DNA of 64,000 nt from a virus. Where the stretch lies: IMG/VR virus record IMGVR_UViG_3300046804_002762, positions 31,681 to 95,680 of that record. One strand, written 5' to 3'. Positions 1 to 64,000 of this stretch are shown here, piece after piece (positions within the stretch are counted from its first letter, which is position 1; every line of letters begins with the position of its first letter). Made by a program: the position numbers and the translations under genes. The notes beneath the pieces are model-generated. The model was not told where the DNA came from, searched no databases, and was given only the letters and a program-made list of their open reading frames with translations.

Positions 1-12
1 TAAAAAAGAAGA

Positions 13-117
13 ATAAATAATTACACCTATTGAGACTGCAATTTCATAGGTAAGATTAGGTGCTCTTATGAGCACCTTTTCTATTATAAATATTAGTGCA
101 GTCTCAATAGAATAGAA
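13..117 (+). promoter_or_regulatory. Dual late-promoter / hairpin / terminator module upstream of the HNH gene
   Basis: ATAAATA 13-19; stem ACCTAT(25-30)/ATAGGT(46-51); hairpin AGGTGCTC-TTAT-GAGCACCT then a T run (58-80); TATAAATA 85-92; 97-110 is the exact reverse complement of 27-40. Confidence 0.75.
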
Positions 118-753
118 ATGAATTATCTAAAGGTTTATTGTAATCTAATCAGGAAAGCAGAGAACAGAATTCCTCCTGAAGATTATACGGAAAAGCACCA
201 TATATTTCCAGTAAGCATTTACGGAAAAAATGATAAAATTGCAATTCTTACTGGAAGAGAGCACTATATCGCACACGAATTGCTGGAAAGAATTTTTATA
301 AAACGATATGGATTAAAGGACAAAAGAACTATTAAAATGATAAACGCTGTTATTGCTATGAAAGGTAATGGTAATTATATTAATTCATATCTTTATGAGA
401 AAAGTAGAAAAAGATTTTCAAATTCTTTAAAAAGTATTCCAAAATCGGAAGAGCATAGGAAGAAAATGTCAGAGGCTTCAAAAAGAAGATATGAGAATAT
501 GGAGGAAAGAAAAAAGACATCAGAGCAGATGAAAAAATATCATAAAAATATTGATACAACTGGAAAAAATAATTCGAATTATAATAATGGATGTTATTAT
601 GAATTAACAAGTCCACTTGGAGAAATAGGTTATACGAATAAATTGGATGTTTTTTGTAAAAGAAATGATTTATCCAGGTCTGGTTTTTGGAAAGTCATAA
701 CATATAAACAAAAGAAAGACCACAAAGGATGGTCGGTTAGAAAACTGGACTAA
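118..753 (+). CDS. HNH homing endonuclease with NUMOD3-like DNA-binding repeat
   Basis: EKHHIFP...G.ND...LT.REHYIAHELL HNH motif; KSEEHRKKMSEA NUMOD3-like; AT-rich. Confidence 0.85.
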   Translation: MNYLKVYCNLIRKAENRIPPEDYTEKHHIFPVSIYGKNDKIAILTGREHYIAHELLERIFIKRYGLKDKRTIKMINAVIAMKGNGNYINSYLYEKSRKRFSNSLKSIPKSEEHRKKMSEASKRRYENMEERKKTSEQMKKYHKNIDTTGKNNSNYNNGCYYELTSPLGEIGYTNKLDVFCKRNDLSRSGFWKVITYKQKKDHKGWSVRKLD

Positions 754-808
754 TAATAGACAATCTGTAAAACCTGTGCTATGATATAGATACAAATTAA
801 TTAAACGG

Positions 809-1456
809 ATGGATTACAAAAAGTATTCTCTTGAAAATCTTGAGAAGTGGATTGAAGACGCAATCAATAGTAGTGAAGCATCGCCACAAGAAATTTATGA
901 TGTTATCAAAAATGTAGTGAGTGATAACTATTATTGCTACAAAAATCACACTGAAAGGTGTTATGAACTTCTTGCTCTTCTGAATGGTAATGGGAGGGGA
1001 CATATTCCAGCATACGATGAATATGTTGAGAAAAAAGAAAATCTTGTATGTGATAAAGATGATAAGTCTCCCAAGTGTCAAAAAGCATGGAGTGATTTTT
1101 GGGAAGAGAATTATTATCCTGAAGAGCATAATCAATACACTGAAGAAGAACTGAACGCAATGTGCGACAAGGCAGCATCAGACCAAGAAAAACAAAAGTG
1201 TCGTGAATATAACCTGCGTGAGGCAGAGTATTATGACAAGAGAGCAGAACTTGATGCTAAAAAAGATAAAGTAGTCAAATGGAAACTTCCTGTTGAGATT
1301 GATGGTATGAGCGGTGAGTATTATGTTAACTTCCCTGATGACTTGATGGAAGCAGCAAATATTGGAGAGAATGATATGGTAGAATGGATAGATCAAGGCA
1401 ATGGGTCATATTTTTTGCGTAAAGTAACTAAACCTATTGGAATTGATGAGTGCTGA
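809..1456 (+). CDS. Hypothetical protein with C-terminal AbrB/SpoVT-like domain
   Basis: C-terminal VNFPDDLMEAANIGENDMVEWIDQGNGSYFLRKV resembles the AbrB fold. Confidence 0.55.
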   Translation: MDYKKYSLENLEKWIEDAINSSEASPQEIYDVIKNVVSDNYYCYKNHTERCYELLALLNGNGRGHIPAYDEYVEKKENLVCDKDDKSPKCQKAWSDFWEENYYPEEHNQYTEEELNAMCDKAASDQEKQKCREYNLREAEYYDKRAELDAKKDKVVKWKLPVEIDGMSGEYYVNFPDDLMEAANIGENDMVEWIDQGNGSYFLRKVTKPIGIDEC

Positions 1457-1615
1457 TGGTTAAATTCATCAATGCTTGTTTAAATGGATTGATATACAGC
1501 ACGGGAAATATCTGTGTTGTTGACTATCCAAATCCATCTGTGGTAAAATATTATGAATCTGGTAAGTCCTGTTATGTCAACGGGATTTTTTATACTAAAT
1601 GTGAGGATAGATTAA

Positions 1616-1840
1616 ATGGCTCTTTCGCAACAAACCCTGGAACATCTTCTGGAAGCAGAATCACACCTTCGTACTGCAATTAAATCCGCGGCTTCTAATG
1701 AAAAACCTTTGGTAGTTAAACAACTCTCACAACTTCTTTTTGATATAGAGCAATGTAAGAAGTTTGAGGAATTGATGGATATGATTGATAATAGAAACCC
1801 TGGAAGTAGGGGATCTTTTGGTTCTTTATTTGATGACTAA
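1616..1840 (+). CDS. Hypothetical phage protein
   Basis: 74-aa ATG ORF in the + strand gene run. Confidence 0.7.
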   Translation: MALSQQTLEHLLEAESHLRTAIKSAASNEKPLVVKQLSQLLFDIEQCKKFEELMDMIDNRNPGSRGSFGSLFDD

Positions 1841-1928
1841 GAAGTGTTAAGTAATTCCAAAGACATTCTTAAGAATTCTTTATTTTGATAGATAAGATGT
1901 TATGATAGCAACACAATATTCGCGAATT

Positions 1929-2093
1929 ATGACCCTTCCATCAAAAAACAATAATAAACTCACCGATTCAGAATTTAATGAAATGGTTGCTCTTAAGAAT
2001 GCAATCAACTATGATATTGCTCAAGTTGTTCCTGAAAAAATGGAAACATTTACGGAATATTTTGTAAGGAGTTTAAAAGAACGTGGCGGTTGA
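1929..2093 (+). CDS. Hypothetical phage protein
   Basis: ORF 1902-2093; internal ATG (MTLPSK) is the more likely start. Confidence 0.55.
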   Translation: MTLPSKNNNKLTDSEFNEMVALKNAINYDIAQVVPEKMETFTEYFVRSLKERGG

Positions 2094-2095
2094 AT

Positions 2096-2142
2096 AAGTG
2101 TCACAAGGGGGGATTTACAAGTCCCTTTTTTTACTCTATAGT
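2096..2142 (+). promoter_or_regulatory. Sigma70-type promoter with upstream AAGTGTCACA box, overlapping a terminator-like hairpin
   Basis: TTTACA(2114)-17 nt-TATAGT(2137); GGGGGATTTACAAGTCCC followed by a T run. Confidence 0.6.
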
Positions 2143-2163
2143 CTTTTTAAGATAAACTCAAAA

Positions 2164-2571
2164 ATGAATTTCAAAACAGTTTTGCTTGCGTCAGTGTTTG
2201 TTGCACCAGTTCCTGTATTTGCACAACAAACAAACATTTATCAAGTCTGTACTAACTATCAAGAGAATTATTCACCTGGATATTATGATAGTTATGGAAA
2301 TTATGTTCAGGGAAGAGTAAATACTGAAAGTTATAATGTTCAATGTGGAACTGGTACATATTATCGTCCCAACGGAGGTAATGTTTATCAATCACCAGTA
2401 GTTGCTCCTGTGGCACAACCTAGAGGATATTGTTCTCCTGCAAGAACTACTCTTGGTGGACTTTTAGGAGGAGGAATTGCTGCTGCAGTTTCTAAAAAAA
2501 ATGCTTGGAGTTGGGCAATTCCTCTGGGTGTAGTACTGGGAACTGGTGCAGCAAACGTAAATTGTTACTGA
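2164..2571 (+). CDS. Secreted/membrane protein with C-terminal glycine zipper
   Basis: Signal-peptide-like MNFKTVLLASVFVAPVPVFA; GGLLGGGIAAA...GVVLGTGAA. Confidence 0.65.
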   Translation: MNFKTVLLASVFVAPVPVFAQQTNIYQVCTNYQENYSPGYYDSYGNYVQGRVNTESYNVQCGTGTYYRPNGGNVYQSPVVAPVAQPRGYCSPARTTLGGLLGGGIAAAVSKKNAWSWAIPLGVVLGTGAANVNCY

Positions 2572-2679
2572 ATATGGAAGCGGTACAGAGACCTTGTGAC
2601 AATTGAAGAAGTGGCACACAAATCTCCACAAGAGGCACAAAAGACCCTATAGTACATTTGTTGATTTGAGGAACCTACC

Positions 2680-3090
2680 ATCGCCACTCGCTCTCGCATC
2701 GGTCTTGAACTTAAGAACGGCAGTATTCTGTCTGTCTATCATCACTGGGATGGTTATCCTGAGTGGTTGGGTCGTATTCTTACTACTCACTACAATACTC
2801 GTGCTAAAGCAGCAGAACTGATTGATGGTGGTGATATGAGTTCTGCTTGGACTAATGCTGGTTGGAATAACGAAACCCGCGCACAAGGTCCGCTGTATTA
2901 TACCGAGCGTGGTGATGAGTTTATTGCCCCTCGCCTTGATGCTGATCTGTGTGAGTATCTGAATAACACTAGTGAAGTGTATGCTTATGTCTTCCGTAAT
3001 GGTCAGTGGGTATGCTATAATATGAATCTGTTTGATGATACTAAACTCCCTGAAATCGTTGAAATTCCCTCTGGTGCTCTTGCTGTCTGA
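2680..3090 (+). CDS. Phage hypothetical protein (xATRSRIG...YHHWDGYP), apparent ATC start
   Basis: Frame is open from ATC 2680 after GAGGAA; in-frame TGA at 2662-2664; same frame as the tracked 2767-3090 ORF. Confidence 0.7.
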   Translation: MATRSRIGLELKNGSILSVYHHWDGYPEWLGRILTTHYNTRAKAAELIDGGDMSSAWTNAGWNNETRAQGPLYYTERGDEFIAPRLDADLCEYLNNTSEVYAYVFRNGQWVCYNMNLFDDTKLPEIVEIPSGALAV

Positions 3091-3093
3091 CCT

Positions 3094-3285
3094 ATGAAAA
3101 CTTCTACTGCTATTGGTGTTATTGCTGGTGCTATTGTTATTGTAACTGTTAGCATCTTATTTGAAGCGTGGTTGCTTGGACTGATTCTATCTTGGTTTAA
3201 TGTATTCTTGACCTTCGGGCAGAACCTTGCTATTGTGGTTCTTGCTAATATGATTTTCAAAAACTCTGGGAGTTCTTCTAAATGA
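3094..3285 (+). CDS. Small membrane protein
   Basis: Hydrophobic 63-aa ORF abutting the previous stop. Confidence 0.7.
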   Translation: MKTSTAIGVIAGAIVIVTVSILFEAWLLGLILSWFNVFLTFGQNLAIVVLANMIFKNSGSSSK

Positions 3286-3669
3286 ATCGTAAGTACATCA
3301 CCGTATTTGCATTAGGTTTCCTTGCTATGATTGGTTGGAATGTCTTTCTAGTACAACGCGATGAGCGAATGTATGATGCTTATTATCGCACAAAAGCGAT
3401 AGAGAACCTCAAAACTCCTCCAAGTAATCAAATTAGGTGATTTACTTTCTTCTCATTTCTGCGGCATTTGGATGGTTCTTTTTTGTACTATTCTCTAAAC
3501 ATTTTGATTACCTAGACGAACACAAACGCAAATGATTCCACAACGTATTCGAGAACTGATTATGAACGCAGAACGTGAAAAGATTGCCCGTGAGTTTTGG
3601 GAGGAAATTGAACAGGAAGCAGCAAAACTTGAAGTAACTGTGGACTATTATCTTGCTGAGTTTTACTGA
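3282..3669 (+). CDS. Small hypothetical ORFs 3282-3440 and 3532-3669
   Basis: Read by eye: MNRKYITVFALGFLAMIGWN... and MIPQRIRELIMNAEREKIAREFWEE... Confidence 0.55.
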
Positions 3670-3741
3670 TGACTTTTATTCTTGGTATGCTTACTGGTAT
3701 TCTTTTGACAGTCGGAACATCCCTTATTGTTGCTTCCAACA

Positions 3742-3770
3742 TTGACAAAGAAGACAATCAATTCTAAACT
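3742..3770 (+). promoter_or_regulatory. Sigma70-type promoter
   Basis: TTGACA-17 nt-TAAACT, then GAGG and ATG 3794. Confidence 0.7.
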
Positions 3771-3793
3771 TAAGAGGTAAATTACACAAAAAA

Positions 3794-4033
3794 ATGGCAC
3801 AAAAGTTTCTCTATATCTTGGACTATTTCGTTCCACAGTTTCAATCGGAATATGGTGGATTGCTTAACGTAATCGCAGAAAATGATGAAGAATGTTTTGA
3901 TGTTGTTGTTGAATGGGATAATGAAACCTGGACAGAATACTACAGCAAACTACGAGAAAACATTGTAAAAGCACAACGCTTTCCTCTTCTTGAAAACGAA
4001 GAATCTTGTGTAGTTGAATCCTTTACGACCTGA
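3794..4033 (+). CDS. Hypothetical phage protein
   Basis: 79-aa ORF downstream of a promoter. Confidence 0.7.
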   Translation: MAQKFLYILDYFVPQFQSEYGGLLNVIAENDEECFDVVVEWDNETWTEYYSKLRENIVKAQRFPLLENEESCVVESFTT

Positions 4034-4183
4034 TGATTGACACATCTTTGAATCGTCTTGAGTTTAATCTGAAGCAACAGTATCAAGAACGCATTACATT
4101 TTTACAACAAAAGATCACAGAACAACAGCACGAAATACTGAGACTTCAGGAGCAAATCAAATATATGTCAAAAGATAAGTTCT

Positions 4184-4477
4184 ATGACTGTTGAACTTCC
4201 ATCTTCTTTCTTTCATTCTCCCCCAAAAGGATATTATTATGAAGCAACTGAGTTCAAACGAAATGTTATCAGTATTTGGTTATGTAATACTCGCAAGTTT
4301 GACTATAATAATGGTGCTGAAACCAGAACTATACACTCCTTCTACAACACCAAAACCAGAGAATATTTTGCCCCGATCAATAGTAGAACCATCGGTGCTT
4401 GTGTAAATATCAAGAACACGCGGAACTATACCGCGATGCCGATAAACCAATCAATTCTGGAGTCTTGTTTCGTATGA
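4184..4477 (+). CDS. Hypothetical phage protein
   Basis: 97-aa ORF with overlapping start/stop junctions. Confidence 0.7.
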   Translation: MTVELPSSFFHSPPKGYYYEATEFKRNVISIWLCNTRKFDYNNGAETRTIHSFYNTKTREYFAPINSRTIGACVNIKNTRNYTAMPINQSILESCFV

Positions 4478-4650
4478 TCATCGAAGAGGGAACCGAAGTC
4501 ATTTACAAAAGCATTTCTGGAGTGATTGCATTTGCCTCTGATCAATATGTCTCAATTCTTTTCAGAAAAGGAAAACACAAATCTCAAGATGTGAAGATCG
4601 TAGTTTATCAAGAAGATTTTAAGAATGTTGTGCTAGCAGATGGAAAATGA
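4474..4650 (+). CDS. Hypothetical protein (MIIEEGTEV...)
   Basis: ATGA overlap with the preceding stop. Confidence 0.6.
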   Translation: MIIEEGTEVIYKSISGVIAFASDQYVSILFRKGKHKSQDVKIVVYQEDFKNVVLADGK

Positions 4651-4928
4651 AGAAGAGTAATAACTGGTGGCGATGGTGGGCAAAATCCATCGGAGAGAAA
4701 GCATCCAAATGTGATAAAGAAAGCGACACGGTTGCGGTTATTCGCACCGTGATTTTTGCTACTTATTTGATTACAAACTGCTTTATAGTGGCAGGCGTAA
4801 TTAGGCACTGGAATGATAAACCTCAAATTGAAATCTTTATTGAAAATCCTTATGAAGTACCTGGTACAGTATCTCCAACCCAAAAAGAAGGGTTACTCCA
4901 AGCAAACCGCAACTTTGCTTACGATTGA
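4647..4928 (+). CDS. Membrane protein
   Basis: WWRWWAKSIGEKA followed by a TM segment. Confidence 0.65.
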   Translation: MKKSNNWWRWWAKSIGEKASKCDKESDTVAVIRTVIFATYLITNCFIVAGVIRHWNDKPQIEIFIENPYEVPGTVSPTQKEGLLQANRNFAYD

Positions 4929-5017
4929 TGATGCAGAATTCTGGTGTAAAGTGATAGAAAAGAAAGGTGCAAAGGATATAAAGATATTGGTTCAATAAAT
5001 AACTAAAAAGTATTAAA

Positions 5018-5185
5018 ATGAAACCAACACCCAGACAACTTCAAGAAACTTATAAAATTCACGATCAACTCGTAGAGCATCTTATCTCTGAAGGATATGC
5101 TGATGATGAAAAATCTGCAGATAACATTATCAACGGAATGAGCGAAACTTGGTTTAATTTGATTATTAACGATAATAATTCTTGA
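5018..5185 (+). CDS. Small late protein
   Basis: ATAAATA at 4995-5001; 55 aa MKPTPRQ...HLISEGYADDEKSADNIINGMSETW. Confidence 0.6.
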   Translation: MKPTPRQLQETYKIHDQLVEHLISEGYADDEKSADNIINGMSETWFNLIINDNNS

Positions 5186-5216
5186 TTATTTCAAATATAT
5201 CAAAACAAGAAGAAAG

Positions 5217-5807
5217 ATGCTAACATTCAAAGAGTTTTATAGTATTTGTGAAGGGAAAAAAACAAAAGATCTTCCATATGTAGTTCCTGGTACTTATCAA
5301 GAAAAAGATGGTGTAAAGATATACACTCTCAAGAGAGATGATGGACAAAAGAGAGAACCAATCAAGTCTGCAAAGAAAATATCCAAAATGCTTGATAAGC
5401 AAGGTGGAATTGGTGGTAAAGCAATAAAAAAAGCAATAAAAAAAGCAGGAAAGAAAGTTAAATCAGTCTCTGAAGATCTGGAAGCAAGAAGACAGCAACT
5501 TGCAAAAAGACAAAGAGATAATGTTTCTGCATTTAGGGAAAGATCCATTGCATCAGTAAATGCACAGAGAGAAAGAGTTGCAAATCAAAAAGAACGCGAA
5601 GAGTTAAAGAGGGAAATTAAGAAAGAACTGCAGACAGAGCAGCATCCCACAATGCAACCCAATGAATATAACAAACAGGTAGCAAGACAATCTGCACGTT
5701 GGAAAGGTATGCAAATCCGTCAGGCACATGGTGAAATGGAGCACGAAGCAGGAGCACAACTAGCAGCAAAGAAAGCAAGAATGAAAGCAATTATGTCAAG
5801 AAAATAG
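5217..5807 (+). CDS. Basic protein, putative internal head protein
   Basis: N-terminus MLTFKEFYSICE resembles the T4 capsid-targeting sequence; K/R-rich; downstream of a late promoter. Confidence 0.55.
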   Translation: MLTFKEFYSICEGKKTKDLPYVVPGTYQEKDGVKIYTLKRDDGQKREPIKSAKKISKMLDKQGGIGGKAIKKAIKKAGKKVKSVSEDLEARRQQLAKRQRDNVSAFRERSIASVNAQRERVANQKEREELKREIKKELQTEQHPTMQPNEYNKQVARQSARWKGMQIRQAHGEMEHEAGAQLAAKKARMKAIMSRK

Positions 5808-5810
5808 TAC

Positions 5811-5910
5811 ATAAATAATGATGCCTTAATTGACTCGCATCTTTAAGGTTGGAGAGGAGAAATCCTCTCCTTTTAATATAAATAATACTGCGAGTCAATT
5901 TAAGAGCAGA
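5811..5910 (+). repeat. ~100-bp regulatory module, near-identical to 15514-15612
   Basis: ATAAATA...GACTCGCA...GGAGAGGA-GAAA-TCCTCTCC-TTTT...TATAAATA...TGCGAGTC. Confidence 0.9.
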
Positions 5911-5913
5911 ACT

Positions 5914-5999
5914 ATGGAAATCCAAAAGAGTATTACTATACCTATTATTCTTATGAAGAATGGGGTAGAGGATATATTGGCAGTATGGGAAAGAATTGA
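5914..5999 (+). pseudogene. Frameshifted, truncated GIY-YIG-like endonuclease remnant
   Basis: MEIQK, then in a shifted frame EYYYTYYSYEEWGRGYIGSMGKN*; ends at the first cassette repeat. Confidence 0.6.
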
Positions 6000-6192
6000 T
6001 AAAAACTTTGGGGCCTTGAAAGTGTTCTAATAATGTAAGCACTCAAACTCAAATGGAAGACTTTGATGACCTTTTAGTAGAAGAGTTTTCTTCTTTTGAC
6101 TTTCTTGAAGAGATGAATGAAGGTCTCTTTGAAGAGCAAGATAATTTGAAATCCTTCAACAACTATTTGAACTCCAATTACGATTGCTGATT

Positions 6193-6583
6193 ATGACTCC
6201 TGACACTTACACTTTTTCTGGCGATGCTGTTACCTTCCTTGGTTTGGTTGGTGTTGCTTCAACGCTTCTTATTGTTGTTACTTCTTTCCGCAGGTTTTTC
6301 AACAGTCCTTACAATGTTCGTGTGACACCTAAAGTTACTCAAGAGACCACCACTGAAATTACTGAATCCTGAACTAATGACTCAAACTGTAAACGTCCTG
6401 CCTCATCTTGAAGAACTGAAAAATGCTTGGCGTAAGCAAGATTTTAAGTTCAGTTCAACACAAAATGAAGAGTATCAAATGCTTCTTCAAGCACGACGAG
6501 AAAGGGTTAGGTGGTTCTACGAAACTGGTCAAGTATGTAAAGTCAGTAAATCTGCACAAGATAAACTGAAGGAAGACAACTAA
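6193..6583 (+). CDS. Two small hypothetical ORFs: 6193-6372 (membrane) and 6377-6583
   Basis: Consecutive ORFs; the first has a TM segment. Confidence 0.65.
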
Positions 6584-6655
6584 ACAATGGTGCTGCAGTT
6601 GAGAAACTGAACACTGACTCTTGACTAAATACCTAAAAAGACTTATTCTGTAGAG

Positions 6656-7258
6656 ATGAAAACATTTTCTCAATTTTGTGCAGAAGCATATGATGCTTCC
6701 TTTATGTCTGGAGCACAAATTCGCAGAACAGGCGAAGGTGGGCGTATTGGATCTTTGAGAAAAAAGACTGCCCCCGAAAAGCGTAGAATGGCACAGGCAA
6801 AACCAGGAGAAGAAAGAAAACCAACAGAATATAAACCAAGAAAGGATATTGGTACTCAAAGACAAGCATCTACAAGAGTTCAACAACCAACACAAGAACG
6901 TGGATCTGCTGATGTAAAAGCAAAAGCAGCAGCGGCAGCAAAAGAAGAAAGAAAGAAAGCAGCACTTGCTAGAATTGCTGCAAAGAAAGGTGGAGCAGCA
7001 CCAGCAGCAGAAAAACCAAAAGCAAAAGAAGCAGAAAAGACAGCAACTAAACTACTTGCAAAGAAGAAAACTGAAGTAGATTTAAGACCTGCTGATCAAC
7101 CAAAACGTCCTGTTGTTGGTATGTCAAGAGAGAAAAGAAAGGACATTACAAGAAGAGGTCATAGAAAACTTGAAACTCTTGTAAGACAATCTGAGGCAGA
7201 AAAGCAAGGTAAGAAACCAGAGCAAGTTCAACTTAAGCACGACTATAGACCTAAGTAA
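6656..7258 (+). CDS. Lys/Ala-rich basic protein, putative internal head protein
   Basis: MKTFSQFCAE versus T4 CTS consensus MKT(Y/F)xEFIxE; TAAATA at 6626-6631. Confidence 0.65.
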   Translation: MKTFSQFCAEAYDASFMSGAQIRRTGEGGRIGSLRKKTAPEKRRMAQAKPGEERKPTEYKPRKDIGTQRQASTRVQQPTQERGSADVKAKAAAAAKEERKKAALARIAAKKGGAAPAAEKPKAKEAEKTATKLLAKKKTEVDLRPADQPKRPVVGMSREKRKDITRRGHRKLETLVRQSEAEKQGKKPEQVQLKHDYRPK

Positions 7259-7310
7259 TCTAACTCTGGGGCCTTGAAAGTGTCCCTGTAGTATAAGCAC
7301 TTCCTTCATA

Positions 7311-7788
7311 ATGGACCGAATCGAAATCCAACGCGCACTCTATGATGCTCGCAATGAGTATGCGAAGGCAAAGAAATCTGTAGAGTTTTGGACTCGTGAG
7401 ATTTCTTTCTTGAAAGAGTGTGAAGACAACCTCAATAAAGGTCGCACTGGTGATTGGTTGTTTAATGAAATGTTTGGCGATACTCCACTCGCTGAAGAAG
7501 TTTATGGGGGTTGATTAAACCTCATCAGCACGCTCAGATTAACCTCTAAGCGTGCTATTTTTGTCTTTAGATACCAAACCACTGAGAACAATGAATTACA
7601 TTCAGATCCCTGATTATGTCTATGAGCGTATGCTCAAGACTCTTCAAAATGGCGTCGATGTGTGCTATAATGTAGATCATTCCTCGGATATTACTGAACA
7701 GTCTCCGAGTTATGCAAATGGTTACAGTCGCGCTACAATGCAGAGTGTGATCTCTGATTTGAAATACTGCAAAGAGCAACAGAACTAA
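7311..7788 (+). CDS. Two small hypothetical ORFs: 7311-7514 and ~7591-7788
   Basis: Lie between repeat copies 7261 and 7788. Confidence 0.65.
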
Positions 7789-7823
7789 ACTCTGGGGCCT
7801 TCAAAGTGTCCTTATATTAGATA

Positions 7824-9065
7824 ATGATTCCAATGCAAATCCAACTTCGCCCTCATCAAGAACGCGGTGTTGCTGCTATGCAAAAGCACCCTAAAGGTCA
7901 ACTGATCGTTCCAACGGGAGGAGGAAAAACTCTCAAGATGATCTATGATGCTCTGCGCGAGTTGCAGTCTGAAACTCCCCAGACCATTGTTGTTGTTGCT
8001 CCTCGCATTTTGCTTGCTGAGCAACTTTCTGCTGAGTTCCTTGAGTTTATCACCAACGCCAAGGTTTTTCACGTTCACAGTGGCGAAACTCATCACGAGT
8101 CTTCCACTCGCCCTCGTGAGATTCGTAACTGGGTTGATGCTAATGCTGGCAATCATCGCCTGATTGTAACCACCTACAATTCTCTGTCGCGTCTCCAAGT
8201 AGCAGAGATTGATGTGGATACGATCTACTTTGATGAGGCACATAACAGCGTTCAGCGTCATTTTTTCCCTGCAACTGAGCACTTTGCTGCTAATGCACGT
8301 CGCTGCTACTTTCTGACGGCAACCCCAAAACATTCTCTTGCTGTCGGCAAACCAGGGATGAATGATGCTGCTGTTTATGGTCAGGTGATCTGCAAAGTTC
8401 CTGCTCCTGAGTTGGTTGAAGGTGGATACATTGTTCCCCCTAAAGTGATCGTCAAGCAACTGCCTATGGTAACTGGTAAGCAGACCAACTTCGACCGTGA
8501 TTCGGAGAATCTGCTAGAAACCATTGATGACAATCAAGTCGGCAAGATTTTGATCTGCGCTAAGGCAACCAAGCAGATTGTTTCTCTGGTTTCTGAGACT
8601 GACTTCTGTTCTGAGTTGGAGTCTCGCGGTTATTCTTGGATGTATATCACGGCAAAGACGGGTGCTGTCATCGACGGTAAGAAAGTGAACCGTGAGGTAT
8701 TCTTCGACACGCTATCTGCCTGGGGTAAGGATAACGATAAGAAGTTCGTTGTTCTCCACCACTCCATCCTGGCAGAAGGTATCAACGTGTCGGGTTTGGA
8801 AGCAGTTCTCTTCCTGCGTAATATGGACTTTATTGGTATCTCCCAAACTATCGGACGCTGTATCAGGTTGCATCACGATGATGCCAAAGGTCTGCGCGAT
8901 GGACGTATCGAACCTGGCAACCTTGCTCAGTATAGCAAATCGTTCGGTCTTGTTTGTATTCCCATTTACTCAAAAGTAGGAATCGCTACTGCCCGCGCAG
9001 TTCAGTCTGTCGTTGATACGATCTTTGAGAAGGGCGAACCTGCCATCAGCACTGTGAGGCGGTGA
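7824..9065 (+). CDS. Superfamily 2 DEAH helicase (Res-III-like)
   Basis: LRPHQ Q-motif, PTGGGKT, DEAH, TAT, EGINV, QTIGRCIR. Confidence 0.9.
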   Translation: MIPMQIQLRPHQERGVAAMQKHPKGQLIVPTGGGKTLKMIYDALRELQSETPQTIVVVAPRILLAEQLSAEFLEFITNAKVFHVHSGETHHESSTRPREIRNWVDANAGNHRLIVTTYNSLSRLQVAEIDVDTIYFDEAHNSVQRHFFPATEHFAANARRCYFLTATPKHSLAVGKPGMNDAAVYGQVICKVPAPELVEGGYIVPPKVIVKQLPMVTGKQTNFDRDSENLLETIDDNQVGKILICAKATKQIVSLVSETDFCSELESRGYSWMYITAKTGAVIDGKKVNREVFFDTLSAWGKDNDKKFVVLHHSILAEGINVSGLEAVLFLRNMDFIGISQTIGRCIRLHHDDAKGLRDGRIEPGNLAQYSKSFGLVCIPIYSKVGIATARAVQSVVDTIFEKGEPAISTVRR

Positions 9066-9182
9066 GTCTCACAGTAGACTCAAGGCCCTGACTGGACTGA
9101 AAACCTGATTTTTCTGCAATTCTACCTGAAGGGTGTCATAGGTCATCCTCCGCAACCAAATCAACGATTTTTTGGAAAGTGT
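9061..9182 (-). repeat. Non-coding element, inverted homolog of 18521-18641
   Basis: Reverse complement shares ACACTTTC, TGCGG(A/G)GGATGACCTA and GAGAC(T/G)CACC at matched spacing. Confidence 0.75.
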
Positions 9183-9192
9183 AGAATAGGGC

Positions 9193-9221
9193 TTGAAATC
9201 CCTACCCAAAGTTGTTAAACT
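9193..9221 (+). promoter_or_regulatory. Sigma70-type promoter
   Basis: TTGAAA-17 nt-TAAACT. Confidence 0.6.
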
Positions 9222-9252
9222 ATCTCCTGTAGTTGCTTTTAGCACAAACACA

Positions 9253-10239
9253 ATGACTATTATTTCTATTCCCCTGAAAGGCGTTTCGCCTCAACTTCGC
9301 GCTGAAATTGAATCTAAACTTCCCGAACCTCTTAAAGTTCCTGGTTGGAAGTTTAATGGTTATCAATGGCGTTTGCTGTCACAGATTAACACCAAAGATT
9401 CTGAAGGAAACACTGACAATAGTGTTAGAATCTCTGGAACTGGTGACAATGAGACCTTGCAGATTTCTCTCCGTAAGGGTATTGATGTAAATAAACTTAC
9501 CCCATCAATTTATCCCAACGATAACTTGATGAATGGATTCAATAGGATTAAAAATCTTCTTGAAATTGGATACAAAGAGTGGATCTTTGCAGAATATGTT
9601 GAAGATGAATCTACTCGCAGTGAGTTTCAAGAATCTTTTGAAGAATGTTTGGATGACTTTCGCGCCGCTGCAAATGCGGGAGATGGTCAGAAAGTAATCA
9701 GCGACAAAGAAGTAGAAGAACTTGCCAGAAAGAGATTTGGGCATCGTAAGGATCAGAGTAAGCAATCTATTGCTAAATGGATTCGCACTCTTGATCTTAA
9801 TTGGAGTGGTCAAAAGATTGATGGTGTAGCTAACAAAGTCTCTAAAGATTTTACGCGCAAAGGTGTAATTGAATCATACAATCGTGATGAAGCACAACAG
9901 TTTCTAAACGATAATGGTATTGGTGCTGATCTTCTTAACACTAAAGATTCTACTCGTGTTGCACGTCTTTATCCTCAAATTATGAGGAACTTTGTTAAAA
10001 ATGGTGTAACTATGGATCTTGCATTGTTTGATAGTGACGCTTGCTCTCACGAAGAACTTGATAATCGCCAAAAAGAAACCCTTGATGAACTTAAAGAGTA
10101 TGATGAGTTGGTTATGCAATATGCCGCAAAGCGTATGCTTATGATTGGTATTCATCCTTGGAACATTATTGGTTCAATCTCTCAAAAGATTGGTGTTGAA
10201 GAACAGAAACTGGAAAATGGTTTGGTTCCTGTAGAATGA
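9253..10239 (+). CDS. Protein with probable ParB/Srx-like N-terminal domain
   Basis: L..SLRKGID...P...LMNGFNR motif; ATG 9253 follows the promoter. Confidence 0.5.
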   Translation: MTIISIPLKGVSPQLRAEIESKLPEPLKVPGWKFNGYQWRLLSQINTKDSEGNTDNSVRISGTGDNETLQISLRKGIDVNKLTPSIYPNDNLMNGFNRIKNLLEIGYKEWIFAEYVEDESTRSEFQESFEECLDDFRAAANAGDGQKVISDKEVEELARKRFGHRKDQSKQSIAKWIRTLDLNWSGQKIDGVANKVSKDFTRKGVIESYNRDEAQQFLNDNGIGADLLNTKDSTRVARLYPQIMRNFVKNGVTMDLALFDSDACSHEELDNRQKETLDELKEYDELVMQYAAKRMLMIGIHPWNIIGSISQKIGVEEQKLENGLVPVE

Positions 10240-10412
10240 AAGAAGGATTTACAATGTTCAAAGACACCTATGCTGCTGTTCCTTACGGGAATCAGTATCT
10301 TATCATTCACAATGGTCAGCAACTTGAGAAACTGTGTAGGACTGAAAGTTCTGCACGGAAATATATCACTGACCATAGGAAAAGTGTGTCATTAGGCAAA
10401 CTTCCAATGTGA
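10236..10412 (+). CDS. Small hypothetical protein
   Basis: MKEGFTMFKDTYAAVPYGNQYLIIHNG; ATGA overlap. Confidence 0.6.
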   Translation: MKEGFTMFKDTYAAVPYGNQYLIIHNGQQLEKLCRTESSARKYITDHRKSVSLGKLPM

Positions 10413-10465
10413 TTCTAACTTTGGGGCCTTGAAAGTGTTCCTATAGTGTAGTCACCTATTCCCAA

Positions 10466-10735
10466 ATGACTTTTTACTGGACGTTCGTTGACACTCTTGT
10501 TAAGAACGTCGCTACCATCAGTGCCATTGTTGTTGGAGTCAGTCAGTTTCTGATTCGTTCATTTAATGAGAACAATGGTCGTGAAAAAGTTCGTGCTGCA
10601 ACGCTTCAATTCCTGAAGTTTGTTGATACGCTGATTGAATTTGGTAAAGCACAACTTTCTCCTGCTGAAGTAGTAGAGCAACCTCAAGTTGTACCTGCTA
10701 CTGTTACCAAAACCCGCAAGCGTCGTTCCGCTTGA
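10466..10735 (+). CDS. Hypothetical protein
   Basis: First ORF after repeat 10416. Confidence 0.7.
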   Translation: MTFYWTFVDTLVKNVATISAIVVGVSQFLIRSFNENNGREKVRAATLQFLKFVDTLIEFGKAQLSPAEVVEQPQVVPATVTKTRKRRSA

Positions 10736-10804
10736 TAAACTGTCACAAGAGCACTTGCAATTCAGCAGGTGCTCCTTTATTGTACATTTGTTCTTGAAAC
10801 TCCA

Positions 10805-11008
10805 ATGATTTTCCTTACTGTTCCCGACCACGGTTGTGTTTATACTCTCTCGCAAGAAGATGGGGATGAGTTGTATTATGCTCCCATCTATGCAAATGGT
10901 AATGTAAATCTTGAGGAGTTTGCTCCTGTAGATTTAGATTCTGCAGATATGGATGAGATGGAACTCTTTGATATTCGCAATCGTCTTGCCAAACTGATGG
11001 AGGTTTAA
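10805..11008 (+). CDS. Acidic hypothetical protein
   Basis: ATG after TTGCAA-17-TATTGT promoter (10755-10783). Confidence 0.65.
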   Translation: MIFLTVPDHGCVYTLSQEDGDELYYAPIYANGNVNLEEFAPVDLDSADMDEMELFDIRNRLAKLMEV

Positions 11009-11058
11009 TGTAACTCTGGGGCCTTGAAACTGTACCTATAGCATAACCATTAGACAAA

Positions 11059-11556
11059 ATGACTCCCGAACAGAGATTCCAACAACTATTTGAGGAAATG
11101 TATCAACTTTGTGAAGAGCAAGGTTGGGGAGATCCTTTCAGTTATGCTCGCTCCCGTGAGATTCATCTTGCTGGTATTCTTGGGCATAAAGTAGCAGAAA
11201 CCTATTCTGGTGCTGATGCTGTGGATGAAGATGGTGAATGTGAGTATAAATCTACCATTGCCAATTCTATCAATGGGACGTATAATGGTATCAGTGTTCA
11301 AGATACCTGGGAAGAGCAAGAGCGTTATTTAATTGAGGAGAAACTTGGTAAGTATTCCAATCACTATATTGCTCGCTATGAGGGTGGCAAAGTTGTAGAA
11401 GTTTGGAAACTGACTGGTGATAATGTGCTGATGGTTCTGCTTCCTAAACTAAAGAAAGATTGGGAGCGTAAGATTCACGGTAAGCACAAAGATCCCCGTC
11501 TCTCTGGTAATCTAACTAAGAAAGAAATCCAACAGTTTGGGACTCGCATTGTATGA
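11059..11556 (+). CDS. PvuII-like PD-(D/E)xK restriction endonuclease
   Basis: GADAVDEDGECEYKS compared with recalled PvuII GNDAVDNAGQEYELKS; C-terminal WERK..G.HKD...GTRIV; similar length. Confidence 0.65.
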   Translation: MTPEQRFQQLFEEMYQLCEEQGWGDPFSYARSREIHLAGILGHKVAETYSGADAVDEDGECEYKSTIANSINGTYNGISVQDTWEEQERYLIEEKLGKYSNHYIARYEGGKVVEVWKLTGDNVLMVLLPKLKKDWERKIHGKHKDPRLSGNLTKKEIQQFGTRIV

Positions 11557-12104
11557 CGATTGATAGTGGAAAACTAATGTATTCGGAGGGTAACAATGAC
11601 GAATGTTACACTCCGTTTTATGCTGTAACTCCCATTCTGAAGTATATTCCCAAAGATGCAAAAGTCTGGTGTCCTTTTGACACTGCTGAGAGCGAGTTTG
11701 TTAAGCAAATCTCCCAAACTCATAGTGTAGAATACTCTCACATAAGTGAAGGAAAAGATTTCTTTACCTATGAACCTTTTCACTGGGATGTGATTGTATC
11801 CAATCCACCATTCACAAACAAACGTAAGTTCTTTGAGCGAGCATTATCATTTGACAAACCATTTGCTCTGATTATGACTAACACTTGGTTGAATGATAGT
11901 GCTCCGAAGCAGTTGTTTAAGGACAAGGATTTGCAACTGTTGATGTTTGACAAGCGTATGAAGTTTAACAGTCCTGATGGTCGTCCAAACGACAAGATTA
12001 CGTTCAGTTCTAGTTACTACTGCTGGAACTTTCTTCCCAAGCAAATCATTATGGAAGAACTTAACATACCAAAGAGCACATCAGAAGCAAAACTTCCTCT
12101 ATAA
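11553..12104 (+). CDS. Amino-(N6-adenine) DNA methyltransferase, small phage type
   Basis: DECYTP, VWCPFD, GKDFF, VSNPPF motif IV; ATGA overlap with the nuclease. Confidence 0.8.
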   Translation: MTIDSGKLMYSEGNNDECYTPFYAVTPILKYIPKDAKVWCPFDTAESEFVKQISQTHSVEYSHISEGKDFFTYEPFHWDVIVSNPPFTNKRKFFERALSFDKPFALIMTNTWLNDSAPKQLFKDKDLQLLMFDKRMKFNSPDGRPNDKITFSSSYYCWNFLPKQIIMEELNIPKSTSEAKLPL

Positions 12105-12139
12105 CACTAACTCTGGGGCCTTGAAACTGTACCTATAGT

Positions 12140-13036
12140 ATGAAGAACACTCACCTAGAACATCCTGAAGATAGCATCCTTACGGGTGATCTATCTGTGC
12201 TTGATTGGTTCTCTGAACCTGATAGTTCGATCAGTGTCAAGATAGATGGTGCTCCTGCCATAGTTTTTGGTACTGATCCTGAAACTGGTAAGTTTTTTGT
12301 GGGCACCAAGTCGGTATTCAACAAGAAAAAGATTAAGGTTAATTATAGTATTGAAGACATTCTGCGGAATCACGGTAACACTGTTCGCGTTGCAGAGATT
12401 CTTATTGCCTGCTTCGACAATCTGCCCCGAATTGATGGTATCATTCAAGGTGATTTCATTGGATACGGTGGAGACGACACTTATCGTCCCAACACTATCA
12501 CTTACAAGTTTCCGAATTGTGTAGAGGAAGCAATTATCTTTGCTCCTCACACTACCTATTCTGGTCCTAATTTGCGTGAGTGTGTTGCATCTTTCGGTGC
12601 AGATGTCCCTGACTGTGAGAATGTGAAATGGGTGCAACCTGAGGCATCTATTTGCCCTCATCGTGAGGATATTGAAGATGTGTGCAAGTTTGCTAAACAA
12701 ATGAGCACTCTATGTGAGTTCGTAAGTAACAAACAAGTAGCAGAACTCAAAAAAGTCATCAATTCCTACATTCGTGAGGGTAAGGAGGTGGATGAGCATG
12801 AAATTGCAGAAAATTTCGATGTTGATGTGAACCTGCTGCGACTGTGGAAGTTGGTGTATTCAATCAAGGTCGATTTGTTCTTCTTCATTGATGCTGACGA
12901 CAGTATTTCGTGTGAGATTGGTGGAAGGGAGTCTGTTCACGAAGGTTTCGTAATGACCAACAAGTTTGGTACTTACAAAGTAGTTGACCGCGCAGAGTTT
13001 AGCAGACTCAATTTTACACTTGAAAAGAGTTGGTAA
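12140..13036 (+). CDS. KxDG nucleotidyltransferase/ligase-like protein (DUF6267-like)
   Basis: HLEHPED, SVKIDGAPA, QGD, HEGFV, KVVDRAEFS. Confidence 0.6.
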   Translation: MKNTHLEHPEDSILTGDLSVLDWFSEPDSSISVKIDGAPAIVFGTDPETGKFFVGTKSVFNKKKIKVNYSIEDILRNHGNTVRVAEILIACFDNLPRIDGIIQGDFIGYGGDDTYRPNTITYKFPNCVEEAIIFAPHTTYSGPNLRECVASFGADVPDCENVKWVQPEASICPHREDIEDVCKFAKQMSTLCEFVSNKQVAELKKVINSYIREGKEVDEHEIAENFDVDVNLLRLWKLVYSIKVDLFFFIDADDSISCEIGGRESVHEGFVMTNKFGTYKVVDRAEFSRLNFTLEKSW

Positions 13037-13065
13037 CTCTGGGGCCTTGAAAGTGTCCTTATAGT

Positions 13066-13833
13066 ATGAGCACTGCACAAAGTCAAATGATTAACCAAAT
13101 CGCTGAAATGATTGTGGATGCTGCTAATGATCCACGCACCGCCGATAACATCCGCGAAATGCACAAACACCCACAAGGTGCAGAAACTTTGCGTCTGATT
13201 GTGCGTGATAATGTAGCAGGTGCTGCTGATGTAGTTGCTAATGCTCTCTGGAACAATCTCTGAAACTAAAATGACTACCACGTTCGCAGAATACGCTGCA
13301 CAGAAAGATGCACAAAACACAATCTATCTTAACATTGTTAAGTATGGTCTGATGCTATGTGATGCTCTGACCGCTGATGCGCCTGATAATTACTTCTATG
13401 AACTGGATAGTTCTGGTCGTAAGTATCATCGAATCTGGATGTACATTGGCGATCGTCGTGATAGCATCCACGCCTTTATTGATAAGAAAACAGGTTCAGT
13501 ATTGAAACCTGCAAGTGTAAAGGCACCTGCAAAGGGTGAGCGTTACAATCTCCTCTCTATTCCTTCCCGCGAGAAGTGTCTTGAGAGTGCAGATTGGTCG
13601 GGTGGTTATCTTTACGCAAAATGAACTACAAAGATCAACTGCTTCTTGAAATCAATCAAATCTGGCAGCAACTTACTGATGCTGGATGTAAAAATGCTGC
13701 TGATGGTGTAGATGCTGCGATTGCTTCTGCAGGTAATGACCTGACTAAGATTATGGCAGCGCACGATTATGCTTGCTGGCATTTACAAGAACTGGAAAAA
13801 ATGAGTTTGATTGATTCAACAATTATTGAGTGA
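13066..13833 (+). CDS. Three small hypothetical ORFs: 13066-13263, 13271-13624, 13621-13833
   Basis: First ATG lies in the repeat; second has GRKYHRI...HAFIDKKTG.V.KPAS.KAPAK. Confidence 0.7.
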
Positions 13834-13839
13834 AATGAA

Positions 13840-14337
13840 TTACTCTAACATCATAACCTTTACATAACCTTTATGTGACTTTCTATTACCTTTTGCTACA
13901 TTACATAGATGTGACTTTGAGAGATTATTCTCACGACAATACTTCGCAAGATTAGTAACTTCAATAACTTCTCCAGTTTCTTTAGTTAAAATCCAACTTT
14001 TTTCTGCTATTGTTCTACCTTCATTCTCAAACTTTTCTCTTTGAGATTTATTACCTTTCACTCCATTCTCTTTAACCTTATCTGGATTTTGTTCTCTCCA
14101 CTTTTTACCACCTTCTAAAATAACATCCATAAATGCTTTATTTCTTGCTCTTCTAAACTCTGGATTTTTTACATCACCTAAAATCATTTTGTAAGCACAA
14201 AAATCTTTATAATCTCCCAACAACTTCCACTCACAAAAGTGAAACATAGCGTGTTGAGTTGGTGTTACTTCCACAAGATTTGTTGGGTCGTCGGTCCCAC
14301 CTCTGTGTTTAGGAATGATGTGATGTTTGTGCTTCAT
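13840..14337 (-). CDS. HNH homing endonuclease
   Basis: HKHHIIPKHRGGTDDPTNLVEVTPTQHAMFH; C-terminal HTH-like NLAKYCRENNLSKSHL; TAAATA upstream on the minus strand. Confidence 0.85.
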   Translation of the reverse strand: MKHKHHIIPKHRGGTDDPTNLVEVTPTQHAMFHFCEWKLLGDYKDFCAYKMILGDVKNPEFRRARNKAFMDVILEGGKKWREQNPDKVKENGVKGNKSQREKFENEGRTIAEKSWILTKETGEVIEVTNLAKYCRENNLSKSHLCNVAKGNRKSHKGYVKVMMLE

Positions 14338-14503
14338 TTTTAACCAAAGTTGCCATTATTATTTAGCACAATATTATGCTTTTGATAACACTACCGATCC
14401 TAAACTTCAACGCTTCATTTATACGGAGATCAAAAAGATTCTCATTCAGCAAGGTAAATGGTGAGCAACAGTAACTCTGGGGCCTTGAAAGTGTCCCTAT
14501 AGT

Positions 14504-15512
14504 ATGAGAACAACCACTGAAACCAAGATGAACACCAACATCGTCTCCGAAATCTACTCCTATCACACGAATTGGAAGGAGGGTAAAGTCAACCAGATGT
14601 GGATTCAGCAAGTGAATGACAAGTTCATCGCTATTGCATACAATCCCGAAAAGAATGTTTCGATGCCTATGTCGAAACCCCGCACTTCCTACCAAGAGAC
14701 TCTCAAATGGGTTCGCGGTTGGTGTGGTACTTTCTGCACACTTCCTGCCTGATTGATTATGCTAACCTCTGGAATCTTAGTCCTGGTTGCTTACTCTTTA
14801 GGAGCAGCACAAGTCCTTCTCGTCCAACACTTTCTTCGCAAATGAATAAACTCACTAAAGCACAAAAAGAGATTCTTCTCACTCTTGAGAATGGAGATGA
14901 AGTTCTCAACTGGTCTCAACGGATGCGAGCACTTCAACCGCTGATTGATGCTGGTATTGTTTATATCAAAGAAACCAAAGATCCAAATGGTCATACAAAC
15001 AGTGTAAGAGTCGCACTGGTTGATTGATGATGAAAAACTATCGCGTTCGTGTTGAAACTAACGATGGATGTGTGACGATTTGGTATGAGAAATCCAATGC
15101 AAAGACTGCGGACAAACTGATACTCAATCGGGTATACAATCAACTCTGTGGTCTAAACATTAAAGAAATCTCTGTTAATCCCTCTGTCTGATCATGACTG
15201 ACCTTCGTTATTCTACTGGTGAGGAACTTGAGCAGTTCTTGTATGAGAAATGTCGTGAAGATGCTGACCTTCTGGCAACTATCATCAGCGAATATGTGTC
15301 CTCTCTGAGTGATAGCAAACTCTTTGAACTTGAGGACTTTCTTTCTAACAACTTTGGAGACGATTGAATTGTGAAATACGAAGTTAAAATGTATCAAGGT
15401 GGAAGAACTTTCGTTGAAGAAGTTTATGCTCCTGACCCCAAATCTGCAAGAGAGACTGCACAAGTTCGCAATCCTTCGTGTAAAGTTATTGGAGTAAATG
15501 TTTCTTTCAAGT
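14504..15512 (+). CDS. Run of small hypothetical ORFs: 14504-14752, ~14842-15027 and further <60-aa ORFs
   Basis: Closely packed + strand ORFs after repeat 14472. Confidence 0.6.
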
Positions 15513-15513
15513 A

Positions 15514-15612
15514 ATAAATAATGATGCCTTAACTGACTCGCATCTTTAAGGTTGGAGAGGAGAAATCCTCTCCTTTTAGTATAAATAATACTGCGAGTCA
15601 TTTCAAGAGCAG
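15514..15612 (+). repeat. Second copy of the ~100-bp regulatory module
   Basis: Near-identical to 5811-5910. Confidence 0.9.
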
Positions 15613-15614
15613 TT

Positions 15615-16148
15615 ATGCAAAAAGTAAGCGTTCAAGCATTGAACGAATGTTTCAATGTATCTGGCCCCGATTATGTTGAAATGCCTGAAGATTGGAAAGA
15701 TGTTGGTAATGAGTATCTATCAATTTTAGCAAGTAAAGCAGGTAAAATAAGTGCAGAAGTACAGAGAGAAAATCAAATAGGTATTTTTTCATTAACAAAA
15801 GAAGATAGGGTGAAAAATGGAAGAAAGGGAGGTTTAATTTCTGGAAATAATAATAAGAAAAACAAAACGGGTTTCTGTGGAAGAAGTAAAGAAAAGATGA
15901 GTATAGATGGTAGAAAAGCGGGAAAAATAGGAGGAAAAGTTAATGGCAAATTAACTTACGAAAATAAAACTGGTATTCACGGATTATCTAAAGAAGAAAC
16001 AAAAAGAAATGCAAGTATGGGAGGAAAAGTAATAAGTTCTCAAAGATGGAAATGTTTAGTTACGGGATTTATTTCAACCGCTGGTGCATTAGGAAATTAT
16101 CAAAAAGCAAGAGGAATTGATACTTCGCAGAGAGTAAGAGTTGAATAA
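15615..16148 (+). CDS. Basic KGG-repeat protein, probably homing-endonuclease-related
   Basis: Repeated GIFSLTKE..NGRKGG / GIHGLSKEE..ASMGG; AT-rich; late promoter; no clear nuclease motif. Confidence 0.5.
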   Translation: MQKVSVQALNECFNVSGPDYVEMPEDWKDVGNEYLSILASKAGKISAEVQRENQIGIFSLTKEDRVKNGRKGGLISGNNNKKNKTGFCGRSKEKMSIDGRKAGKIGGKVNGKLTYENKTGIHGLSKEETKRNASMGGKVISSQRWKCLVTGFISTAGALGNYQKARGIDTSQRVRVE

Positions 16149-16206
16149 TACTCAATGCAACTTTCAAATAACAGTAACTCTGGGGCCTTCAAAGTGTCCC
16201 TATAGT

Positions 16207-17001
16207 ATGAGCACAACCTTTTCCGTCCGATTCGATTCCAATGCACTCAATTCGCCTGAGTATATTGGACCTTTCTACACTGAAGATGAGGCACAAGATT
16301 ATGCTGATGATCGCAACAGTTCGTTAGCATTATCAGGTGTTCCTTCAAGTGTAGCATTTTACTCTGTTGTTTCCTGATTATGAAGTTCATTGGTAACTGC
16401 ATTAACTCTTTTGATGAGAATGGTGATTGTATCATTCCTTCACTTCCATTCGCAAATGTTACAGAGTTCGCTCAACTTGTGGAAGAAAGTGATAATGTAG
16501 AGATTGGTGATTTCATTATTCAATACAACGAAGAAACCGACGTTCATTCATTCTACTTTAACTGATTATGTTGTTCCAAGTTACTGCAATCGAGTTTGAT
16601 TACGATGAAGATGATGACTTTCCCGAGCATCAATTCTCAAACATTACCGATGAAACAATCGGTATGATTTGGGAAGCAGATGATGAAGATGATCTAGTTG
16701 AAGAGATTACTGCTGCAACAGGTTGGTGTATCAAATCTCTTGATTATCGCCACATTCTGAAATGATTTCCCTTCCTAATTTCACAAACAAAATGACATTC
16801 ACTGATTCACTGATTTCACAAGGTTATGTCTTCGATGATGAGAATTATGATGGTTGTTATGTAAAGCAAGATGCTGATGGTTTCATTCACCTTTATCAGG
16901 AAAATGTGGATGATGAAACTGACACTCTCTGGAATTATGTAAAGATGACTGAGGATTATGATGTCATCGAAGAAAAGACTTTTGCTCCTAACTGCAACTA
17001 A
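16207..17001 (+). CDS. Four small acidic ORFs: 16207-16377, 16380-16565, 16568-16765, 16792-17001
   Basis: First ATG lies in repeat 16175; tightly packed. Confidence 0.7.
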
Positions 17002-17014
17002 TTTCACAAACAAA

Positions 17015-17162
17015 ATGGACCTTACTCAAGAACAATACGATTCGTCGAACTGTAGCAGTTGCAGGTCTTAAAAAGACTTTCCCACTTAACATTCACGGTC
17101 GTATTTACAACACTCAAAAGGAATATGATGATGCACTTGCTGACTTTATCAATGGTCTCTAA
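17015..17162 (+). pseudogene. Out-of-frame fusion remnant, paralog of 17415-17597
   Basis: MDLTQEQYD then stop; the other frame gives ...TFPLNIHGRIYNTQKEYDDALADFINGL*. Confidence 0.65.
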
Positions 17163-17197
17163 TTCTAACTCTGGGGCCTTGAAAGTGTCCCTATAGT

Positions 17198-18077
17198 ATG
17201 AACAACACTCCAATCGACTTCCAAACCGACATCACTCCTACACTTCTGGAGTTTATGTGCAACAATCACACTGATCTGAATGACTGTGTAGACTTTGTTT
17301 GCTGTCAATTTGATCTCGATGCAACTGATGAGTTGATTGATCAGATTGCAGATGAGTTTGATGCTTTCTTCGGTAACTGATTCACACAAACACTTTTCCC
17401 ACTAATTGAAACAAATGACAAACTACAATCCTTACGTTCAAAACCTGATTGAGATGGGTTACGATGAGCAAGACTGCCGTATGGTTTCTGATGCTGGTCG
17501 CCAGAATGTAACCTACCCTCGTAACATTCACGGTCGCATCTTTGAGACTGAAGCAGACTATAAAGAAGCACTTGCTGACTTCATCAATGGTCTGTAGAGT
17601 TAAAGTTACTCACCTCCAAAGTGTCCTAGTAGTATGAGCACTGACATCACCCCGATTATAAATCTATTTCAGGAGTTTGCATCTAATCTGCCTGATGGAT
17701 TCTGGAAGTTTATTGTACTTCTCTTCCTTGTTTATGGATTAGGTGCTTTGATTGCATTTAATTCTTCTTCCAAAGACAACACAAGTCCTCTCTTCTGGGT
17801 TGACTTCTCTGATGATTCTGACATCAACGGCGATTCCTGATTTCAAACTATGATCTACACTTCTCCTCTCACCTCTAAAGTCTATCAAATCGTTGAGACT
17901 TCACACACACGCAATGCCTGGGATGAGCAAGGCAATCTAACACCTTATCAGCAATCTGTCTTTGAGATCTATTATGAAGGACAGAAAGTGCAGTTTGCAT
18001 TAACTGCTGAAGGTGTTGCTGCGAGTGTAGCACATCTTGAGAATCCTGGTCCTGATGTATCTTCCCGCTATGATTGA
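17198..18077 (+). CDS. Small ORFs 17198-17380, 17415-17597, 17634-17840, 17850-18077
   Basis: Two of the four start at repeat-embedded ATGs. Confidence 0.7.
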
Positions 18078-18520
18078 TGGCAAGGAGACTAACACTTAAG
18101 AGTCCATCCCAAGTGAAAACTATTGCCCTCATTTTTGCTGTTGCGTTTATACTCTCACCTGGAGTTCGCAACATCACCTCTAGCACATTACACACTGTAG
18201 CAAACATTATCTCACAACAACAATGAGTTTCTCAACTGCTGAAATTACTGCTCTTAAATCATTGATAGAGTTTCATGATGATTGGGATGAAGTAAGTGAA
18301 CTTATGGGCACTGATATAGAAGCATTGTACGAAAAAGTTTGTGAACTTGACACCAATGATTGAGACTGATTTTTACATTTTAAGTGGCGAACAATATCAA
18401 GAGTTTTATACCGAAGCACAGAAGATTGGTGTGACTATTGATTACTTTCTTGATGAGTTTTGTTATGTTGAAGGACCATACATTGTGAGTGATTAAGCAG
18501 CACATCTTTCTCACTAATTA

Positions 18521-18641
18521 ACACTTTCACTTTTTTCGACAATTTCACTGCGGGGGATGACCTAGACTGCCTGACAAGTGAAATCGCAAGTTTTTTCGGT
18601 TTTTGCTTGAGTGCTGGACTGGGATCTCAGCGAGACGCACC
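18521..18641 (+). repeat. Non-coding element, homolog of 9061-9182 (inverted)
   Basis: Shared blocks at conserved spacing. Confidence 0.75.
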
Positions 18642-18746
18642 TGAGACTGAGACCTGATACCAGCAGCAGCGAGCAAATCCTACAAAGTAACACAAACTCT
18701 TCAGTGAATAACAGTAACTCTGGGGCCTTGAAAGTGTCCCTATAGT

Positions 18747-19088
18747 ATGAGCACTTCCCAAATGATCCAAGATAACATCGATCGCATTCAAGATAGCATC
18801 AATCTGGCATCCAAACTTGCCCGAGACAATTATGATGCTCGCAATGGCATTATTGACCGCATGAGAATTGATTGGTCTGAACATGCACATCGTTTGACTT
18901 ATATTGCAGGTGAGTGTTCGTATTACTTTCCTCTGCACAATCAGAACGGCGATAAGATTAACGAGGTGAAACTCTATTGTCGTTGCTCTCCTACTGTAAA
19001 AGGAGGAGTTCGCTTCTCTTACACTCTGAACGGTAAGACTATTGCTCGCACCAAGATTGTGAATCGTTTGATTGAACTGGGAGTTTGA
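18747..19088 (+). CDS. Hypothetical protein, paralog of 19846-20133
   Basis: Shared DSI.L...LA..NY..RNG and C..S.TVKG..R....GK.IA. Confidence 0.75.
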   Translation: MSTSQMIQDNIDRIQDSINLASKLARDNYDARNGIIDRMRIDWSEHAHRLTYIAGECSYYFPLHNQNGDKINEVKLYCRCSPTVKGGVRFSYTLNGKTIARTKIVNRLIELGV

Positions 19089-19091
19089 ATT

Positions 19092-19811
19092 ATGAATCTC
19101 TATATCATCAACGAAGTCCTGTCTGATTATACCTCTGGAATGGCAGTAATTGCTGCTGAGTCTAAGGAACACTGCCGCGAGTTGTTTATCGAAGAGTTTG
19201 GCGAATACTATGCTGATTGTTTCGATAAGGATGCAAAGTTCACTGTTATCGAAGGTGTAAATCATGTTGCTGGTGTGGTAGATTATGTGTACGGTGGAGG
19301 TTGATTCCTACCTCACTGCCAATTAAAGTTACTCACCTCCAAAGTGTCCTAGTAGTATGACAACCACTGAAATGACCAAAATGACTCAAACTCCCTCCGA
19401 ACTTCTCTACAACGAAGCACTCAACTTTCTGGTTAATTACTTCAATCATTTTGATAAAGAGGAACTTCAATTTTATGGCAAACTGTATGTGAGCGATATT
19501 GTCAACATTCTTGGATATGCGACCTTTGAAGATAATCTTAACACTGAGGTTGGTTATATTTCCAATGTGACGACTCTGAATCGTCTCCGCAATGAAATTG
19601 TCGATCGTTTCTATAACTAACTATGACTGCATTTGTAACTCCCAAAAGCAAAAAAGCACAGAATCGTTTCTGTAACTTAATGAATCAAAATAATGAATGT
19701 ATTGTTGAGCAACATCGAGGTGATAAGGTGTTTCTCACTTCTGCTAACGGTAAGTATCACTTTTGGGCGAATCTTAACCACGACAAAGACTGGAACATTG
19801 AGTTGAATTAA
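19092..19811 (+). CDS. Small ORFs 19092-19304, 19357-19620, 19623-19811
   Basis: Packed + strand ORFs. Confidence 0.7.
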
Positions 19812-19845
19812 AGTAACTCTGGGGCCTTCAAAGTGTCCTAGTAGT

Positions 19846-20133
19846 ATGAACATCACTGACCTCTTCGATTCCATCAAACTCTCTGAGCAACTTGCGCTCG
19901 AAAACTATCAGCAACGCAACGGTGTTGTTGATTATCGTCTCGATGGAGTTTGTCATCACTACTTCGCAAAGTATGATCTGAATGGCACTCGCACTGGTGA
20001 GATTTGCCTCACCTGTAAAGTTTCCAAAACTGTAAAAGGTTCACTTCGTTATACTTTCCAGATCGACGGTAAGCGTATCGCAGAGAAGCAAATCCCTGCA
20101 GAGTTTAACCTTCTGGGTGCCTTCCGTAATTGA
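19846..20133 (+). CDS. Hypothetical protein, paralog of 18747-19088
   Basis: Single-gene unit between repeats 19814 and 20133. Confidence 0.75.
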   Translation: MNITDLFDSIKLSEQLALENYQQRNGVVDYRLDGVCHHYFAKYDLNGTRTGEICLTCKVSKTVKGSLRYTFQIDGKRIAEKQIPAEFNLLGAFRN

Positions 20134-20185
20134 AACTCTGGGGACTTGAAAGTGTCCCTATAGTATAACCACAACGCTTCTCACA

Positions 20186-21372
20186 ATGCGAGTCATCGAA
20201 CGTCAAATGAATCAAGCAATCTCCCAAGAGATTGATTGGAAAAAGGATAACACTGAAGTTATCAACATTGAAGGTGTAAGTTTCGTCTATCTGTATAGCA
20301 ATCTGATTGCAATGGTAGGTGATACTTGGTTGGAATTGTTTGATGGTGGGCATAAGTCAGCAACCACCAAGTCTCGTCTTAATGCTATTCTGAAAGAGCA
20401 TGGAAATAGCGAATACATCTACCAGAAAAACTTCAACTGGTTTGTGTCTACCAAGTACGGTGATGTTCCTTTCAATGATGGCATCAAACTGAACTGAACT
20501 ATGATGACTGATACCGACAAAGTGTTCGCACTAACTGAACTTCTCAATGACGTAATTCACACTCTTGAAATGAAACAGTATGACATCGAAGATGCTACTC
20601 TGTCTTATGAATGTGTGACTGATGCTGATAAGTTTCGCCAAAAGATGATCGACATTCTTTATCCCAACAAATGACAAAATCCTTCAAAAAGTTCATCTGG
20701 AAAGACTCTAACTCCGACCAAACAAAGGTTATTCTTGCCAGGTCAGAATACCAAGCAAGGAAACAAAACTTCGGCAATCTTGCTGGTTATCTTTACTCTC
20801 ACTCTGTTCCTCTTAACTGATGTTCACGATTCGTTATTTCACTCCTTATCAACAAGTCTGGAGAACGCAAAGTTTCTCTACATTAGAGGAAGCAAATCGT
20901 ATGGTTGACTTCTATCGCTCTTGTGGATCTCCTGCTGAATTACTAACCAAATGACTGAACTTCAAAAAGATTCAATTCTTGCAAACATCGTTGAACAAGT
21001 ACAATCTCGAATCACATATCTTGTCGAGCAAAATCTAATTGAAGAGTCTTATGCTCTGTATAAGGAATGGGAAGAACATCTAGACGATAATATCAGAGAA
21101 CTTGAAATTATCACTGTTATTGACCTCACTACAATTAACTGATTATGATTACTCTCACCACTGTTAATCTGCCTTTCATCATTAACAAGGAAAAGACCAA
21201 AGATGAGAAGCAAGAAGGTATGTTTGCTCTCTACTTTTACAGTCGAAAGATTATACACAAGAACAGAGTAAGGTATAAGTTTGAACCTCTAAGATTCGAT
21301 GGTAAGCAAGCACGTTTCAAGTCAAGAAAGGATGCCAAACGTTATGCTCAGTACCGATTAGGGATTGATTGA
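20186..21372 (+). CDS. Run of small ORFs: 20186-20497, 20951-21142, 21145-21372 and several <60 aa
   Basis: Packed + strand ORFs ending at a terminator. Confidence 0.65.
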
Positions 21373-21383
21373 TTATACTGTAG

Positions 21384-21409
21384 AGAGGGTACTTATACCC
21401 TCTTTTTTT
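21384..21409 (+). terminator. Rho-independent terminator
   Basis: AGAGGGTA-CTTA-TACCCTCT-TTTTTT between convergent genes. Confidence 0.8.
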
Positions 21410-21414
21410 ATTGC

Positions 21415-22191
21415 TTACTGATAGAACCAATAACAACCTTTCCAGGTATATTTGTGCGGATGTTTGAGTGATTTAGTACAACCACTATCTCCACCAGTGC
21501 CCAGTTCTCTCCCTGCTGCTCTTACACTTGGGAAGGCATATTTGATTTTATTTGTTACTTTATCTACGCCATAAATCGCATAACTTTTCTTTTTATCTTC
21601 CAACTTGATTATTCTGTGCCCCTTAACTTTCCATCCGTGTTTAATGTAACGATGAAGATTTGAAACTGCTATATCTAAACTCTCAGCACATTCTGTTATA
21701 CTATCATAGTAAGTTTCTTCCAAGGTATCAACATTTATTGTTTTTACCTTAACTCTACTATGTTTACCATCACCTCTAATAGTAAAATTAGCACCACTTC
21801 TTTTCATTCCTTTTCTTATATTTTCTATGTGCTCTGGTGTTTTCTCAACTCCAGTCATTGTGTCGCTTATTCTATCTTTTAGTTCGTCGCTTATTCTATA
21901 CTGTCCTCCAGCACCTGATGTCTGATTGTAACCATTATTGTAGGAATTGTATTCACTAATCCAGTAAGTTTCTCTTTCATCAAGTATATCTGATGAACAC
22001 TCTTCTATCACTCTTATGTTAAACTTATCTGCCCCATATTTGCGAAGAGATTTGTATAGTGGAGAGGGATTCATTCTCCTCGCTTCATATAGATGTTCTT
22101 TCCATCTTTTGTTCAGTTCATTTATAGTTTGACCCACATAATACTTACCAGTTTCTTTATTGTAGATTGCGTAGATTATTCCTTGGTTCAT
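21415..22191 (-). CDS. GIY-YIG homing endonuclease (Seg-like) with NUMOD repeats
   Basis: GIIYAIYNKETGKYYVGQT...R..EH...E..WI...NGYN. Confidence 0.9.
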   Translation of the reverse strand: MNQGIIYAIYNKETGKYYVGQTINELNKRWKEHLYEARRMNPSPLYKSLRKYGADKFNIRVIEECSSDILDERETYWISEYNSYNNGYNQTSGAGGQYRISDELKDRISDTMTGVEKTPEHIENIRKGMKRSGANFTIRGDGKHSRVKVKTINVDTLEETYYDSITECAESLDIAVSNLHRYIKHGWKVKGHRIIKLEDKKKSYAIYGVDKVTNKIKYAFPSVRAAGRELGTGGDSGCTKSLKHPHKYTWKGCYWFYQ

Positions 22192-22354
22192 TACTGATAA
22201 GACGCTCTAATAATATGTATAAATAGCAGGTTTTTTACTGATAGATTGCTATACTAAACTGTGGAAAACTAAATGTAAAATAAAAGGTATAGTAGTTTGT
22301 TATACCGTTTGTATTATATTTGATAAATGTGAGTTCTTGTAGTGATCTTACCCG

Positions 22355-22383
22355 ACGTTAGCACAGGACCGCACTTTTGTCAA
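22355..22383 (-). promoter_or_regulatory. Sigma70-type promoter, minus strand
   Basis: TTGACA-17 nt-TAACGT, with TG one base upstream of the -10. Confidence 0.55.
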
Positions 22384-22454
22384 CCCCAGCGTCACAAAAT
22401 CCCCACAATCCCCCCGCATAAAATCACCATCCCCTCATAAATACCCTCAAGACC

Positions 22455-22483
22455 TTGACACAAACTCCCAGGCATCTTACAAT
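22455..22483 (+). promoter_or_regulatory. Sigma70-type promoter
   Basis: TTGACA-17 nt-TACAAT. Confidence 0.8.
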
Positions 22484-22511
22484 ACACTCATAACACACCA
22501 GGAGCGTACTT

Positions 22512-22685
22512 ATGTCAGTTGCTTATAGTCAGGCACAGAAGCAGCGTTATAGAATCACTCTGGATTTATCAGTGTTCGGTGACTTCGACCCCCACCAGAT
22601 TGATTGGGAGAAGTTATTCAAGTTGGAACCTGCAGAGAAGTGTGAGGCGTATGTAGAGGACTTAAGTACACCTGACCGTTGGTGA
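22512..22685 (+). CDS. Small hypothetical protein (57 aa)
   Basis: AGGAG RBS; MSVAYSQAQKQRYRITLDLSVFGDFDPHQIDWEKLF. Confidence 0.7.
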   Translation: MSVAYSQAQKQRYRITLDLSVFGDFDPHQIDWEKLFKLEPAEKCEAYVEDLSTPDRW

Positions 22686-22756
22686 GTGTTAGTAACTCTG
22701 GGGCCTTGAAAGTGTCCCTATAGTATAGACACCAATCAACCGCAAATCTCCGACAA

Positions 22757-24094
22757 ATGACTATTCTCAAAGACATGTACACTGGTAAAGTTCGTCTCTC
22801 TCTTGTGGAATATGATGCCTTCCTGAGTGCAATCGAAGGTCTGCAATCGTTCGTTTTGAGCACCAACGCAGATTGTGAAATGGCATACGATTGGGTATGC
22901 GATCAGTGCAACATTCATTCCTTTGTTGCTGATCACTACGCTTGGGATTTGTTCTTCAAAACCTACGAATCTGCAATCGACTGAGTTACACTTTTCCCAC
23001 TTCAATTCTTCACCAAATGACTAACACTTTCCGAGTTGTAATTCCTACCGCTGATGGTATACAAGTCGCTGGAGAGTTTCCTACTCGCTTGTTCGCAAGT
23101 ATGTTCCAGCAAGTTATCCTTACTGATCGCGGTCTTAAGTGTATGATTGAAGAGTTCATTAACGGTCAATGGTTGGACTGAATCCTTCCATTCTCACTTA
23201 CACTTTTTCCCCTAAACTTTTCCTGAAATGACTGTTACTTACCAACGCAATGCTCTCGACATTTCCTATAACGGTTGGGAGAATTATGAGACCTGGAATG
23301 TTGCTCTCTGGATCAACAATGATGAGGGTTTGTATGACATCGCTCGTCGTTGTGATGATTATCAAGACTTCGTAGATGCGGTCGAAGGACTTATCTCTAA
23401 GACGCCTGACGGAGTATCATTCACTGACCCGAAAGTGAACGTGATTCAGATTAACTCAGACTTGTTCGATTTCTAGTCTTAAGTATCACTCACCGATCAC
23501 ACAGTTACTAACACTCAAATGACTCAATCACGCACCGTCACCTTCACTAACGTTCAGGACAATGTGGAGCGTACTGTAGAGTTTCCTGATTATAGCAGTG
23601 CCTACCGATTCGTCACCACTTTGCATATCGCTGGTGTCCAAGCAGTGGTTAATCTTCTCCCTGAAGATATCGCTGCCTGATAACACTTAAGACTCACACA
23701 GTTACTCATACACAATGCGTTACATTTCCTCCAGTCGTTATACGCTTGATGAGATCGCTGAGCAATGTCGTCTGGCAGTATTAGCAGCAAGTCCTAACAC
23801 TCAAGAGCGTACAGATCTTTATACTGAGGTCCGTAAGTTCTATCACTACAGCAACCCTCTCCTGGTTGCACAGTAAGGTATCACAAGAGGAATGAGATGC
23901 GCCTCTATAAAGACACTCACCAAACACACAGTTTCTAACAACAAACAACACAAATGTCTAAGCAAGTTCTCATCTCTCTGCTGGCACAAGGTAATACTGG
24001 TGCTGAGATTCTTCAGATCCTGGATACTCTGGGCAGTGAGCAATCTTCGGAGGGTGCTTATAATGAACCCACTGCAGATGTGATCGAGTTCTGA
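22757..24094 (+). CDS. Small ORFs 22757-22984, ~23017-23181, 23228-23476, 23519-23680, 23715-23876, 23954-24094
   Basis: Read by eye; 23228 has YNGWENYETWNVALWI.NDE. Confidence 0.65.
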
Positions 24095-24139
24095 TACTAA
24101 CTGTGTGCCCCTTGGTTGTTATACAGAGCGTGAGTGATG

Positions 24140-24168
24140 TTGACACTGAGGGGCACTTATGTTATGAT
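24140..24168 (+). promoter_or_regulatory. Near-consensus sigma70 promoter ahead of a structured non-coding tract
   Basis: TTGACA-17 nt-TATGAT. Confidence 0.75.
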
Positions 24169-24609
24169 TGGTGATGATAGTGATTTGGCAGTGTTTTGCG
24201 CCGATTGTTTATATCGGCGCGGCGGCGTTGTGTTATAAACCCGCCCTGATGCCCCCCCTTATTAAAAAAAGCCAACTACCCTAACCTACAGAGGTGACAA
24301 ATCGACCTCTAAATATAAATCTCATAAAAATTTTCCGGAGTATAAAAAATGTTTACGAGGTGGATTCATAAGAAAGGAAAGTCTTGCCCGGATAAACGTT
24401 GTAGGAGTTATAAGACACAAGCAAAGGCAAATGGTGCGCGTAAGAGAAAAAAGAAGTAAACCTTACTGGGGATTTTGGAAGGTTGTGTTAGCGGGCTGGA
24501 TGATTCGTTATCCACGTCCTTTTTTTGTGACACTTGGATTTTGCATGTTTGTGATATATAATGCAGTAACAAAATGAAATAGAAAAAAAAAATTCCGGAG
24601 AAATTTTTT

Positions 24610-24804
24610 ATGACTAGCAAGATATATCACATATATGCAAAGGATAGGTGCATATTTCATTCAATCAAAGAAGAAGAATTCAAGACAACTTGGAATACTC
24701 TGAAAAATATGGTTGGATTAATGAAAACTGACTATACTGTAGATGATTTGTCCTATGAGGAGTTGATTGTAAATAAAGAGACAATTCTAAATTCTTCTCA
24801 TTGA
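24610..24804 (+). CDS. Hypothetical protein
   Basis: GGAG RBS; 64 aa. Confidence 0.65.
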   Translation: MTSKIYHIYAKDRCIFHSIKEEEFKTTWNTLKNMVGLMKTDYTVDDLSYEELIVNKETILNSSH

Positions 24805-24829
24805 CAAGACATATATAGACTGTTAAAAT
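24801..24829 (+). promoter_or_regulatory. Sigma70-type promoter
   Basis: TTGACA-17 nt-TAAAAT. Confidence 0.75.
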
Positions 24830-24854
24830 TGATATTGAAGGTTATTTTTAACTT

Positions 24855-25622
24855 ATGGCAAAAGGATTTACTATTAAAGCTACTGCACCAAAGCCCAAAG
24901 AACAAGAATGGGACATTGATGCAATTAAAGAAAGAATGCGAGGAAAATCTATTGTATTTTGTCTTCCTGGAAGGGGATGTTCATTTATTTTTCTAAAAGC
25001 ATTTGTACAACTTTGTTTTGACATGGTTCAAAACGGAATGAGTATTCAAATTTCACAAGATTACTCATCGATGGTTAATTTTGCTCGCTGCAAATGTTTA
25101 GGAGCAAATGTTCTTCGTGGTCCGAAACAAATTCCTTGGGACGGTAAACTCGAATATGATTACCAACTTTGGATTGATTCGGATATTGTCTTTGATTCTA
25201 CCAAATTCTGGCAACTTTGTGATCTATCTTTTCCTGCTGATGGAGAAGAAAAGGAAATTGTAGCAGGATGGTATGCGACTGAAGATGGACACACAACTTC
25301 AGTCGCACATTGGTTAGAAGAAGATGATTTCCGCAAAAATGGCGGAGTTATGAATCACGAAACTGTAGAAAGTATCTCAAAGCGTCGTAATCCATTTACA
25401 GTTGATTACACTGGATTTGGTTGGGTTCTGATTAAGAAAGGTGTCTTTGAGAATCTTGAATATCCATGGTTTGCTCCAAAAATGCAACAATTTGAATCTG
25501 GAAATGTACAGGATATGTGTGGAGAAGATGTTTCATTCTGCCTTGATGCAAAAGAAGCAGGATTTGAGATTTGGTGTGATCCTCGTATCCGTGTTGGGCA
25601 TGAGAAAACTCGTATTATTTGA
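24855..25622 (+). CDS. GT-A fold glycosyltransferase-like protein
   Basis: WIDSDIVF (DxD), GFGWVLIKKGVFE, GEDVSFC, VGHEK. Confidence 0.8.
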   Translation: MAKGFTIKATAPKPKEQEWDIDAIKERMRGKSIVFCLPGRGCSFIFLKAFVQLCFDMVQNGMSIQISQDYSSMVNFARCKCLGANVLRGPKQIPWDGKLEYDYQLWIDSDIVFDSTKFWQLCDLSFPADGEEKEIVAGWYATEDGHTTSVAHWLEEDDFRKNGGVMNHETVESISKRRNPFTVDYTGFGWVLIKKGVFENLEYPWFAPKMQQFESGNVQDMCGEDVSFCLDAKEAGFEIWCDPRIRVGHEKTRII

Positions 25623-25775
25623 TGACTAAACACTACGACATTTTATACAAAGGTTGTAAAATATATCAGAACCTCACCATCGAAGAGTGTAGTGAGGTTC
25701 TACAAGACCTCTCAGAGCGTTTTTTCTCGGAAGAGGATATTGATCCAAATTTAATTGAACTGGAGGAAATTAAAC

Positions 25776-25916
25776 ATGGCTAAAGGTGGAAACAATAAGA
25801 CAGTATTTGAACCCGGAGCACCGAAAAAGACTCGTCAAGGACGCTCAGCAAGAACTCTTTTGAGTGCAACCTCTCGTAATGGACGAAAGAAAAAATACCG
25901 TGGGCAAGGAAAATAA
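25776..25916 (+). CDS. Small basic protein
   Basis: GGAGG RBS; ...KKTRQG...RKKKYRGQGK. Confidence 0.7.
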   Translation: MAKGGNNKTVFEPGAPKKTRQGRSARTLLSATSRNGRKKKYRGQGK

Positions 25917-25917
25917 A

Positions 25918-26145
25918 ATGCTCCAATTAAATCCACAAATCCCAGTCATTACTCCTAAAGGTAATGGTTGGGCTTTTTTTTGTATTGATCGTTCTCAAGA
26001 GCACGATTTAGAATGGGTTGTCTTCCTAGATAATAATGGAGAGTGTTGGACATTTAAAAATTCTGACCTTCGTATTCAAAAAAATTACACTCTTCATAGA
26101 AATAATCCATCCGGATTTAACTCATGTACTACACTGATCCAATAG
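25918..26145 (+). CDS. Hypothetical protein
   Basis: MLQLNPQIPVITPKGNGWA. Confidence 0.65.
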   Translation: MLQLNPQIPVITPKGNGWAFFCIDRSQEHDLEWVVFLDNNGECWTFKNSDLRIQKNYTLHRNNPSGFNSCTTLIQ

Positions 26146-26741
26146 ATGAATGGAATTCTATTCATAAAGATGATCTATGGGTATATAATAAACTCTTTTT
26201 AGCACACTCTCTAGGGTATCTGTGCGGTCCTGTAGGAACTCCCGTTCTATCTCCAGACTACTATATCGTCAGACCAAGTATTAATTTACTAGGGATGGGG
26301 AGATTTTCTCGTGTAGAATGGATTCATAAACATACGGATCATTTTCATCCATCAGAATTTTGGTGTCAAAGATTCTATGGGCAACATATTAGTGTTGATT
26401 TTAATAACAAAAATTCAAAACTTGTGGTTTTAGGAGATAGATATGACAATGAATCTTTGTATAAATGGAAAAAGTGGACCAAAATTGATGTAAAAATTGA
26501 ATTTCCGTCAATTTTAAATAGTTTAAGGGGCAATTATGAGTGGATCAATTGCGAATTTATAGGGAGTAATCTTATTGAAGTACACTTTCGCCAAAATCCA
26601 GACTTCCGTTATGGAAATACTGTTGCAATTCCGGTTTGGAAAGGTGAGGAAGTTCAAAAAAGAAAAAATTTGAAATTTGTTAAAGATGAAGACTATCTAA
26701 GAGAAGGATTTTACATCGATACTCGGGATAGAACCCCGTAA
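26124..26741 (+). CDS. Hypothetical protein, possibly ATP-grasp-like
   Basis: YIVRP...GMG, HISVD, NCEFIG..LIEVHFR. Confidence 0.5.
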   Translation: MYYTDPIDEWNSIHKDDLWVYNKLFLAHSLGYLCGPVGTPVLSPDYYIVRPSINLLGMGRFSRVEWIHKHTDHFHPSEFWCQRFYGQHISVDFNNKNSKLVVLGDRYDNESLYKWKKWTKIDVKIEFPSILNSLRGNYEWINCEFIGSNLIEVHFRQNPDFRYGNTVAIPVWKGEEVQKRKNLKFVKDEDYLREGFYIDTRDRTP

Positions 26742-26773
26742 AAAGTTCTGATTTTAACAAATCAGGAGCAAAA

Positions 26774-27031
26774 ATGACCAAAAAAGTCGATAAAGACCAA
26801 AATTTTATGAAAAATGAGTGGGGAACTCAATATTTGTCAAGTGAATACGGGTGGGAGTCTAAAATTGAACAACAGAAGATGCTTCGCGAGATTGCAAACG
26901 ATGAATTGACTCCTAAAAAACATGATTTTTTTCATCAAAATGAAATTCATGCCAAAATACGCAATGATAATGATTATGATGATTGGGAATATGGCACAGA
27001 ACCTCTTTATGAATTAAAAAATTGTGAATAA
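26774..27031 (+). CDS. Hypothetical protein
   Basis: AGGAG RBS inside a hairpin. Confidence 0.65.
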   Translation: MTKKVDKDQNFMKNEWGTQYLSSEYGWESKIEQQKMLREIANDELTPKKHDFFHQNEIHAKIRNDNDYDDWEYGTEPLYELKNCE

Positions 27032-27055
27032 ATAAATTTAGTTCTAACATAATTC

Positions 27056-27457
27056 ATGCCTTTAGAGCGGGTAAGTCAGGGTTTTAAAGATATTAGTATG
27101 ACTTTTCAGTCTAATCCCCTGAACAGTGATCTTATTGCACTAAAAAATGAGACTGCTATTGCTCGCTCTATTAAAAACATCGTATTTACTCTTCCCGGAG
27201 AAAAGTTTTTTAACGAAAACTTTGGATCCAGTATTTCAAGGGTTCTTTTTGAAAATGTTGATGAAATTTCTGCATCTATTATTTCCGATGAAATTAGACA
27301 ATCAATAATAAACTATGAACCGAGGGTTAGACTAATTGATGTTCAAATTTATCCGGATTATGATAATGGTTCTTTTGACGTAATAATCATATATGAAATC
27401 ATAGGAGTGGACGTTGTTCCACAACAATTACAATTTGTATTGCAACCTACTAGGTAA
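27056..27457 (+). CDS. gp25: Baseplate wedge subunit gp25
   Basis: SIKNIVFTLPGEKFFNENFGS, NYEPRV; ATAAATA upstream. Confidence 0.9.
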   Translation: MPLERVSQGFKDISMTFQSNPLNSDLIALKNETAIARSIKNIVFTLPGEKFFNENFGSSISRVLFENVDEISASIISDEIRQSIINYEPRVRLIDVQIYPDYDNGSFDVIIIYEIIGVDVVPQQLQFVLQPTR

Positions 27458-29383
27458 ATGCCATTAGTAAATTTTTCAAATCTGGATTTCGACCAGATTA
27501 AAACAACACTCAAAGATTATTTAAAAGCGAATTCCAATTTTACTGATTATGATTTTGAAGGGTCAAACCTTTCATCAATTCTTGATGTTTTGGCATATAA
27601 TACTTACATAACCTCATATAATGCAAATATGGTTGCAAATGAGGTTTTTATAGATAGTGCAACCCTTAGAGAAAATGTAGTTGCTCTTGCTAGAAATATT
27701 GGTTATATGCCAAGATCTAAAAAATCTGCAACAGCAACAATAAGTTTTTTTGTTGACACATCAAACATTTTCCCAAAATTGACATCCCTTACTTTAAAGA
27801 AAGGTATTGTAGCAACATCATCAGGATCTTCTGGTAATCAATCTTTTGTTTTTTCAATATTGGATGATATTACAGTTCCAGTTTTTGATGGAATTGCAAC
27901 ATTTGATAATATAAAAGTTTATGAGGGGATTCTTTTAACGAATAACTTTACATATTCTTCTAGAAATCCAAATCAAAGATATATTTTGCCAAATTCAGGC
28001 ATAGACACAGATTTAATATCAATAAGTGTTAAAAATAATGCACAATCATCAATAGTTCAGAAATATACCTTTCAAGATAGTCTTTTTGATCTTGATAAAG
28101 AGTCTAGAGTATATTTTTTACAAGAAATAGAAGATGAGAGATATGAAATTATTTTTGGCGATGGGATATTTGGGAAAAAACTTGATGAGGGAAACTATGT
28201 AATCATTAATTACATTACTTCTAATGGTAGTAGTGCAAATGGAGTTTCTCAGTTTACTTTTTCCGGAAAATTAACATATACTAGAAATTCTATAGAATAT
28301 ACTGTATCGACAGGAATTTCCTTAATAACCACTATTTTATCGGCATCTGGTGGAGAAAACATAGAATCAGTAGAATCCATAAAAAAGTATGCACCCAGAG
28401 TATATGCCTCTCAAAATAGAGCTGTCACTGCAAATGATTTTGAAACTCTAATTCCATCTAAAATTTATAAAGAAACTGAATCTATATCAGTTTTTGGTGG
28501 TGAAGATTTAGTGCCACCACAATATGGAAAAGTTTTTATAAGTATTAAACCTAGATTTGGTGATGTTATTCCAAATCTAATAAAAGATAATATTAAGTTA
28601 AAATTAAAAAAATACATAGTAGCAGGTATAGTTCCAGAAATACTAGATCTTAAGTACCTTTATCTTGAGATAAACTCTAAAGTTTATTATAATACGAACT
28701 TATCACCATCTTCAGAATATGTGTCGAGTATTGTTCAACAAAATGCATTAAAATATTCTGAGTCTACAGAGTTAAATCAATATGGAGCAAGATTTAAATA
28801 TAGTAAATTTTTAAAGATAATAGATGATAGCCACGAATCGGTTACTTCAAACATAACAACACTCCAAATGAGAAGAGATTTGAGAGTATCTTTAAATACT
28901 TATGCAGAGTATCAAATTGGATTTGGAAATGAATTCTATATAAAAAATATAAATGGTTATAATATCAAAACAACCGGATTTAAAATCGATGGATTGTCTC
29001 AAACTGTTTATGTTGGAGATATTCCTAATGCAGACAAACTTACAGGTTCTTTATTTTTATTCACTATAGATTCCATAAATTCATCTTCTCCTACAATTTT
29101 GAGAAGAAGTGTTGGAAAAATTGATTATGTGAACGGTATATTGACACTCAATCCCATTAATATTTTATCAGGAAAGATAAAAGATGGTCAAACCATCATT
29201 GAAATATCTGCTATTCCAAAATCAAATGATGTTATTGGAAAACAAGACCTTTATTTGCAACTAGATATTAATAACAGTACTTTTGATATGGTTGTTGATG
29301 ACATTTCATCAGGTCTAGATCCTTCAGCATCAAACTACATTGTATCATCAAGTTATAACAACGGAAATTTAGTAAGATCATAA
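27458..29383 (+). CDS. gp6: Baseplate wedge subunit gp6
   Basis: LDFDQIK...DYDFEGS...LDVLAYNT; QNRAVTAND. Confidence 0.93.
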   Translation: MPLVNFSNLDFDQIKTTLKDYLKANSNFTDYDFEGSNLSSILDVLAYNTYITSYNANMVANEVFIDSATLRENVVALARNIGYMPRSKKSATATISFFVDTSNIFPKLTSLTLKKGIVATSSGSSGNQSFVFSILDDITVPVFDGIATFDNIKVYEGILLTNNFTYSSRNPNQRYILPNSGIDTDLISISVKNNAQSSIVQKYTFQDSLFDLDKESRVYFLQEIEDERYEIIFGDGIFGKKLDEGNYVIINYITSNGSSANGVSQFTFSGKLTYTRNSIEYTVSTGISLITTILSASGGENIESVESIKKYAPRVYASQNRAVTANDFETLIPSKIYKETESISVFGGEDLVPPQYGKVFISIKPRFGDVIPNLIKDNIKLKLKKYIVAGIVPEILDLKYLYLEINSKVYYNTNLSPSSEYVSSIVQQNALKYSESTELNQYGARFKYSKFLKIIDDSHESVTSNITTLQMRRDLRVSLNTYAEYQIGFGNEFYIKNINGYNIKTTGFKIDGLSQTVYVGDIPNADKLTGSLFLFTIDSINSSSPTILRRSVGKIDYVNGILTLNPINILSGKIKDGQTIIEISAIPKSNDVIGKQDLYLQLDINNSTFDMVVDDISSGLDPSASNYIVSSSYNNGNLVRS

Positions 29384-29387
29384 CAAA

Positions 29388-32300
29388 ATGACAGAAAAAA
29401 GAATTCAAATTAAGGACATTGTAAATAATCAACTTCCACAATATGTGAAAGAAGATTATCCTCTTGTTGCAGAATTTCTTAAACAGTATTATTTGTCTCA
29501 GGAATTTCCGGGTGGACCTGTAGATTTAATACAGAACATTGATAGGTATATAAAGGTAGATAATACCACAGAACTAGTAGATTATGTTCTTCTACAATCC
29601 GATATTTCTATCATAGAAGAAAATATATCAGTAGACTTTTTAAATTTTGAGCAAAATCAAATCGATTTTCCAGATAATTATGGATTAATATCAATAGATG
29701 ATGAATTAATTTTATATGAAACTAAAACTTTAACTGGGTTTGAAAAATGCTATAGGGGATTTAGTGGCATAATATCCCATAAGAATGTAAATGTTGGAAT
29801 AGCCTCTACTTATAGTCTTCGCCCTTCCGATGAATTAATTTTCAAAAAATCGGAGGCATCTTCTCACAAATCCGGCACAAAAATTTATAATTTAAGTTCT
29901 TTATTTTTAAAAGAATTTTTACTCAAATTAAAATACCAATTAACACCTGGGTTTGAGAATAGAAGTTTTGTCGAAAAGGCTAATGAAGCGACTATTATTA
30001 AACAAATAAAAGATTTTTATAGAAGTAAAGGTACGGATCAATCGTTTAAAATTTTGTTTAGATCTCTATATGGTGAAGATGTAGAAGTAATACGTACAAA
30101 AGATTTTCTATTCAGACCATCGGATGCTCAGTATAAAATAACAAATGATTTTATTGTAGAAAAAATATCTGGTCCTATAGAAAAGATCACTAATTTAACA
30201 TTATTTCAAGATGAATATTTAAATATTCCAAAATCTTATGGTACTATAACTGAGCCTCTTGAGGAGATAGTTTCTGAAGATGGAAAAATATTTTATAAAT
30301 TAAAGATTGATGGTGGGTATAATAGAGACCTCATATATGATGGGTCTACCTATGGAAATTTTTCAGTGCATCCCAAAACTAGGGTTATTGGGAATTACAA
30401 TATACAATCTACTTCAATAGATGTAGATTCTACTGTAGGTTTTCCAAATAATGGAGAATTTTTAGTAACTTATGAGGATGGCACGCAGGGTGTAATTTTA
30501 TACAATTCCAAAAGTTTAACCCAGTTTATTGATTGTACTAATATTACAAAAAATATTTTAGATAATTCTATAATCTCGGTTAACACATATGCATATGCCA
30601 ATACCGACGATGGCGAAGAAATTAGAGTAAGAATTGTTTCCACTTTGAATAATCTAGATATTCCAGATGATAATACTTTGTTTAGTGAAGGAGACACTAT
30701 AAAAATAAAAACACTCGGGTTTGAAGATGGAGATTCGAGATTAAATTCATGGTTATTTAATTTGCCTATTACTTATGATGTAGAGTCTTATAGTATATTT
30801 GATAATTTTGATAACACTTATTCATTAACTTTAAAGGATAATCACACTTTAAAGGTTGGAGATACATTACAAATCATTGATAACTTAGGTAATACCAAAC
30901 AATCCACTATAATTGATGTAACTTCGGATAAAACTATTCTTATTGTGGGGCAAGGATTTTTGCCAGAAAGTTTGTATAAAATAAAGAGGAATATTTTAAA
31001 AGGAAAATCATCAAAATATTCATATATTGGAGAAATATCAACCAATATTCAAAACATTTACACAAATAAAAACAATGATATATTAATTGCTTCTCCTTCT
31101 ATTCCATATTATCCAAACTGTGATTTGAATTTAAACAATAGATCTGTTTCTTTTTCCGGATCTTACAAATCTGGATCTACGATCTTTAAATTAACTTCTT
31201 CCACTGATCATGGATTTTATACGGGAGACAGTGTTTATTACACTCCAGAAAAGGAAACAATACAAACTAATGATATTGATGGAAATACAAATTCTTTTGA
31301 GATAATAGCATCCTCTTTGTTTGATGAAGGAATTTATTTTGTTAAAAGAATAGATAAAAATAATATTAAACTGGCAAAAAGTAAGTCTGATATCTTATAT
31401 GAGAAATATGTATCACCTGAGGATGATGTCGTAATCAATGATAATAAAATAGAGTTTATAGAATTTAGTGGGAAAGAGATTAGATCTCAAAAATTATTAA
31501 GAGAAATTTCTAACCCAATTATATCAGAAAAAAAAGAAACAACCATTCCCGGATTTACAGGAATTTTAATTAATGGTACAGAAATTTTAAATTATAAATC
31601 AAAAGATAAAATTATTTTTGGACCTATAGAAAAAATTGATGTAGTTTCTGGAGGATCTGATTATGATGTAATAAATCCACCAAAATTAATAATCTCAGAC
31701 TCTGTAGGAAGCGGAGCTACTGGACATTGCTCAGTTTCGGGATCTTTAAAAGAAATTCGCATATTGGATCCAGGTTTTGATTATTTGGAAGACCCTATTG
31801 TGCAAATTACAGGAGGAAATGGAATTGGTGCGGTAGCCAAATGTAATACTAAATTAATTACACATAAATCAACATTTAATGCAGAAAAAGGATCTGGTTT
31901 GGTTGGAATTGGTAGTTCTATTTCTACTGTAGGATTTTCTACTTACCATAAATTTAGAAATGGGGAAGAAGTAATATACAAAACTAACTCCCATAAGGCA
32001 GTTGGAGGATTATCAACAGATTCTAAGTATTATATTTCCACAGTTTCGACAACAAAAATAAAATTACATAGGACATTAGGAGATGCTATTTCTGGAATAA
32101 ACACGATAACACTGAGTGATTATGGTATAGGAAATCATGATTTTGAATGTGTAAATAAAAAAAGAATTTTATCTTCTATAAGTGTAGAAAATTCTGGAAG
32201 TGGATATCAAAATAAAAAAAGAACTACTTCATATTCGGGCATTGACATTTCTTCAGATACAATAACAATAGAAAATCACGGGTTTCTTTCTGGAGAAATA

Positions 32301-35300
32301 ATAAAATATACTACCACAGGAACGGTTATTGGGGGATTAGTAAAAGATAGAAATTATTATGTATTAAGAATAGACGATAATCAATTTAGACTTTGTGAGA
32401 TAGGAACTGGTAATTATGTACCAGATTATTTCTATAAGACTAGTCAATTTATAAATTTGACCTCAAGAAATTCAGGTGTCCACGTATTCAACTATCCAAA
32501 CATCGAAGTTAACATAATTGGATCTGTCGGAATATCTTCAAACTACAAAGCAAGAATTGATCCTATTTTCAGAGGAGAAATTACATCATTCCATTTAGAA
32601 TTAAAAGGTTCTTCATATGGAATTGAAGAAGTCTTTAATATAGAAAGACAACCATCAGTTAATATTTTATCAGGATCTGGTTCCGAATTTGATTTGATAG
32701 TCTCAAATGGACGTATACAAAAAGTTCTTATTAATTCTGTAGGGCAAAACTATACATGTTCTCCAGATTTAATTGTAGTTGGAGATGGAGTTGGTGCAGT
32801 ATTATCTCCAGTAGTTTTAAATAATCAAATTATTGATGTTGAAGTTATTGAACCTGGTGCTGGATATTCTGCAGATAACACAAGAATAATTGCTTCTCAT
32901 CCAGGAAGTGGTGCTAAGTTTAATTGCAAAATTAAAACTTGGACTGTAAATTTATTTACAAAATATCTAAACATATTTGCGGAAGATGATGGTTGTTTAA
33001 GTCCGGGTCTAAATTCAGAGTATGAACTTGAATATTGTCATTTATACGCTCCAAGAAAATTAAGACAAATTTTATATTCCAAGGATCAATCTGGAAAAAT
33101 TTTATTTTCAAATCCAGATTTAAAATTTTCTAGAAACAGAGAAATAAAATCAAAAGATCATTCCCCAATTATTGGATGGTCTTACGATGGACATCCAATT
33201 TATGGACCATATGGTTATTCTAAAAAATCTGGTGGAATTGTTTCTCAAATGAAGAGTGGATATAAATTAAGTTTAAATCAAAATAGACCATCTAGAAATT
33301 ATTTTCCACCTGGGTTTTTCATTGAAGATTTTGTATATCAAAAATCAAATGATGAATCAGTATTAGATGAAAACAACGGAAGATTTTGCATAACTCCCGA
33401 GTTTCCAAATGGCACTTATGCTTATTTTTCAACATTCGAGGAATTGTCTGTAGATTCGTCAGGTCCATTTAAGGGTTATTATAGACCAAAATTTCCATAT
33501 TTAATAGGCAATTCATATAATTCCAAACCAAACGATTTTAATTTCAAGAAAAAATCCAATCAAGATTCTATAGATCTGAATCGGACTGATTGGGTTAGAA
33601 ATACTTACGCTTATAACATAACAAAAACTAATTCAAGATACGAATATATAACTTTACCCAATAATTTAAATCAATCCATAGATGTTATTGGAGTCTCTCC
33701 TGGTTCAATTGATAGCATCGGAATATCCACTGGTGGGGATGGTTATAAAGTAAATGATAATCTAGTATTTAATAATATCGATTCTGAAGGAAAATCAAGA
33801 ACTTTTGGAAGTTTAGTGTCTGCAGTTGTTTCGGAATTGGCAGGTAAATCCATTTCTACTATAAGTGTCGCTAGCACTTCTTTATACAATGTTTCTATAT
33901 ACCCATCAAATAAAAAGGGAGAATATATTTTATACAATAACTCTCCCCATACTATTTCAAATAACGATCTATTTACAATATCTGGATTAAATACAACTTC
34001 AAATATAATTGGAGGTAATTATATAGCGGGAGTTACAACAAATAGATTAGTTTTAGTTGGTCTCGGAACTACCACAGTAGGAATTGCTTCTGCAAATATA
34101 ACAGGAATAGTTACTTATATATCGGTTAGAGGGAATTTGGATTTTCCAAATATTAGAGAAAATGATATTTTTAGTATTGACGAAGAAAAAATAAAAGTTT
34201 TAAATGTTGATAAAAAATCATCAAGACTGCGAATCCTAAGACAAATAGACAATACTCCAGGATTGTCTCATAGTGTTACTACAATCATATATGAAAATTC
34301 AAGAAAGTTGTTTGTGAAGGTCCCTAAAGAAAATGATATAACAAATTATAATTCATATTTAAAAAATAAACAGATTTATTTTAATCCCCAAGAATCTTTG
34401 GGCATAGGAACTGTTGGAATAGGAACAACAATTTATTTTTCTAATCCAGGTGTTGGTGCAACGCAAGTATTCATACCTCTTAGGACAATATATTTGCCAG
34501 ATCATGGATTAAATACTGGAGATTTACTCACTTATAATGTTAATAGTGGAAATTCTATTATTATTTCTTCTACTGGGATAGGAACTGCAACTTTATCTGA
34601 TAACTCATCGGTGTATGTTGCAAGAATAAATGAGAATTTGATTGGTATTTCTACAGTACAAGTTGGACTGGGAAGTACGGGATTTTTCTCGGGTATAACG
34701 ACTTCTACAAAAAATATTGGATTGTTATTTTTTGCAGGAATAGGTACGGGAACTTATCATAGTTTTAAAACAAACTATCCAGAAGTTAACTGCGATATAT
34801 CACAATATGTTGCTACAGTTTCTACTGCACAGACCCATGGATTGACAACTGATGATGTGGTTGATGTAGTAGTAAGTTCGTCCGCTACAACTATTACTAT
34901 AAAATATAATGACTTTAATAGAAGAATTATAGTAAATCCAAGAGATTTTGTTGGATCGGATATAAGCACATCAAATAATACAATCACTATTCAAAATCAT
35001 GGGTATATTAATGGGCAAAGAGTAATTCATACTTCAAGTTCTCCATCAGGGGGATTAGTTGACAATAAAATGTATTATATTGTTTCGATTAATAAAGATA
35101 TTATTAAACTTTCTAATTCATATTATGATTCTACTATTGAAAGACCAAACACTATTAATATTACAAGTGCTTCGAATGGTACTATATCACCAATAAATCC
35201 ACCAATAGATCTCTATAGAAATTCTATAGTAACATTTGATTTATCCGATTCTTCACTTTCATATACCAACAATTCTAAAACATATTCGGCTTTTAAGTTT

Positions 35301-38300
35301 GAATTATATTCTGACAATCAATTCGAAAAAGTTTTTGATTCTGACCAACAAGATAATAATTTTAATGTCCAAAGAGCAGGAGCAGTTGGAACTTCTGGTG
35401 CTACATTAACTCTAAAAATTGACGAATCTTTAGCAAGTACTTTGTACTATAATTTACTTCCATTAGATTATACTGGTCTTTTCTTACCAGACCAAAAGAA
35501 AGAAATTATAAAGGATGATACTGTTAATTCGCGTAATCAACTTAGAATAAAAAATAGCATTTATAATGGCACATATAAAATAAGAGTTTCCGAACCAAAT
35601 TCTTTCCAATATTTTCTATCAAGTGATCCAGAAGTTAAATCATATACCTCAGGAATTTCAACTACATCCACTTTATCATCATATTTAAAATATACTACAA
35701 AATCTTTAACAGCAACAGGTCCAATTTCTGATATAAAAATTACAAATAAAGGGACAAATTATTATTCTTTACCTGCAATAACTTCAGTAAGTTCTTTAAA
35801 TGGTAACGGATGTATATTGGATGCAAGAAGCAATACGATAGGTAAAATCAAAAAGATAAAAATAGTAAACGGCGGATTTGATTTTACATCAGACAAAACT
35901 TTAAAACCTTACGCATCATTCCCCAAAAATATAAAAATTGACAATTTATTTTCTATTAGTAATATCGGAATATCTTCTCAGGGAAGAGGATACACAACTG
36001 CACCAAAACTTGTAGTTTTAGATGGAAAAACCAAAAAAGTAGTACCGTCAGATTTAAGTTATAACCTTGGGGATAATCAAGTAACGATTAAAATAAATGC
36101 TAATGGTTTGACAGATTCTATTCCAACAATAATCCCAACACAAAACTCAAATGGAATAGGAATAACTGACATCATATATAACCCATCTACTAAAGAAGCA
36201 AAAGTTTACTTACCATTTTCTTTTAGTGATATTGGTGACTTTGATGCCAACACATATCCAATTAGAGTTAATGATAGGGTTTTAATAGAAAACATTAGTG
36301 TAGGTGTTAATTCCACTTATAGAGGATTTAATTCTTCAAATTATGATTATTCTCTGTTTACAATAACAAGTATAGATTTGAATATAGGTGGAGTTAGTGC
36401 AGTAACTTATAGTTTAGATGGTTATCTTTCAGAATCAGAGTTTCCTGGAAAATATGATCCAGTAAATTCATCCGGAAGAATAATTGCTGAAAGAAATTTT
36501 CCAATATTTAATCCATCAATTAAACAAAATCAATATAAAAAAGGCGAAACTGTAAAGTCCAATAACTCTTTTGGAATTGTTGAAAACTGGGATCCAATCA
36601 CCAGATATTTAAAAATATCATCGAAGGATAATTTTAAAAATAATAGTATTGTAGAAGGTTTGTCTTCAAAGACAATAGGAACGGCATCATCAATAACCGA
36701 TTTAAATTCTCATGCCAAAACTGATTTTTCAATTAAAGTTGAGGGTGGATGGCAATCTAATGCAGGATTTTTGAATGATAATATACAGAGAATTCAAGAT
36801 AGTCTATATTATCAAAATTTTTCATATTCATTAAAATCAAAAATCGATTATGATACTTGGAGTGATGCAGTTAGTGCTTTAAATCACTCTGTTGGATTTA
36901 GAAAATACTCGGATTTCCAAATGGAATCTAAACTAGATAATGATTTTAGTAATTTGTTTGTAGGTCTTTCTACAGATACAACTGCCACTAATGTAAAAGT
37001 AGAACTGACAAGTTATGGTGATTTAAATTGCGTAACTGATTTTGATTTAGGAAAAGAAAATTATTTGAATATAAACTCAAAAGTTGTGAGCGATAAAATA
37101 TATTTTGATAATAAACCACTTACTGATTATTATGAGGCAAGAGGAAATAGAGTCTTACTAATAGATGATGTTAGCTCACAATTTAATAGTGGAGAAAGAC
37201 CTGAAAAATATTCAGACATTTATAAATTTAATATTAATACAAGTAGATCTTTAAAGTTTCTTTCTTACATTAGAGATAAAAAATTTACCGGTCAAAGACA
37301 GGTAATGTTGACATCTCTCATTCATAATGGATCATATGGAAGCATTAATCAATATGGAAGAATTGAAACTGCATATGATTTGGGTTCTTTTGATTTTATA
37401 ATCGACCAACCATATGGGGTTGTTCGTTTTTATCCAACAAGATATTCTATTAATAATTATGACGTTGCTTTATTATCATATAATTTAGATGATGCTTTTA
37501 TTGGAGTTGGTACAACATCTATTGGATCTATTGCCAGCGTATATACAAATAATATAGTCTCATCTGCCTCCACAATAAATGTTGTTAGTTTGGCAACTAC
37601 ATATACTTCATCTAAAATTTTGGTACAAATATTCAGAGATAATTTAAATTATCAATTTAATGAACTAAATGTAGTTCATGATGGAACAAATATTGATTTT
37701 ATAGAATATGGAGAGTTATCAACAAAAACAAGATCCACTTATTCATCTACTGGATATGGTACATATTATCCTTATATTTCTGGGGGAACTTTAAAAATAG
37801 ACTTTATACCAAATGTTTCTATTGGCAATTCTTTCTATATAAATACCGCGAATGTTGCTCTTGGTGATACTAATTCTTCAGGAATAGGAACAATTGAATT
37901 GGAATATGGTGAGATAAGGGTAAATAGTGTTTCAATACCAAGCTCACCAACACCATCTTCATCAACAATCTTAAGTTTTACTGGAGAGCACGATTGTGCA
38001 TATTGCTTGGTTCAAGTCTCAGATATAACAAACAACCGTCATACATTTTCGGAAGTTATTCTGATAGTTGATGATTTAACTTCTGAACCTTTAATAACAG
38101 AATATGGAAATGTTCAAACTTTTGCCGGTCTCGGTACTATTGGAGCATCAGTAACTGGAATTGGATCAACAACACAACTTTTATTTACCCCCCTACCAAA
38201 TATTGAAACGCAAGTAAAAGTATATGCAAATTTACTTGGACTTGAAGGTAATAATACGTCTTCATATAGTTTAAGTAACTTGGATATAAATTCTCAATAT

Positions 38301-41300
38301 GGTTCTTATGCGGGGACTGAAGTTGACCAAGTAAGAACATTTAATTTAACTCATAAAGGTTATCCCATTTTTGAGAGATATTTTTCAGCGAACGATTCTT
38401 CGATTGTAGATTTGTCTAGAAATACTATAAAAATTCCATCCCATTTTTATTCGACAGGAGAAAAAGTAGTATATGAAACTAATTTTGGAGAACCTATTGG
38501 AATAGCAACAACAACTATTGCTGGAATAGGTTCTACCGACAAACTCCCAAATACTCTGTATATTGTAAATTTAAATAATAATAAAGTTAGAGTTGCCGCA
38601 TCTGCCTCTGAAGCATTGAGACCTATTCCAAAAGTATTGGATTTTACTTCTTTTGGTATTGGAACTCAGCATAAATTCCTATCTCAGAACAAAAATTCTA
38701 GAGTAGTAGTTGCCATTGATAATATTGTTCAGTCCCCGATAGTATCAACTGGATTAACTGCATCACTGACATCTCCAATATTTTTAACTGATGAGAGCAT
38801 CATATTAAACGATTCAACATCTTTTTATGGTGGAGATTTGATAAAAATTAATGAAGAAGTTATGCGGATTACATCTATTCAAAAAGGTAATGTAGTTACT
38901 GTTAGAAGATCTTGGATGGGAACAGATATTGATACTCATCCCATATCTTCTTTAGTTAACAAAGTAGTAGGATCTTACAATATTGTTGACAATAATATTA
39001 GTTTTGCTGCGGCACCATATGGCAATGTTCCACAAACATATTCAACAAGTCCTCCAGATGAACAAGACTGGGTTGGAATATCAACAGGTTCCAGTTTTTC
39101 TGGTAGATGTTTTATGAGATCTGGAATACAGGGTTCCTCAGATGACACTTATTCTAAGAATTATATTTTTGATGACATAGCGACTGGATTTAATGGAACG
39201 AATTCCACATTTACACTAAAATCTTCCCTATCAAATATCACAGGAATTTCTGAAGAGGGAGCCTTAATATTGATTAATGATATAGTTCAGTCAAGAGGTT
39301 TATCTGGAGATTTAGAAAATGCAAGAAAAGGTATAAATTTCACTCTTTCAGAGTCTAGTGGAATAACGTCTGTTACTTTTATAGGATCAACATCTTCTGT
39401 TTCTTATGATATAAATTCGTCAGGGTTACCAAAGGGTGGTATTATAGTTTCTGTAGGATCTACGGAAGGTCTTGGATATCAACCTTTAGTTTCTGCTGGT
39501 GGAACTGCAATTGTTTCTTTGGCAGGGACAGTCCAATCAATTTCAATAGGAAATACTGGTTCTGGATATAGAGCAAGTTCTTATTATGACATTCCTACAA
39601 GTATTTCGTCAATAGTTGGAGTAGGTTCAACCACAATCTTCATCAAGAATGAAAATAGTGTTTTTGGATTGCTAAACTTACTTAATACTGGTTCAAATTG
39701 TTCTATTGGAGTTGGTACATTTATTTTATCAACAAATATAGTTTCTGTCGGATCATCTTTTGTGAGGATTGGTATTGGAAGTATAAGTTCCAAACAAATA
39801 CCGATTGGAACTCCAGTAAATATTAAAGTCTTAAATCCCCAAGTCGGAATAGTAAACGTTGGCATTTCTAGCACTTCTTCAGAAAATTCTACAATAACTA
39901 ATGTTGGATTTACTACTATCATAAAAGGAAAAATTTCAGAATCTGTTACAATAACAAAAGTTGTCACTGGATATACATCAACAAACCCACCACAAGTTAT
40001 AATTTATGATCCTCTATCATACTCAGATATTCCACTAGTTTACAGTTCCTCTTCTATTTCTGGAGTCGGAACAGCATCTTCAATTGATATAGTAGTTGGG
40101 CAAGGATCCAGTGTTATTGATTTTGAAATAAAAAATACTGGATACAATTATAGATCAGGTCAAATATTAACTATACCTACAGGAGGACTAACTGGTATTC
40201 CAACAACATCCTCATTCAAAGAGTTTCAGATATCAATACAAGAAGTTTTTGATGACACCTTTACAGGATGGGCTTTTGGAGAACTACAAATATTAGATGA
40301 CATTTCAGATTTGTTTGATGGAGAAAGAGTTGCATTTCCACTCAAATATTTTGGAGAATTGATTTCAATTAGATCTGCAAGAGGTTCTAATATTAATCCC
40401 CAGGAATTGTTATTAGTCTTTGTAAATGATGTTCTACAGGAACCTGGAAAAGGTTACATTTTTAATGGTGGCAGTAACATCTTCTTTACGGAACCACCAA
40501 AACCACCTGTTTTAGAAATTCCAAATACAGGAGATTCTTGCAAAATACTATTTTATAAAGGAACCGCTTCTGTTGATGTTGTTTATAAAAACATAACAGA
40601 AACCGTCAAACCTGGAGATGGATTAACATTGGGATTTGATTCCTCACTAAATCAATCTTATGGTCTTCAAGAAGACGAAAGAGTAGTTGATGCAATTTTA
40701 GCATCAGATTTAGTATCAACAAATCCATATTATGGGCCAGGAAATACCAAAGATGAAACATTGACTAGACCAATTACTTGGTGCAGGCAAACTGAAGATA
40801 AGATTATTAACGAGCAAGAAGTTTCAAAAGATAGAATGTTATACGAACCAGTTATTAATCCATCAGCATATCTTATAAAATCTGTTGGAATAGGTTCTAC
40901 TACAGTTTTCGTCGATAATTTAAGACCTATTTTTAATCAGGTTAACGAGAATAAATCCCCAATTCCCGCATTCCAAGATGAATTTTTAAGTTTCCAAAAA
41001 CAAATAACATTTATTCCCCAAGAAACCAAGACAAATGCATTTGCGACTGCAGTTGTTTCTGTAGCAGGTACAATAAGTTCTATAGCAATTTCTACAGGGG
41101 GATTTGGATATGTTTCAGTTCCAGATGTTGTCATCCAAAATCCAATTGGATTTGGAGATACGTGTAGAGCAGAAGCAATTGCAACAGTTTCTTCGGGAAT
41201 TGTCACCTCAATAACAGTAACAAGTCCTGGAATAGAATATTCCCAGGATAATCCACCTATTGTTTTAATTTCTCCACCATCATTTGAATCTGAAACCAAT

Positions 41301-41864
41301 ACTGTTACTCAGTATGAAGGAGATTTTGGAATTATTTCTGGAATTTCAACAACTTCAGTTGGAGTTGCTTCTACTGGTATTGTTTTCGATTTTGCTATAC
41401 CAAAAGATTCTATTCTTAGAGTTGTTGGTATTGCATCAACTTCAATAACTGGAGTTACTACAATTAGTGGCATACAAACTGGATATTATTTTGCAGTATT
41501 TAATTCTAGAGTTGGTAGTGGAGTAACTTCTTTGGATGAAAATCGGCAGATTATTGGTATAGGGACTACTGGATTGGATAACATTTATAAAGTTGCAAGT
41601 GTTTCATTAGCACAAACTTCAGTGCCGGGGTTGGGAGTAACTTATGTAGCCAGAGTTACTGTTAGTGTGTCTGGATATAATGGTTTAAGTGGCATAGGAA
41701 ATAGTTCCTTATTTGCAGAATATAGTTGGGGTAAAATTACATTAAAAACCAGAACAAAGGATAATGAATATAATTCATATACAAGATCTGGATTTTCGGG
41801 AATATCAACAGGAACTATGATAATGAGAACCAATCCTCTTAAATATTATAATTATGGTATATGA
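29388..41864 (+). CDS. gp7: Giant baseplate wedge initiator (gp7-like), 4158 aa
   Basis: Between gp6 and gp8; IKDFYRSKGT, IQDSLYYQNFSYSLKS, PIIGWSYDGHPIYGPYG. Confidence 0.75.
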   Translation: MTEKRIQIKDIVNNQLPQYVKEDYPLVAEFLKQYYLSQEFPGGPVDLIQNIDRYIKVDNTTELVDYVLLQSDISIIEENISVDFLNFEQNQIDFPDNYGLISIDDELILYETKTLTGFEKCYRGFSGIISHKNVNVGIASTYSLRPSDELIFKKSEASSHKSGTKIYNLSSLFLKEFLLKLKYQLTPGFENRSFVEKANEATIIKQIKDFYRSKGTDQSFKILFRSLYGEDVEVIRTKDFLFRPSDAQYKITNDFIVEKISGPIEKITNLTLFQDEYLNIPKSYGTITEPLEEIVSEDGKIFYKLKIDGGYNRDLIYDGSTYGNFSVHPKTRVIGNYNIQSTSIDVDSTVGFPNNGEFLVTYEDGTQGVILYNSKSLTQFIDCTNITKNILDNSIISVNTYAYANTDDGEEIRVRIVSTLNNLDIPDDNTLFSEGDTIKIKTLGFEDGDSRLNSWLFNLPITYDVESYSIFDNFDNTYSLTLKDNHTLKVGDTLQIIDNLGNTKQSTIIDVTSDKTILIVGQGFLPESLYKIKRNILKGKSSKYSYIGEISTNIQNIYTNKNNDILIASPSIPYYPNCDLNLNNRSVSFSGSYKSGSTIFKLTSSTDHGFYTGDSVYYTPEKETIQTNDIDGNTNSFEIIASSLFDEGIYFVKRIDKNNIKLAKSKSDILYEKYVSPEDDVVINDNKIEFIEFSGKEIRSQKLLREISNPIISEKKETTIPGFTGILINGTEILNYKSKDKIIFGPIEKIDVVSGGSDYDVINPPKLIISDSVGSGATGHCSVSGSLKEIRILDPGFDYLEDPIVQITGGNGIGAVAKCNTKLITHKSTFNAEKGSGLVGIGSSISTVGFSTYHKFRNGEEVIYKTNSHKAVGGLSTDSKYYISTVSTTKIKLHRTLGDAISGINTITLSDYGIGNHDFECVNKKRILSSISVENSGSGYQNKKRTTSYSGIDISSDTITIENHGFLSGEIIKYTTTGTVIGGLVKDRNYYVLRIDDNQFRLCEIGTGNYVPDYFYKTSQFINLTSRNSGVHVFNYPNIEVNIIGSVGISSNYKARIDPIFRGEITSFHLELKGSSYGIEEVFNIERQPSVNILSGSGSEFDLIVSNGRIQKVLINSVGQNYTCSPDLIVVGDGVGAVLSPVVLNNQIIDVEVIEPGAGYSADNTRIIASHPGSGAKFNCKIKTWTVNLFTKYLNIFAEDDGCLSPGLNSEYELEYCHLYAPRKLRQILYSKDQSGKILFSNPDLKFSRNREIKSKDHSPIIGWSYDGHPIYGPYGYSKKSGGIVSQMKSGYKLSLNQNRPSRNYFPPGFFIEDFVYQKSNDESVLDENNGRFCITPEFPNGTYAYFSTFEELSVDSSGPFKGYYRPKFPYLIGNSYNSKPNDFNFKKKSNQDSIDLNRTDWVRNTYAYNITKTNSRYEYITLPNNLNQSIDVIGVSPGSIDSIGISTGGDGYKVNDNLVFNNIDSEGKSRTFGSLVSAVVSELAGKSISTISVASTSLYNVSIYPSNKKGEYILYNNSPHTISNNDLFTISGLNTTSNIIGGNYIAGVTTNRLVLVGLGTTTVGIASANITGIVTYISVRGNLDFPNIRENDIFSIDEEKIKVLNVDKKSSRLRILRQIDNTPGLSHSVTTIIYENSRKLFVKVPKENDITNYNSYLKNKQIYFNPQESLGIGTVGIGTTIYFSNPGVGATQVFIPLRTIYLPDHGLNTGDLLTYNVNSGNSIIISSTGIGTATLSDNSSVYVARINENLIGISTVQVGLGSTGFFSGITTSTKNIGLLFFAGIGTGTYHSFKTNYPEVNCDISQYVATVSTAQTHGLTTDDVVDVVVSSSATTITIKYNDFNRRIIVNPRDFVGSDISTSNNTITIQNHGYINGQRVIHTSSSPSGGLVDNKMYYIVSINKDIIKLSNSYYDSTIERPNTINITSASNGTISPINPPIDLYRNSIVTFDLSDSSLSYTNNSKTYSAFKFELYSDNQFEKVFDSDQQDNNFNVQRAGAVGTSGATLTLKIDESLASTLYYNLLPLDYTGLFLPDQKKEIIKDDTVNSRNQLRIKNSIYNGTYKIRVSEPNSFQYFLSSDPEVKSYTSGISTTSTLSSYLKYTTKSLTATGPISDIKITNKGTNYYSLPAITSVSSLNGNGCILDARSNTIGKIKKIKIVNGGFDFTSDKTLKPYASFPKNIKIDNLFSISNIGISSQGRGYTTAPKLVVLDGKTKKVVPSDLSYNLGDNQVTIKINANGLTDSIPTIIPTQNSNGIGITDIIYNPSTKEAKVYLPFSFSDIGDFDANTYPIRVNDRVLIENISVGVNSTYRGFNSSNYDYSLFTITSIDLNIGGVSAVTYSLDGYLSESEFPGKYDPVNSSGRIIAERNFPIFNPSIKQNQYKKGETVKSNNSFGIVENWDPITRYLKISSKDNFKNNSIVEGLSSKTIGTASSITDLNSHAKTDFSIKVEGGWQSNAGFLNDNIQRIQDSLYYQNFSYSLKSKIDYDTWSDAVSALNHSVGFRKYSDFQMESKLDNDFSNLFVGLSTDTTATNVKVELTSYGDLNCVTDFDLGKENYLNINSKVVSDKIYFDNKPLTDYYEARGNRVLLIDDVSSQFNSGERPEKYSDIYKFNINTSRSLKFLSYIRDKKFTGQRQVMLTSLIHNGSYGSINQYGRIETAYDLGSFDFIIDQPYGVVRFYPTRYSINNYDVALLSYNLDDAFIGVGTTSIGSIASVYTNNIVSSASTINVVSLATTYTSSKILVQIFRDNLNYQFNELNVVHDGTNIDFIEYGELSTKTRSTYSSTGYGTYYPYISGGTLKIDFIPNVSIGNSFYINTANVALGDTNSSGIGTIELEYGEIRVNSVSIPSSPTPSSSTILSFTGEHDCAYCLVQVSDITNNRHTFSEVILIVDDLTSEPLITEYGNVQTFAGLGTIGASVTGIGSTTQLLFTPLPNIETQVKVYANLLGLEGNNTSSYSLSNLDINSQYGSYAGTEVDQVRTFNLTHKGYPIFERYFSANDSSIVDLSRNTIKIPSHFYSTGEKVVYETNFGEPIGIATTTIAGIGSTDKLPNTLYIVNLNNNKVRVAASASEALRPIPKVLDFTSFGIGTQHKFLSQNKNSRVVVAIDNIVQSPIVSTGLTASLTSPIFLTDESIILNDSTSFYGGDLIKINEEVMRITSIQKGNVVTVRRSWMGTDIDTHPISSLVNKVVGSYNIVDNNISFAAAPYGNVPQTYSTSPPDEQDWVGISTGSSFSGRCFMRSGIQGSSDDTYSKNYIFDDIATGFNGTNSTFTLKSSLSNITGISEEGALILINDIVQSRGLSGDLENARKGINFTLSESSGITSVTFIGSTSSVSYDINSSGLPKGGIIVSVGSTEGLGYQPLVSAGGTAIVSLAGTVQSISIGNTGSGYRASSYYDIPTSISSIVGVGSTTIFIKNENSVFGLLNLLNTGSNCSIGVGTFILSTNIVSVGSSFVRIGIGSISSKQIPIGTPVNIKVLNPQVGIVNVGISSTSSENSTITNVGFTTIIKGKISESVTITKVVTGYTSTNPPQVIIYDPLSYSDIPLVYSSSSISGVGTASSIDIVVGQGSSVIDFEIKNTGYNYRSGQILTIPTGGLTGIPTTSSFKEFQISIQEVFDDTFTGWAFGELQILDDISDLFDGERVAFPLKYFGELISIRSARGSNINPQELLLVFVNDVLQEPGKGYIFNGGSNIFFTEPPKPPVLEIPNTGDSCKILFYKGTASVDVVYKNITETVKPGDGLTLGFDSSLNQSYGLQEDERVVDAILASDLVSTNPYYGPGNTKDETLTRPITWCRQTEDKIINEQEVSKDRMLYEPVINPSAYLIKSVGIGSTTVFVDNLRPIFNQVNENKSPIPAFQDEFLSFQKQITFIPQETKTNAFATAVVSVAGTISSIAISTGGFGYVSVPDVVIQNPIGFGDTCRAEAIATVSSGIVTSITVTSPGIEYSQDNPPIVLISPPSFESETNTVTQYEGDFGIISGISTTSVGVASTGIVFDFAIPKDSILRVVGIASTSITGVTTISGIQTGYYFAVFNSRVGSGVTSLDENRQIIGIGTTGLDNIYKVASVSLAQTSVPGLGVTYVARVTVSVSGYNGLSGIGNSSLFAEYSWGKITLKTRTKDNEYNSYTRSGFSGISTGTMIMRTNPLKYYNYGI

Positions 41865-41890
41865 GTAATAAATAAATAAAAAACAAAAAA

Positions 41891-43438
41891 ATGTCTGCAA
41901 TTGTAACTGATCAGCTTAGAATATTAAATGCTAAGAATTTCGTAGAGAAAGTTTCTTCAGAACAAAATTCATATTATACATTTATTGGATTACCAAATCC
42001 ATATGATTATCAAACAAACTGGGATGAATCTCCTCCCGTTCCTAAGGACAATTTTACTGAAGAGGACGATTATTGGGATACGATGATCGCTCTAAAGAAG
42101 ATAAATTCTGAGGATATTCGTCAAGTTGTTCCAAAGAGAGTTTGGTCTTCTGGAACAATTTATGATATGTACAGACATGATTATAGTAGAACAAATATAT
42201 CTAAAGTTTCGGGGGCAACAAATCTATATTCATCATTTTATTTTGTTATTAATAGTGAATATAGAGTTTATATTTGTTTGAACAATAATTCTAATCCAGA
42301 CACCCCAGGTGGAGGACCGTCATTAGATGAACCTCTTTTTACAGATTTGGAACCGAGAGCAGCTGGGGATAGCGGAGACGGATATATTTGGAAATATCTC
42401 TACACCATAAAACCAGCAGATGTTATAAAATTTGAAACCTCTGATTTTATTCCTGTTCCAAAAAATTGGGAAACATCTGTAGATTCTGCATTAATAAGAA
42501 ACAATGCAGTTGATGGTTCCATAAAGACTATAATAATTACAAATAGAGGAAGTGGTCTTGGGGAGGCAAATACTTATTTTAATGTTCCCATTAAAGGAAA
42601 TGGAACGGGAGCTACATGTACGATTGTGGTTAATGAAAATGGAGAGATAGATACGATAACTGTTTCGAATCAAGGTTTTGGATATACATTTGGTAGTGTT
42701 GATTTATCTGGAGGAAATTTTCCAACAGGCGATACACTTCCGTCCTTTGATGTAATCATTTCCCCAAAAGGTGGTCATGGTTATAACATTTATAGGGAAC
42801 TTGGTGCATTTAATGTCTTAACATACTCTAGAATTGAAAATGATAATGAAAATCCAGATTTTATTACAGGAAATCAAATTGCTAGAATTGGAATAGTTGA
42901 AAATCCAGAAGTAACTACAGGGACTATTTTAACTTCGGATAAAGCTAGTTCTGTTTATGCTATAAGATTGACTGGAACAGGATACAGTAGTTCAAATTTT
43001 GTATATGATTCTTATATAACACAGACGATATCTACTGGAACAACTGCCGTTGGTAGAGTTATTAGTTATAATTCAACAACTGGTGTTTTAAAATATTGGC
43101 AAGATAGAAATTTATCTGGTTTTAATACTGTAGGAACTGCACAAACTAATCCAACTTATGGATTTAATCTTAATAGATTTACAAGTTCCCCGTCTACTGG
43201 TGGAAATTTGGTTATAAATGGAAACTCTGGTGGAACTTTGTCAATAGATACATCCTTTACTGGCATATCTACTACAATAAATAATAGAACATATTATCTA
43301 GGTCAAACTTTTACAAATGGAATTTCATCTCCAGAAGTAAAAAAATATTCCGGAAATATCATTTATGTTGATAATAGACCGGCAATAACTAGATCATCAA
43401 ACCAAAAAGAAGATATTAAAGTCATTTTGCAGTTTTAA
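41891..43438 (+). CDS. gp8: Baseplate wedge subunit gp8
   Basis: YRVYICLNN, DGYIWKYLYTI, RSSNQKEDIKVILQF. Confidence 0.9.
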   Translation: MSAIVTDQLRILNAKNFVEKVSSEQNSYYTFIGLPNPYDYQTNWDESPPVPKDNFTEEDDYWDTMIALKKINSEDIRQVVPKRVWSSGTIYDMYRHDYSRTNISKVSGATNLYSSFYFVINSEYRVYICLNNNSNPDTPGGGPSLDEPLFTDLEPRAAGDSGDGYIWKYLYTIKPADVIKFETSDFIPVPKNWETSVDSALIRNNAVDGSIKTIIITNRGSGLGEANTYFNVPIKGNGTGATCTIVVNENGEIDTITVSNQGFGYTFGSVDLSGGNFPTGDTLPSFDVIISPKGGHGYNIYRELGAFNVLTYSRIENDNENPDFITGNQIARIGIVENPEVTTGTILTSDKASSVYAIRLTGTGYSSSNFVYDSYITQTISTGTTAVGRVISYNSTTGVLKYWQDRNLSGFNTVGTAQTNPTYGFNLNRFTSSPSTGGNLVINGNSGGTLSIDTSFTGISTTINNRTYYLGQTFTNGISSPEVKKYSGNIIYVDNRPAITRSSNQKEDIKVILQF

Positions 43439-43444
43439 CGAATT

Positions 43445-46400
43445 ATGTCTCAGAAAACTAATTTAAACGTATCACCATATTTTGACGACTTTAATCCCAA
43501 TAATGATTACCATAGGGTTCTTTTTAAACCAGGATATCCAGTTCAAGCTAGAGAATTAACCACTCTCCAATCAATATTACAAAATCAAATTGAAAAATTT
43601 GGTCAGCATTTTTTTAAAGAAGGGGCAAAGGTAATATCAGGTAACACTGGATATTCACAATTATATTATTGTGTTCAGTTGGAAAATAATTATCTTGGAG
43701 TTCCGGTTGCAGCATATATTGATCAACTTGTTGGTGCAAAAATAACAGGTCAAACATCCGGTGTTACCGCTGTGGTTGATAAAGTATTATTACCACAGGA
43801 CTCGGAAAGAGGAAATCTTACTCTATACATAAATTATTTGGGTTCTAGTACTCAAAATAATTCCACTCAAGAATTTTCTGATGGAGAGTTGTTAACTTCT
43901 AATATTATAATTACATCCGGTCTTCTTGGAAATACCTCTATTGCAGTAGGAGAACCTTTTGCTTCAACAATTTCTACTAACAATTCTGCCGTTGGATCAT
44001 GTTTTAATATATCAGAAGGTGTTTATTTTATAAGAGGGCAGTTTGTCAATGTAAAAAAAGAAACTTTAGTACTAGATCAATATACAAATAAACCAAACTA
44101 TAGAGTTGGACTTTATATTGATGAAAAAATAGTAAATTCAAATACAGATGAGACCCTGAATGATAACTCCCAGGGATTTAACAATTACGCTTCTCCAGGA
44201 GCAGATAGATTAAAAATATCAGCATATTTATTCAAAAAATCATTAACAGATTTTGATGATGGAAATTTTGTGGAGCTTGCCACTATTGTAGATGGCACAA
44301 TTCGCTCAAAAACAGAAGATGATAAATATTCGTTCATAAAAGATGAGTTGGCAAGAAGGACCTATGCTGAATCTGGAGACTACTTAGTTTCTCCATTTGA
44401 CGTTTCAGTAAGAGAATCTCTAAATGATCAAAAAGGGAATGATGGTATATTTAATAAGAACCAAATTACCTATGGTGGAGACACCCCAAGTGAAAGTAAG
44501 GTAGTTTATAAAATATCTCCAGGAAAAGCATTTATCAGAGGGTATGAAGTAGAAACAATTTCTACTTCATTTTTAGATGTAAATAAACCGAGAACCACAC
44601 AAACTTTAGAAAATCAGTCAATTGTTTATAATACTGGTTCATCTTTAAAGCTTAATAGAGTTTATGGTTCTGCTCCTGTCGGATTAGGAAATACTTTTGT
44701 CTTAAGTTTAAGAGATGAAAGAGTAAATTCTTCTAGCACATCAAGTTCTGGAAAAGAAATAGGTCTTGCTAGAGTTTATGATTTTTGGTTGAACTCCGGT
44801 TCATATAGTATTTCAAATACAAATTTAAACGAATGGAATATTTCATTATATGATATTCAAACTTTTACAAATATTACATTAAATAATCCAATTACTCTTT
44901 CTACTCCAACTTTTATTAAAGGAAATAATAGTGGAGCAACAGCATTTTTAAGAGATAATGTTACTGTTGGAACGGCTTTAACTTTATATGATGTAAAAGG
45001 TACATTCATTCCATTCGAATCACTTTCCTTTGATGGAATTAATTCCGGATTAATAGGTATTGCAGTTACGACATATGGAATTTCCGATGTAAAATCAGTT
45101 TATGGTAATGTAAGTTCTGCATCAACCTTTTCCGCAGATACTATACAATCAACTGCTTTTAATATAGGAATTGCAACAATAAGTGCAACGTCTGGTGGTG
45201 TAAGTACTGTAAGAAGTTCTAATACTCTCTTTCCAGGAAAAATTGTTAAAGTTGGAAATTTAGTTAAATATACGGATACAACAAAACCAGATCCAGTAGT
45301 AGCAAAAGTAATTGGTGTTGGTGCATCAACTATTTCTATAGTTGGAGTGACTACCGTAAATGGAATAGTGAATGGTTCTTTACCATCATCATCTCTGAAT
45401 GTAACGGATTTTAGGGTAATTAAAACAGATTTGGAAAGATCAACAGATAATACATTATATACAAAACTTCCAAAAAATAATATATCTAATGTAGATATTT
45501 CAAATTCTATTCTCATTGTAAGAAAAACATTTACTGTCAATATTTCTGACAATAAACTTTCTGCAGTAGTTACTTCAAGTGCAAATGAGACTTTTTTACC
45601 TTTTACAGAAAAAAGATATTCTTTAGTAAGATCTAATGGAACTGTCGAGATTTTAACTTCAGATAAATTCGAATTTACTTCCGGTGGAACAGAACTGCAA
45701 ATTTATAATCTTGGTTCTAATGATACAAATGCTACTTTGGTGGCAACTTTACAGAAAATAAAACCAAAAGAAAAAGTTAAAAGGAAGACTAGAGTAAATT
45801 CTATAGTTGTTTCAAATTCAAAATATGAAGGATCTGGAATCGGGGGCACTACTTTAAATGATGGTTTAGTATATGGAAAATATCCATATGGAACTAGAGT
45901 TCAAGATGAGAATATATGTCTAAATGTTGCTGATATTATAGAAATTCATGGCATTTATGAATCCGAAGATACTTCAAATCCCTCATCTCCCAAAGCGGTT
46001 TTAGCATCTATTACAAGTCCGTCCTCTACAACTTCAGAATTAATAATAGGGGAAGAAATTTTAGGATCAACTAGTGGTGCTACAGCTATTGTTGCAGAAA
46101 AATTAACTTCATCGCAAATATCTTTATTATATAAAAATGCAAATAGATTTAGTGAGGGAGAAACAATTACTTTCTCAGAGTCAAACATCCAAGCACAAAT
46201 ATTAACTTTAGATACTCCAAGTTTTGACGTTTCTTTTAATTATACCTTTAATAGAGGTCAAAATGGAAGTTTTTATGATTATGGTTATATAACAAGAAAA
46301 TCTAGTGCAACTGAACCAACTAAAAAATTAAAAATATATTTTTCAAATGGATATTATGAATCAACTGATGATGGAGATATTACAACAGTAAATTCATATA

Positions 46401-49400
46401 ATTCTTTTAATTATACTTCCGATATTGGTTCTATAAACGGCACTAGAAATACTGATATTATTGACATCAGACCTGTAGTAAATAATTATTCCGTTTCAAC
46501 AGGATCTCGTTCTCCTTTGGAATTTTATGGAAGAACTTTTGATTCTACTTCAAATTCCGCAAGCAGTATTTTGTCCTCGGATGAGACTTTAATCACATCA
46601 TTCTCATTTTACTTGGGAAGAATTGATGCAATTTATTTGTCAAAAGAGGGTAAGTTTCAAGTAAAATATGGAACACCTTCAGAAAAACCACAAAATCCAG
46701 TTTCATTGGATGACTCTTTACAAATAGCAACAATCTCTTTACCTCCATATCTATATTCTGTAGAGCAAGCATCAATAAGATTTTTGGAATATAAAAGATA
46801 TAGAATGAGTGATATAAAAAATCTTGAAAATAGAATTAAAAATCTTGAATATTACACTTCTCTTTCTCTATTGGAAACAAATACTTCAAATTTGTTTATT
46901 TCTGATTCTGACGGTTTTAATAGATTTAAATCTGGATTTTTTGTAGATAATTTTACATCATATTTGCCCCAGGAAACTGGTTCGGATATTAATAATTCTA
47001 TTGATATTCAATTCAAAGAATTAAGACCAAAAGCTTATCCAACTTCAATAGATTTAACACCGGGATATTCTTCCACAAATACAACTACCGCCGATTTGGC
47101 ATTTGAAAATCCAGATGGCATAAACATTAGACGATCTAATAATATTATAACTTTAGATTATGCAGAAGTTGAATGGTTAAAACAATCTTTTGCGACAAGA
47201 TCCGAAAGCGTAACTCCATTCCTCATTAGTTTCTGGCAAGGAACTGTTGAACTCACCCCAGCATCAGATACTTGGATGGATACTGTTAGGATTGAGGCAA
47301 AAATTATTAGTGCTGAAGGCAATTATGCAGAAACACTAGCAAATGCTTCTAGAACACTAAATGTTAATCCTCAAACAGGATTTGCTCCTACCGTTTGGAA
47401 TGCTTGGGTTACTAACTGGACTGGCCAAGATACTATAACAACAACCGCACGAAGAACTGTTTTGGGACAAGCTACAGCAGGTTGGGGAAGAGTGGCGCTG
47501 TGGGGCACTTTAACTGATACTACTTTTGAAGACACAATCAGAGAAGTTAGAGATACTGGTGTTATGTCAAGAACCGGTACTCAAACAATAGTCACCGAAC
47601 AATTTGATAGAACTTCTGTTGGGGATAGAGTTGTTAGTAGAGATATTATCCCATTTATGAGATCCAGAAACGTTCAGTTTGTTTCTAAAAAAGTCAAACC
47701 CCTAACACAATTATATGCTTTCTTTGATGGGGTTGATGTAACAAAATATTGTGTTCCAAAATTACTTGAAATCACAATGCGATCTGGCGTTTTTCAAGTC
47801 GGAGAAACTGTAACGGGATATATTCAATCAACTACTGGACAACAATCATCTCACATAACCTTTAGAGTGGCACAAACAAACCATAAAGAAGGTCCATATA
47901 ACTTAGCTTCAGTAACATATCCAAGAAATCCATACAATTCTCAAATTCTTCCCCCAACATATTCATCAACATCAACTATTTTAAATGTTGATACATTTTC
48001 CCTATCAAACAATTCTCAAGGAGAATATAGTGGATGGGTAAAATCTGGAATGGTTTTAATTGGTCGAACTAGTGGAGCACAAGCCACTATTACTAATGTA
48101 AGACTGTTCTCTGATCTTTCTGCTACTTTAATTGGCAGCTTTTATATTCCCAATCCAAATACTAACGTTCATCCAAGATTTGAAGCTGGCACAAAAACAT
48201 TCACTCTCTTAAATAACAATACAAATGACCAAAATGCAGCTTCTACTATAGCAGAAGAAGCATTTACGTCGAGTGGTACTATAGAAACAGTCCAAGAAAA
48301 CATTATTTCTATAAGAAATGCAAGAATTGAAAATAAACAATTATTTGAGGAGCAGGCAGTTTCAAGAACGACTGGATCTCAAGTAGTTAACAGTAGAGTT
48401 ATCGCACAAACTCAAAGACTCGGTATTATTGGATGGTATGATCCTCTTGCACAATCATTTCTAGTTGATAATGAAGACGGTGTTTTCCTGACTAGTTGTG
48501 ATGTATTCTTCAAAACAAAGGATGATATAGATATTCCGGTTACTTTCCAATTAAGAACTATGAAGGGAGGATTCCCTACTCAATATGTTCTACCATTATC
48601 CGAAATTATACTTAATCCGGATCAAGTTAATGTATCGGGAGATGGATCTGTAGCAACTAGAGTAACATTTAAAGCACCAGTTTATTTGGAAGGGGGAGGC
48701 GAATATTGCATTTGTCTTGCATCAAATTCCACAAAATATAGTGTTTATATATCTAGAATAGGTGAAAATGATTTGCTCACACAAACGTTCATATCAAATC
48801 AACCATATCTAGGTTCTTTATTTAAATCACAAAATGCTTCTACATGGGAAGCTAGTCAGTGGGAAGACCTCAAATTTACTTTATATAGAGCAGATTTTAT
48901 TGAAAACGGTTCTATAGATTTTTATAATCCAGAGTTAACTGAAGGTAATGCACAAATTGCAAAGTTAGCGCCAAATTCTCTACAATTTAATTCTAAAAAA
49001 ATTAGAGTAAGTCTCTCATCTACTATTTCAGACTCTGGCATAAAACTTGGAAATACTATAATTCAACAAAATTCTAGTGGAAGAGGAAATTATGTAGGAA
49101 GTGCAGGAAGTGCAACGGGGACTCTTTCTATAAGTAATCCAGGTATTGGATATACACCAACTCCAGGTTCTGGTGGATATACATTCAATAACGTAAGTTT
49201 AACTACAATTACTGGTAAAGGTACCGGAGCTACAGCAAATATAACTATTTCAAACGGTGTAGCTGCAGCAGCAACAATTGTTAGTGGTGGAAGTGGATAT
49301 CAGGCAGGGGATGTTCTTGGAATCAGTAGTATTGGAAATTCCCCTGCGGGAAGAAATGCAAGGCTAACTATAGTTTCAATAGGAAACACAAATCAAATTG

Positions 49401-50896
49401 TCATAGACAATGTTCAAGGCGAATTTGAAACTGGTGTGGGAAAAACTATCAGATATATTAATAGTTCTGGAATTACTACTAATTTAAATGCATCTTTGGG
49501 CGGAAATATACTTGCAAATCAAATTATTGCAGAAAGTGATGGTTTGCATATAAAAGTAAATCATACAAATCATGGAATGTATTTTAACAATAATTTTGTT
49601 AAAATATTTGGTGTAGAATCTGACGTAAGACCAACCAAATTAACCGCCGAATATGCATCAGATTCTACGGGAGTAATAACTGTTGAAGATTCTTCACAAT
49701 TCACAAGTTTTGAAGGTGTTGGAGTTGGAACAACAAATCCAGGATATCTCCTAATAGGAGAAGAATTGATAGAATATACTTCAGTTGTTGGTAACACTAT
49801 TGGAGGAGACATAGTTAGAGGTTTATCCTATGGTCCCAATGCCACTGCAGTGACTCACCCAATAAATTCTACTGTTTATAAATATGAAATTAATAATGTT
49901 TCTCTTCGAAGAATTAATAAAATTCATGATTTAAATGACGTAACATTAGAAAATCCAATAGGATTTGACTACTACAATATTAAGTTGGACATGTCTTCTG
50001 ATGGCATAGATAGAACTACTGGCATAGGATTTAGCAATCTATATCAAAGTATAACTAAATCATCTGGTGGTTTTAATATAAAAGCATCTCAAAACATTCC
50101 ATATGAAATTATTTTACCAAACGTTCATAATGTTACTGTAAAAGGAACTTCACTAAGTTCCGAATTGCGAACTGTTACTGGAAAAAGTATAAGTGGAAAT
50201 GAAATACCATTCATTGATAATGGATTTGAACCTGTCACAATAAGACAAAACAATTATCTTTCTTCCCCAAGAATTATTTGTTCCAAAGTTAATGAAGATA
50301 ATTTATTATCAGATTTACCGGAAAACAAATCTTTAACACTAAAACTTAATTTAGGAACAACAACACCTTATCTTTCTCCAGTTTTGGATAGTCAAAGAAT
50401 AAGTGTTCAACTTATTTCAAATAGGGTCAATAATGTTATTAGCAATTATGCAACTGACAATAGGGTTAATTCAATTTCAGAAGATCCAACTGCTTTCCAA
50501 TATATTTCAAAAGAGATAAACTTGGAAAATTCATCAACTTCGCTTAAAATAATTTTAGAGGCACATATTAATTCATATTCTGATATAAGAGCTTTCTATT
50601 CTATTGGCGAAAATCCTGGATTTTCTCCAATATTCACTCCATTCCCCGGATATGATAATCTAGATGAAAAATCTCAAATTATTTCTTTAGAAAATAGTAA
50701 CGGAAAATCAGATTTATTTGTAACACCAACAAATTCTTTAGAGCATATTTTAAATGATAGCGACTTTAAAGAATATGTATTTACAGTTGATAATTTGCCA
50801 GCATTTAGAAACTTTAGAATTAAATTATTAGGAACATCAACAAATCAAGTTTATGTTCCAAGAATAAGAAATTTAAGAGTAATTTCTCTTGCATGA
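43445..50896 (+). CDS. Large virion structural protein (DUF4815/VrlC-like), 2483 aa
   Basis: NVSPYFDDF...VLFKPGYPVQARELT, APGADR-like SPGADRLKI, DPLAQSF, GSLFKSQNASTW. Confidence 0.8.
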   Translation: MSQKTNLNVSPYFDDFNPNNDYHRVLFKPGYPVQARELTTLQSILQNQIEKFGQHFFKEGAKVISGNTGYSQLYYCVQLENNYLGVPVAAYIDQLVGAKITGQTSGVTAVVDKVLLPQDSERGNLTLYINYLGSSTQNNSTQEFSDGELLTSNIIITSGLLGNTSIAVGEPFASTISTNNSAVGSCFNISEGVYFIRGQFVNVKKETLVLDQYTNKPNYRVGLYIDEKIVNSNTDETLNDNSQGFNNYASPGADRLKISAYLFKKSLTDFDDGNFVELATIVDGTIRSKTEDDKYSFIKDELARRTYAESGDYLVSPFDVSVRESLNDQKGNDGIFNKNQITYGGDTPSESKVVYKISPGKAFIRGYEVETISTSFLDVNKPRTTQTLENQSIVYNTGSSLKLNRVYGSAPVGLGNTFVLSLRDERVNSSSTSSSGKEIGLARVYDFWLNSGSYSISNTNLNEWNISLYDIQTFTNITLNNPITLSTPTFIKGNNSGATAFLRDNVTVGTALTLYDVKGTFIPFESLSFDGINSGLIGIAVTTYGISDVKSVYGNVSSASTFSADTIQSTAFNIGIATISATSGGVSTVRSSNTLFPGKIVKVGNLVKYTDTTKPDPVVAKVIGVGASTISIVGVTTVNGIVNGSLPSSSLNVTDFRVIKTDLERSTDNTLYTKLPKNNISNVDISNSILIVRKTFTVNISDNKLSAVVTSSANETFLPFTEKRYSLVRSNGTVEILTSDKFEFTSGGTELQIYNLGSNDTNATLVATLQKIKPKEKVKRKTRVNSIVVSNSKYEGSGIGGTTLNDGLVYGKYPYGTRVQDENICLNVADIIEIHGIYESEDTSNPSSPKAVLASITSPSSTTSELIIGEEILGSTSGATAIVAEKLTSSQISLLYKNANRFSEGETITFSESNIQAQILTLDTPSFDVSFNYTFNRGQNGSFYDYGYITRKSSATEPTKKLKIYFSNGYYESTDDGDITTVNSYNSFNYTSDIGSINGTRNTDIIDIRPVVNNYSVSTGSRSPLEFYGRTFDSTSNSASSILSSDETLITSFSFYLGRIDAIYLSKEGKFQVKYGTPSEKPQNPVSLDDSLQIATISLPPYLYSVEQASIRFLEYKRYRMSDIKNLENRIKNLEYYTSLSLLETNTSNLFISDSDGFNRFKSGFFVDNFTSYLPQETGSDINNSIDIQFKELRPKAYPTSIDLTPGYSSTNTTTADLAFENPDGINIRRSNNIITLDYAEVEWLKQSFATRSESVTPFLISFWQGTVELTPASDTWMDTVRIEAKIISAEGNYAETLANASRTLNVNPQTGFAPTVWNAWVTNWTGQDTITTTARRTVLGQATAGWGRVALWGTLTDTTFEDTIREVRDTGVMSRTGTQTIVTEQFDRTSVGDRVVSRDIIPFMRSRNVQFVSKKVKPLTQLYAFFDGVDVTKYCVPKLLEITMRSGVFQVGETVTGYIQSTTGQQSSHITFRVAQTNHKEGPYNLASVTYPRNPYNSQILPPTYSSTSTILNVDTFSLSNNSQGEYSGWVKSGMVLIGRTSGAQATITNVRLFSDLSATLIGSFYIPNPNTNVHPRFEAGTKTFTLLNNNTNDQNAASTIAEEAFTSSGTIETVQENIISIRNARIENKQLFEEQAVSRTTGSQVVNSRVIAQTQRLGIIGWYDPLAQSFLVDNEDGVFLTSCDVFFKTKDDIDIPVTFQLRTMKGGFPTQYVLPLSEIILNPDQVNVSGDGSVATRVTFKAPVYLEGGGEYCICLASNSTKYSVYISRIGENDLLTQTFISNQPYLGSLFKSQNASTWEASQWEDLKFTLYRADFIENGSIDFYNPELTEGNAQIAKLAPNSLQFNSKKIRVSLSSTISDSGIKLGNTIIQQNSSGRGNYVGSAGSATGTLSISNPGIGYTPTPGSGGYTFNNVSLTTITGKGTGATANITISNGVAAAATIVSGGSGYQAGDVLGISSIGNSPAGRNARLTIVSIGNTNQIVIDNVQGEFETGVGKTIRYINSSGITTNLNASLGGNILANQIIAESDGLHIKVNHTNHGMYFNNNFVKIFGVESDVRPTKLTAEYASDSTGVITVEDSSQFTSFEGVGVGTTNPGYLLIGEELIEYTSVVGNTIGGDIVRGLSYGPNATAVTHPINSTVYKYEINNVSLRRINKIHDLNDVTLENPIGFDYYNIKLDMSSDGIDRTTGIGFSNLYQSITKSSGGFNIKASQNIPYEIILPNVHNVTVKGTSLSSELRTVTGKSISGNEIPFIDNGFEPVTIRQNNYLSSPRIICSKVNEDNLLSDLPENKSLTLKLNLGTTTPYLSPVLDSQRISVQLISNRVNNVISNYATDNRVNSISEDPTAFQYISKEINLENSSTSLKIILEAHINSYSDIRAFYSIGENPGFSPIFTPFPGYDNLDEKSQIISLENSNGKSDLFVTPTNSLEHILNDSDFKEYVFTVDNLPAFRNFRIKLLGTSTNQVYVPRIRNLRVISLA

Positions 50897-51125
50897 TATG
50901 AATCATATAAAAGTGAAGGGTCATGAAGGTTTATTTCGTGATCCAGATACAAACTCAATTATTAATAAAAATATGGCAGAATATCAGGAGTATATTTCTA
51001 GAAAAAAGTCAAAAAATGAAGAAAATGAAAAAATGAAAATATTGGAATCCGAAGTTTCCAATATAAAAAATGATCTTGATGAGATTAAATCCATGTTAAG
51101 GAGTTTTATAAATGAATCCAAATGA
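50897..51125 (+). CDS. Small hypothetical protein (approximate start)
   Basis: KVKGHEGLFRDPDTNSIIN followed by coiled coil. Confidence 0.6.
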
Positions 51126-51294
51126 TATAGAATTAGAAAATCTATCAAAAAACTTTGAGTATGCAAAAGCATGTTTAGAAATAGATTCAATAGAAGATAT
51201 TGAATCTCTGAGACAGATTTCAAAAGCATATATGAAATTGTATATGAAGCAACAGGAGGTTATAATTCAGATGGGTACATCTGGTATTCTATAA
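51112..51294 (+). CDS. Small hypothetical protein
   Basis: 60-aa ORF. Confidence 0.6.
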   Translation: MNPNDIELENLSKNFEYAKACLEIDSIEDIESLRQISKAYMKLYMKQQEVIIQMGTSGIL

Positions 51295-51297
51295 ATA
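51290..51297 (+). promoter_or_regulatory. T4-type late promoter (others at 27028, 41868, 53582, 55068, 59133, 61995, 63728)
   Basis: (T)ATAAATA 20-50 nt upstream of structural gene starts. Confidence 0.8.
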
Positions 51298-51318
51298 TTT
51301 TTAAGAACAAAACTAGAT

Positions 51319-52164
51319 ATGGCGCAACCTACCACTAGACAAGAATTAATAGATTATTGTAAAAGGAAACTGGGAGCGCCAGTTTTAGAAATTAATGTTG
51401 CAGATGAGCAAATAGATGATTTAGTTGATGATGCAATTCAATTTTTCCAAGAAAGACATTTTGATGGGGTATATCCAACATTTTATAAGTACAAAATAAC
51501 TCAGAATGATATTGATAGGGGAAGATCTAGGGGCAATAACGTAGCAGTAGGAATAGCAACAACAACCGCAACTACAAATATTGTAGGAGATACCACCACC
51601 TTTACATATGAAGAAAATAGTAATTACTTGCAAGTACCACCTTCAGTAATTGGTGTAACCAAAATATTTCATTTTGATGGTTCAAATGCCATTACTCATA
51701 ATATGTTTAGTGTTAAATATCAACTATTTTTAAACGACATTTACTACTGGGGAACTACAGAATTGTTGAGTTATGCTATGGTTAAAACTTATTTGGAAGA
51801 TATCAATTTCTTATTGACAACACAGAAGCAAATAAGATTTAATAAAAGGCAAGATAGATTGTATTTGGATATTGACTGGAGTTCTATTTCAGTTAATGAT
51901 TATATAATCATAGATTGTTATTCTACTTTAGACCCAAATGACTATTCTAGAGTTTGGAATGATTCATTTTTAAAACTATATCTAACCTCTTTAATCAAGC
52001 GTCAATGGGGACAAAATCTCATAAAATTTCAGGGGGTTAAACTTCCAGGAGGAATTGAGTTAAATGGAAGACAACTATATGATGATGCACAAAGAGAGAT
52101 AGATATTTTAATGGAAAAAATGTCAAGTAATTATGAACTACCACCTTATGACATGATAGGTTAA
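51319..52164 (+). CDS. gp13: Neck protein gp13
   Basis: LGAPVLEINV, KRQWGQNLIKF.GVKLPGG. Confidence 0.93.
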   Translation: MAQPTTRQELIDYCKRKLGAPVLEINVADEQIDDLVDDAIQFFQERHFDGVYPTFYKYKITQNDIDRGRSRGNNVAVGIATTTATTNIVGDTTTFTYEENSNYLQVPPSVIGVTKIFHFDGSNAITHNMFSVKYQLFLNDIYYWGTTELLSYAMVKTYLEDINFLLTTQKQIRFNKRQDRLYLDIDWSSISVNDYIIIDCYSTLDPNDYSRVWNDSFLKLYLTSLIKRQWGQNLIKFQGVKLPGGIELNGRQLYDDAQREIDILMEKMSSNYELPPYDMIG

Positions 52165-52169
52165 ATCAC

Positions 52170-53585
52170 ATGCTAAATCCTTTTTTTCAACAAGGAACTC
52201 CACTGGAGCAAGGATTAATACAAGATTTAATTAATGAACAATTGAGAATGTATGGTGTAGAAGTGCATTACTTACCAAGAAGATTTATAACTGAAAGGAA
52301 AATTATAAAGGAAGTAATAGAATCTGCTTTTGATTCTGCATATCCAATAGAAGCATATGTAAATAGCTATGAAGGTTATGCAGACAATTCTACTATTTTG
52401 TCAAAATTTGGAATACAAGCATTAAATGAAATAGTTTTAACTATTTCGAGAGAAAGATTTTCGAATTATATTTCTCCACTAATAAAGAATAAAAATAATA
52501 TAAAATTATCATCAAGACCAAAAGAGGGAGATTTAATTTATTTTCCTCTTGGAGATAGATTATTTGAAATAAAGTATGTAGAGCATGAAAAACCTTTTTA
52601 CCAACTTCAAAAAAACTATACCTATGAATTAACATGCGAACTATTCAGATATGAAGACGAAGTTATTGACACTAGTATTGATGAAATAGATGATGTTCTT
52701 TCTGGAATAGGAACAGATTTGGATTCTGGATTTACTGCTATTGGACCAATACAGACACTTACTATGATTGGTATTGGTATAACTGCAACAGCCAGCACTA
52801 CTTTAGTAAATGGTGGAATAAGGTTTATTACTATAACAAATAGAGGAGGTGGTTATACTAGCACTCCTAGAGTTGCTATATCATCTGCACCAGATGGGGG
52901 ATTTACTGGGATTGCAACAGCAATTATGATTGGGGGAGTTGTTGCATGTAATGATAATGTAAATCCATCAGCAAAATCAGTTCAAGCAGTTAATTTAATA
53001 AATCCTGGATATGGTTATACAATAGTACCAGGAATTAGATTTATTGGAGGAGGTGGTGCTGGTGCGGCTGCAACGGCATCCATAGGAAATGGCATTATAA
53101 GCAATATTACAATTTCAAATGCAGGTTCTGGGTATACTTCTTCTCCAACAATAACTTTTACAGGAGAATCTTCTGTCTCTGCCGCCGCGACTGCAATTAT
53201 AAGTGAGGTAGGGTCAATTACATCTATACAGATAACAAATTCTGGACTAGGCTATACTCAGACACCATCAATAACTATTTCTCCACCTTCCATGTCTGGA
53301 ATTGGAACGTATCAATTTAATGAAATAATAACTGGATCTATTAGTGGAACTACGGGAAGAGTTCGTTCTTGGAATTCGGTGACTAAAAAGTTAGAAGTTG
53401 CCACAGTAAGTGGGGAATTTATTGTTGGTGAAAGTATAGTTGGAACTGCATCATCATCTTCTTACAAATTGAGAATTGTTAATACTGATGTTGTCGATGA
53501 CGGTTATTCGGACAACACTGATATTGAAATAGAATCCAGCAAAATTATTGATTTTTCAGAAATTAATCCATTTGGTATGCCATAA
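52170..53585 (+). CDS. gp14: Neck protein gp14
   Basis: RPKEGDLIYFP, VEHEKPFYQL, DFSEINPFG. Confidence 0.92.
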   Translation: MLNPFFQQGTPLEQGLIQDLINEQLRMYGVEVHYLPRRFITERKIIKEVIESAFDSAYPIEAYVNSYEGYADNSTILSKFGIQALNEIVLTISRERFSNYISPLIKNKNNIKLSSRPKEGDLIYFPLGDRLFEIKYVEHEKPFYQLQKNYTYELTCELFRYEDEVIDTSIDEIDDVLSGIGTDLDSGFTAIGPIQTLTMIGIGITATASTTLVNGGIRFITITNRGGGYTSTPRVAISSAPDGGFTGIATAIMIGGVVACNDNVNPSAKSVQAVNLINPGYGYTIVPGIRFIGGGGAGAAATASIGNGIISNITISNAGSGYTSSPTITFTGESSVSAAATAIISEVGSITSIQITNSGLGYTQTPSITISPPSMSGIGTYQFNEIITGSISGTTGRVRSWNSVTKKLEVATVSGEFIVGESIVGTASSSSYKLRIVNTDVVDDGYSDNTDIEIESSKIIDFSEINPFGMP

Positions 53586-53629
53586 ATAGATTTTATTATA
53601 CATAAACACTAGCACTAGATATTAGAAAG

Positions 53630-54631
53630 ATGTTTGAGTATTTTTATCACGAAATATTAAGAAAAACCGTTATAGCTTTTGGTTCTTTATTTAACAACAT
53701 TACAATCAAGCATTTTGATTCTAGTGGAAATGTATCTAGTGTTATTAAAGTTCCCCTTGCTTATGGACCAACTCAAAAGTTTTTAGCAAGATTAGAACAA
53801 TCTCCAGATTTAAGTAAACCAGTTCAAATGACATTGCCAAGAATGTCATTTGAACTTACGGGACTAACTTATGACACTTCCAGAAAAGTTTCAACAACTC
53901 AGTCATTTACTGTAAAAGATTCTACTGATGGTTCTATCATAAGAAAATCATACATGCCAGTTCCATATAATTTGCAGTTTGAACTTTCAATTATGGCAAA
54001 ATTGAACGACGATGCACTACAAATAACAGAACAGATATTACCATATTTTCAACCATCTTACAATATAACTGTCGAATTGGTAGATTCCATTAATGAAAAA
54101 AAAGATATACCAATAGTTTTAGAAAACATTACAATGCAGGATGATTATGAAGGTAATTTCACAACCAGACGAGTTTTAGTTTATACGTTAAGATTTACTG
54201 CAAAAACATATCTATTTGGTCCAGTGTCTACGGCAACCAAAGATATTATCAAAAAAACCACAATCAATTATATTACTGGAGAATCTACGGATACTCCAAC
54301 AAGAAATGTTGTTTATTCTTCCACTCCAAGAGCTATCAAAAATTACACAGGAACAGTTCTTACAAACTTGTCAAAAGATATTACATCAGAAGATATTTTG
54401 GTAACTGTAAATGATGCAAGTGGAATTTCAATTAATACTTATCTAGATCTTGAGGGAGAAGAATTATATGTTAGATTGAAAAATGGAAACACACTAACTG
54501 TCGATAGAGGAAGAGACGATACAAGAATAACTTCTCACTTATCTGGTGCTGAAATAAAATCAATAACTGCATCGGATAATCTTTTAGTTGAAGAAGGTGA
54601 TGATTTTGGATTTAGTGGTACAACGTTATAG
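53630..54631 (+). CDS. gp15: Tail sheath stabilizer gp15
   Basis: VPLAYGP.QKFLAR, LPRMSFE, EQILPYFQP. Confidence 0.93.
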   Translation: MFEYFYHEILRKTVIAFGSLFNNITIKHFDSSGNVSSVIKVPLAYGPTQKFLARLEQSPDLSKPVQMTLPRMSFELTGLTYDTSRKVSTTQSFTVKDSTDGSIIRKSYMPVPYNLQFELSIMAKLNDDALQITEQILPYFQPSYNITVELVDSINEKKDIPIVLENITMQDDYEGNFTTRRVLVYTLRFTAKTYLFGPVSTATKDIIKKTTINYITGESTDTPTRNVVYSSTPRAIKNYTGTVLTNLSKDITSEDILVTVNDASGISINTYLDLEGEELYVRLKNGNTLTVDRGRDDTRITSHLSGAEIKSITASDNLLVEEGDDFGFSGTTL

Positions 54632-54633
54632 TT

Positions 54634-55068
54634 ATGAAAATGACAAAAAAATTCGATAAGTTGAATGAGACCTTTAATACTGGTGGAGACATTGTTCCAG
54701 TCGAGACAGAGGCAGTTATAGAAAAAATTGAAAAAGTTGCATCTGTAGTTGATGATATAAAAAAAGATTATGATTACACTAGAGGAAATTTATATTCTCT
54801 TATAGAAAAAGGTCAGGAAGCAATTAATGGTATTTTAGAACTTGCTCAAGAAAGTGAAATGCCTCGTGCTTATGAAGTTGTGGGACAGTTAATTAAAAAC
54901 GTTGCAGATGCAACCGATAAATTAATGGACTTACAAAAGAAACTTAAAGATATAGAAGAGGAAAGAGTTAGTAAAGGTCCAACCACTGTCAATAATGCAT
55001 TATTTGTAGGATCTACTGCAGAGTTGGCAAAACTTTTAAAACAACAGTCTCAAGATAATCCAGATTAA
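54634..55068 (+). CDS. gp16: Terminase small subunit gp16
   Basis: DYDYTRGNL, PRAYEV, NNALFVGSTAEL. Confidence 0.9.
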   Translation: MKMTKKFDKLNETFNTGGDIVPVETEAVIEKIEKVASVVDDIKKDYDYTRGNLYSLIEKGQEAINGILELAQESEMPRAYEVVGQLIKNVADATDKLMDLQKKLKDIEEERVSKGPTTVNNALFVGSTAELAKLLKQQSQDNPD

Positions 55069-55096
55069 TAAATATAAAGAGATTTAGTACAATTCA

Positions 55097-57199
55097 ATGC
55101 CAAAGTTGAAATCTCATAAAACAGTTGAGCAGATTGCAAAGAAGCATCGTCTTGACGTTTCTTTCATTCAAAAACAATTGGATATGGGAGAACCAATTGA
55201 GCATGAGCATACAAAAGATCATGAACTTGCTATGGATATTGCACTTCAACATTTAGATGAAATTCCAGATTATTATACTCGTTTGAAAAAAATGGAAGCA
55301 GATGCTAAAAAGCATCATAAAAAATTCAAAGATGTAAAAGAGGAAGATGAATTTGATATGGATGTTCCGATGCATTCAGTGCATTTAGAATATGATAAAA
55401 GATACTGTCCAAAGTGTAAAAAGGTAGAACTGAGAAGTGAATGTAAATATGGACCGATTTGTTGGGATATTTACTCAATTCCATCAAAGTTAAAAGAAGA
55501 AACTAAATCTGGAGATGAAGGTCTTCACGATTGGTTTAATAAATCTAAATCTAGTAATGGTAAGAAAGGATGGGTTCAACTAGGCGGTAAATGGGCAGGA
55601 AAACCCTGTGCTCGTCAACCTGGACAAACTTCTACACCAAAATGCGGAAGTTCTAAAATGTCAGCAAATCTTTCCCCAGAAGAAGAAGAGAGAGCAAGAG
55701 CAAGAAAAAATAGACAAGATCCCAATCAACCCCAAAAAACTGGCGGGGCAAAACCAACTAACGTAAGAACTGAAGAGATGGATTTACAAGAAGTCAAAGA
55801 CAAACCAAGTAAAGGTAGTGGTAAAAAAGACGCTTGCTATAATAAAGTTAAATCGAGATATGACGTTTGGCCAAGTGCATATGCATCTGGAGCACTAGTC
55901 AAATGCCGTAAAGTTGGTGCTGCAAACTGGGGAACTAAATCGGAGTCTACAATGCACAATCACGAAGAAGAACGTTATTGCCCTTTGTGCGATAAAAGAG
56001 AAACAAGATCTGAGTGTTCTTATGGTGGAAAAGCGTGGGATAAGGTATCAGTAAAAGATGAAGAGTATTCAATGGTAAGATCTGAACTTGAAACTTTAAT
56101 GAATGCAGCTGAAAGGCTTAAAGCAAAAGTTGGAAAAGGTGAAGGTAACCTTGAAGCTTGGGTTCAATCTAAAATAACTAAAGCTGCTGATTATCTTGAT
56201 ACTGCAGCAGATTATGTTGTGAGTGGAGAAATGGAAGAATCTTGCTGGTCTGGCTATAAACAAATTGGTATGAAAAAGAAAGGTAAGAAAGCAGTCCCAA
56301 ACTGTGTGCCAGAAGAAACAATTGAAGATTTAAATGGAGAAACCTTTGCTGAAGTAGTGGACATTATTAAACCAGAACCAATCAAAGGATTTAAATCACA
56401 AATGAGCGAATCTACCAGAATTCAAGCACAGACTGGTAATGTCGTGGCAGTAACGTTATCTTGGAGAGGAAAATACTATTCCTTAAAAATATTCTTTCCT
56501 CAAGCTAAGATTCCAACACGTAAAGAGATTAATGATGAACTTCAAAAGGTTTATCCTGGTTGCAATTTAGTTTATCATTATGTATCTGAACTGCAATCCG
56601 GACAACCCCTTATTCAAAGCGGAAGTTTTGCAAAGCCTGGTCCAAATAAAAATTATGTAAAGCCTATGGGCGAAGAAGTTGAAATTAATGAGGGAATGAC
56701 CCTTAAAGATTATAAGAGAAAGCGTAGTGCTTTGAAGCAAAAGGAAAAGAGAGCAGCAGATAAGACTGCCCCTGGTCGCAGAGCAGGTATTCACGCAGAC
56801 AAAGCATCACCAGAAAGAGCAGCAAGACATCGTGCGAATGTAGACCCCGATTTTGATGGTAATGATGAAAGAAATTATCCAGGTGGTAAATTGAATCCCA
56901 AAAAGGTTCGTAAAGCAAAAGCACTAGGAGAACTTGGTGAAGATTGGCAAAAAGTAAATCGACAAGATAAAACTGATGGATTAAGTCAAAAGGCAGTTAA
57001 TGCTTACCGTAGAGAAAATCCAGGTTCAAAATTGCAAACAGCGGTCACGGAAAAGAAGCCAACAGGGAAAAGAGCAGATAGAAGAAAATCTTTTTGTAGT
57101 CGTATGACCGGAATGAAAAAGAGATTAACTTCCACTGAAACCGCAAGAGATCCAGATTCAAGAATTAATAAAGCACTTCGTCGCTGGAATTGTAATTAA
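55097..57199 (+). CDS. Modular basic late protein, putative internal head polyprotein
   Basis: Late promoter; several small modules, two CxxC repeats, separated by Glu-rich linkers. Confidence 0.6.
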   Translation: MPKLKSHKTVEQIAKKHRLDVSFIQKQLDMGEPIEHEHTKDHELAMDIALQHLDEIPDYYTRLKKMEADAKKHHKKFKDVKEEDEFDMDVPMHSVHLEYDKRYCPKCKKVELRSECKYGPICWDIYSIPSKLKEETKSGDEGLHDWFNKSKSSNGKKGWVQLGGKWAGKPCARQPGQTSTPKCGSSKMSANLSPEEEERARARKNRQDPNQPQKTGGAKPTNVRTEEMDLQEVKDKPSKGSGKKDACYNKVKSRYDVWPSAYASGALVKCRKVGAANWGTKSESTMHNHEEERYCPLCDKRETRSECSYGGKAWDKVSVKDEEYSMVRSELETLMNAAERLKAKVGKGEGNLEAWVQSKITKAADYLDTAADYVVSGEMEESCWSGYKQIGMKKKGKKAVPNCVPEETIEDLNGETFAEVVDIIKPEPIKGFKSQMSESTRIQAQTGNVVAVTLSWRGKYYSLKIFFPQAKIPTRKEINDELQKVYPGCNLVYHYVSELQSGQPLIQSGSFAKPGPNKNYVKPMGEEVEINEGMTLKDYKRKRSALKQKEKRAADKTAPGRRAGIHADKASPERAARHRANVDPDFDGNDERNYPGGKLNPKKVRKAKALGELGEDWQKVNRQDKTDGLSQKAVNAYRRENPGSKLQTAVTEKKPTGKRADRRKSFCSRMTGMKKRLTSTETARDPDSRINKALRRWNCN

Positions 57200-57215
57200 T
57201 AGGTAGGTTTTCGTT

Positions 57216-58862
57216 ATGCCAAATGATGTCTATCTTGGTAATCCTTTATTAAAAAAAGCAAATACACCAATTGAGTTTACTCAAGAGCAAATTCTTGAGT
57301 TTGCCAAGTGTCAAAATGATCCAGTTTACTTTGCAAAAAACTATGTAAAAATTGTAACTCTTGACCACGGATTGCAATCATTTAAGATGTATCCGTTTCA
57401 AGAAAAATTGGTTAATAATTTTCATAAGCATAGATTCAATATTTGCAAGATGCCACGACAGACTGGTAAGTCTACAACTGTTGTGTCATTCCTGCTCCAT
57501 TATGCAGTCTTTAATGACAATGTTAACATAGGTATCCTAGCAAACAAAGCAGCAACAGCAAGGGAACTTCTAGATCGTCTCCAAACTGCATATGAGAATC
57601 TCCCAAAGTGGATGCAGCAAGGTATCATCTCTTGGAATAAAGGTTCTTTGGAACTTGAAAATGGATCAAAGATCTTAGCAGCATCAACCTCTGCATCTGC
57701 TGTCCGAGGAATGTCATTTAACATTCTATTCTTGGACGAATTTGCATTCGTTCCAAACCATATTGCAGACTCATTCTTCGCATCAGTATATCCCACTATT
57801 ACTTCTGGTAAGCAAACTAAGGTTATTATAGTTTCTACACCACACGGTATGAATCATTTCTACCGAATGTGGCACGATGCTGAAAAAGGTAAAAATGAAT
57901 ATGTCTTCACTGATGTTCATTGGAGCGAAGTTCCGGGCAGAGATGAAGTATGGAAGGCACAGACAATTGCTAACACTTCAGAACAACAATTCAAAGTTGA
58001 ATTTGAGTGTGAGTTCTTGGGATCTGTTGATACTCTTATTGCACCATCCAAACTCAGAACCCTCGTGTATGACCATCCTAAGACCCGTAGTGCAGGTTTA
58101 GATGTTTATGTGGATCCTATCGAGGAACACGACTACTTGATTACTGTAGACGTTGCTAGGGGGGTGGGAAACGATTATTCAGCATTCGCTGTGATTGATA
58201 TAACTCAGTTTCCTCATCGGGTGGTTGCGAAGTATAGGAATAATGAAATCAAACCAATGTTATTTCCAAGTGTTATTCATGAGATGGCAAAAAGTTATAA
58301 TAATGCATATATTCTATGTGAAGTTAATGATGTTGGCGACCAGGTAGCAAGTATTCTTCAATATGATTTGGAATATAATAATCTATTAATGTGTTCTATG
58401 AGAGGTAGGGCAGGGCAAATAGTTGGACAAGGATTTTCTGGAAAAAAGACCCAACTTGGCGTTAAAATGTCAAAGACCGTCAAAAAAGTTGGATGTCTGA
58501 ATCTGAAGACAATGATCGAAGAGGATAAGTTATATTTAAATGATTATGAGATTATCGCTGAACTTACTACATTTATTCAAAAACATAATTCTTTTGAGGC
58601 AGAAGAGGGGTGTAATGATGATCTTGCAATGTGTCTAGTGATTTATGCTTGGTTAGTAGCTCAAGACTATTTTAAAGAACTTACCGACCAAGATGTTAGA
58701 AAAAGATTATATGAAGAACAAAAAAATCAAATTGAACAGGATATGTCTCCATTTGGATTTATAAGTGATGGATCGGACGAAATAAGTTTTACTGACCAAG
58801 ATGGAGATAGATGGTATGTGGATGAGTATGGAGATCGTGCTTATATGTGGGAGTATATGTAA
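57216..58862 (+). CDS. gp17: Terminase large subunit gp17
   Basis: PRQTGKST, LDEFAF, STPHG, VDVARG, NDDLAM. Confidence 0.96.
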   Translation: MPNDVYLGNPLLKKANTPIEFTQEQILEFAKCQNDPVYFAKNYVKIVTLDHGLQSFKMYPFQEKLVNNFHKHRFNICKMPRQTGKSTTVVSFLLHYAVFNDNVNIGILANKAATARELLDRLQTAYENLPKWMQQGIISWNKGSLELENGSKILAASTSASAVRGMSFNILFLDEFAFVPNHIADSFFASVYPTITSGKQTKVIIVSTPHGMNHFYRMWHDAEKGKNEYVFTDVHWSEVPGRDEVWKAQTIANTSEQQFKVEFECEFLGSVDTLIAPSKLRTLVYDHPKTRSAGLDVYVDPIEEHDYLITVDVARGVGNDYSAFAVIDITQFPHRVVAKYRNNEIKPMLFPSVIHEMAKSYNNAYILCEVNDVGDQVASILQYDLEYNNLLMCSMRGRAGQIVGQGFSGKKTQLGVKMSKTVKKVGCLNLKTMIEEDKLYLNDYEIIAELTTFIQKHNSFEAEEGCNDDLAMCLVIYAWLVAQDYFKELTDQDVRKRLYEEQKNQIEQDMSPFGFISDGSDEISFTDQDGDRWYVDEYGDRAYMWEYM

Positions 58863-59092
58863 TGGAATTGGATAAGCAGATAAATTTGGGACATTTATTA
58901 CTAACAGATAGAAAATGTAGAAGTTGCAGTGAAATTAAAAATTTAATAGATGGATTCTATAGGACAAGAAAGAATAGAGGTCCTGTTGCATCTTCTTATT
59001 CTTATGAATGCAAAGAATGTACAATAAAAAGAATAATTAACTCTAGAAAAAAACAAGAATCATCATTTGAAAACACATATCCAGATTGGTAG
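58862..59092 (+). CDS. Small zinc-finger protein
   Basis: CRSC...FY...CKEC. Confidence 0.65.
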   Translation: MELDKQINLGHLLLTDRKCRSCSEIKNLIDGFYRTRKNRGPVASSYSYECKECTIKRIINSRKKQESSFENTYPDW

Positions 59093-59173
59093 TCGTTCAC
59101 CACAGATTTCCCCTACGTAAATTACCTTTTTGATAAATATTTTTTAGATAAACTGAGATTTACGGAGAAAAAC

Positions 59174-61363
59174 ATGGCGACTCCTCAATTATCTCCAGGC
59201 GTACTCGTCAGAGAGGTTGATTTAACAGTAGGAAGAGCTGATAATGTTTTAGATAACATTGGAGCAATTGCAGGTCCCTTTCCTATCGGTCCTGTTGATT
59301 ATCCAATTGATATTGCAACTGAACAAGATTTAATTAATACTTTCGGAAAACCAATTTCAACCGATTCTCAATATGAGTATTGGATGAGTGCTTCATCTTA
59401 TCTCTCATATGGTGGAGTTCTTAAAGTTGTTAGAACTGGTGGAACAACCCTTAACAACGCAAACGCTGGTATTAATTCTGCATCAACATCTTTAGATATT
59501 TACAATTACGATGATTATGTAAATAATCATTCGACAGATAATAACTTTACATTTGCTGCGAAGAATCCAGGTTCTTGGGCAAATGGTCTTAAAGTATGTG
59601 TTATTGATGACCTAGCAGATCAAACTATTGGACTTTCAACATCTCCCGGTTCTCTTGGAGATCTAATCGGAGCAGGTGTTACCTCAAATTTAACTTCAAT
59701 AGTCTTATCGGGTCTAGGGACTACCAGCACATTTACTGGGTATCTAAAGGGTATTGTTACTATCGTTGATAATGACAATAGCAAAATTGCTGTAAAAATT
59801 ACATCGAGAGTTTCTACAGCAGGAACAGAAACTCAAATTAATTATGCAGAAGGAAATGTAGGTTTTGCCTTTACTGATGGATCATCATTAACATTCATTA
59901 ATTCTAGTGGTACTTCTATTGGAACTGCTAACGCAACATCAATATCTGATTGGTATAATGAACAGAAACTTAATGGTTTGTCAAACTCTACCATTTACTG
60001 GAAGTCTATTGCACCAAAACCAACTACAAATAGATACTCTCTAGACAGAAATGGTAAAAACGATGCAATTCACGTCGTAGTTGTTGATGACCTAGGAACC
60101 ATTAGTGGCAATCAAGGAACTCTTCTTGAGAAGCACGTTGGTCTATCCAAAGCACTAGATTCAGTTTCAGCGGTCAATTCTCCACAAAAGATTTGGTATG
60201 AGCAATATCTTGCAGATTTCTCATCTCAAATTTATGCTGGTGGAAATCCTTCAAGTGCAGCGGATTCTTACTGGGGAACAGCACCAAGAGCAACTGGATT
60301 TACAACTTATTCAGGGGTTAATTCTTCATCATTTGTTGCTATTTCTACATCAAGCGGTCTCTGGGGATCATCTGCACAAAATGTAACTTTCAGTGCTATT
60401 GGCAATAAAACTTATACGCTGAGTGGTGGTATTGATTACTCCGCGTCTAATGGTATGAAAGCATCATTAGGAGACTTGATGACTTCCTATAATAAGTTCT
60501 CCAATAAAGATGAAGTTGCGGTTGATTATCTGATTATGGGTCCTGGAATGGATTCTGTAGAAGATTCTAAAGCAAAGGCAAGTTATTTAATGTCACTTGC
60601 AGAGCAAAGAAAAGATTGTATTGCAGTGATTGGACCACATAGATCTGATTTAGTTGGGCAAACTAATACAACAACTCAAACAACTAATCTTGTTAAGTAC
60701 TTCAGTTCACTACCTTCATCTTCATATGCAGTATTTGATAGTGGATATAAGTACACCTATGATAGATTCAATAACAAATTTGTCTATGTTCCTTGCAATG
60801 CAGATATTGCTGGTTTAATGTGCAGAACTAATATAGTTGCATATCCATGGTTCTCTCCTGCAGGTCAGCAGCGTGGTATTCTGAATAATGCAATCAAACT
60901 TGCGTATAACCCATCCAAGGACCAAAGAGACCAACTCTATCCACAAAGAATTAACTCTATTGTGACCCAACCCGGAGTTGGAATACTCCTATTTGGAGAT
61001 AAAACTGCTCTTGGATATGCTTCGGCATTTGATAGAATTAATGTTCGTCGTTTGTTCCTTACTATTGAACAAGCACTTCAAAGAGCTGCTCAAGCACAAC
61101 TTTTTGAACTTAATGATGAACTAACAAGAGCAAACTTTAGAAACATCGTTGAACCATATCTTCGTGATGTTCAGGCAAAGAGAGGTCTTTATGGATTCCT
61201 AGTTGTTTGCGATACCACAAACAATACTCCCGATGTTATTGATAACAATGAGTTTAGAGCAGATATTTTCCTGAAGCCTGCGAAGTCTATTAACTATGTA
61301 ACTCTTACCTTCGTTGCAACCAGAACTGGTGTAAGCTTTGAAGAAGTCGTCGGTAGAGTTTAA
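59174..61363 (+). CDS. gp18: Tail sheath protein gp18
   Basis: SPGVLVREVD, WFSPAG..RG, RINVRRLF, KPAKSINY. Confidence 0.96.
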   Translation: MATPQLSPGVLVREVDLTVGRADNVLDNIGAIAGPFPIGPVDYPIDIATEQDLINTFGKPISTDSQYEYWMSASSYLSYGGVLKVVRTGGTTLNNANAGINSASTSLDIYNYDDYVNNHSTDNNFTFAAKNPGSWANGLKVCVIDDLADQTIGLSTSPGSLGDLIGAGVTSNLTSIVLSGLGTTSTFTGYLKGIVTIVDNDNSKIAVKITSRVSTAGTETQINYAEGNVGFAFTDGSSLTFINSSGTSIGTANATSISDWYNEQKLNGLSNSTIYWKSIAPKPTTNRYSLDRNGKNDAIHVVVVDDLGTISGNQGTLLEKHVGLSKALDSVSAVNSPQKIWYEQYLADFSSQIYAGGNPSSAADSYWGTAPRATGFTTYSGVNSSSFVAISTSSGLWGSSAQNVTFSAIGNKTYTLSGGIDYSASNGMKASLGDLMTSYNKFSNKDEVAVDYLIMGPGMDSVEDSKAKASYLMSLAEQRKDCIAVIGPHRSDLVGQTNTTTQTTNLVKYFSSLPSSSYAVFDSGYKYTYDRFNNKFVYVPCNADIAGLMCRTNIVAYPWFSPAGQQRGILNNAIKLAYNPSKDQRDQLYPQRINSIVTQPGVGILLFGDKTALGYASAFDRINVRRLFLTIEQALQRAAQAQLFELNDELTRANFRNIVEPYLRDVQAKRGLYGFLVVCDTTNNTPDVIDNNEFRADIFLKPAKSINYVTLTFVATRTGVSFEEVVGRV

Positions 61364-61401
61364 TTAACTTCTTATAAAAACAACAAAGGAGAGAACTAAT
61401 C

Positions 61402-61995
61402 ATGGCACAATCCAGAGAAAATAAAACAATCTCACAGTTTAAGTCTGCACTTTCTGGGGGCGGTGCCCGCCCCAATCTTTTTGAGGTTGAACTTGCAAAA
61501 TTGCCTGATGGAATTTCAGGATGGGATGCTGATAATTTTAGATATATGTGCAAAGCAGCTGCACTTCCAGCTTCTAATATTGCATCAATTGATGTACCTT
61601 TTAGAGGAAGAATCTTTAAGGTTGCTGGTGATAGAACATTTGATACTTGGACAGTGACAATTATCAATGATGAAGGATTTAGATTGAGAAATGCATTTGA
61701 AGATTGGATGGAAAAGATCTCTAAGTTAAGCAATAACTTGGGTGCAACCAATCCAGAGGCATACATGGTTGATGCTACAGTATATCAACTTGGAAGAGGA
61801 TCTATTGCATCCAGTAAAGATAATACTGGAAGTGCAAATTCAGTTCTATCTACTTACACATTTGAAAGTATTTTTCCAACCAATATTTCTGCAATTGATC
61901 TTTCATATGATTCATCTGACACTATTGAAGAATTCACTGTAGAATTCCAAGTACAATCCTTTAGAAAGGAATCAAATACAACTCCCAACGGTTAA
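61402..61995 (+). CDS. gp19: Tail tube protein gp19
   Basis: GGARPNLFEV, AGDRTFDTWTVTIIND, IEEFTVEF. Confidence 0.95.
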   Translation: MAQSRENKTISQFKSALSGGGARPNLFEVELAKLPDGISGWDADNFRYMCKAAALPASNIASIDVPFRGRIFKVAGDRTFDTWTVTIINDEGFRLRNAFEDWMEKISKLSNNLGATNPEAYMVDATVYQLGRGSIASSKDNTGSANSVLSTYTFESIFPTNISAIDLSYDSSDTIEEFTVEFQVQSFRKESNTTPNG

Positions 61996-62021
61996 TAAAT
62001 AGATAAAATAAACAATAAATT

Positions 62022-63728
62022 ATGGCAAAATTATTTGGATTCTCTATAGAGAATCCTGAACCACTTTCTCCAAGTGTAGTCTCCCCCGTTCCCCCTAATA
62101 ATGAGGACGGGGTAGATCACTATATGAGTAGTGGTTTTTTTGGATCATATGTAGATATTGAGGGTGTTTACAGAACTGAATATGAATTAATTAAAAGATA
62201 TAGAGAGATGGCACTTCATCCCGAGTGTGATAGTGCCATTGAAGATATTGTTAATGAGGCAATTGTTTCTGATAGTAACGATAGTCCTCTTCAAATTGAT
62301 CTAGACAATCTTAATGCCAGCGATAGCATTAAGAAGAAAATAAGACAAGAATTTAAGTATATTCTAAATTTATTGGATTTTGATAAAAAATGCCACGAAA
62401 TCTACAGAAATTGGTACATTGACGGCAGAATTTATTACCATAAAGTCATTGATCTGAAAAATCCTCATGAAGGGATTAAGGAGTTGAGATATATTGATGC
62501 AATGAAAATGAGGTACGTTAGGAAAGAAAAAAAGAAAGATAATAACACATATAGAAGACCACCTTCGATGGGTGGTATTGAAAATCCAATGGATTTTGAT
62601 TTTCCCGAAATAGAAGAGTATTTTATCTACAATTCTAAGGTAGGTTATCCCACAGGAACTTCAACTTCAACTGGAGCAAGTCAAGGTATTAAAATTGCAA
62701 AAGATGCAGTTACTTACTGTACCTCCGGATTGGTAGACAGAAATAAAGGATCAACATTGTCATATCTCCATAAGGCAATTAAGTCTCTCAATCAACTTCG
62801 TATGATTGAAGATAGTCTTGTTATCTATAGACTATCTCGGGCACCAGAAAGAAGAATCTTCTATATTGATGTTGGCAACCTACCAAAGGTTAAAGCGGAG
62901 CAATATCTTCGTGATGTGATGATGCGTTATCGTAACAAACAAGTTTATGATGCAAGCACCGGAGAAATACGTGATGACAAAAAGTTTATGGCAATGTTAG
63001 AAGATTTTTGGTTACCGAGAAGAGAGGGTGGTAGAGGAACAGAAATATCTACACTTCCCGGTGGACAAAATCTTGGAGAAATTACAGATATTGAGTATTT
63101 TAAAAAGAAATTATATCGGTCTTTAAATGTTCCTCCATCAAGAATGGATGGTGAGGGTGGTTTTAATTTGGGAAGATCTTCAGAAATTTTAAGAGATGAA
63201 TTAAAGTTCACAAAATTTGTTGGAAGATTGAGAAAAAGATTTTCTAACATGTTTTTGGATATGCTAAAAACTCAGTTGATTTTGAAAAATATTGTTACTT
63301 TAGAAGACTGGGAATCTATGAGTGAGCACATTCAATTTGATTATCTTTATGACAATCATTTTTCAGAATTAAAAGACGCTGAACTACTCAATGAAAGACT
63401 TGGTATGGTTCAGATTGCAGAGCCATATGTTGGCAAATATTTTTCTCAAGACTACGTAAGACGTAAGATTCTTCGCCAAACTGATGAAGAAATTCTTGAA
63501 CAGGATAAGTTGATTGAAGAAGAAATTAAAGACGGCGTTATTCCTGACCCAAGTATTCAAATTGATCCAAATACAGGATTGCCACTTCAATCTGGAATGG
63601 ATTTGGGTCAACCGGTCATGGAACCGACTCTAGATGGTACATCCAATGGCGGAATGACGCAGGTTGATGGTGGTGCAGCACAAATGGATACTGGTGTTAT
63701 GAAAATGCCAAAGGGTGGCGAAATTTGA
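62022..63728 (+). CDS. gp20: Portal protein gp20
   Basis: YRLSRAPERRIFYIDVGNLP, EDFWLPRREGGRGTEI. Confidence 0.97.
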   Translation: MAKLFGFSIENPEPLSPSVVSPVPPNNEDGVDHYMSSGFFGSYVDIEGVYRTEYELIKRYREMALHPECDSAIEDIVNEAIVSDSNDSPLQIDLDNLNASDSIKKKIRQEFKYILNLLDFDKKCHEIYRNWYIDGRIYYHKVIDLKNPHEGIKELRYIDAMKMRYVRKEKKKDNNTYRRPPSMGGIENPMDFDFPEIEEYFIYNSKVGYPTGTSTSTGASQGIKIAKDAVTYCTSGLVDRNKGSTLSYLHKAIKSLNQLRMIEDSLVIYRLSRAPERRIFYIDVGNLPKVKAEQYLRDVMMRYRNKQVYDASTGEIRDDKKFMAMLEDFWLPRREGGRGTEISTLPGGQNLGEITDIEYFKKKLYRSLNVPPSRMDGEGGFNLGRSSEILRDELKFTKFVGRLRKRFSNMFLDMLKTQLILKNIVTLEDWESMSEHIQFDYLYDNHFSELKDAELLNERLGMVQIAEPYVGKYFSQDYVRRKILRQTDEEILEQDKLIEEEIKDGVIPDPSIQIDPNTGLPLQSGMDLGQPVMEPTLDGTSNGGMTQVDGGAAQMDTGVMKMPKGGEI

Positions 63729-63758
63729 TAAATAACAACGATTGCTTAATTTAAAACT

Positions 63759-63911
63759 ATGGATGATTTACTAGATATGATTGCTGCTGATGAGTCCCCC
63801 TCTCAGATTAGCGATAAAATTAAAGATTTACTCTTTGCCAAATCTGCAGAGAAGATTGATTCTTTTCGTCCTGCAGTAGCATCTAACATGTTTGCACAAG
63901 AAGAGGAATGA
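63759..63911 (+). CDS. Small acidic protein after the portal gene (gp67 position)
   Basis: 50 aa MDDLLDMIAADESPSQISDKIKDLLF; assigned by synteny only. Confidence 0.5.
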   Translation: MDDLLDMIAADESPSQISDKIKDLLFAKSAEKIDSFRPAVASNMFAQEEE

Positions 63912-63912
63912 T

Positions 63913-64000
63913 ATGAAATCTTTCAAGCAATTTATCTCAGAATCAGTTAATATTGCTGGCGATTTCACAGGAAATCTTTATATTGGTGCTCAACCGGAAC
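63913..64000 (+). CDS. Partial ORF with CTS-like N-terminus
   Basis: MKSFKQFISESVNIAGDF...; runs off the window. Confidence 0.55.
   Translation, partial: MKSFKQFISESVNIAGDFTGNLYIGAQPE

Follow-up and report, generated by a model that had tools for sequence, protein, structure and literature searches.

Much of the mosaicism in the genomes of T4-like phages is the work of free-standing homing endonucleases, and restraint of their expression is known for a few cases in coliphages and an Aeromonas phage. A locus at the start of a 64,000-nt stretch of phage DNA (hereafter the window; positions 31,681 to 95,680 of IMG/VR record IMGVR_UViG_3300046804_002762) raises the question of what kind of control is written into the leader of one such gene, and whether it acts within a single transcript or between two. 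A first-pass annotation had seen there two late promoters, two hairpins and a leader complementary to the first hairpin, and had proposed that a discrete RNA of about 55-60 nt pairs with the nuclease mRNA leader in the manner of an antitoxin, with pairing in cis in read-through transcripts as the alternative. The window is part of a 95.7-kb contig from a T4-like cyanophage, a genome fragment with an estimated completeness of 44% in IMG/VR, and its genes lie nearly all on the + strand. Elsewhere in the window, two giant ORFs of 4158 and 2483 aa (29388-41864 and 43445-50896) belong to the structural module and lie between baseplate genes.

Anatomy of the leader

The elements of the leader are collected in Table 1. 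Every element named in the first-pass annotation is present at its coordinates in a sequence check of the window, and the ATAAATA box, the ACCTAT/ATAGGT hairpin, the second late promoter and the 14-nt complement that ends 7 nt before the ATG had all been described exactly. Transcripts from T4 late promoters start about 6 nt past the promoter box, give or take a base. By this rule the predicted start of the upstream box, P1, is base 25, the sixth nucleotide past the box and the first of hairpin 1; the TAA stop (14-16) of the upstream ORF sits within the box itself. The second hairpin had been called terminator-like on account of its T run, and a terminator scan agrees, detecting the site at 58-84 (2 sites found against 0.2 expected); TTTCTATTAT lies directly 3' of the stem, and in the terminator hairpins of related copies the tetraloop is often GAAA or TTCG. 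The downstream promoter, P2, stands between the two complementary arms, and its predicted start falls, at the level of the sequence, on the first bases of arm A'.

The minimum-energy fold of positions 1-135 is a 14-bp long-range helix that encloses the terminator, at -41.6 kcal/mol against -19.5 +/- 3.1 kcal/mol in shuffled sequences (z = -7.08; 0 of 200 shuffles as good). In this copy, C1, the helix stops 7 nt short of the ATG (118) and covers no clear Shine-Dalgarno sequence; in two further copies of the contig, C0 and C2, and at many GIY-YIG loci, bulged extensions bring it to within 1-3 nt of the ATG. The spacer ahead of the ATG belongs to an element, TAGAATAGAA, that is near-invariant across the 26-member subfamily of C1 and has no canonical Shine-Dalgarno sequence, and that probably serves as a ribosome landing site of the SD-less kind.

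Two trivial origins of the cassette were rejected, chance because the fold lies far beyond it (z = -7.1) and coding because no ORF spans 17-117. A scan of the cassettes in window 1-16500 against Rfam release 15 gave no match at E <= 1.

Table 1. Features of the control cassette, its endonuclease gene and the four contig copies (window coordinates unless marked otherwise)
Feature	Position	Strand	Description
P1, late-promoter-like box (A)ATAAATA	12-19	+	ATAAATA at 13-19
Hairpin 1	25-51	+	stem 25-30/46-51, ACCTAT/ATAGGT; 15-nt loop 31-45 carrying TGAGACTGCA
Arm A, anti-leader	27-40	+	3' part of the hairpin-1 5' arm and 5' part of the loop
Intrinsic terminator, predicted	58-84	+	8-bp G+C-rich stem 58-65/70-77, loop TTAT, T-rich tail 78-84
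P2, consensus late promoter TATAAATA	85-92	+	predicted start near 98
Arm A'	97-110	+	first ~13-14 nt of the P2 mRNA leader; exact 14-nt reverse complement of 27-40
Spacer AATAGAA ahead of ATG	111-117	+	joins 107-110 in the conserved TAGAATAGAA element
Free-standing HNH-type homing endonuclease gene	118-753	+	211 aa; PHROGs phrog_655, E 2.6e-31
Sigma70-like promoter	757-785	+	TAGACA-17-TATGAT with TG extension; insert 3' end, facing the downstream gene (ATG 809)
Copy C0	genome 18150-18249		ahead of a GIY-YIG gene, 13.5 kb upstream of the window
Copy C1	12-117	+	ahead of the HNH gene
Copy C2	5811-5916	+	P1 5811-5817, arm A 5828-5839, terminator 5851-5858/5863-5870, P2 5877-5884, arm A' 5889-5900, ATG 5914
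Copy C3	15514-15617	+	P1 15514-15520, arm A 15534-15542, terminator 15554-15561/15566-15573, P2 15580-15587, arm A' 15592-15600, ATG 15615

Copies in the contig

The gene behind the leader had been called an HNH endonuclease. PHROGs places it among homing endonucleases and the HH...H motif is visible, but a Pfam search of ORF 118-753 did not call an HNH domain.

The full layout occurs at four sites of the contig, C0 to C3, and the two-box pattern TAAATAAT-N45-75-TATAAATA matches exactly those four sites genome-wide and none in a reversed control. Two of them, at 5811 and 15514, had been noted in the first-pass annotation as the same layout with unrelated sequence; both are real cassettes, and their loop, TTGACTCGCA, does differ from the C1 loop, TTGAGACTGCA, but the two copies are 96% identical to each other. 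Loop and leader sequences differ among C0, C1 and C2.

C2 and C3 are themselves intact and head decayed endonuclease genes. Behind C2 (5914-6030) only a 38-aa remnant ORF without relatives is left, and behind C3 (15615-16148) a 177-aa product consists of the C-terminal NUMOD-like DNA-binding part of an HNH endonuclease alone, with the nuclease domain absent (blastp E 4.5e-27 against L135:2672-3412).

The + strand of window 5992-22732 also carries 14-15 copies of a repeat with the core CTCTGGGGCCTTGAAAGTGTCCCTATAGTATGAGCAC (for example at 14461-14511), between the small ORFs of an early-looking region. The repeat is probably a regulatory cassette of those small ORFs; the spacing of its hexamers is off the sigma70 standard, and GGGGC/GUCCC could make a small hairpin in it.

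Distribution and a sister architecture

The same layout recurs upstream of related endonuclease genes at other loci. A protein search with the GIY-YIG product returned 80 loci at 40-96% identity, and the layout is present in 57 of the 60 distinct upstream regions. The HNH protein as a single-sequence query gave one unrelated-looking locus only; an alignment of the window protein with its relative in L021 returned 80 loci, and 59 of their 64 distinct upstream regions have the layout, 57 strictly and 2 with CTAAATA as P2. The cassette is thus common to HNH and several GIY-YIG families, in freshwater and marine cyanophages.

As a control, 265 kb of related phage DNA that had been fetched for an unrelated gene was scanned, and five cassettes were detected, all on the gene (+) strand and directly ahead of GIY-YIG-type ORFs of three kinds; within this control DNA the cassette is specific to homing-endonuclease genes. 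The bare two-box pattern is unspecific among viral contigs, where it matched 118 stretches, many of them in AT-rich giant viruses, and three true cassettes were left after filtering. A search of annotated phages with the cassette sequence gave short seeds only, one of which led to the cultured Synechococcus phage S-SRM01, which has the cassette ahead of a GIY-YIG gene (L364, NC_070963.1 51150-52100). The annotated start of that gene, gp075, at 51291 lies within the cassette and upstream of the TATAAATA box; an ATG near 51348, which leads into MVSPYRFYTYAYL, fits the family as its start.

Seven regions (L138, L155, L289, L341, L347, L352 and L354) have a second architecture, type 2, located about 110 nt upstream of the endonuclease ATG of homologous GIY-YIG and HNH genes. 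Here a hairpin with GTGGG..CCCAC or GGGGT..ACCCC as its stem holds arm A in its long loop; TATAAATA comes next, and arm A' stands just 5' of the ATG, with neither an upstream late box nor a terminator, so that the type-2 leader is closer to the T4 I-TevI layout. Because type 2 keeps both the pairing of arm and leader and the placement of the arm in a loop while lacking P1 and terminator, neither trait needs a separate RNA, and masking in cis appears to be the core function.

Mobility of the unit

In most relatives the site of the HNH insert is empty: the flanking genes are direct neighbours, their stop and start codons 2 nt apart and with no promoter in between. The whole unit, P1 included, therefore arrived with the endonuclease gene. 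The insert in the window starts at or just before P1 and ends with the sigma70-like promoter of Table 1. An independent insert, in L238, has TTGACT-17-TATGAT at the equivalent place, and such a promoter is absent from the empty sites. The L238 insert brings another cassette and another endonuclease gene to the same site as the window insert, with a similar left junction. Since L124 and L125 encode GIY-YIG proteins that are 96% identical behind different loop/leader pairs, cassettes have also been exchanged independently of the genes.

Covariation of loop and leader

Covariation of loop and leader, whose absence from homologs had been named in advance as evidence against the proposed pairing, is found at several levels, and compensating changes preserve the pairing in more than 100 phage copies. 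The 61 distinct cassettes contain 32 different leader words, and cognate arm/leader duplexes reach -20.4 +/- 1.8 kcal/mol against -9.0 +/- 3.9 kcal/mol for non-cognate pairs of different classes. Pairing scores higher on the + strand than on the - strand in 59 of the 61 cassettes, with 19 G-U pairs. RNAalifold on a MAFFT alignment of all 61 predicted no pairs, loop and leader lengths varying between classes, and the finer analysis comes from a gap-free MAFFT alignment (A3) of the 26 members of the C1 subfamily, fitted to no structure. Its long helix (columns 15-29/90-104) is 97.2% paired, with 7 of 15 pairs changing on both sides and 54 double-change cells, a score reached by none of 500 shuffles; slid controls come to 34-52%. 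For hairpin 1 the paired share is 96.7%, both sides changing at 3 of 6 pairs, and for the terminator helix it is 100%, with G-U/A-U and U-G/C-G alternations.

Since both the long helix and hairpin 1 covary, and do so with G-U wobbles, both act as RNA. The same arm, moreover, answers to two partners: column 18, a G in most members, has C as its partner when hairpin 1 forms and U when the long helix does, and this dual constraint on one column argues that the 3' arm of hairpin 1 acts as a mimic of the leader segment. Complementarity alone is no argument for action in trans, as a cis mask requires the same pairing.

The late-promoter boxes

The + strand of the contig has 29 ATAAATA boxes and six CTAAATA boxes, the - strand two and one respectively. 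The genes for portal, tail sheath, sheath stabilizer, adaptor and baseplate are preceded, at a distance of 12-41 nt, by boxes of the form NATAAATA, N being as a rule a base other than T, and the box at 13-19 thus has the form used before the virion genes of the same phage. P1 was then left out of the definition, so that a cassette needed only P2 and a core of 8 nt or more in which arm and leader match perfectly; an [AC]TAAATA box still stood at most 30 nt 5' of this core in 48 of 48 cassettes of the present architecture (type 1), against a background of 0.9% of 30-nt windows. P1 and the terminator co-occur without exception in the cassettes examined, and P1 is an integral part of the cassette.

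The two boxes are not alike in strength of consensus, from which P1 departs systematically further than P2 does. T opens 58 of the 61 P2 boxes but 16 of the 61 P1 boxes, and C stands second in 16 of the 61 P1 boxes; an antisense RNA from P1 may for this reason be sub-stoichiometric. A T is conserved at +5 behind each box, and the sixth nucleotide after the box is a purine in 59 of 61 cases for P1 and in all 61 for P2. Several members of the C1 subfamily (L143, L145, L146, L195:3130-3249, L295, L297 and L348) have a short tandem duplication of the P2 region (TTATAAAnnnTTATAAATA), which gives one degenerate and one intact late box.

A predicted RNA from P1 to the terminator

If transcription starts 6 nt after P1, as by the T4 rule, the 61 cassettes would yield RNAs of 49-71 nt (median 54) that fold into exactly two hairpins in 61 of 61, the first beginning at most 1 nt from the predicted 5' end in 59 of 61. 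The anti-leader is about 14.5 nt long on average, and at least 5 nt of it are unpaired in the predicted fold of the free RNA. The P2 mRNAs, each folded as an ensemble of its own, leave most of their first 12 nt single-stranded (mean unpaired probability 0.69). That an RNA of about 55-60 nt could pair with the leader, as the first-pass annotation had foreseen, agrees with these two-hairpin folds and with a computed cofolding gain of -13.0 +/- 2.1 kcal/mol for P1 RNA and P2 leader.

Targets beyond the leader were sought in the contig: a search for complements of at least 10 nt to the four loops found none elsewhere, and a 9-nt loop match at window 20187 lies within coding sequence. One search of sequencing runs for this DNA retrieved 24 DNA metagenome runs and no RNA run. 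The literature searched contains no report of such an RNA, and in a 2025 review of phage small RNAs the only entry near a cyanophage endonuclease is CfrI. Judged from the features above, a discrete P1 RNA is rather likely to be made; whether it also represses in trans is close to an even question, on which we lean slightly to the negative. Against a strong role in trans weigh the poorer consensus of P1, the end of the C1 helix 7 nt ahead of the ATG, and the failure of the loops to match a further target in the contig.

Proposed mechanism and alternatives

We propose that window 12-117 is an RNA-level 5' control cassette of a mobile homing-endonuclease gene that works in two layers, a proposition that we regard as evenly balanced in its entirety. 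In the first layer, whose logic is that already established for T4, transcripts arriving from upstream would mostly end at the terminator (58-84), and any read-through RNA would contain both arms, form the long helix and bury the leader (97-110); only transcripts from P2, which lies inside the helix, would have a free leader, so that the nuclease would be made late. This cis mask is probably functional. In the second layer, P1 would fire 6 nt before hairpin 1 and its transcription would stop at the same terminator, giving a discrete RNA of about 55-60 nt (from about 25 to about 80) with two hairpins and part of the anti-leader in the first loop. The loop would nucleate on the single-stranded 5' end of the P2 mRNA and the duplex would then extend, displacing the 3' arm of hairpin 1, the leader mimic; the outcome would be lower ribosome access or a substrate for RNase III, and the dose of nuclease would be throttled as the phage copy number rises. 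If P1 fires, both the making of this RNA and its pairing with the P2 leader are physically to be expected.

A stronger form of the second layer can be put forward tentatively, and we consider it plausible but on balance doubtful. The P1-terminator unit would encode a real and abundant late sRNA that represses the mRNA of its own element in trans, by nucleation of the loop on the 5' end and strand displacement of the leader mimic, with a private specificity for each cassette (32 leader words), and would be a governor of nuclease dose that depends on copy number. It would then be the first dedicated sRNA class in T4-like phages, lined up with its target in tandem on one strand and shared by several nuclease families.

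The most serious alternative is a mask that acts in cis only, as in T4 I-TevI and Aeh1 mobE, with P1 weak, inactive or giving a short product that is inert. Pairing in cis in read-through transcripts, the alternative allowed by the first-pass annotation, is the documented mechanism for this class of genes (PMC2677866; PMC2790892) and is favoured by the type-2 cassettes, which pair alike with neither P1 nor terminator, and the departure of P1 from the TATAAATA consensus, far greater than that of P2, fits a weak or silent promoter. A P1 of the type-1 kind, 6 nt before the hairpin and about 55 nt before the terminator, nevertheless has no role in a purely cis model, which leaves unexplained why the box is found in 48 of 48 cassettes at a fixed distance, why it has the form of the boxes before portal, sheath and baseplate genes, why in 59 of 61 the hairpin base falls at the start predicted for P1 and why P1 and terminator always travel together in a mobile element. 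With these points on both sides, we hold the cis-only account to be possible and well founded in precedent, though doubtful as a full description of the type-1 cassette.

P1 might instead serve for transcriptional interference, its polymerases pausing or terminating a few bp upstream and occluding P2, with the short RNA functionless. The terminator tail (78-84) does abut the P2 box (85-92), some relatives have TTATAAATA directly after the stem, and both promoters are late-type; but interference does not account for hairpin 1, conserved, covarying and set right at the start site, nor for an exposed anti-leader loop, and we found no precedent for it in T4-like late transcription, so that we consider it quite improbable. 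An inverted repeat acting at the level of DNA, as terminal repeats of a miniature mobile element or MITE or as a recombination or cruciform site, would suit the shuffling of cassettes between L124 and L125 and the different cassettes and genes at one site in the window and L238, but it is very improbable and was rejected, since complementarity is kept by G-U wobbles with the + strand better in 59 of 61, the arm pairs alternately with a second partner under dual constraint on the same column, all copies have one orientation with their genes, and the insert boundaries lie outside the repeat.

The cassette is a compact and portable control unit, swapped apart from the genes that it controls, with built-in repair of the polarity that it causes. 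Should the small RNA be real, it would amount to a natural toehold or strand-displacement riboregulator with dozens of orthogonal specificities, and to the first trans-acting sRNA class for T4-like phages; should it not be, the published hairpin model still gains in detail, through the terminator, the local hairpin as an alternative fold and the boundaries of the mobile unit. S-SRM01, as a cultured carrier, makes the question directly testable.

Comparison with known systems

Late-only translation of the T4 intron endonucleases and the hairpin of Aeh1 mobE are established (PMC2790892). Dassa et al. (2009) found hairpins in 15 of 16 5' UTRs of free-standing GIY-YIG and Vsr endonuclease genes in marine metagenomic phage loci, ten of which contain TATAAATA, and read them as sequestering the RBS; the word terminator does not occur in that paper and an upstream promoter is not mentioned (PMC2677866). 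The cassette shares with these T-even masks (I-TevI, I-TevII, I-TevIII, Aeh1 mobE and the loci of PMC2677866) an upstream segment that pairs with the endonuclease leader and a TATAAATA late promoter within the helix, by which late transcripts escape, and it too serves free-standing endonuclease genes of T4-like phages. It differs from them in that a complete intrinsic terminator lies inside its helix, a further promoter of the late type always stands 6 nt before its 5' arm, that arm also forms a conserved local hairpin exposing part of the anti-leader, and the C1 helix stops 7 nt short of the ATG. The enclosed terminator, P1 and the local hairpin are none of them mentioned in the literature examined on T-even masks.

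The first-pass annotation had held that the extra promoter and terminator go beyond the I-TevI arrangement. Both are indeed integral and always co-occur, but a terminator at the 5' side of an endonuclease gene has a precedent in T4 mobE, where a promoter serving the gene downstream makes up for an intrinsic terminator on the 5' side (Wilson and Edgell 2009, PMC2790892). In both systems the terminator would hold down endonuclease transcripts and a promoter at the 3' end of the insert would restore expression of the downstream gene, the promoter at 757-785 paralleling the nrdB promoter inside T4 mobE (PMC2790892). Unlike the cassette, T4 mobE has its terminator inside the coding region and is promoterless, with neither an anti-leader helix nor twin late promoters.

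The PeSLs (promoter-early stem-loops) that Arbiol et al. reportedly described in 2010 are said to be mobile regulatory cassettes of T4-type phages, small units of terminator and promoter shuffled as modules between phage genomes like the present one, but reportedly with sigma70-type early promoters, with no arm complementary to a leader and with no tie to endonuclease genes. Both boxes of the cassette are of the late type, TAAATA, and its sole sigma70-like site is found at the opposite end of the insert, which sets it apart from a PeSL.

For the second layer, the likeness to an antitoxin that had been drawn in the first-pass annotation is a loose one, as the candidate RNA would be read from the strand of its own target and upstream of it, its loops match no further target in the contig, and the nuclease is no classical toxin. 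If the RNA is real, the RNA-OUT/RNA-IN system of IS10/Tn10, in which an antisense RNA of proven existence and action controls the transposase (PMC5006887), is the closer analogue. There, as would be the case here, the mobile element specifies a stem-loop RNA, some 55-70 nt long, whose loop and 5' side are complementary to the extreme 5' end and initiation region of the element's nuclease or transposase mRNA, a correspondence predicted for the cassette from its sequence, and in both the effect is expected to rise with copy number. The candidate RNA of the cassette, unlike RNA-OUT, is encoded on the same strand as its target and upstream of it, as an inverted repeat with no opposite-strand overlap; since both units lie in tandem on the + strand, the likeness is one of the mode of working and not of family membership. 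Set against all of these systems, there were already precedents for a long helix around P2, for a terminator and for a promoter at the 3' end, and what is new is the invariable pairing of P1 with the terminator, from which a two-hairpin RNA starting at the base of the hairpin is predicted.

Follow-up and report, generated by a model that had tools for sequence, protein, structure and literature searches.

The source contig (95.7 kb, 44% complete) derives from a freshwater T4-like, Kyanoviridae-like cyanomyovirus, and the window analysed here is a stretch of 64,000 nucleotides of the virus record. The window holds a variable region of ~17 kb, with a UvsW-like helicase on one side and baseplate genes on the other, in which 16 blocks of small genes each have one copy of a repeat ahead of them. 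This array contains two homing endonucleases and is interrupted by minus-strand genes. Three terminator-like sites lie within it (10749, 15554 and 21382) and a fourth lies just upstream (5851), none of them part of the repeat, which makes a restart function for the repeat plausible. The features are given below in window coordinates; positions within the repeat are counted so that its 3' ATG, where there is one, stands at +16.

6003..6042, plus strand: copy 1, degenerate, with the core AAAGTGTTCTAATAATGT; downstream gene begins at 6053 (+34)
7261..7300, plus strand: copy 2, of the G-run variant and with ATA at +16; downstream gene begins at 7311 (+34)
7787..7826, plus strand: copy 3, with a degenerate 3' part TTATATTAG, heading the gene of the UvsW-like helicase (7824-9065)
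10416..10455, plus strand: copy 4, with GTA at +16; downstream gene begins at 10466 (+34)
11011..11050, plus strand: copy 5, of the rare sub-variant AAACTGTACC, bordering the restriction-modification-like cassette on its left; gene start 11059
11051..12107, plus strand: cassette with a PvuII-like ORF (below the Pfam cut-off) and a DNA methyltransferase; missing in relative L021
12108..12147, plus strand: copy 6, rare sub-variant AAACTGTACC; right border of the restriction-modification-like cassette; ATG 12140 of the DUF6267 gene
13034..13073, plus strand: copy 7, its first TAA being the stop of the DUF6267 gene; ATG 13066
14472..14511, plus strand: copy 8, consensus; ATG 14504
16175..16214, plus strand: copy 9; ATG 16207
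17166..17205, plus strand: copy 10, consensus; ATG 17198
17602..17641, plus strand: copy 11, second 5'-half variant GTTACTCACCTCC, core CCTAGTAGTAT; ATG 17634
18715..18754, plus strand: copy 12, consensus; ATG 18747
19325..19364, plus strand: copy 13, second 5'-half variant; ATG 19357
19814..19853, plus strand: copy 14, G-run 5' half, core CCTAGTAGTAT; ATG 19846
20133..20172, plus strand: copy 15, with ATA at +16; downstream gene begins at 20186 (+37)
22693..22732, plus strand: copy 16, the last one, with ATA at +16; downstream gene begins at 22757 (+48)

The first-pass annotation had described 16 intergenic copies in one orientation, 0.3-2.6 kb apart, and our data agree: all 16 are on the plus strand between 6003 and 22732, spaced by 319-2629 nt, with none elsewhere in the 95.7-kb contig. 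A 35-mer with at most three mismatches gave nine matches against none expected (100 shuffles). The 18-nt core AAAGTGTCCCTATAGTAT with at most four mismatches matched 15 times on the plus strand of the whole contig, always at window positions 7277-22709, and once on the minus strand outside the window, a chance-like hit with four mismatches; the 16th copy is the degenerate one at 6003-6042. The 5' half is AACTCTGGGGCCTTS (the G-run form) in 14 of the 16 copies and AAAGTTACTCACCTCC in two (17602-17641 and 19325-19364), which are identical over 38 nt (17600-17637 and 19323-19360).

The 5' end had been said to sit on or beside the upstream stop, and in 14 of 16 copies an ORF of at least 40 codons indeed ends somewhere from 3 nt inside the element to 26 nt ahead of it, at a distance of no more than 7 nt in 12 of them; the TAA at 13034-13036 both ends the gene 12140-13036 and supplies the first three bases of a repeat. 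At the 3' end, nine copies have an ATG at +16 opening ORFs of 56-298 codons, exactly those annotated before (12140, 13066, 14504, 16207, 17198, 17634, 18747, 19357, 19846), and in the other seven the gene begins 21-48 nt past the core start. The repeat-headed genes lack a Shine-Dalgarno sequence as claimed, but so do the cassette-internal genes, so this absence is not special to the repeat.

We analysed 523 unique copies, namely 223 plus a second, separate contig set of 300. Across the 223 copies the conserved block extends from -16 to +23, followed by a G-poor stretch at +24 to +32. The base at +15 is T in 222/223 copies, +14 is G in 203/223, T+12, A+13 and T+17 are near-invariant, and a C-A-C is conserved at +21 to +23. 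Position +16 is a purine in every copy of both sets (223/223 and 300/300). An ATG occurs there in 126/223 and 167/300 copies (56% overall), and its frame is open for at least 30 codons in 121/126 and 158/167 of them (95-96%); copies without it use frames 0 and 2 about equally. Start codons lie either at +16 or at +31 and beyond, with 4/223 and 9/300 in between, which is the pattern expected if the mRNA 5' end is near +16.

The repeat ATG at 12140 is the sole possible start of the DUF6267 gene, and in this family it stands in the same register for the ATG of repeat-less relatives (MKNTH... vs MQNKH...), the Pfam profile starting at residue 3. The 3' ATG of the repeat is a genuine, selected start codon, and hence transcripts expressing those genes must begin at or before it. 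The element thus behaves like a self-contained expression signal, which lends indirect support to that part of the earlier proposal. In 41 of 115 ATG copies another in-frame ATG follows at codon 6, so that some repeat-headed genes could start downstream, and read-through transcripts could also serve for translating these genes.

The element is not new in kind, as several cultured cyanophages use the same core. We found AAAGTGTCCCTATAGTAT ahead of small genes in SynMITS9220M01, S-SM2 and S-B05 and in over 150 IMG/VR contigs (42 + 114 stretches). SynMITS9220M01 and S-B05 have 8-12 core copies each, restricted to the equivalent region of the genome (45-49 kb and 31-40 kb, respectively), and the complete SynMITS9220M01 holds at least 11 copies of the element. 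Syn9 has a more distantly related element, GTGT-N3-CTATAAG, in 4-5 copies at the corresponding place in its genome.

A non-standard early-gene element has been reported in the T4-like cyanophages Syn9 and P-TIM40 (Doron et al. 2016, ISME J 10:1437). The array repeat appears to resemble it: both belong to T4-like cyanomyoviruses, lie in the stretch of small genes from the helicase to the baseplate wedge, are repeated in one orientation directly ahead of small genes, and do not look like host promoters. The repeat that we found in the Syn9 genome, presumably the published motif, has GTGT-N3-CTATA(A/G) in common with ours. They differ in the 5' half, which is a separate GC hairpin with a T-run in Syn9 and the G-run or TTACTCACC form in the array phage, and in the start codon, which follows 17-19 nt downstream behind an AAGGGA box in Syn9 whereas the array-type element has a built-in ATG in 56%.

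The repeat is probably, though by no means certainly, the form that the early-gene promoter element of T4-like cyanophages takes in this lineage. From the sequences we infer promoter activity, a start site and leaderless translation; no RNA run contains this sequence. The signal would be a compact DNA element of ~40 bp in two parts, an exchangeable 5' half, here of the G-run (14 copies) or TTACTCACC form (2 copies), and a widely shared core, AAAGTGTCC(C)TA(T/G)AGTRT. Transcription would start no more than two bases from the purine that is invariant at +16, directly after the TATAG box. The mRNA would then be leaderless or nearly so where +16 to +18 is ATG; in the other copies it would have a leader of 15-40 nt, poor in G and lacking a Shine-Dalgarno sequence. 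We presume that the element is read by the host RNA polymerase with a specificity factor, because the relatives with complete genomes encode neither a T7-type polymerase nor any sigma factor besides the late gp55; a search for a factor able to read the element found none.

The repeat had been judged not to fit a normal sigma70 promoter, with TTGAAA and TATAGT only 7 nt apart. That gap is correct, a sigma-70 consensus scan called none of the 16 copies (48 sites overall vs 45 expected), and the geometry of the repeat is not sigma-70-like. Counting against this reading, TAGTRT (+12 to +17) agrees with TAnnnT, the -10 pattern of cyanobacteria, its matching T+12, A+13 and T+17 being the near-invariant bases. 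It is conceivable, but in our view unlikely, that the repeat is a host sigma-70 (SigA) promoter without a -35 box, with TAGTRT or TATAGT (+10 to +15) as its -10 and a start at about +22 to +25. The C-A-C at +21 to +23 favours such a promoter, since it offers a pyrimidine-purine start at the canonical distance, 7 nt after TATAGT; the conserved block, counted from +22, would run from -38 to +2, as far as a bacterial promoter extends, and copies without ATG would have leaders of 9-15 nt. The variant in SynMITS9220M01 and S-B05 has GTTACT or ATTACT exactly 17 nt before TATAGT, but in the main variant of the array the TAACTC box would have to lie 4 nt closer to the -10 position, and the Syn9 form lacks the final T of the -10 box in either register. 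The +16 ATG would never be in the promoter's own transcript, and would be translated from read-through only or be an in-frame passenger. Another in-frame ATG is present at codons 4-13 in 63% of ATG copies, but in the remaining 37%, e.g. the DUF6267 gene, the +16 ATG is the only one within the first 13 codons, and the 95-96% of these ATGs in frame also argue against a passenger. Losing the start codon of the headed gene in more than half of the copies is implausible, notably for single-gene cassettes (12140-13036).

The GGGGC...GTCCC hairpin suggested earlier is not borne out. It folds no better than shuffled sequence (z +0.3 to -0.9), its central G-T is found in 207/223 copies with a compensatory change in 1/223, and it is absent from the second 5'-half variant, used by the same phage. 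We therefore find doubtful, given no significant fold, at most that one compensatory change and no Rfam match, an RNA-level element by which a long early transcript would be punctuated, whether through cleavage at or immediately before the AUG or through ribosome loading in place of a Shine-Dalgarno sequence. Such an element would suit the contact with the start codon, the genes without Shine-Dalgarno, the location of every copy on the coding strand and the 3'-arm C-to-T changes that preserve G-U pairing in 65 cells. However, the 5' half is swapped wholesale between variants, and in 44% of copies the start codon is 15-40 nt off, which is odd for ribosome positioning. One long transcript is unlikely in any case as terminators and minus-strand genes break the array, and there is no excess of sigma-70-like promoters to feed it.

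The resemblance to the SP6 promoter core noted before is real, at 10/12 positions (GTGTCCCTATAG vs GTGACACTATAG, with the SP6 letters as quoted in the first-pass annotation), but an SP6-type polymerase does not follow from it. As in T7/SP6-group promoters, the repeat is a long, highly conserved single block with a CTATAG box directly before the presumed start, it has G at +14 in 203/223 copies, and an AT-rich stretch lies at the would-be site of the AT-recognition loop. That it is read by a single-subunit RNA polymerase of this type, starting at the G of CTATAG (+14), is nevertheless very improbable. PF00940 has no match in the 95.7-kb contig, including the window as had been stated, or in the complete SynMITS9220M01, which bears the core, or in Syn9, with the Syn5 polymerase recovered as a positive control (E = 4e-77). 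Conservation also reaches ~15 nt further upstream than in T7-type promoters, and the purine that follows the G by two bases is the best candidate for the start. T4-like cyanophages are not known to carry a single-subunit RNA polymerase.

PeSLs, which combine a sigma-70 promoter close to consensus (N17 spacing) with a stable, transcription-terminating stem-loop, are known in the T4-type phages RB49/phi1, T4/PST and KVP40/nt-1 (Arbiol et al. 2010, PMC2839356; Comeau et al. 2014, PMC4122927). Like them, our repeats are dense, intergenic, of one orientation and confined to a hyperplastic region of a T4-type genome; they include a G-run, stand ahead of small cassettes of genes of unknown function and lie at the borders of indels, replacements and permutations among relatives. 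They differ in having no sigma-70 geometry, significant hairpin or T-run. On the promoter reading favoured here, the 16 direct copies of 35-40 bp would serve as a side effect as short homology patches for the homologous-recombination machinery of the phage, by which whole promoter-plus-gene cassettes might be inserted, deleted and permuted in a PeSL-like manner. The repeat would then have a dual role as an early expression signal and a recombination seam.

The integron analogy drawn before fails, each cassette having its own signal, and we give the least credence to a primarily site-specific recombination site of the attC type with a dedicated recombinase: direct repeats at cassette borders and breakpoints inside the element would fit it, but the 95.7-kb contig (44% complete) has no tyrosine recombinase, the repeat contains no attC-like imperfect palindrome, many breakpoints fall at repeat-less junctions, and the crossover in relative L021 resembles plain homologous exchange within ~30 identical bases, the T4-type machinery requiring under 50 bp of homology (Arbiol et al. 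2010, PMC2839356).

Comparison of breakpoints among relatives, as proposed earlier, shows that the repeats mark sites where gene blocks are gained, lost and swapped. The ends of homology blocks fall within repeats +/-20 nt in 115 of 258 cases, on 7.6% of the territory, that is 7.2 per junction at repeats vs 2.3 at other gene junctions (~3 times). The shuffling signal is modest, with linkage of 7% across repeat junctions vs 16% across others (p = 0.04, the contigs not being independent), and the excess of breakpoints may stem from selection that keeps transcription units intact, and not from recombination at the repeat. In L021 the restriction-modification-like cassette is missing as a clean 1.1-kb indel, with breakpoints inside the flanking repeats and the crossover inside the repeat. 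L025 has swapped cassettes, L037 and L040 show other joins between different repeats, and metagenome contigs carry the joins 17204-to-19858 and 19358-to-22996.

The repeat, an intergenic unit of about 40 nt, is present in 16 copies at 6003-22732 of the window. The first-pass annotation had described these copies as intergenic and in one orientation, and our searches bear this out: 16/16 lie on the plus strand, at spacings of 319-2629 nt. A 35-mer search gave nine matches at no more than three mismatches, where none is expected. The 18-nt core AAAGTGTCCCTATAGTAT has 15 plus-strand matches with up to four mismatches in the whole contig, all within the array interval, and the 16th copy, at 6003-6042, is degenerate. 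The 5' half reads AACTCTGGGGCCTTS in 14 of the 16 copies and AAAGTTACTCACCTCC in the two at 17602 and 19325. The 5' end was said to lie on or beside the upstream stop, and in 14/16 copies the upstream open frame indeed ends close by, from 26 nt short of the element to 3 nt into it; at 13034 the stop codon of the upstream gene is the first triplet of the repeat. Counting from the first A of the AAAG that begins the core as 0, nine of the 16 copies supply the ATG of the next gene at +16, again as claimed, and open ORFs of 56-298 codons. In the seven copies without this ATG the genes start at +21 to +48. The reported absence of a Shine-Dalgarno sequence before the repeat-headed genes holds but is not particular to the repeat, since the genes internal to the cassettes (the gene blocks between copies) do not have one either. 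The segments 17076-17161 and 17511-17596 form an 86-nt partial duplicate of 77% identity, and the 3' end of the gene at 17415-17597 reappears as a fragment immediately 5' of the preceding repeat copy, as if it were a remnant of unequal exchange.

The 95.7-kb parent IMG/VR contig is rated 44% complete, and its nearest relatives by DNA similarity are the Kyanoviridae Synechococcus myoviruses SynMITS9220M01, Bellamy and S-SM2. Two runs with 93% of the sampled words of the contig come from a single freshwater metagenome sample. For 12000-21000 of the window, no RNA run was among the matches. The array sits among small plus-strand genes. Their region includes the gene of a UvsW-like helicase (7824-9065) and ends before ~27.4 kb, where the genes of the baseplate wedge and the giant fibre begin. 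This location is that of the small-gene regions in the cyanophages SynMITS9220M01, S-SM2, S-B05 and Syn9. The G+C content is 38-44% in the small-gene array (6000-24000) versus 29-33% in the downstream structural module (28000-52000).

The element belongs to a wider family. SynMITS9220M01 carries 11 copies consisting of GTTACTCACCTCT and the same core as in the window, S-B05 carries 12 copies of ATTACTCACCTCG followed by AAATGTCCACTATAGTGT, and the copies in S-SM2 have GGGGGGTCG as their 5' half. Syn9 has 4-5 copies of a more distant element, GTGTATTCTATAAGAG, behind a separate GC hairpin and T-run; the Syn9 copies lie near 46.34, 47.26, 48.61, 51.05 and 53.05 kb. The G-run form of the window is present in 42 IMG/VR stretches and the TTACTCACC form in 114. 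Complete genomes have the element in the small-gene region alone. The 3' core is kept across phages while the 5' half varies, so that the core is the common part; the 5' half is exchangeable even inside the phage of the window. The 223 unique copies of a first contig set are conserved from about -16 to +23, after which comes a G-poor stretch at +24 to +32. T+15 is found in 222/223 copies, a purine at +16 in 223/223, and A+19 and A+22 in 197/223 each. A second, separate contig set agrees, with a purine at +16 in 300/300 copies, i.e. 523/523 over both sets.

Statistical evidence indicates that the built-in ATG does serve as a start codon. An ATG occupies +16 to +18 in 126/223 copies of the first set and 167/300 of the second, and its frame is open for at least 30 codons in 121/126 and 158/167 of them, respectively, with frame 2 open in just 13 and 8. 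Overall, 279/293 ATGs at +16 are in frame, while in copies with ATA or GTA at this position frames 0 and 2 are used to a similar extent. Start codons fall into two groups, one at +16 and one from +31 onwards, and over both sets only 13/523 lie between them. The DUF6267 gene (12140-13036) has its conserved HLEHPED motif from residue 5 and its Pfam profile from residue 3, and the ATG of the repeat is the sole start in this family. DUF6267 relatives without the repeat start MQNKHIEHPED, in the same register as MKNTHLEHPED in the window, so the ATG of the repeat has replaced the gene's own start codon. A second in-frame ATG is found at codon 6 in 41/115 ATG copies, and some DUF6267 relatives read MNKQPMQNKH..., so a downstream start is possible for part of the genes. 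In two related contigs (L031 and L048) the DUF6267 genes without the repeat have a T-run and then TCATTATAGATTC directly 5' of the ATG; here, too, a TATAG box lies within a few bases of a start codon.

Where transcription starts can be read in two ways, and comparison of the copies favours a start at +16. Transcription would begin at the invariant purine, right after the invariant T, and the mRNA would be leaderless if the triplet is AUG and would otherwise have a G-poor leader of at least 15 nt. Such a start accounts for the two classes of start-codon position and for the in-frame ATGs, as well as for the layout in Syn9, where the leader would be 17-19 nt long and include an AAGGGA box 8-9 nt upstream of the ATG. 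It needs a geometry other than that of sigma-70, because -12 to -7 would read TGTCCC. The other reading, which we consider distinctly less probable, takes TAGTRT or TATAGT as a -10 box with transcription from +22 to +25. Two features agree well with this, the TAnnnT pattern and a conserved C-A-C at +21 to +23, but such a promoter would sever the start codon of the headed gene in 56% of copies, the TAACTC box of the main variant is displaced by 4 nt relative to SynMITS9220M01 and S-B05, and the Syn9 form does not have the final T of the box. A simple sigma-70 scan also calls none of the 16 copies. The misfit with a normal sigma70 promoter had been noticed before, and our analysis agrees: TTGAAA and TATAGT are 7 nt apart, and the consensus scan, negative at all copies, gives 48 sites versus 45 expected. 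Readings as an NtcA site or as sigma-54 and ECF-type boxes were dropped by eye, as spacing or consensus did not fit.

In T4-like cyanophages a novel element reportedly drives the early genes and host-like promoters the middle genes, and this account agrees with a signal that is not host-like. In a text search of the literature, neither the cyanophage early motif nor its mapped starts turned up in any open-access paper. Sullivan et al. 2010 predicted early promoters with BPROM only and list no PeSL-like elements under that term in cyanophages.

The likeness of the core to the SP6 promoter core, pointed out in the first-pass annotation, is real at 10/12 core positions, but no cognate polymerase was found. 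PF00940, the T7-type polymerase family, has no match in the whole 95.7-kb contig, which extends the same statement for the window, and is likewise absent from the complete SynMITS9220M01 and Syn9; the Syn5 enzyme, used as positive control, was found with E = 4e-77. A search of complete relatives for sigma regions 2 and 4 gave the gp55 late sigma factor as the sole sigma-like ORF, and region 4 was not found. One reading, somewhat less likely than not, is that T4-like cyanophages have a promoter class whose geometry resembles that of T7/SP6 promoters, with initiation right after a CTATAG-type box, although no single-subunit polymerase is encoded. Initiation would then coincide with the start codon, more than half of the early mRNAs would be leaderless, and a virion-carried or host-supplied specificity factor would have to re-position the RNA polymerase of the cyanobacterium. 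Sub-classes differing in strength or timing could be set by the exchangeable 5' halves, G-run versus TTACTCACC.

The hairpin proposed from GGGGC...GTCCC does not hold. Its folding is no stronger than that of shuffled controls (z between +0.3 and -0.9). A G-T sits at the centre of the pairing in 207/223 copies, and in 26 a C-to-A change at +7 disrupts the pairing; a single compensatory change is seen among the 223. The arm is missing from the TTACTCACC variant, i.e. from 2/16 copies in the window, and also from SynMITS9220M01 and S-B05. No T-run follows the pairing, so it is not a terminator, and Rfam has no match anywhere in the window. A strong terminator hairpin, GGAGAGGA-GAAA-TCCTCTCC with a T-run, is found in a 99-nt duplicate of 96% identity at 5811-5909 and 15514-15612, one just upstream of the early-type array and the other inside. 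It is directly followed by TATAAATA, a T4-type late-promoter box; the duplicate is a second type of composite terminator-plus-promoter module beside the repeat.

The repeat had also been taken for a recombination site, with breakpoints of gene gain and loss among relatives expected to fall in it. We ran 32 related, non-redundant contigs against the window with BLAST and collected 258 internal ends of homology blocks. The repeats with 20 nt on either side hold 115 of these ends in 7.6% of the territory, and the numbers per junction are 7.2 at repeats versus 2.3 at other gene junctions, a modest effect. Per kb, there are 90 ends at repeats, 17 at other junctions and 5.8 inside genes. The enrichment is real but modest, in a region that is mosaic throughout. 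Flanks stay linked at 7% of repeat junctions versus 16% of other junctions (p = 0.04, with contigs that are not independent), and gene adjacency is kept for 16-19% of pairs across repeats versus 28-29% within cassettes, based on crude ORF calls. These gene-order and flank-linkage tests go in the expected direction, are weak and are not mutually independent.

The clearest case concerns the following cassette:

11051-12107, restriction-modification-like cassette of 1.1 kb, PvuII-like ORF and DNA methyltransferase (ORFs 11059-12104)

The PvuII-like ORF has a Pfam E-value of 9e-4, below the cut-off, and belongs to phrog_35715, and the methyltransferase to phrog_799. The cassette is present in only 3-5 related contigs, and a type II restriction enzyme is annotated in the equivalent region of S-SM2. 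The sub-variant AAACTGTACC has just two copies, one on either side of the cassette. In the related contig L021 a single AAACTGTACC copy joins both outer flanks, a clean indel that points to a crossover within ~30 shared bases. This cassette and the DUF6267 cassette are in reversed order in L025, and L037 and L040 have joins between other repeat pairs. In metagenome contigs, 17204 is joined to 19858 in the runs that contain the phage of the window, and 19358 to 22996 in a run of another study. Part of the shuffling signal may come from selection that keeps promoter-plus-gene units intact, and part from the two homing endonucleases of the array. The homing-endonuclease genes lie on the minus strand within the plus-strand array, an apparently short one of HNH type at 13840-14337 and one of GIY-YIG type with a NUMOD domain at 21415-22191, with a terminator-like site at 21382 between the latter and the converging genes.

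Among known systems, the repeat fits best with the early-gene element of T4-like cyanophages, as a probable variant in this lineage, and what sets it apart is a start codon built into more than half of the copies. The position and gene type of the array match gp63-gp93 of Syn9. Like the reported element (Doron 2016), the motif is unlike host sigma-70 promoters and common to T4-like cyanophages. The analogy with PeSL, the promoter-early stem-loop of T4-type phages, stands in part. Both are repeated intergenic elements, co-oriented with the genes and clustered in the T4-type hyperplastic region (here 16 copies in 17 kb, from the helicase to the baseplate genes), and in both the borders of indels and replacements among relatives lie at the element, as in the L021 indel and the L025 swap. 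Two defining features of PeSL are missing here, the strong sigma-70-like promoter (about TTGACA-N17-TATAAT) and the stable terminator stem-loop. By analogy, the element would act like PeSL as a promoter-bearing seam, its promoter being a predicted one, and the phage recombination system, for which <50 bp of homology is enough (Arbiol 2010, PMC2839356), would carry out homologous exchange between such short repeats. The integron analogy fails, as there is no tyrosine recombinase and no attC-type imperfect inverted repeat, and each cassette has its own signal; PF00589, used to look for an IntI-type tyrosine recombinase, has no match in the 95.7-kb contig, itself 44% complete, and was found in 14/14 control genomes. 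Overall, the observation in the first-pass annotation is confirmed and its interpretation partly supported.

T4-like cyanophages are among the most abundant viruses of seas and lakes, and to our knowledge none of the T4 proteins Alt, Mod, AsiA and MotA takes part when they start their infection programme. The window and the 523 related copies define the element sharply, with a purine at +16 that never varies, and this bears on how these phages launch infection without those proteins. The same core is present in the cultured SynMITS9220M01, S-B05 and S-SM2, making the start site and the reading factor directly accessible. The array also shows a cyanophage in which accessory cassettes, one of them with a restriction-modification-like pair, are bordered by predicted promoter repeats. 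Past the last copy, at 22985-23955, five small genes (starts at 23017, 23228, 23519, 23715 and 23954) stand behind other G-poor leaders, of ~40 nt; these leaders have ACTCACC and CACACAGTTACT in common and may be a second signal class.
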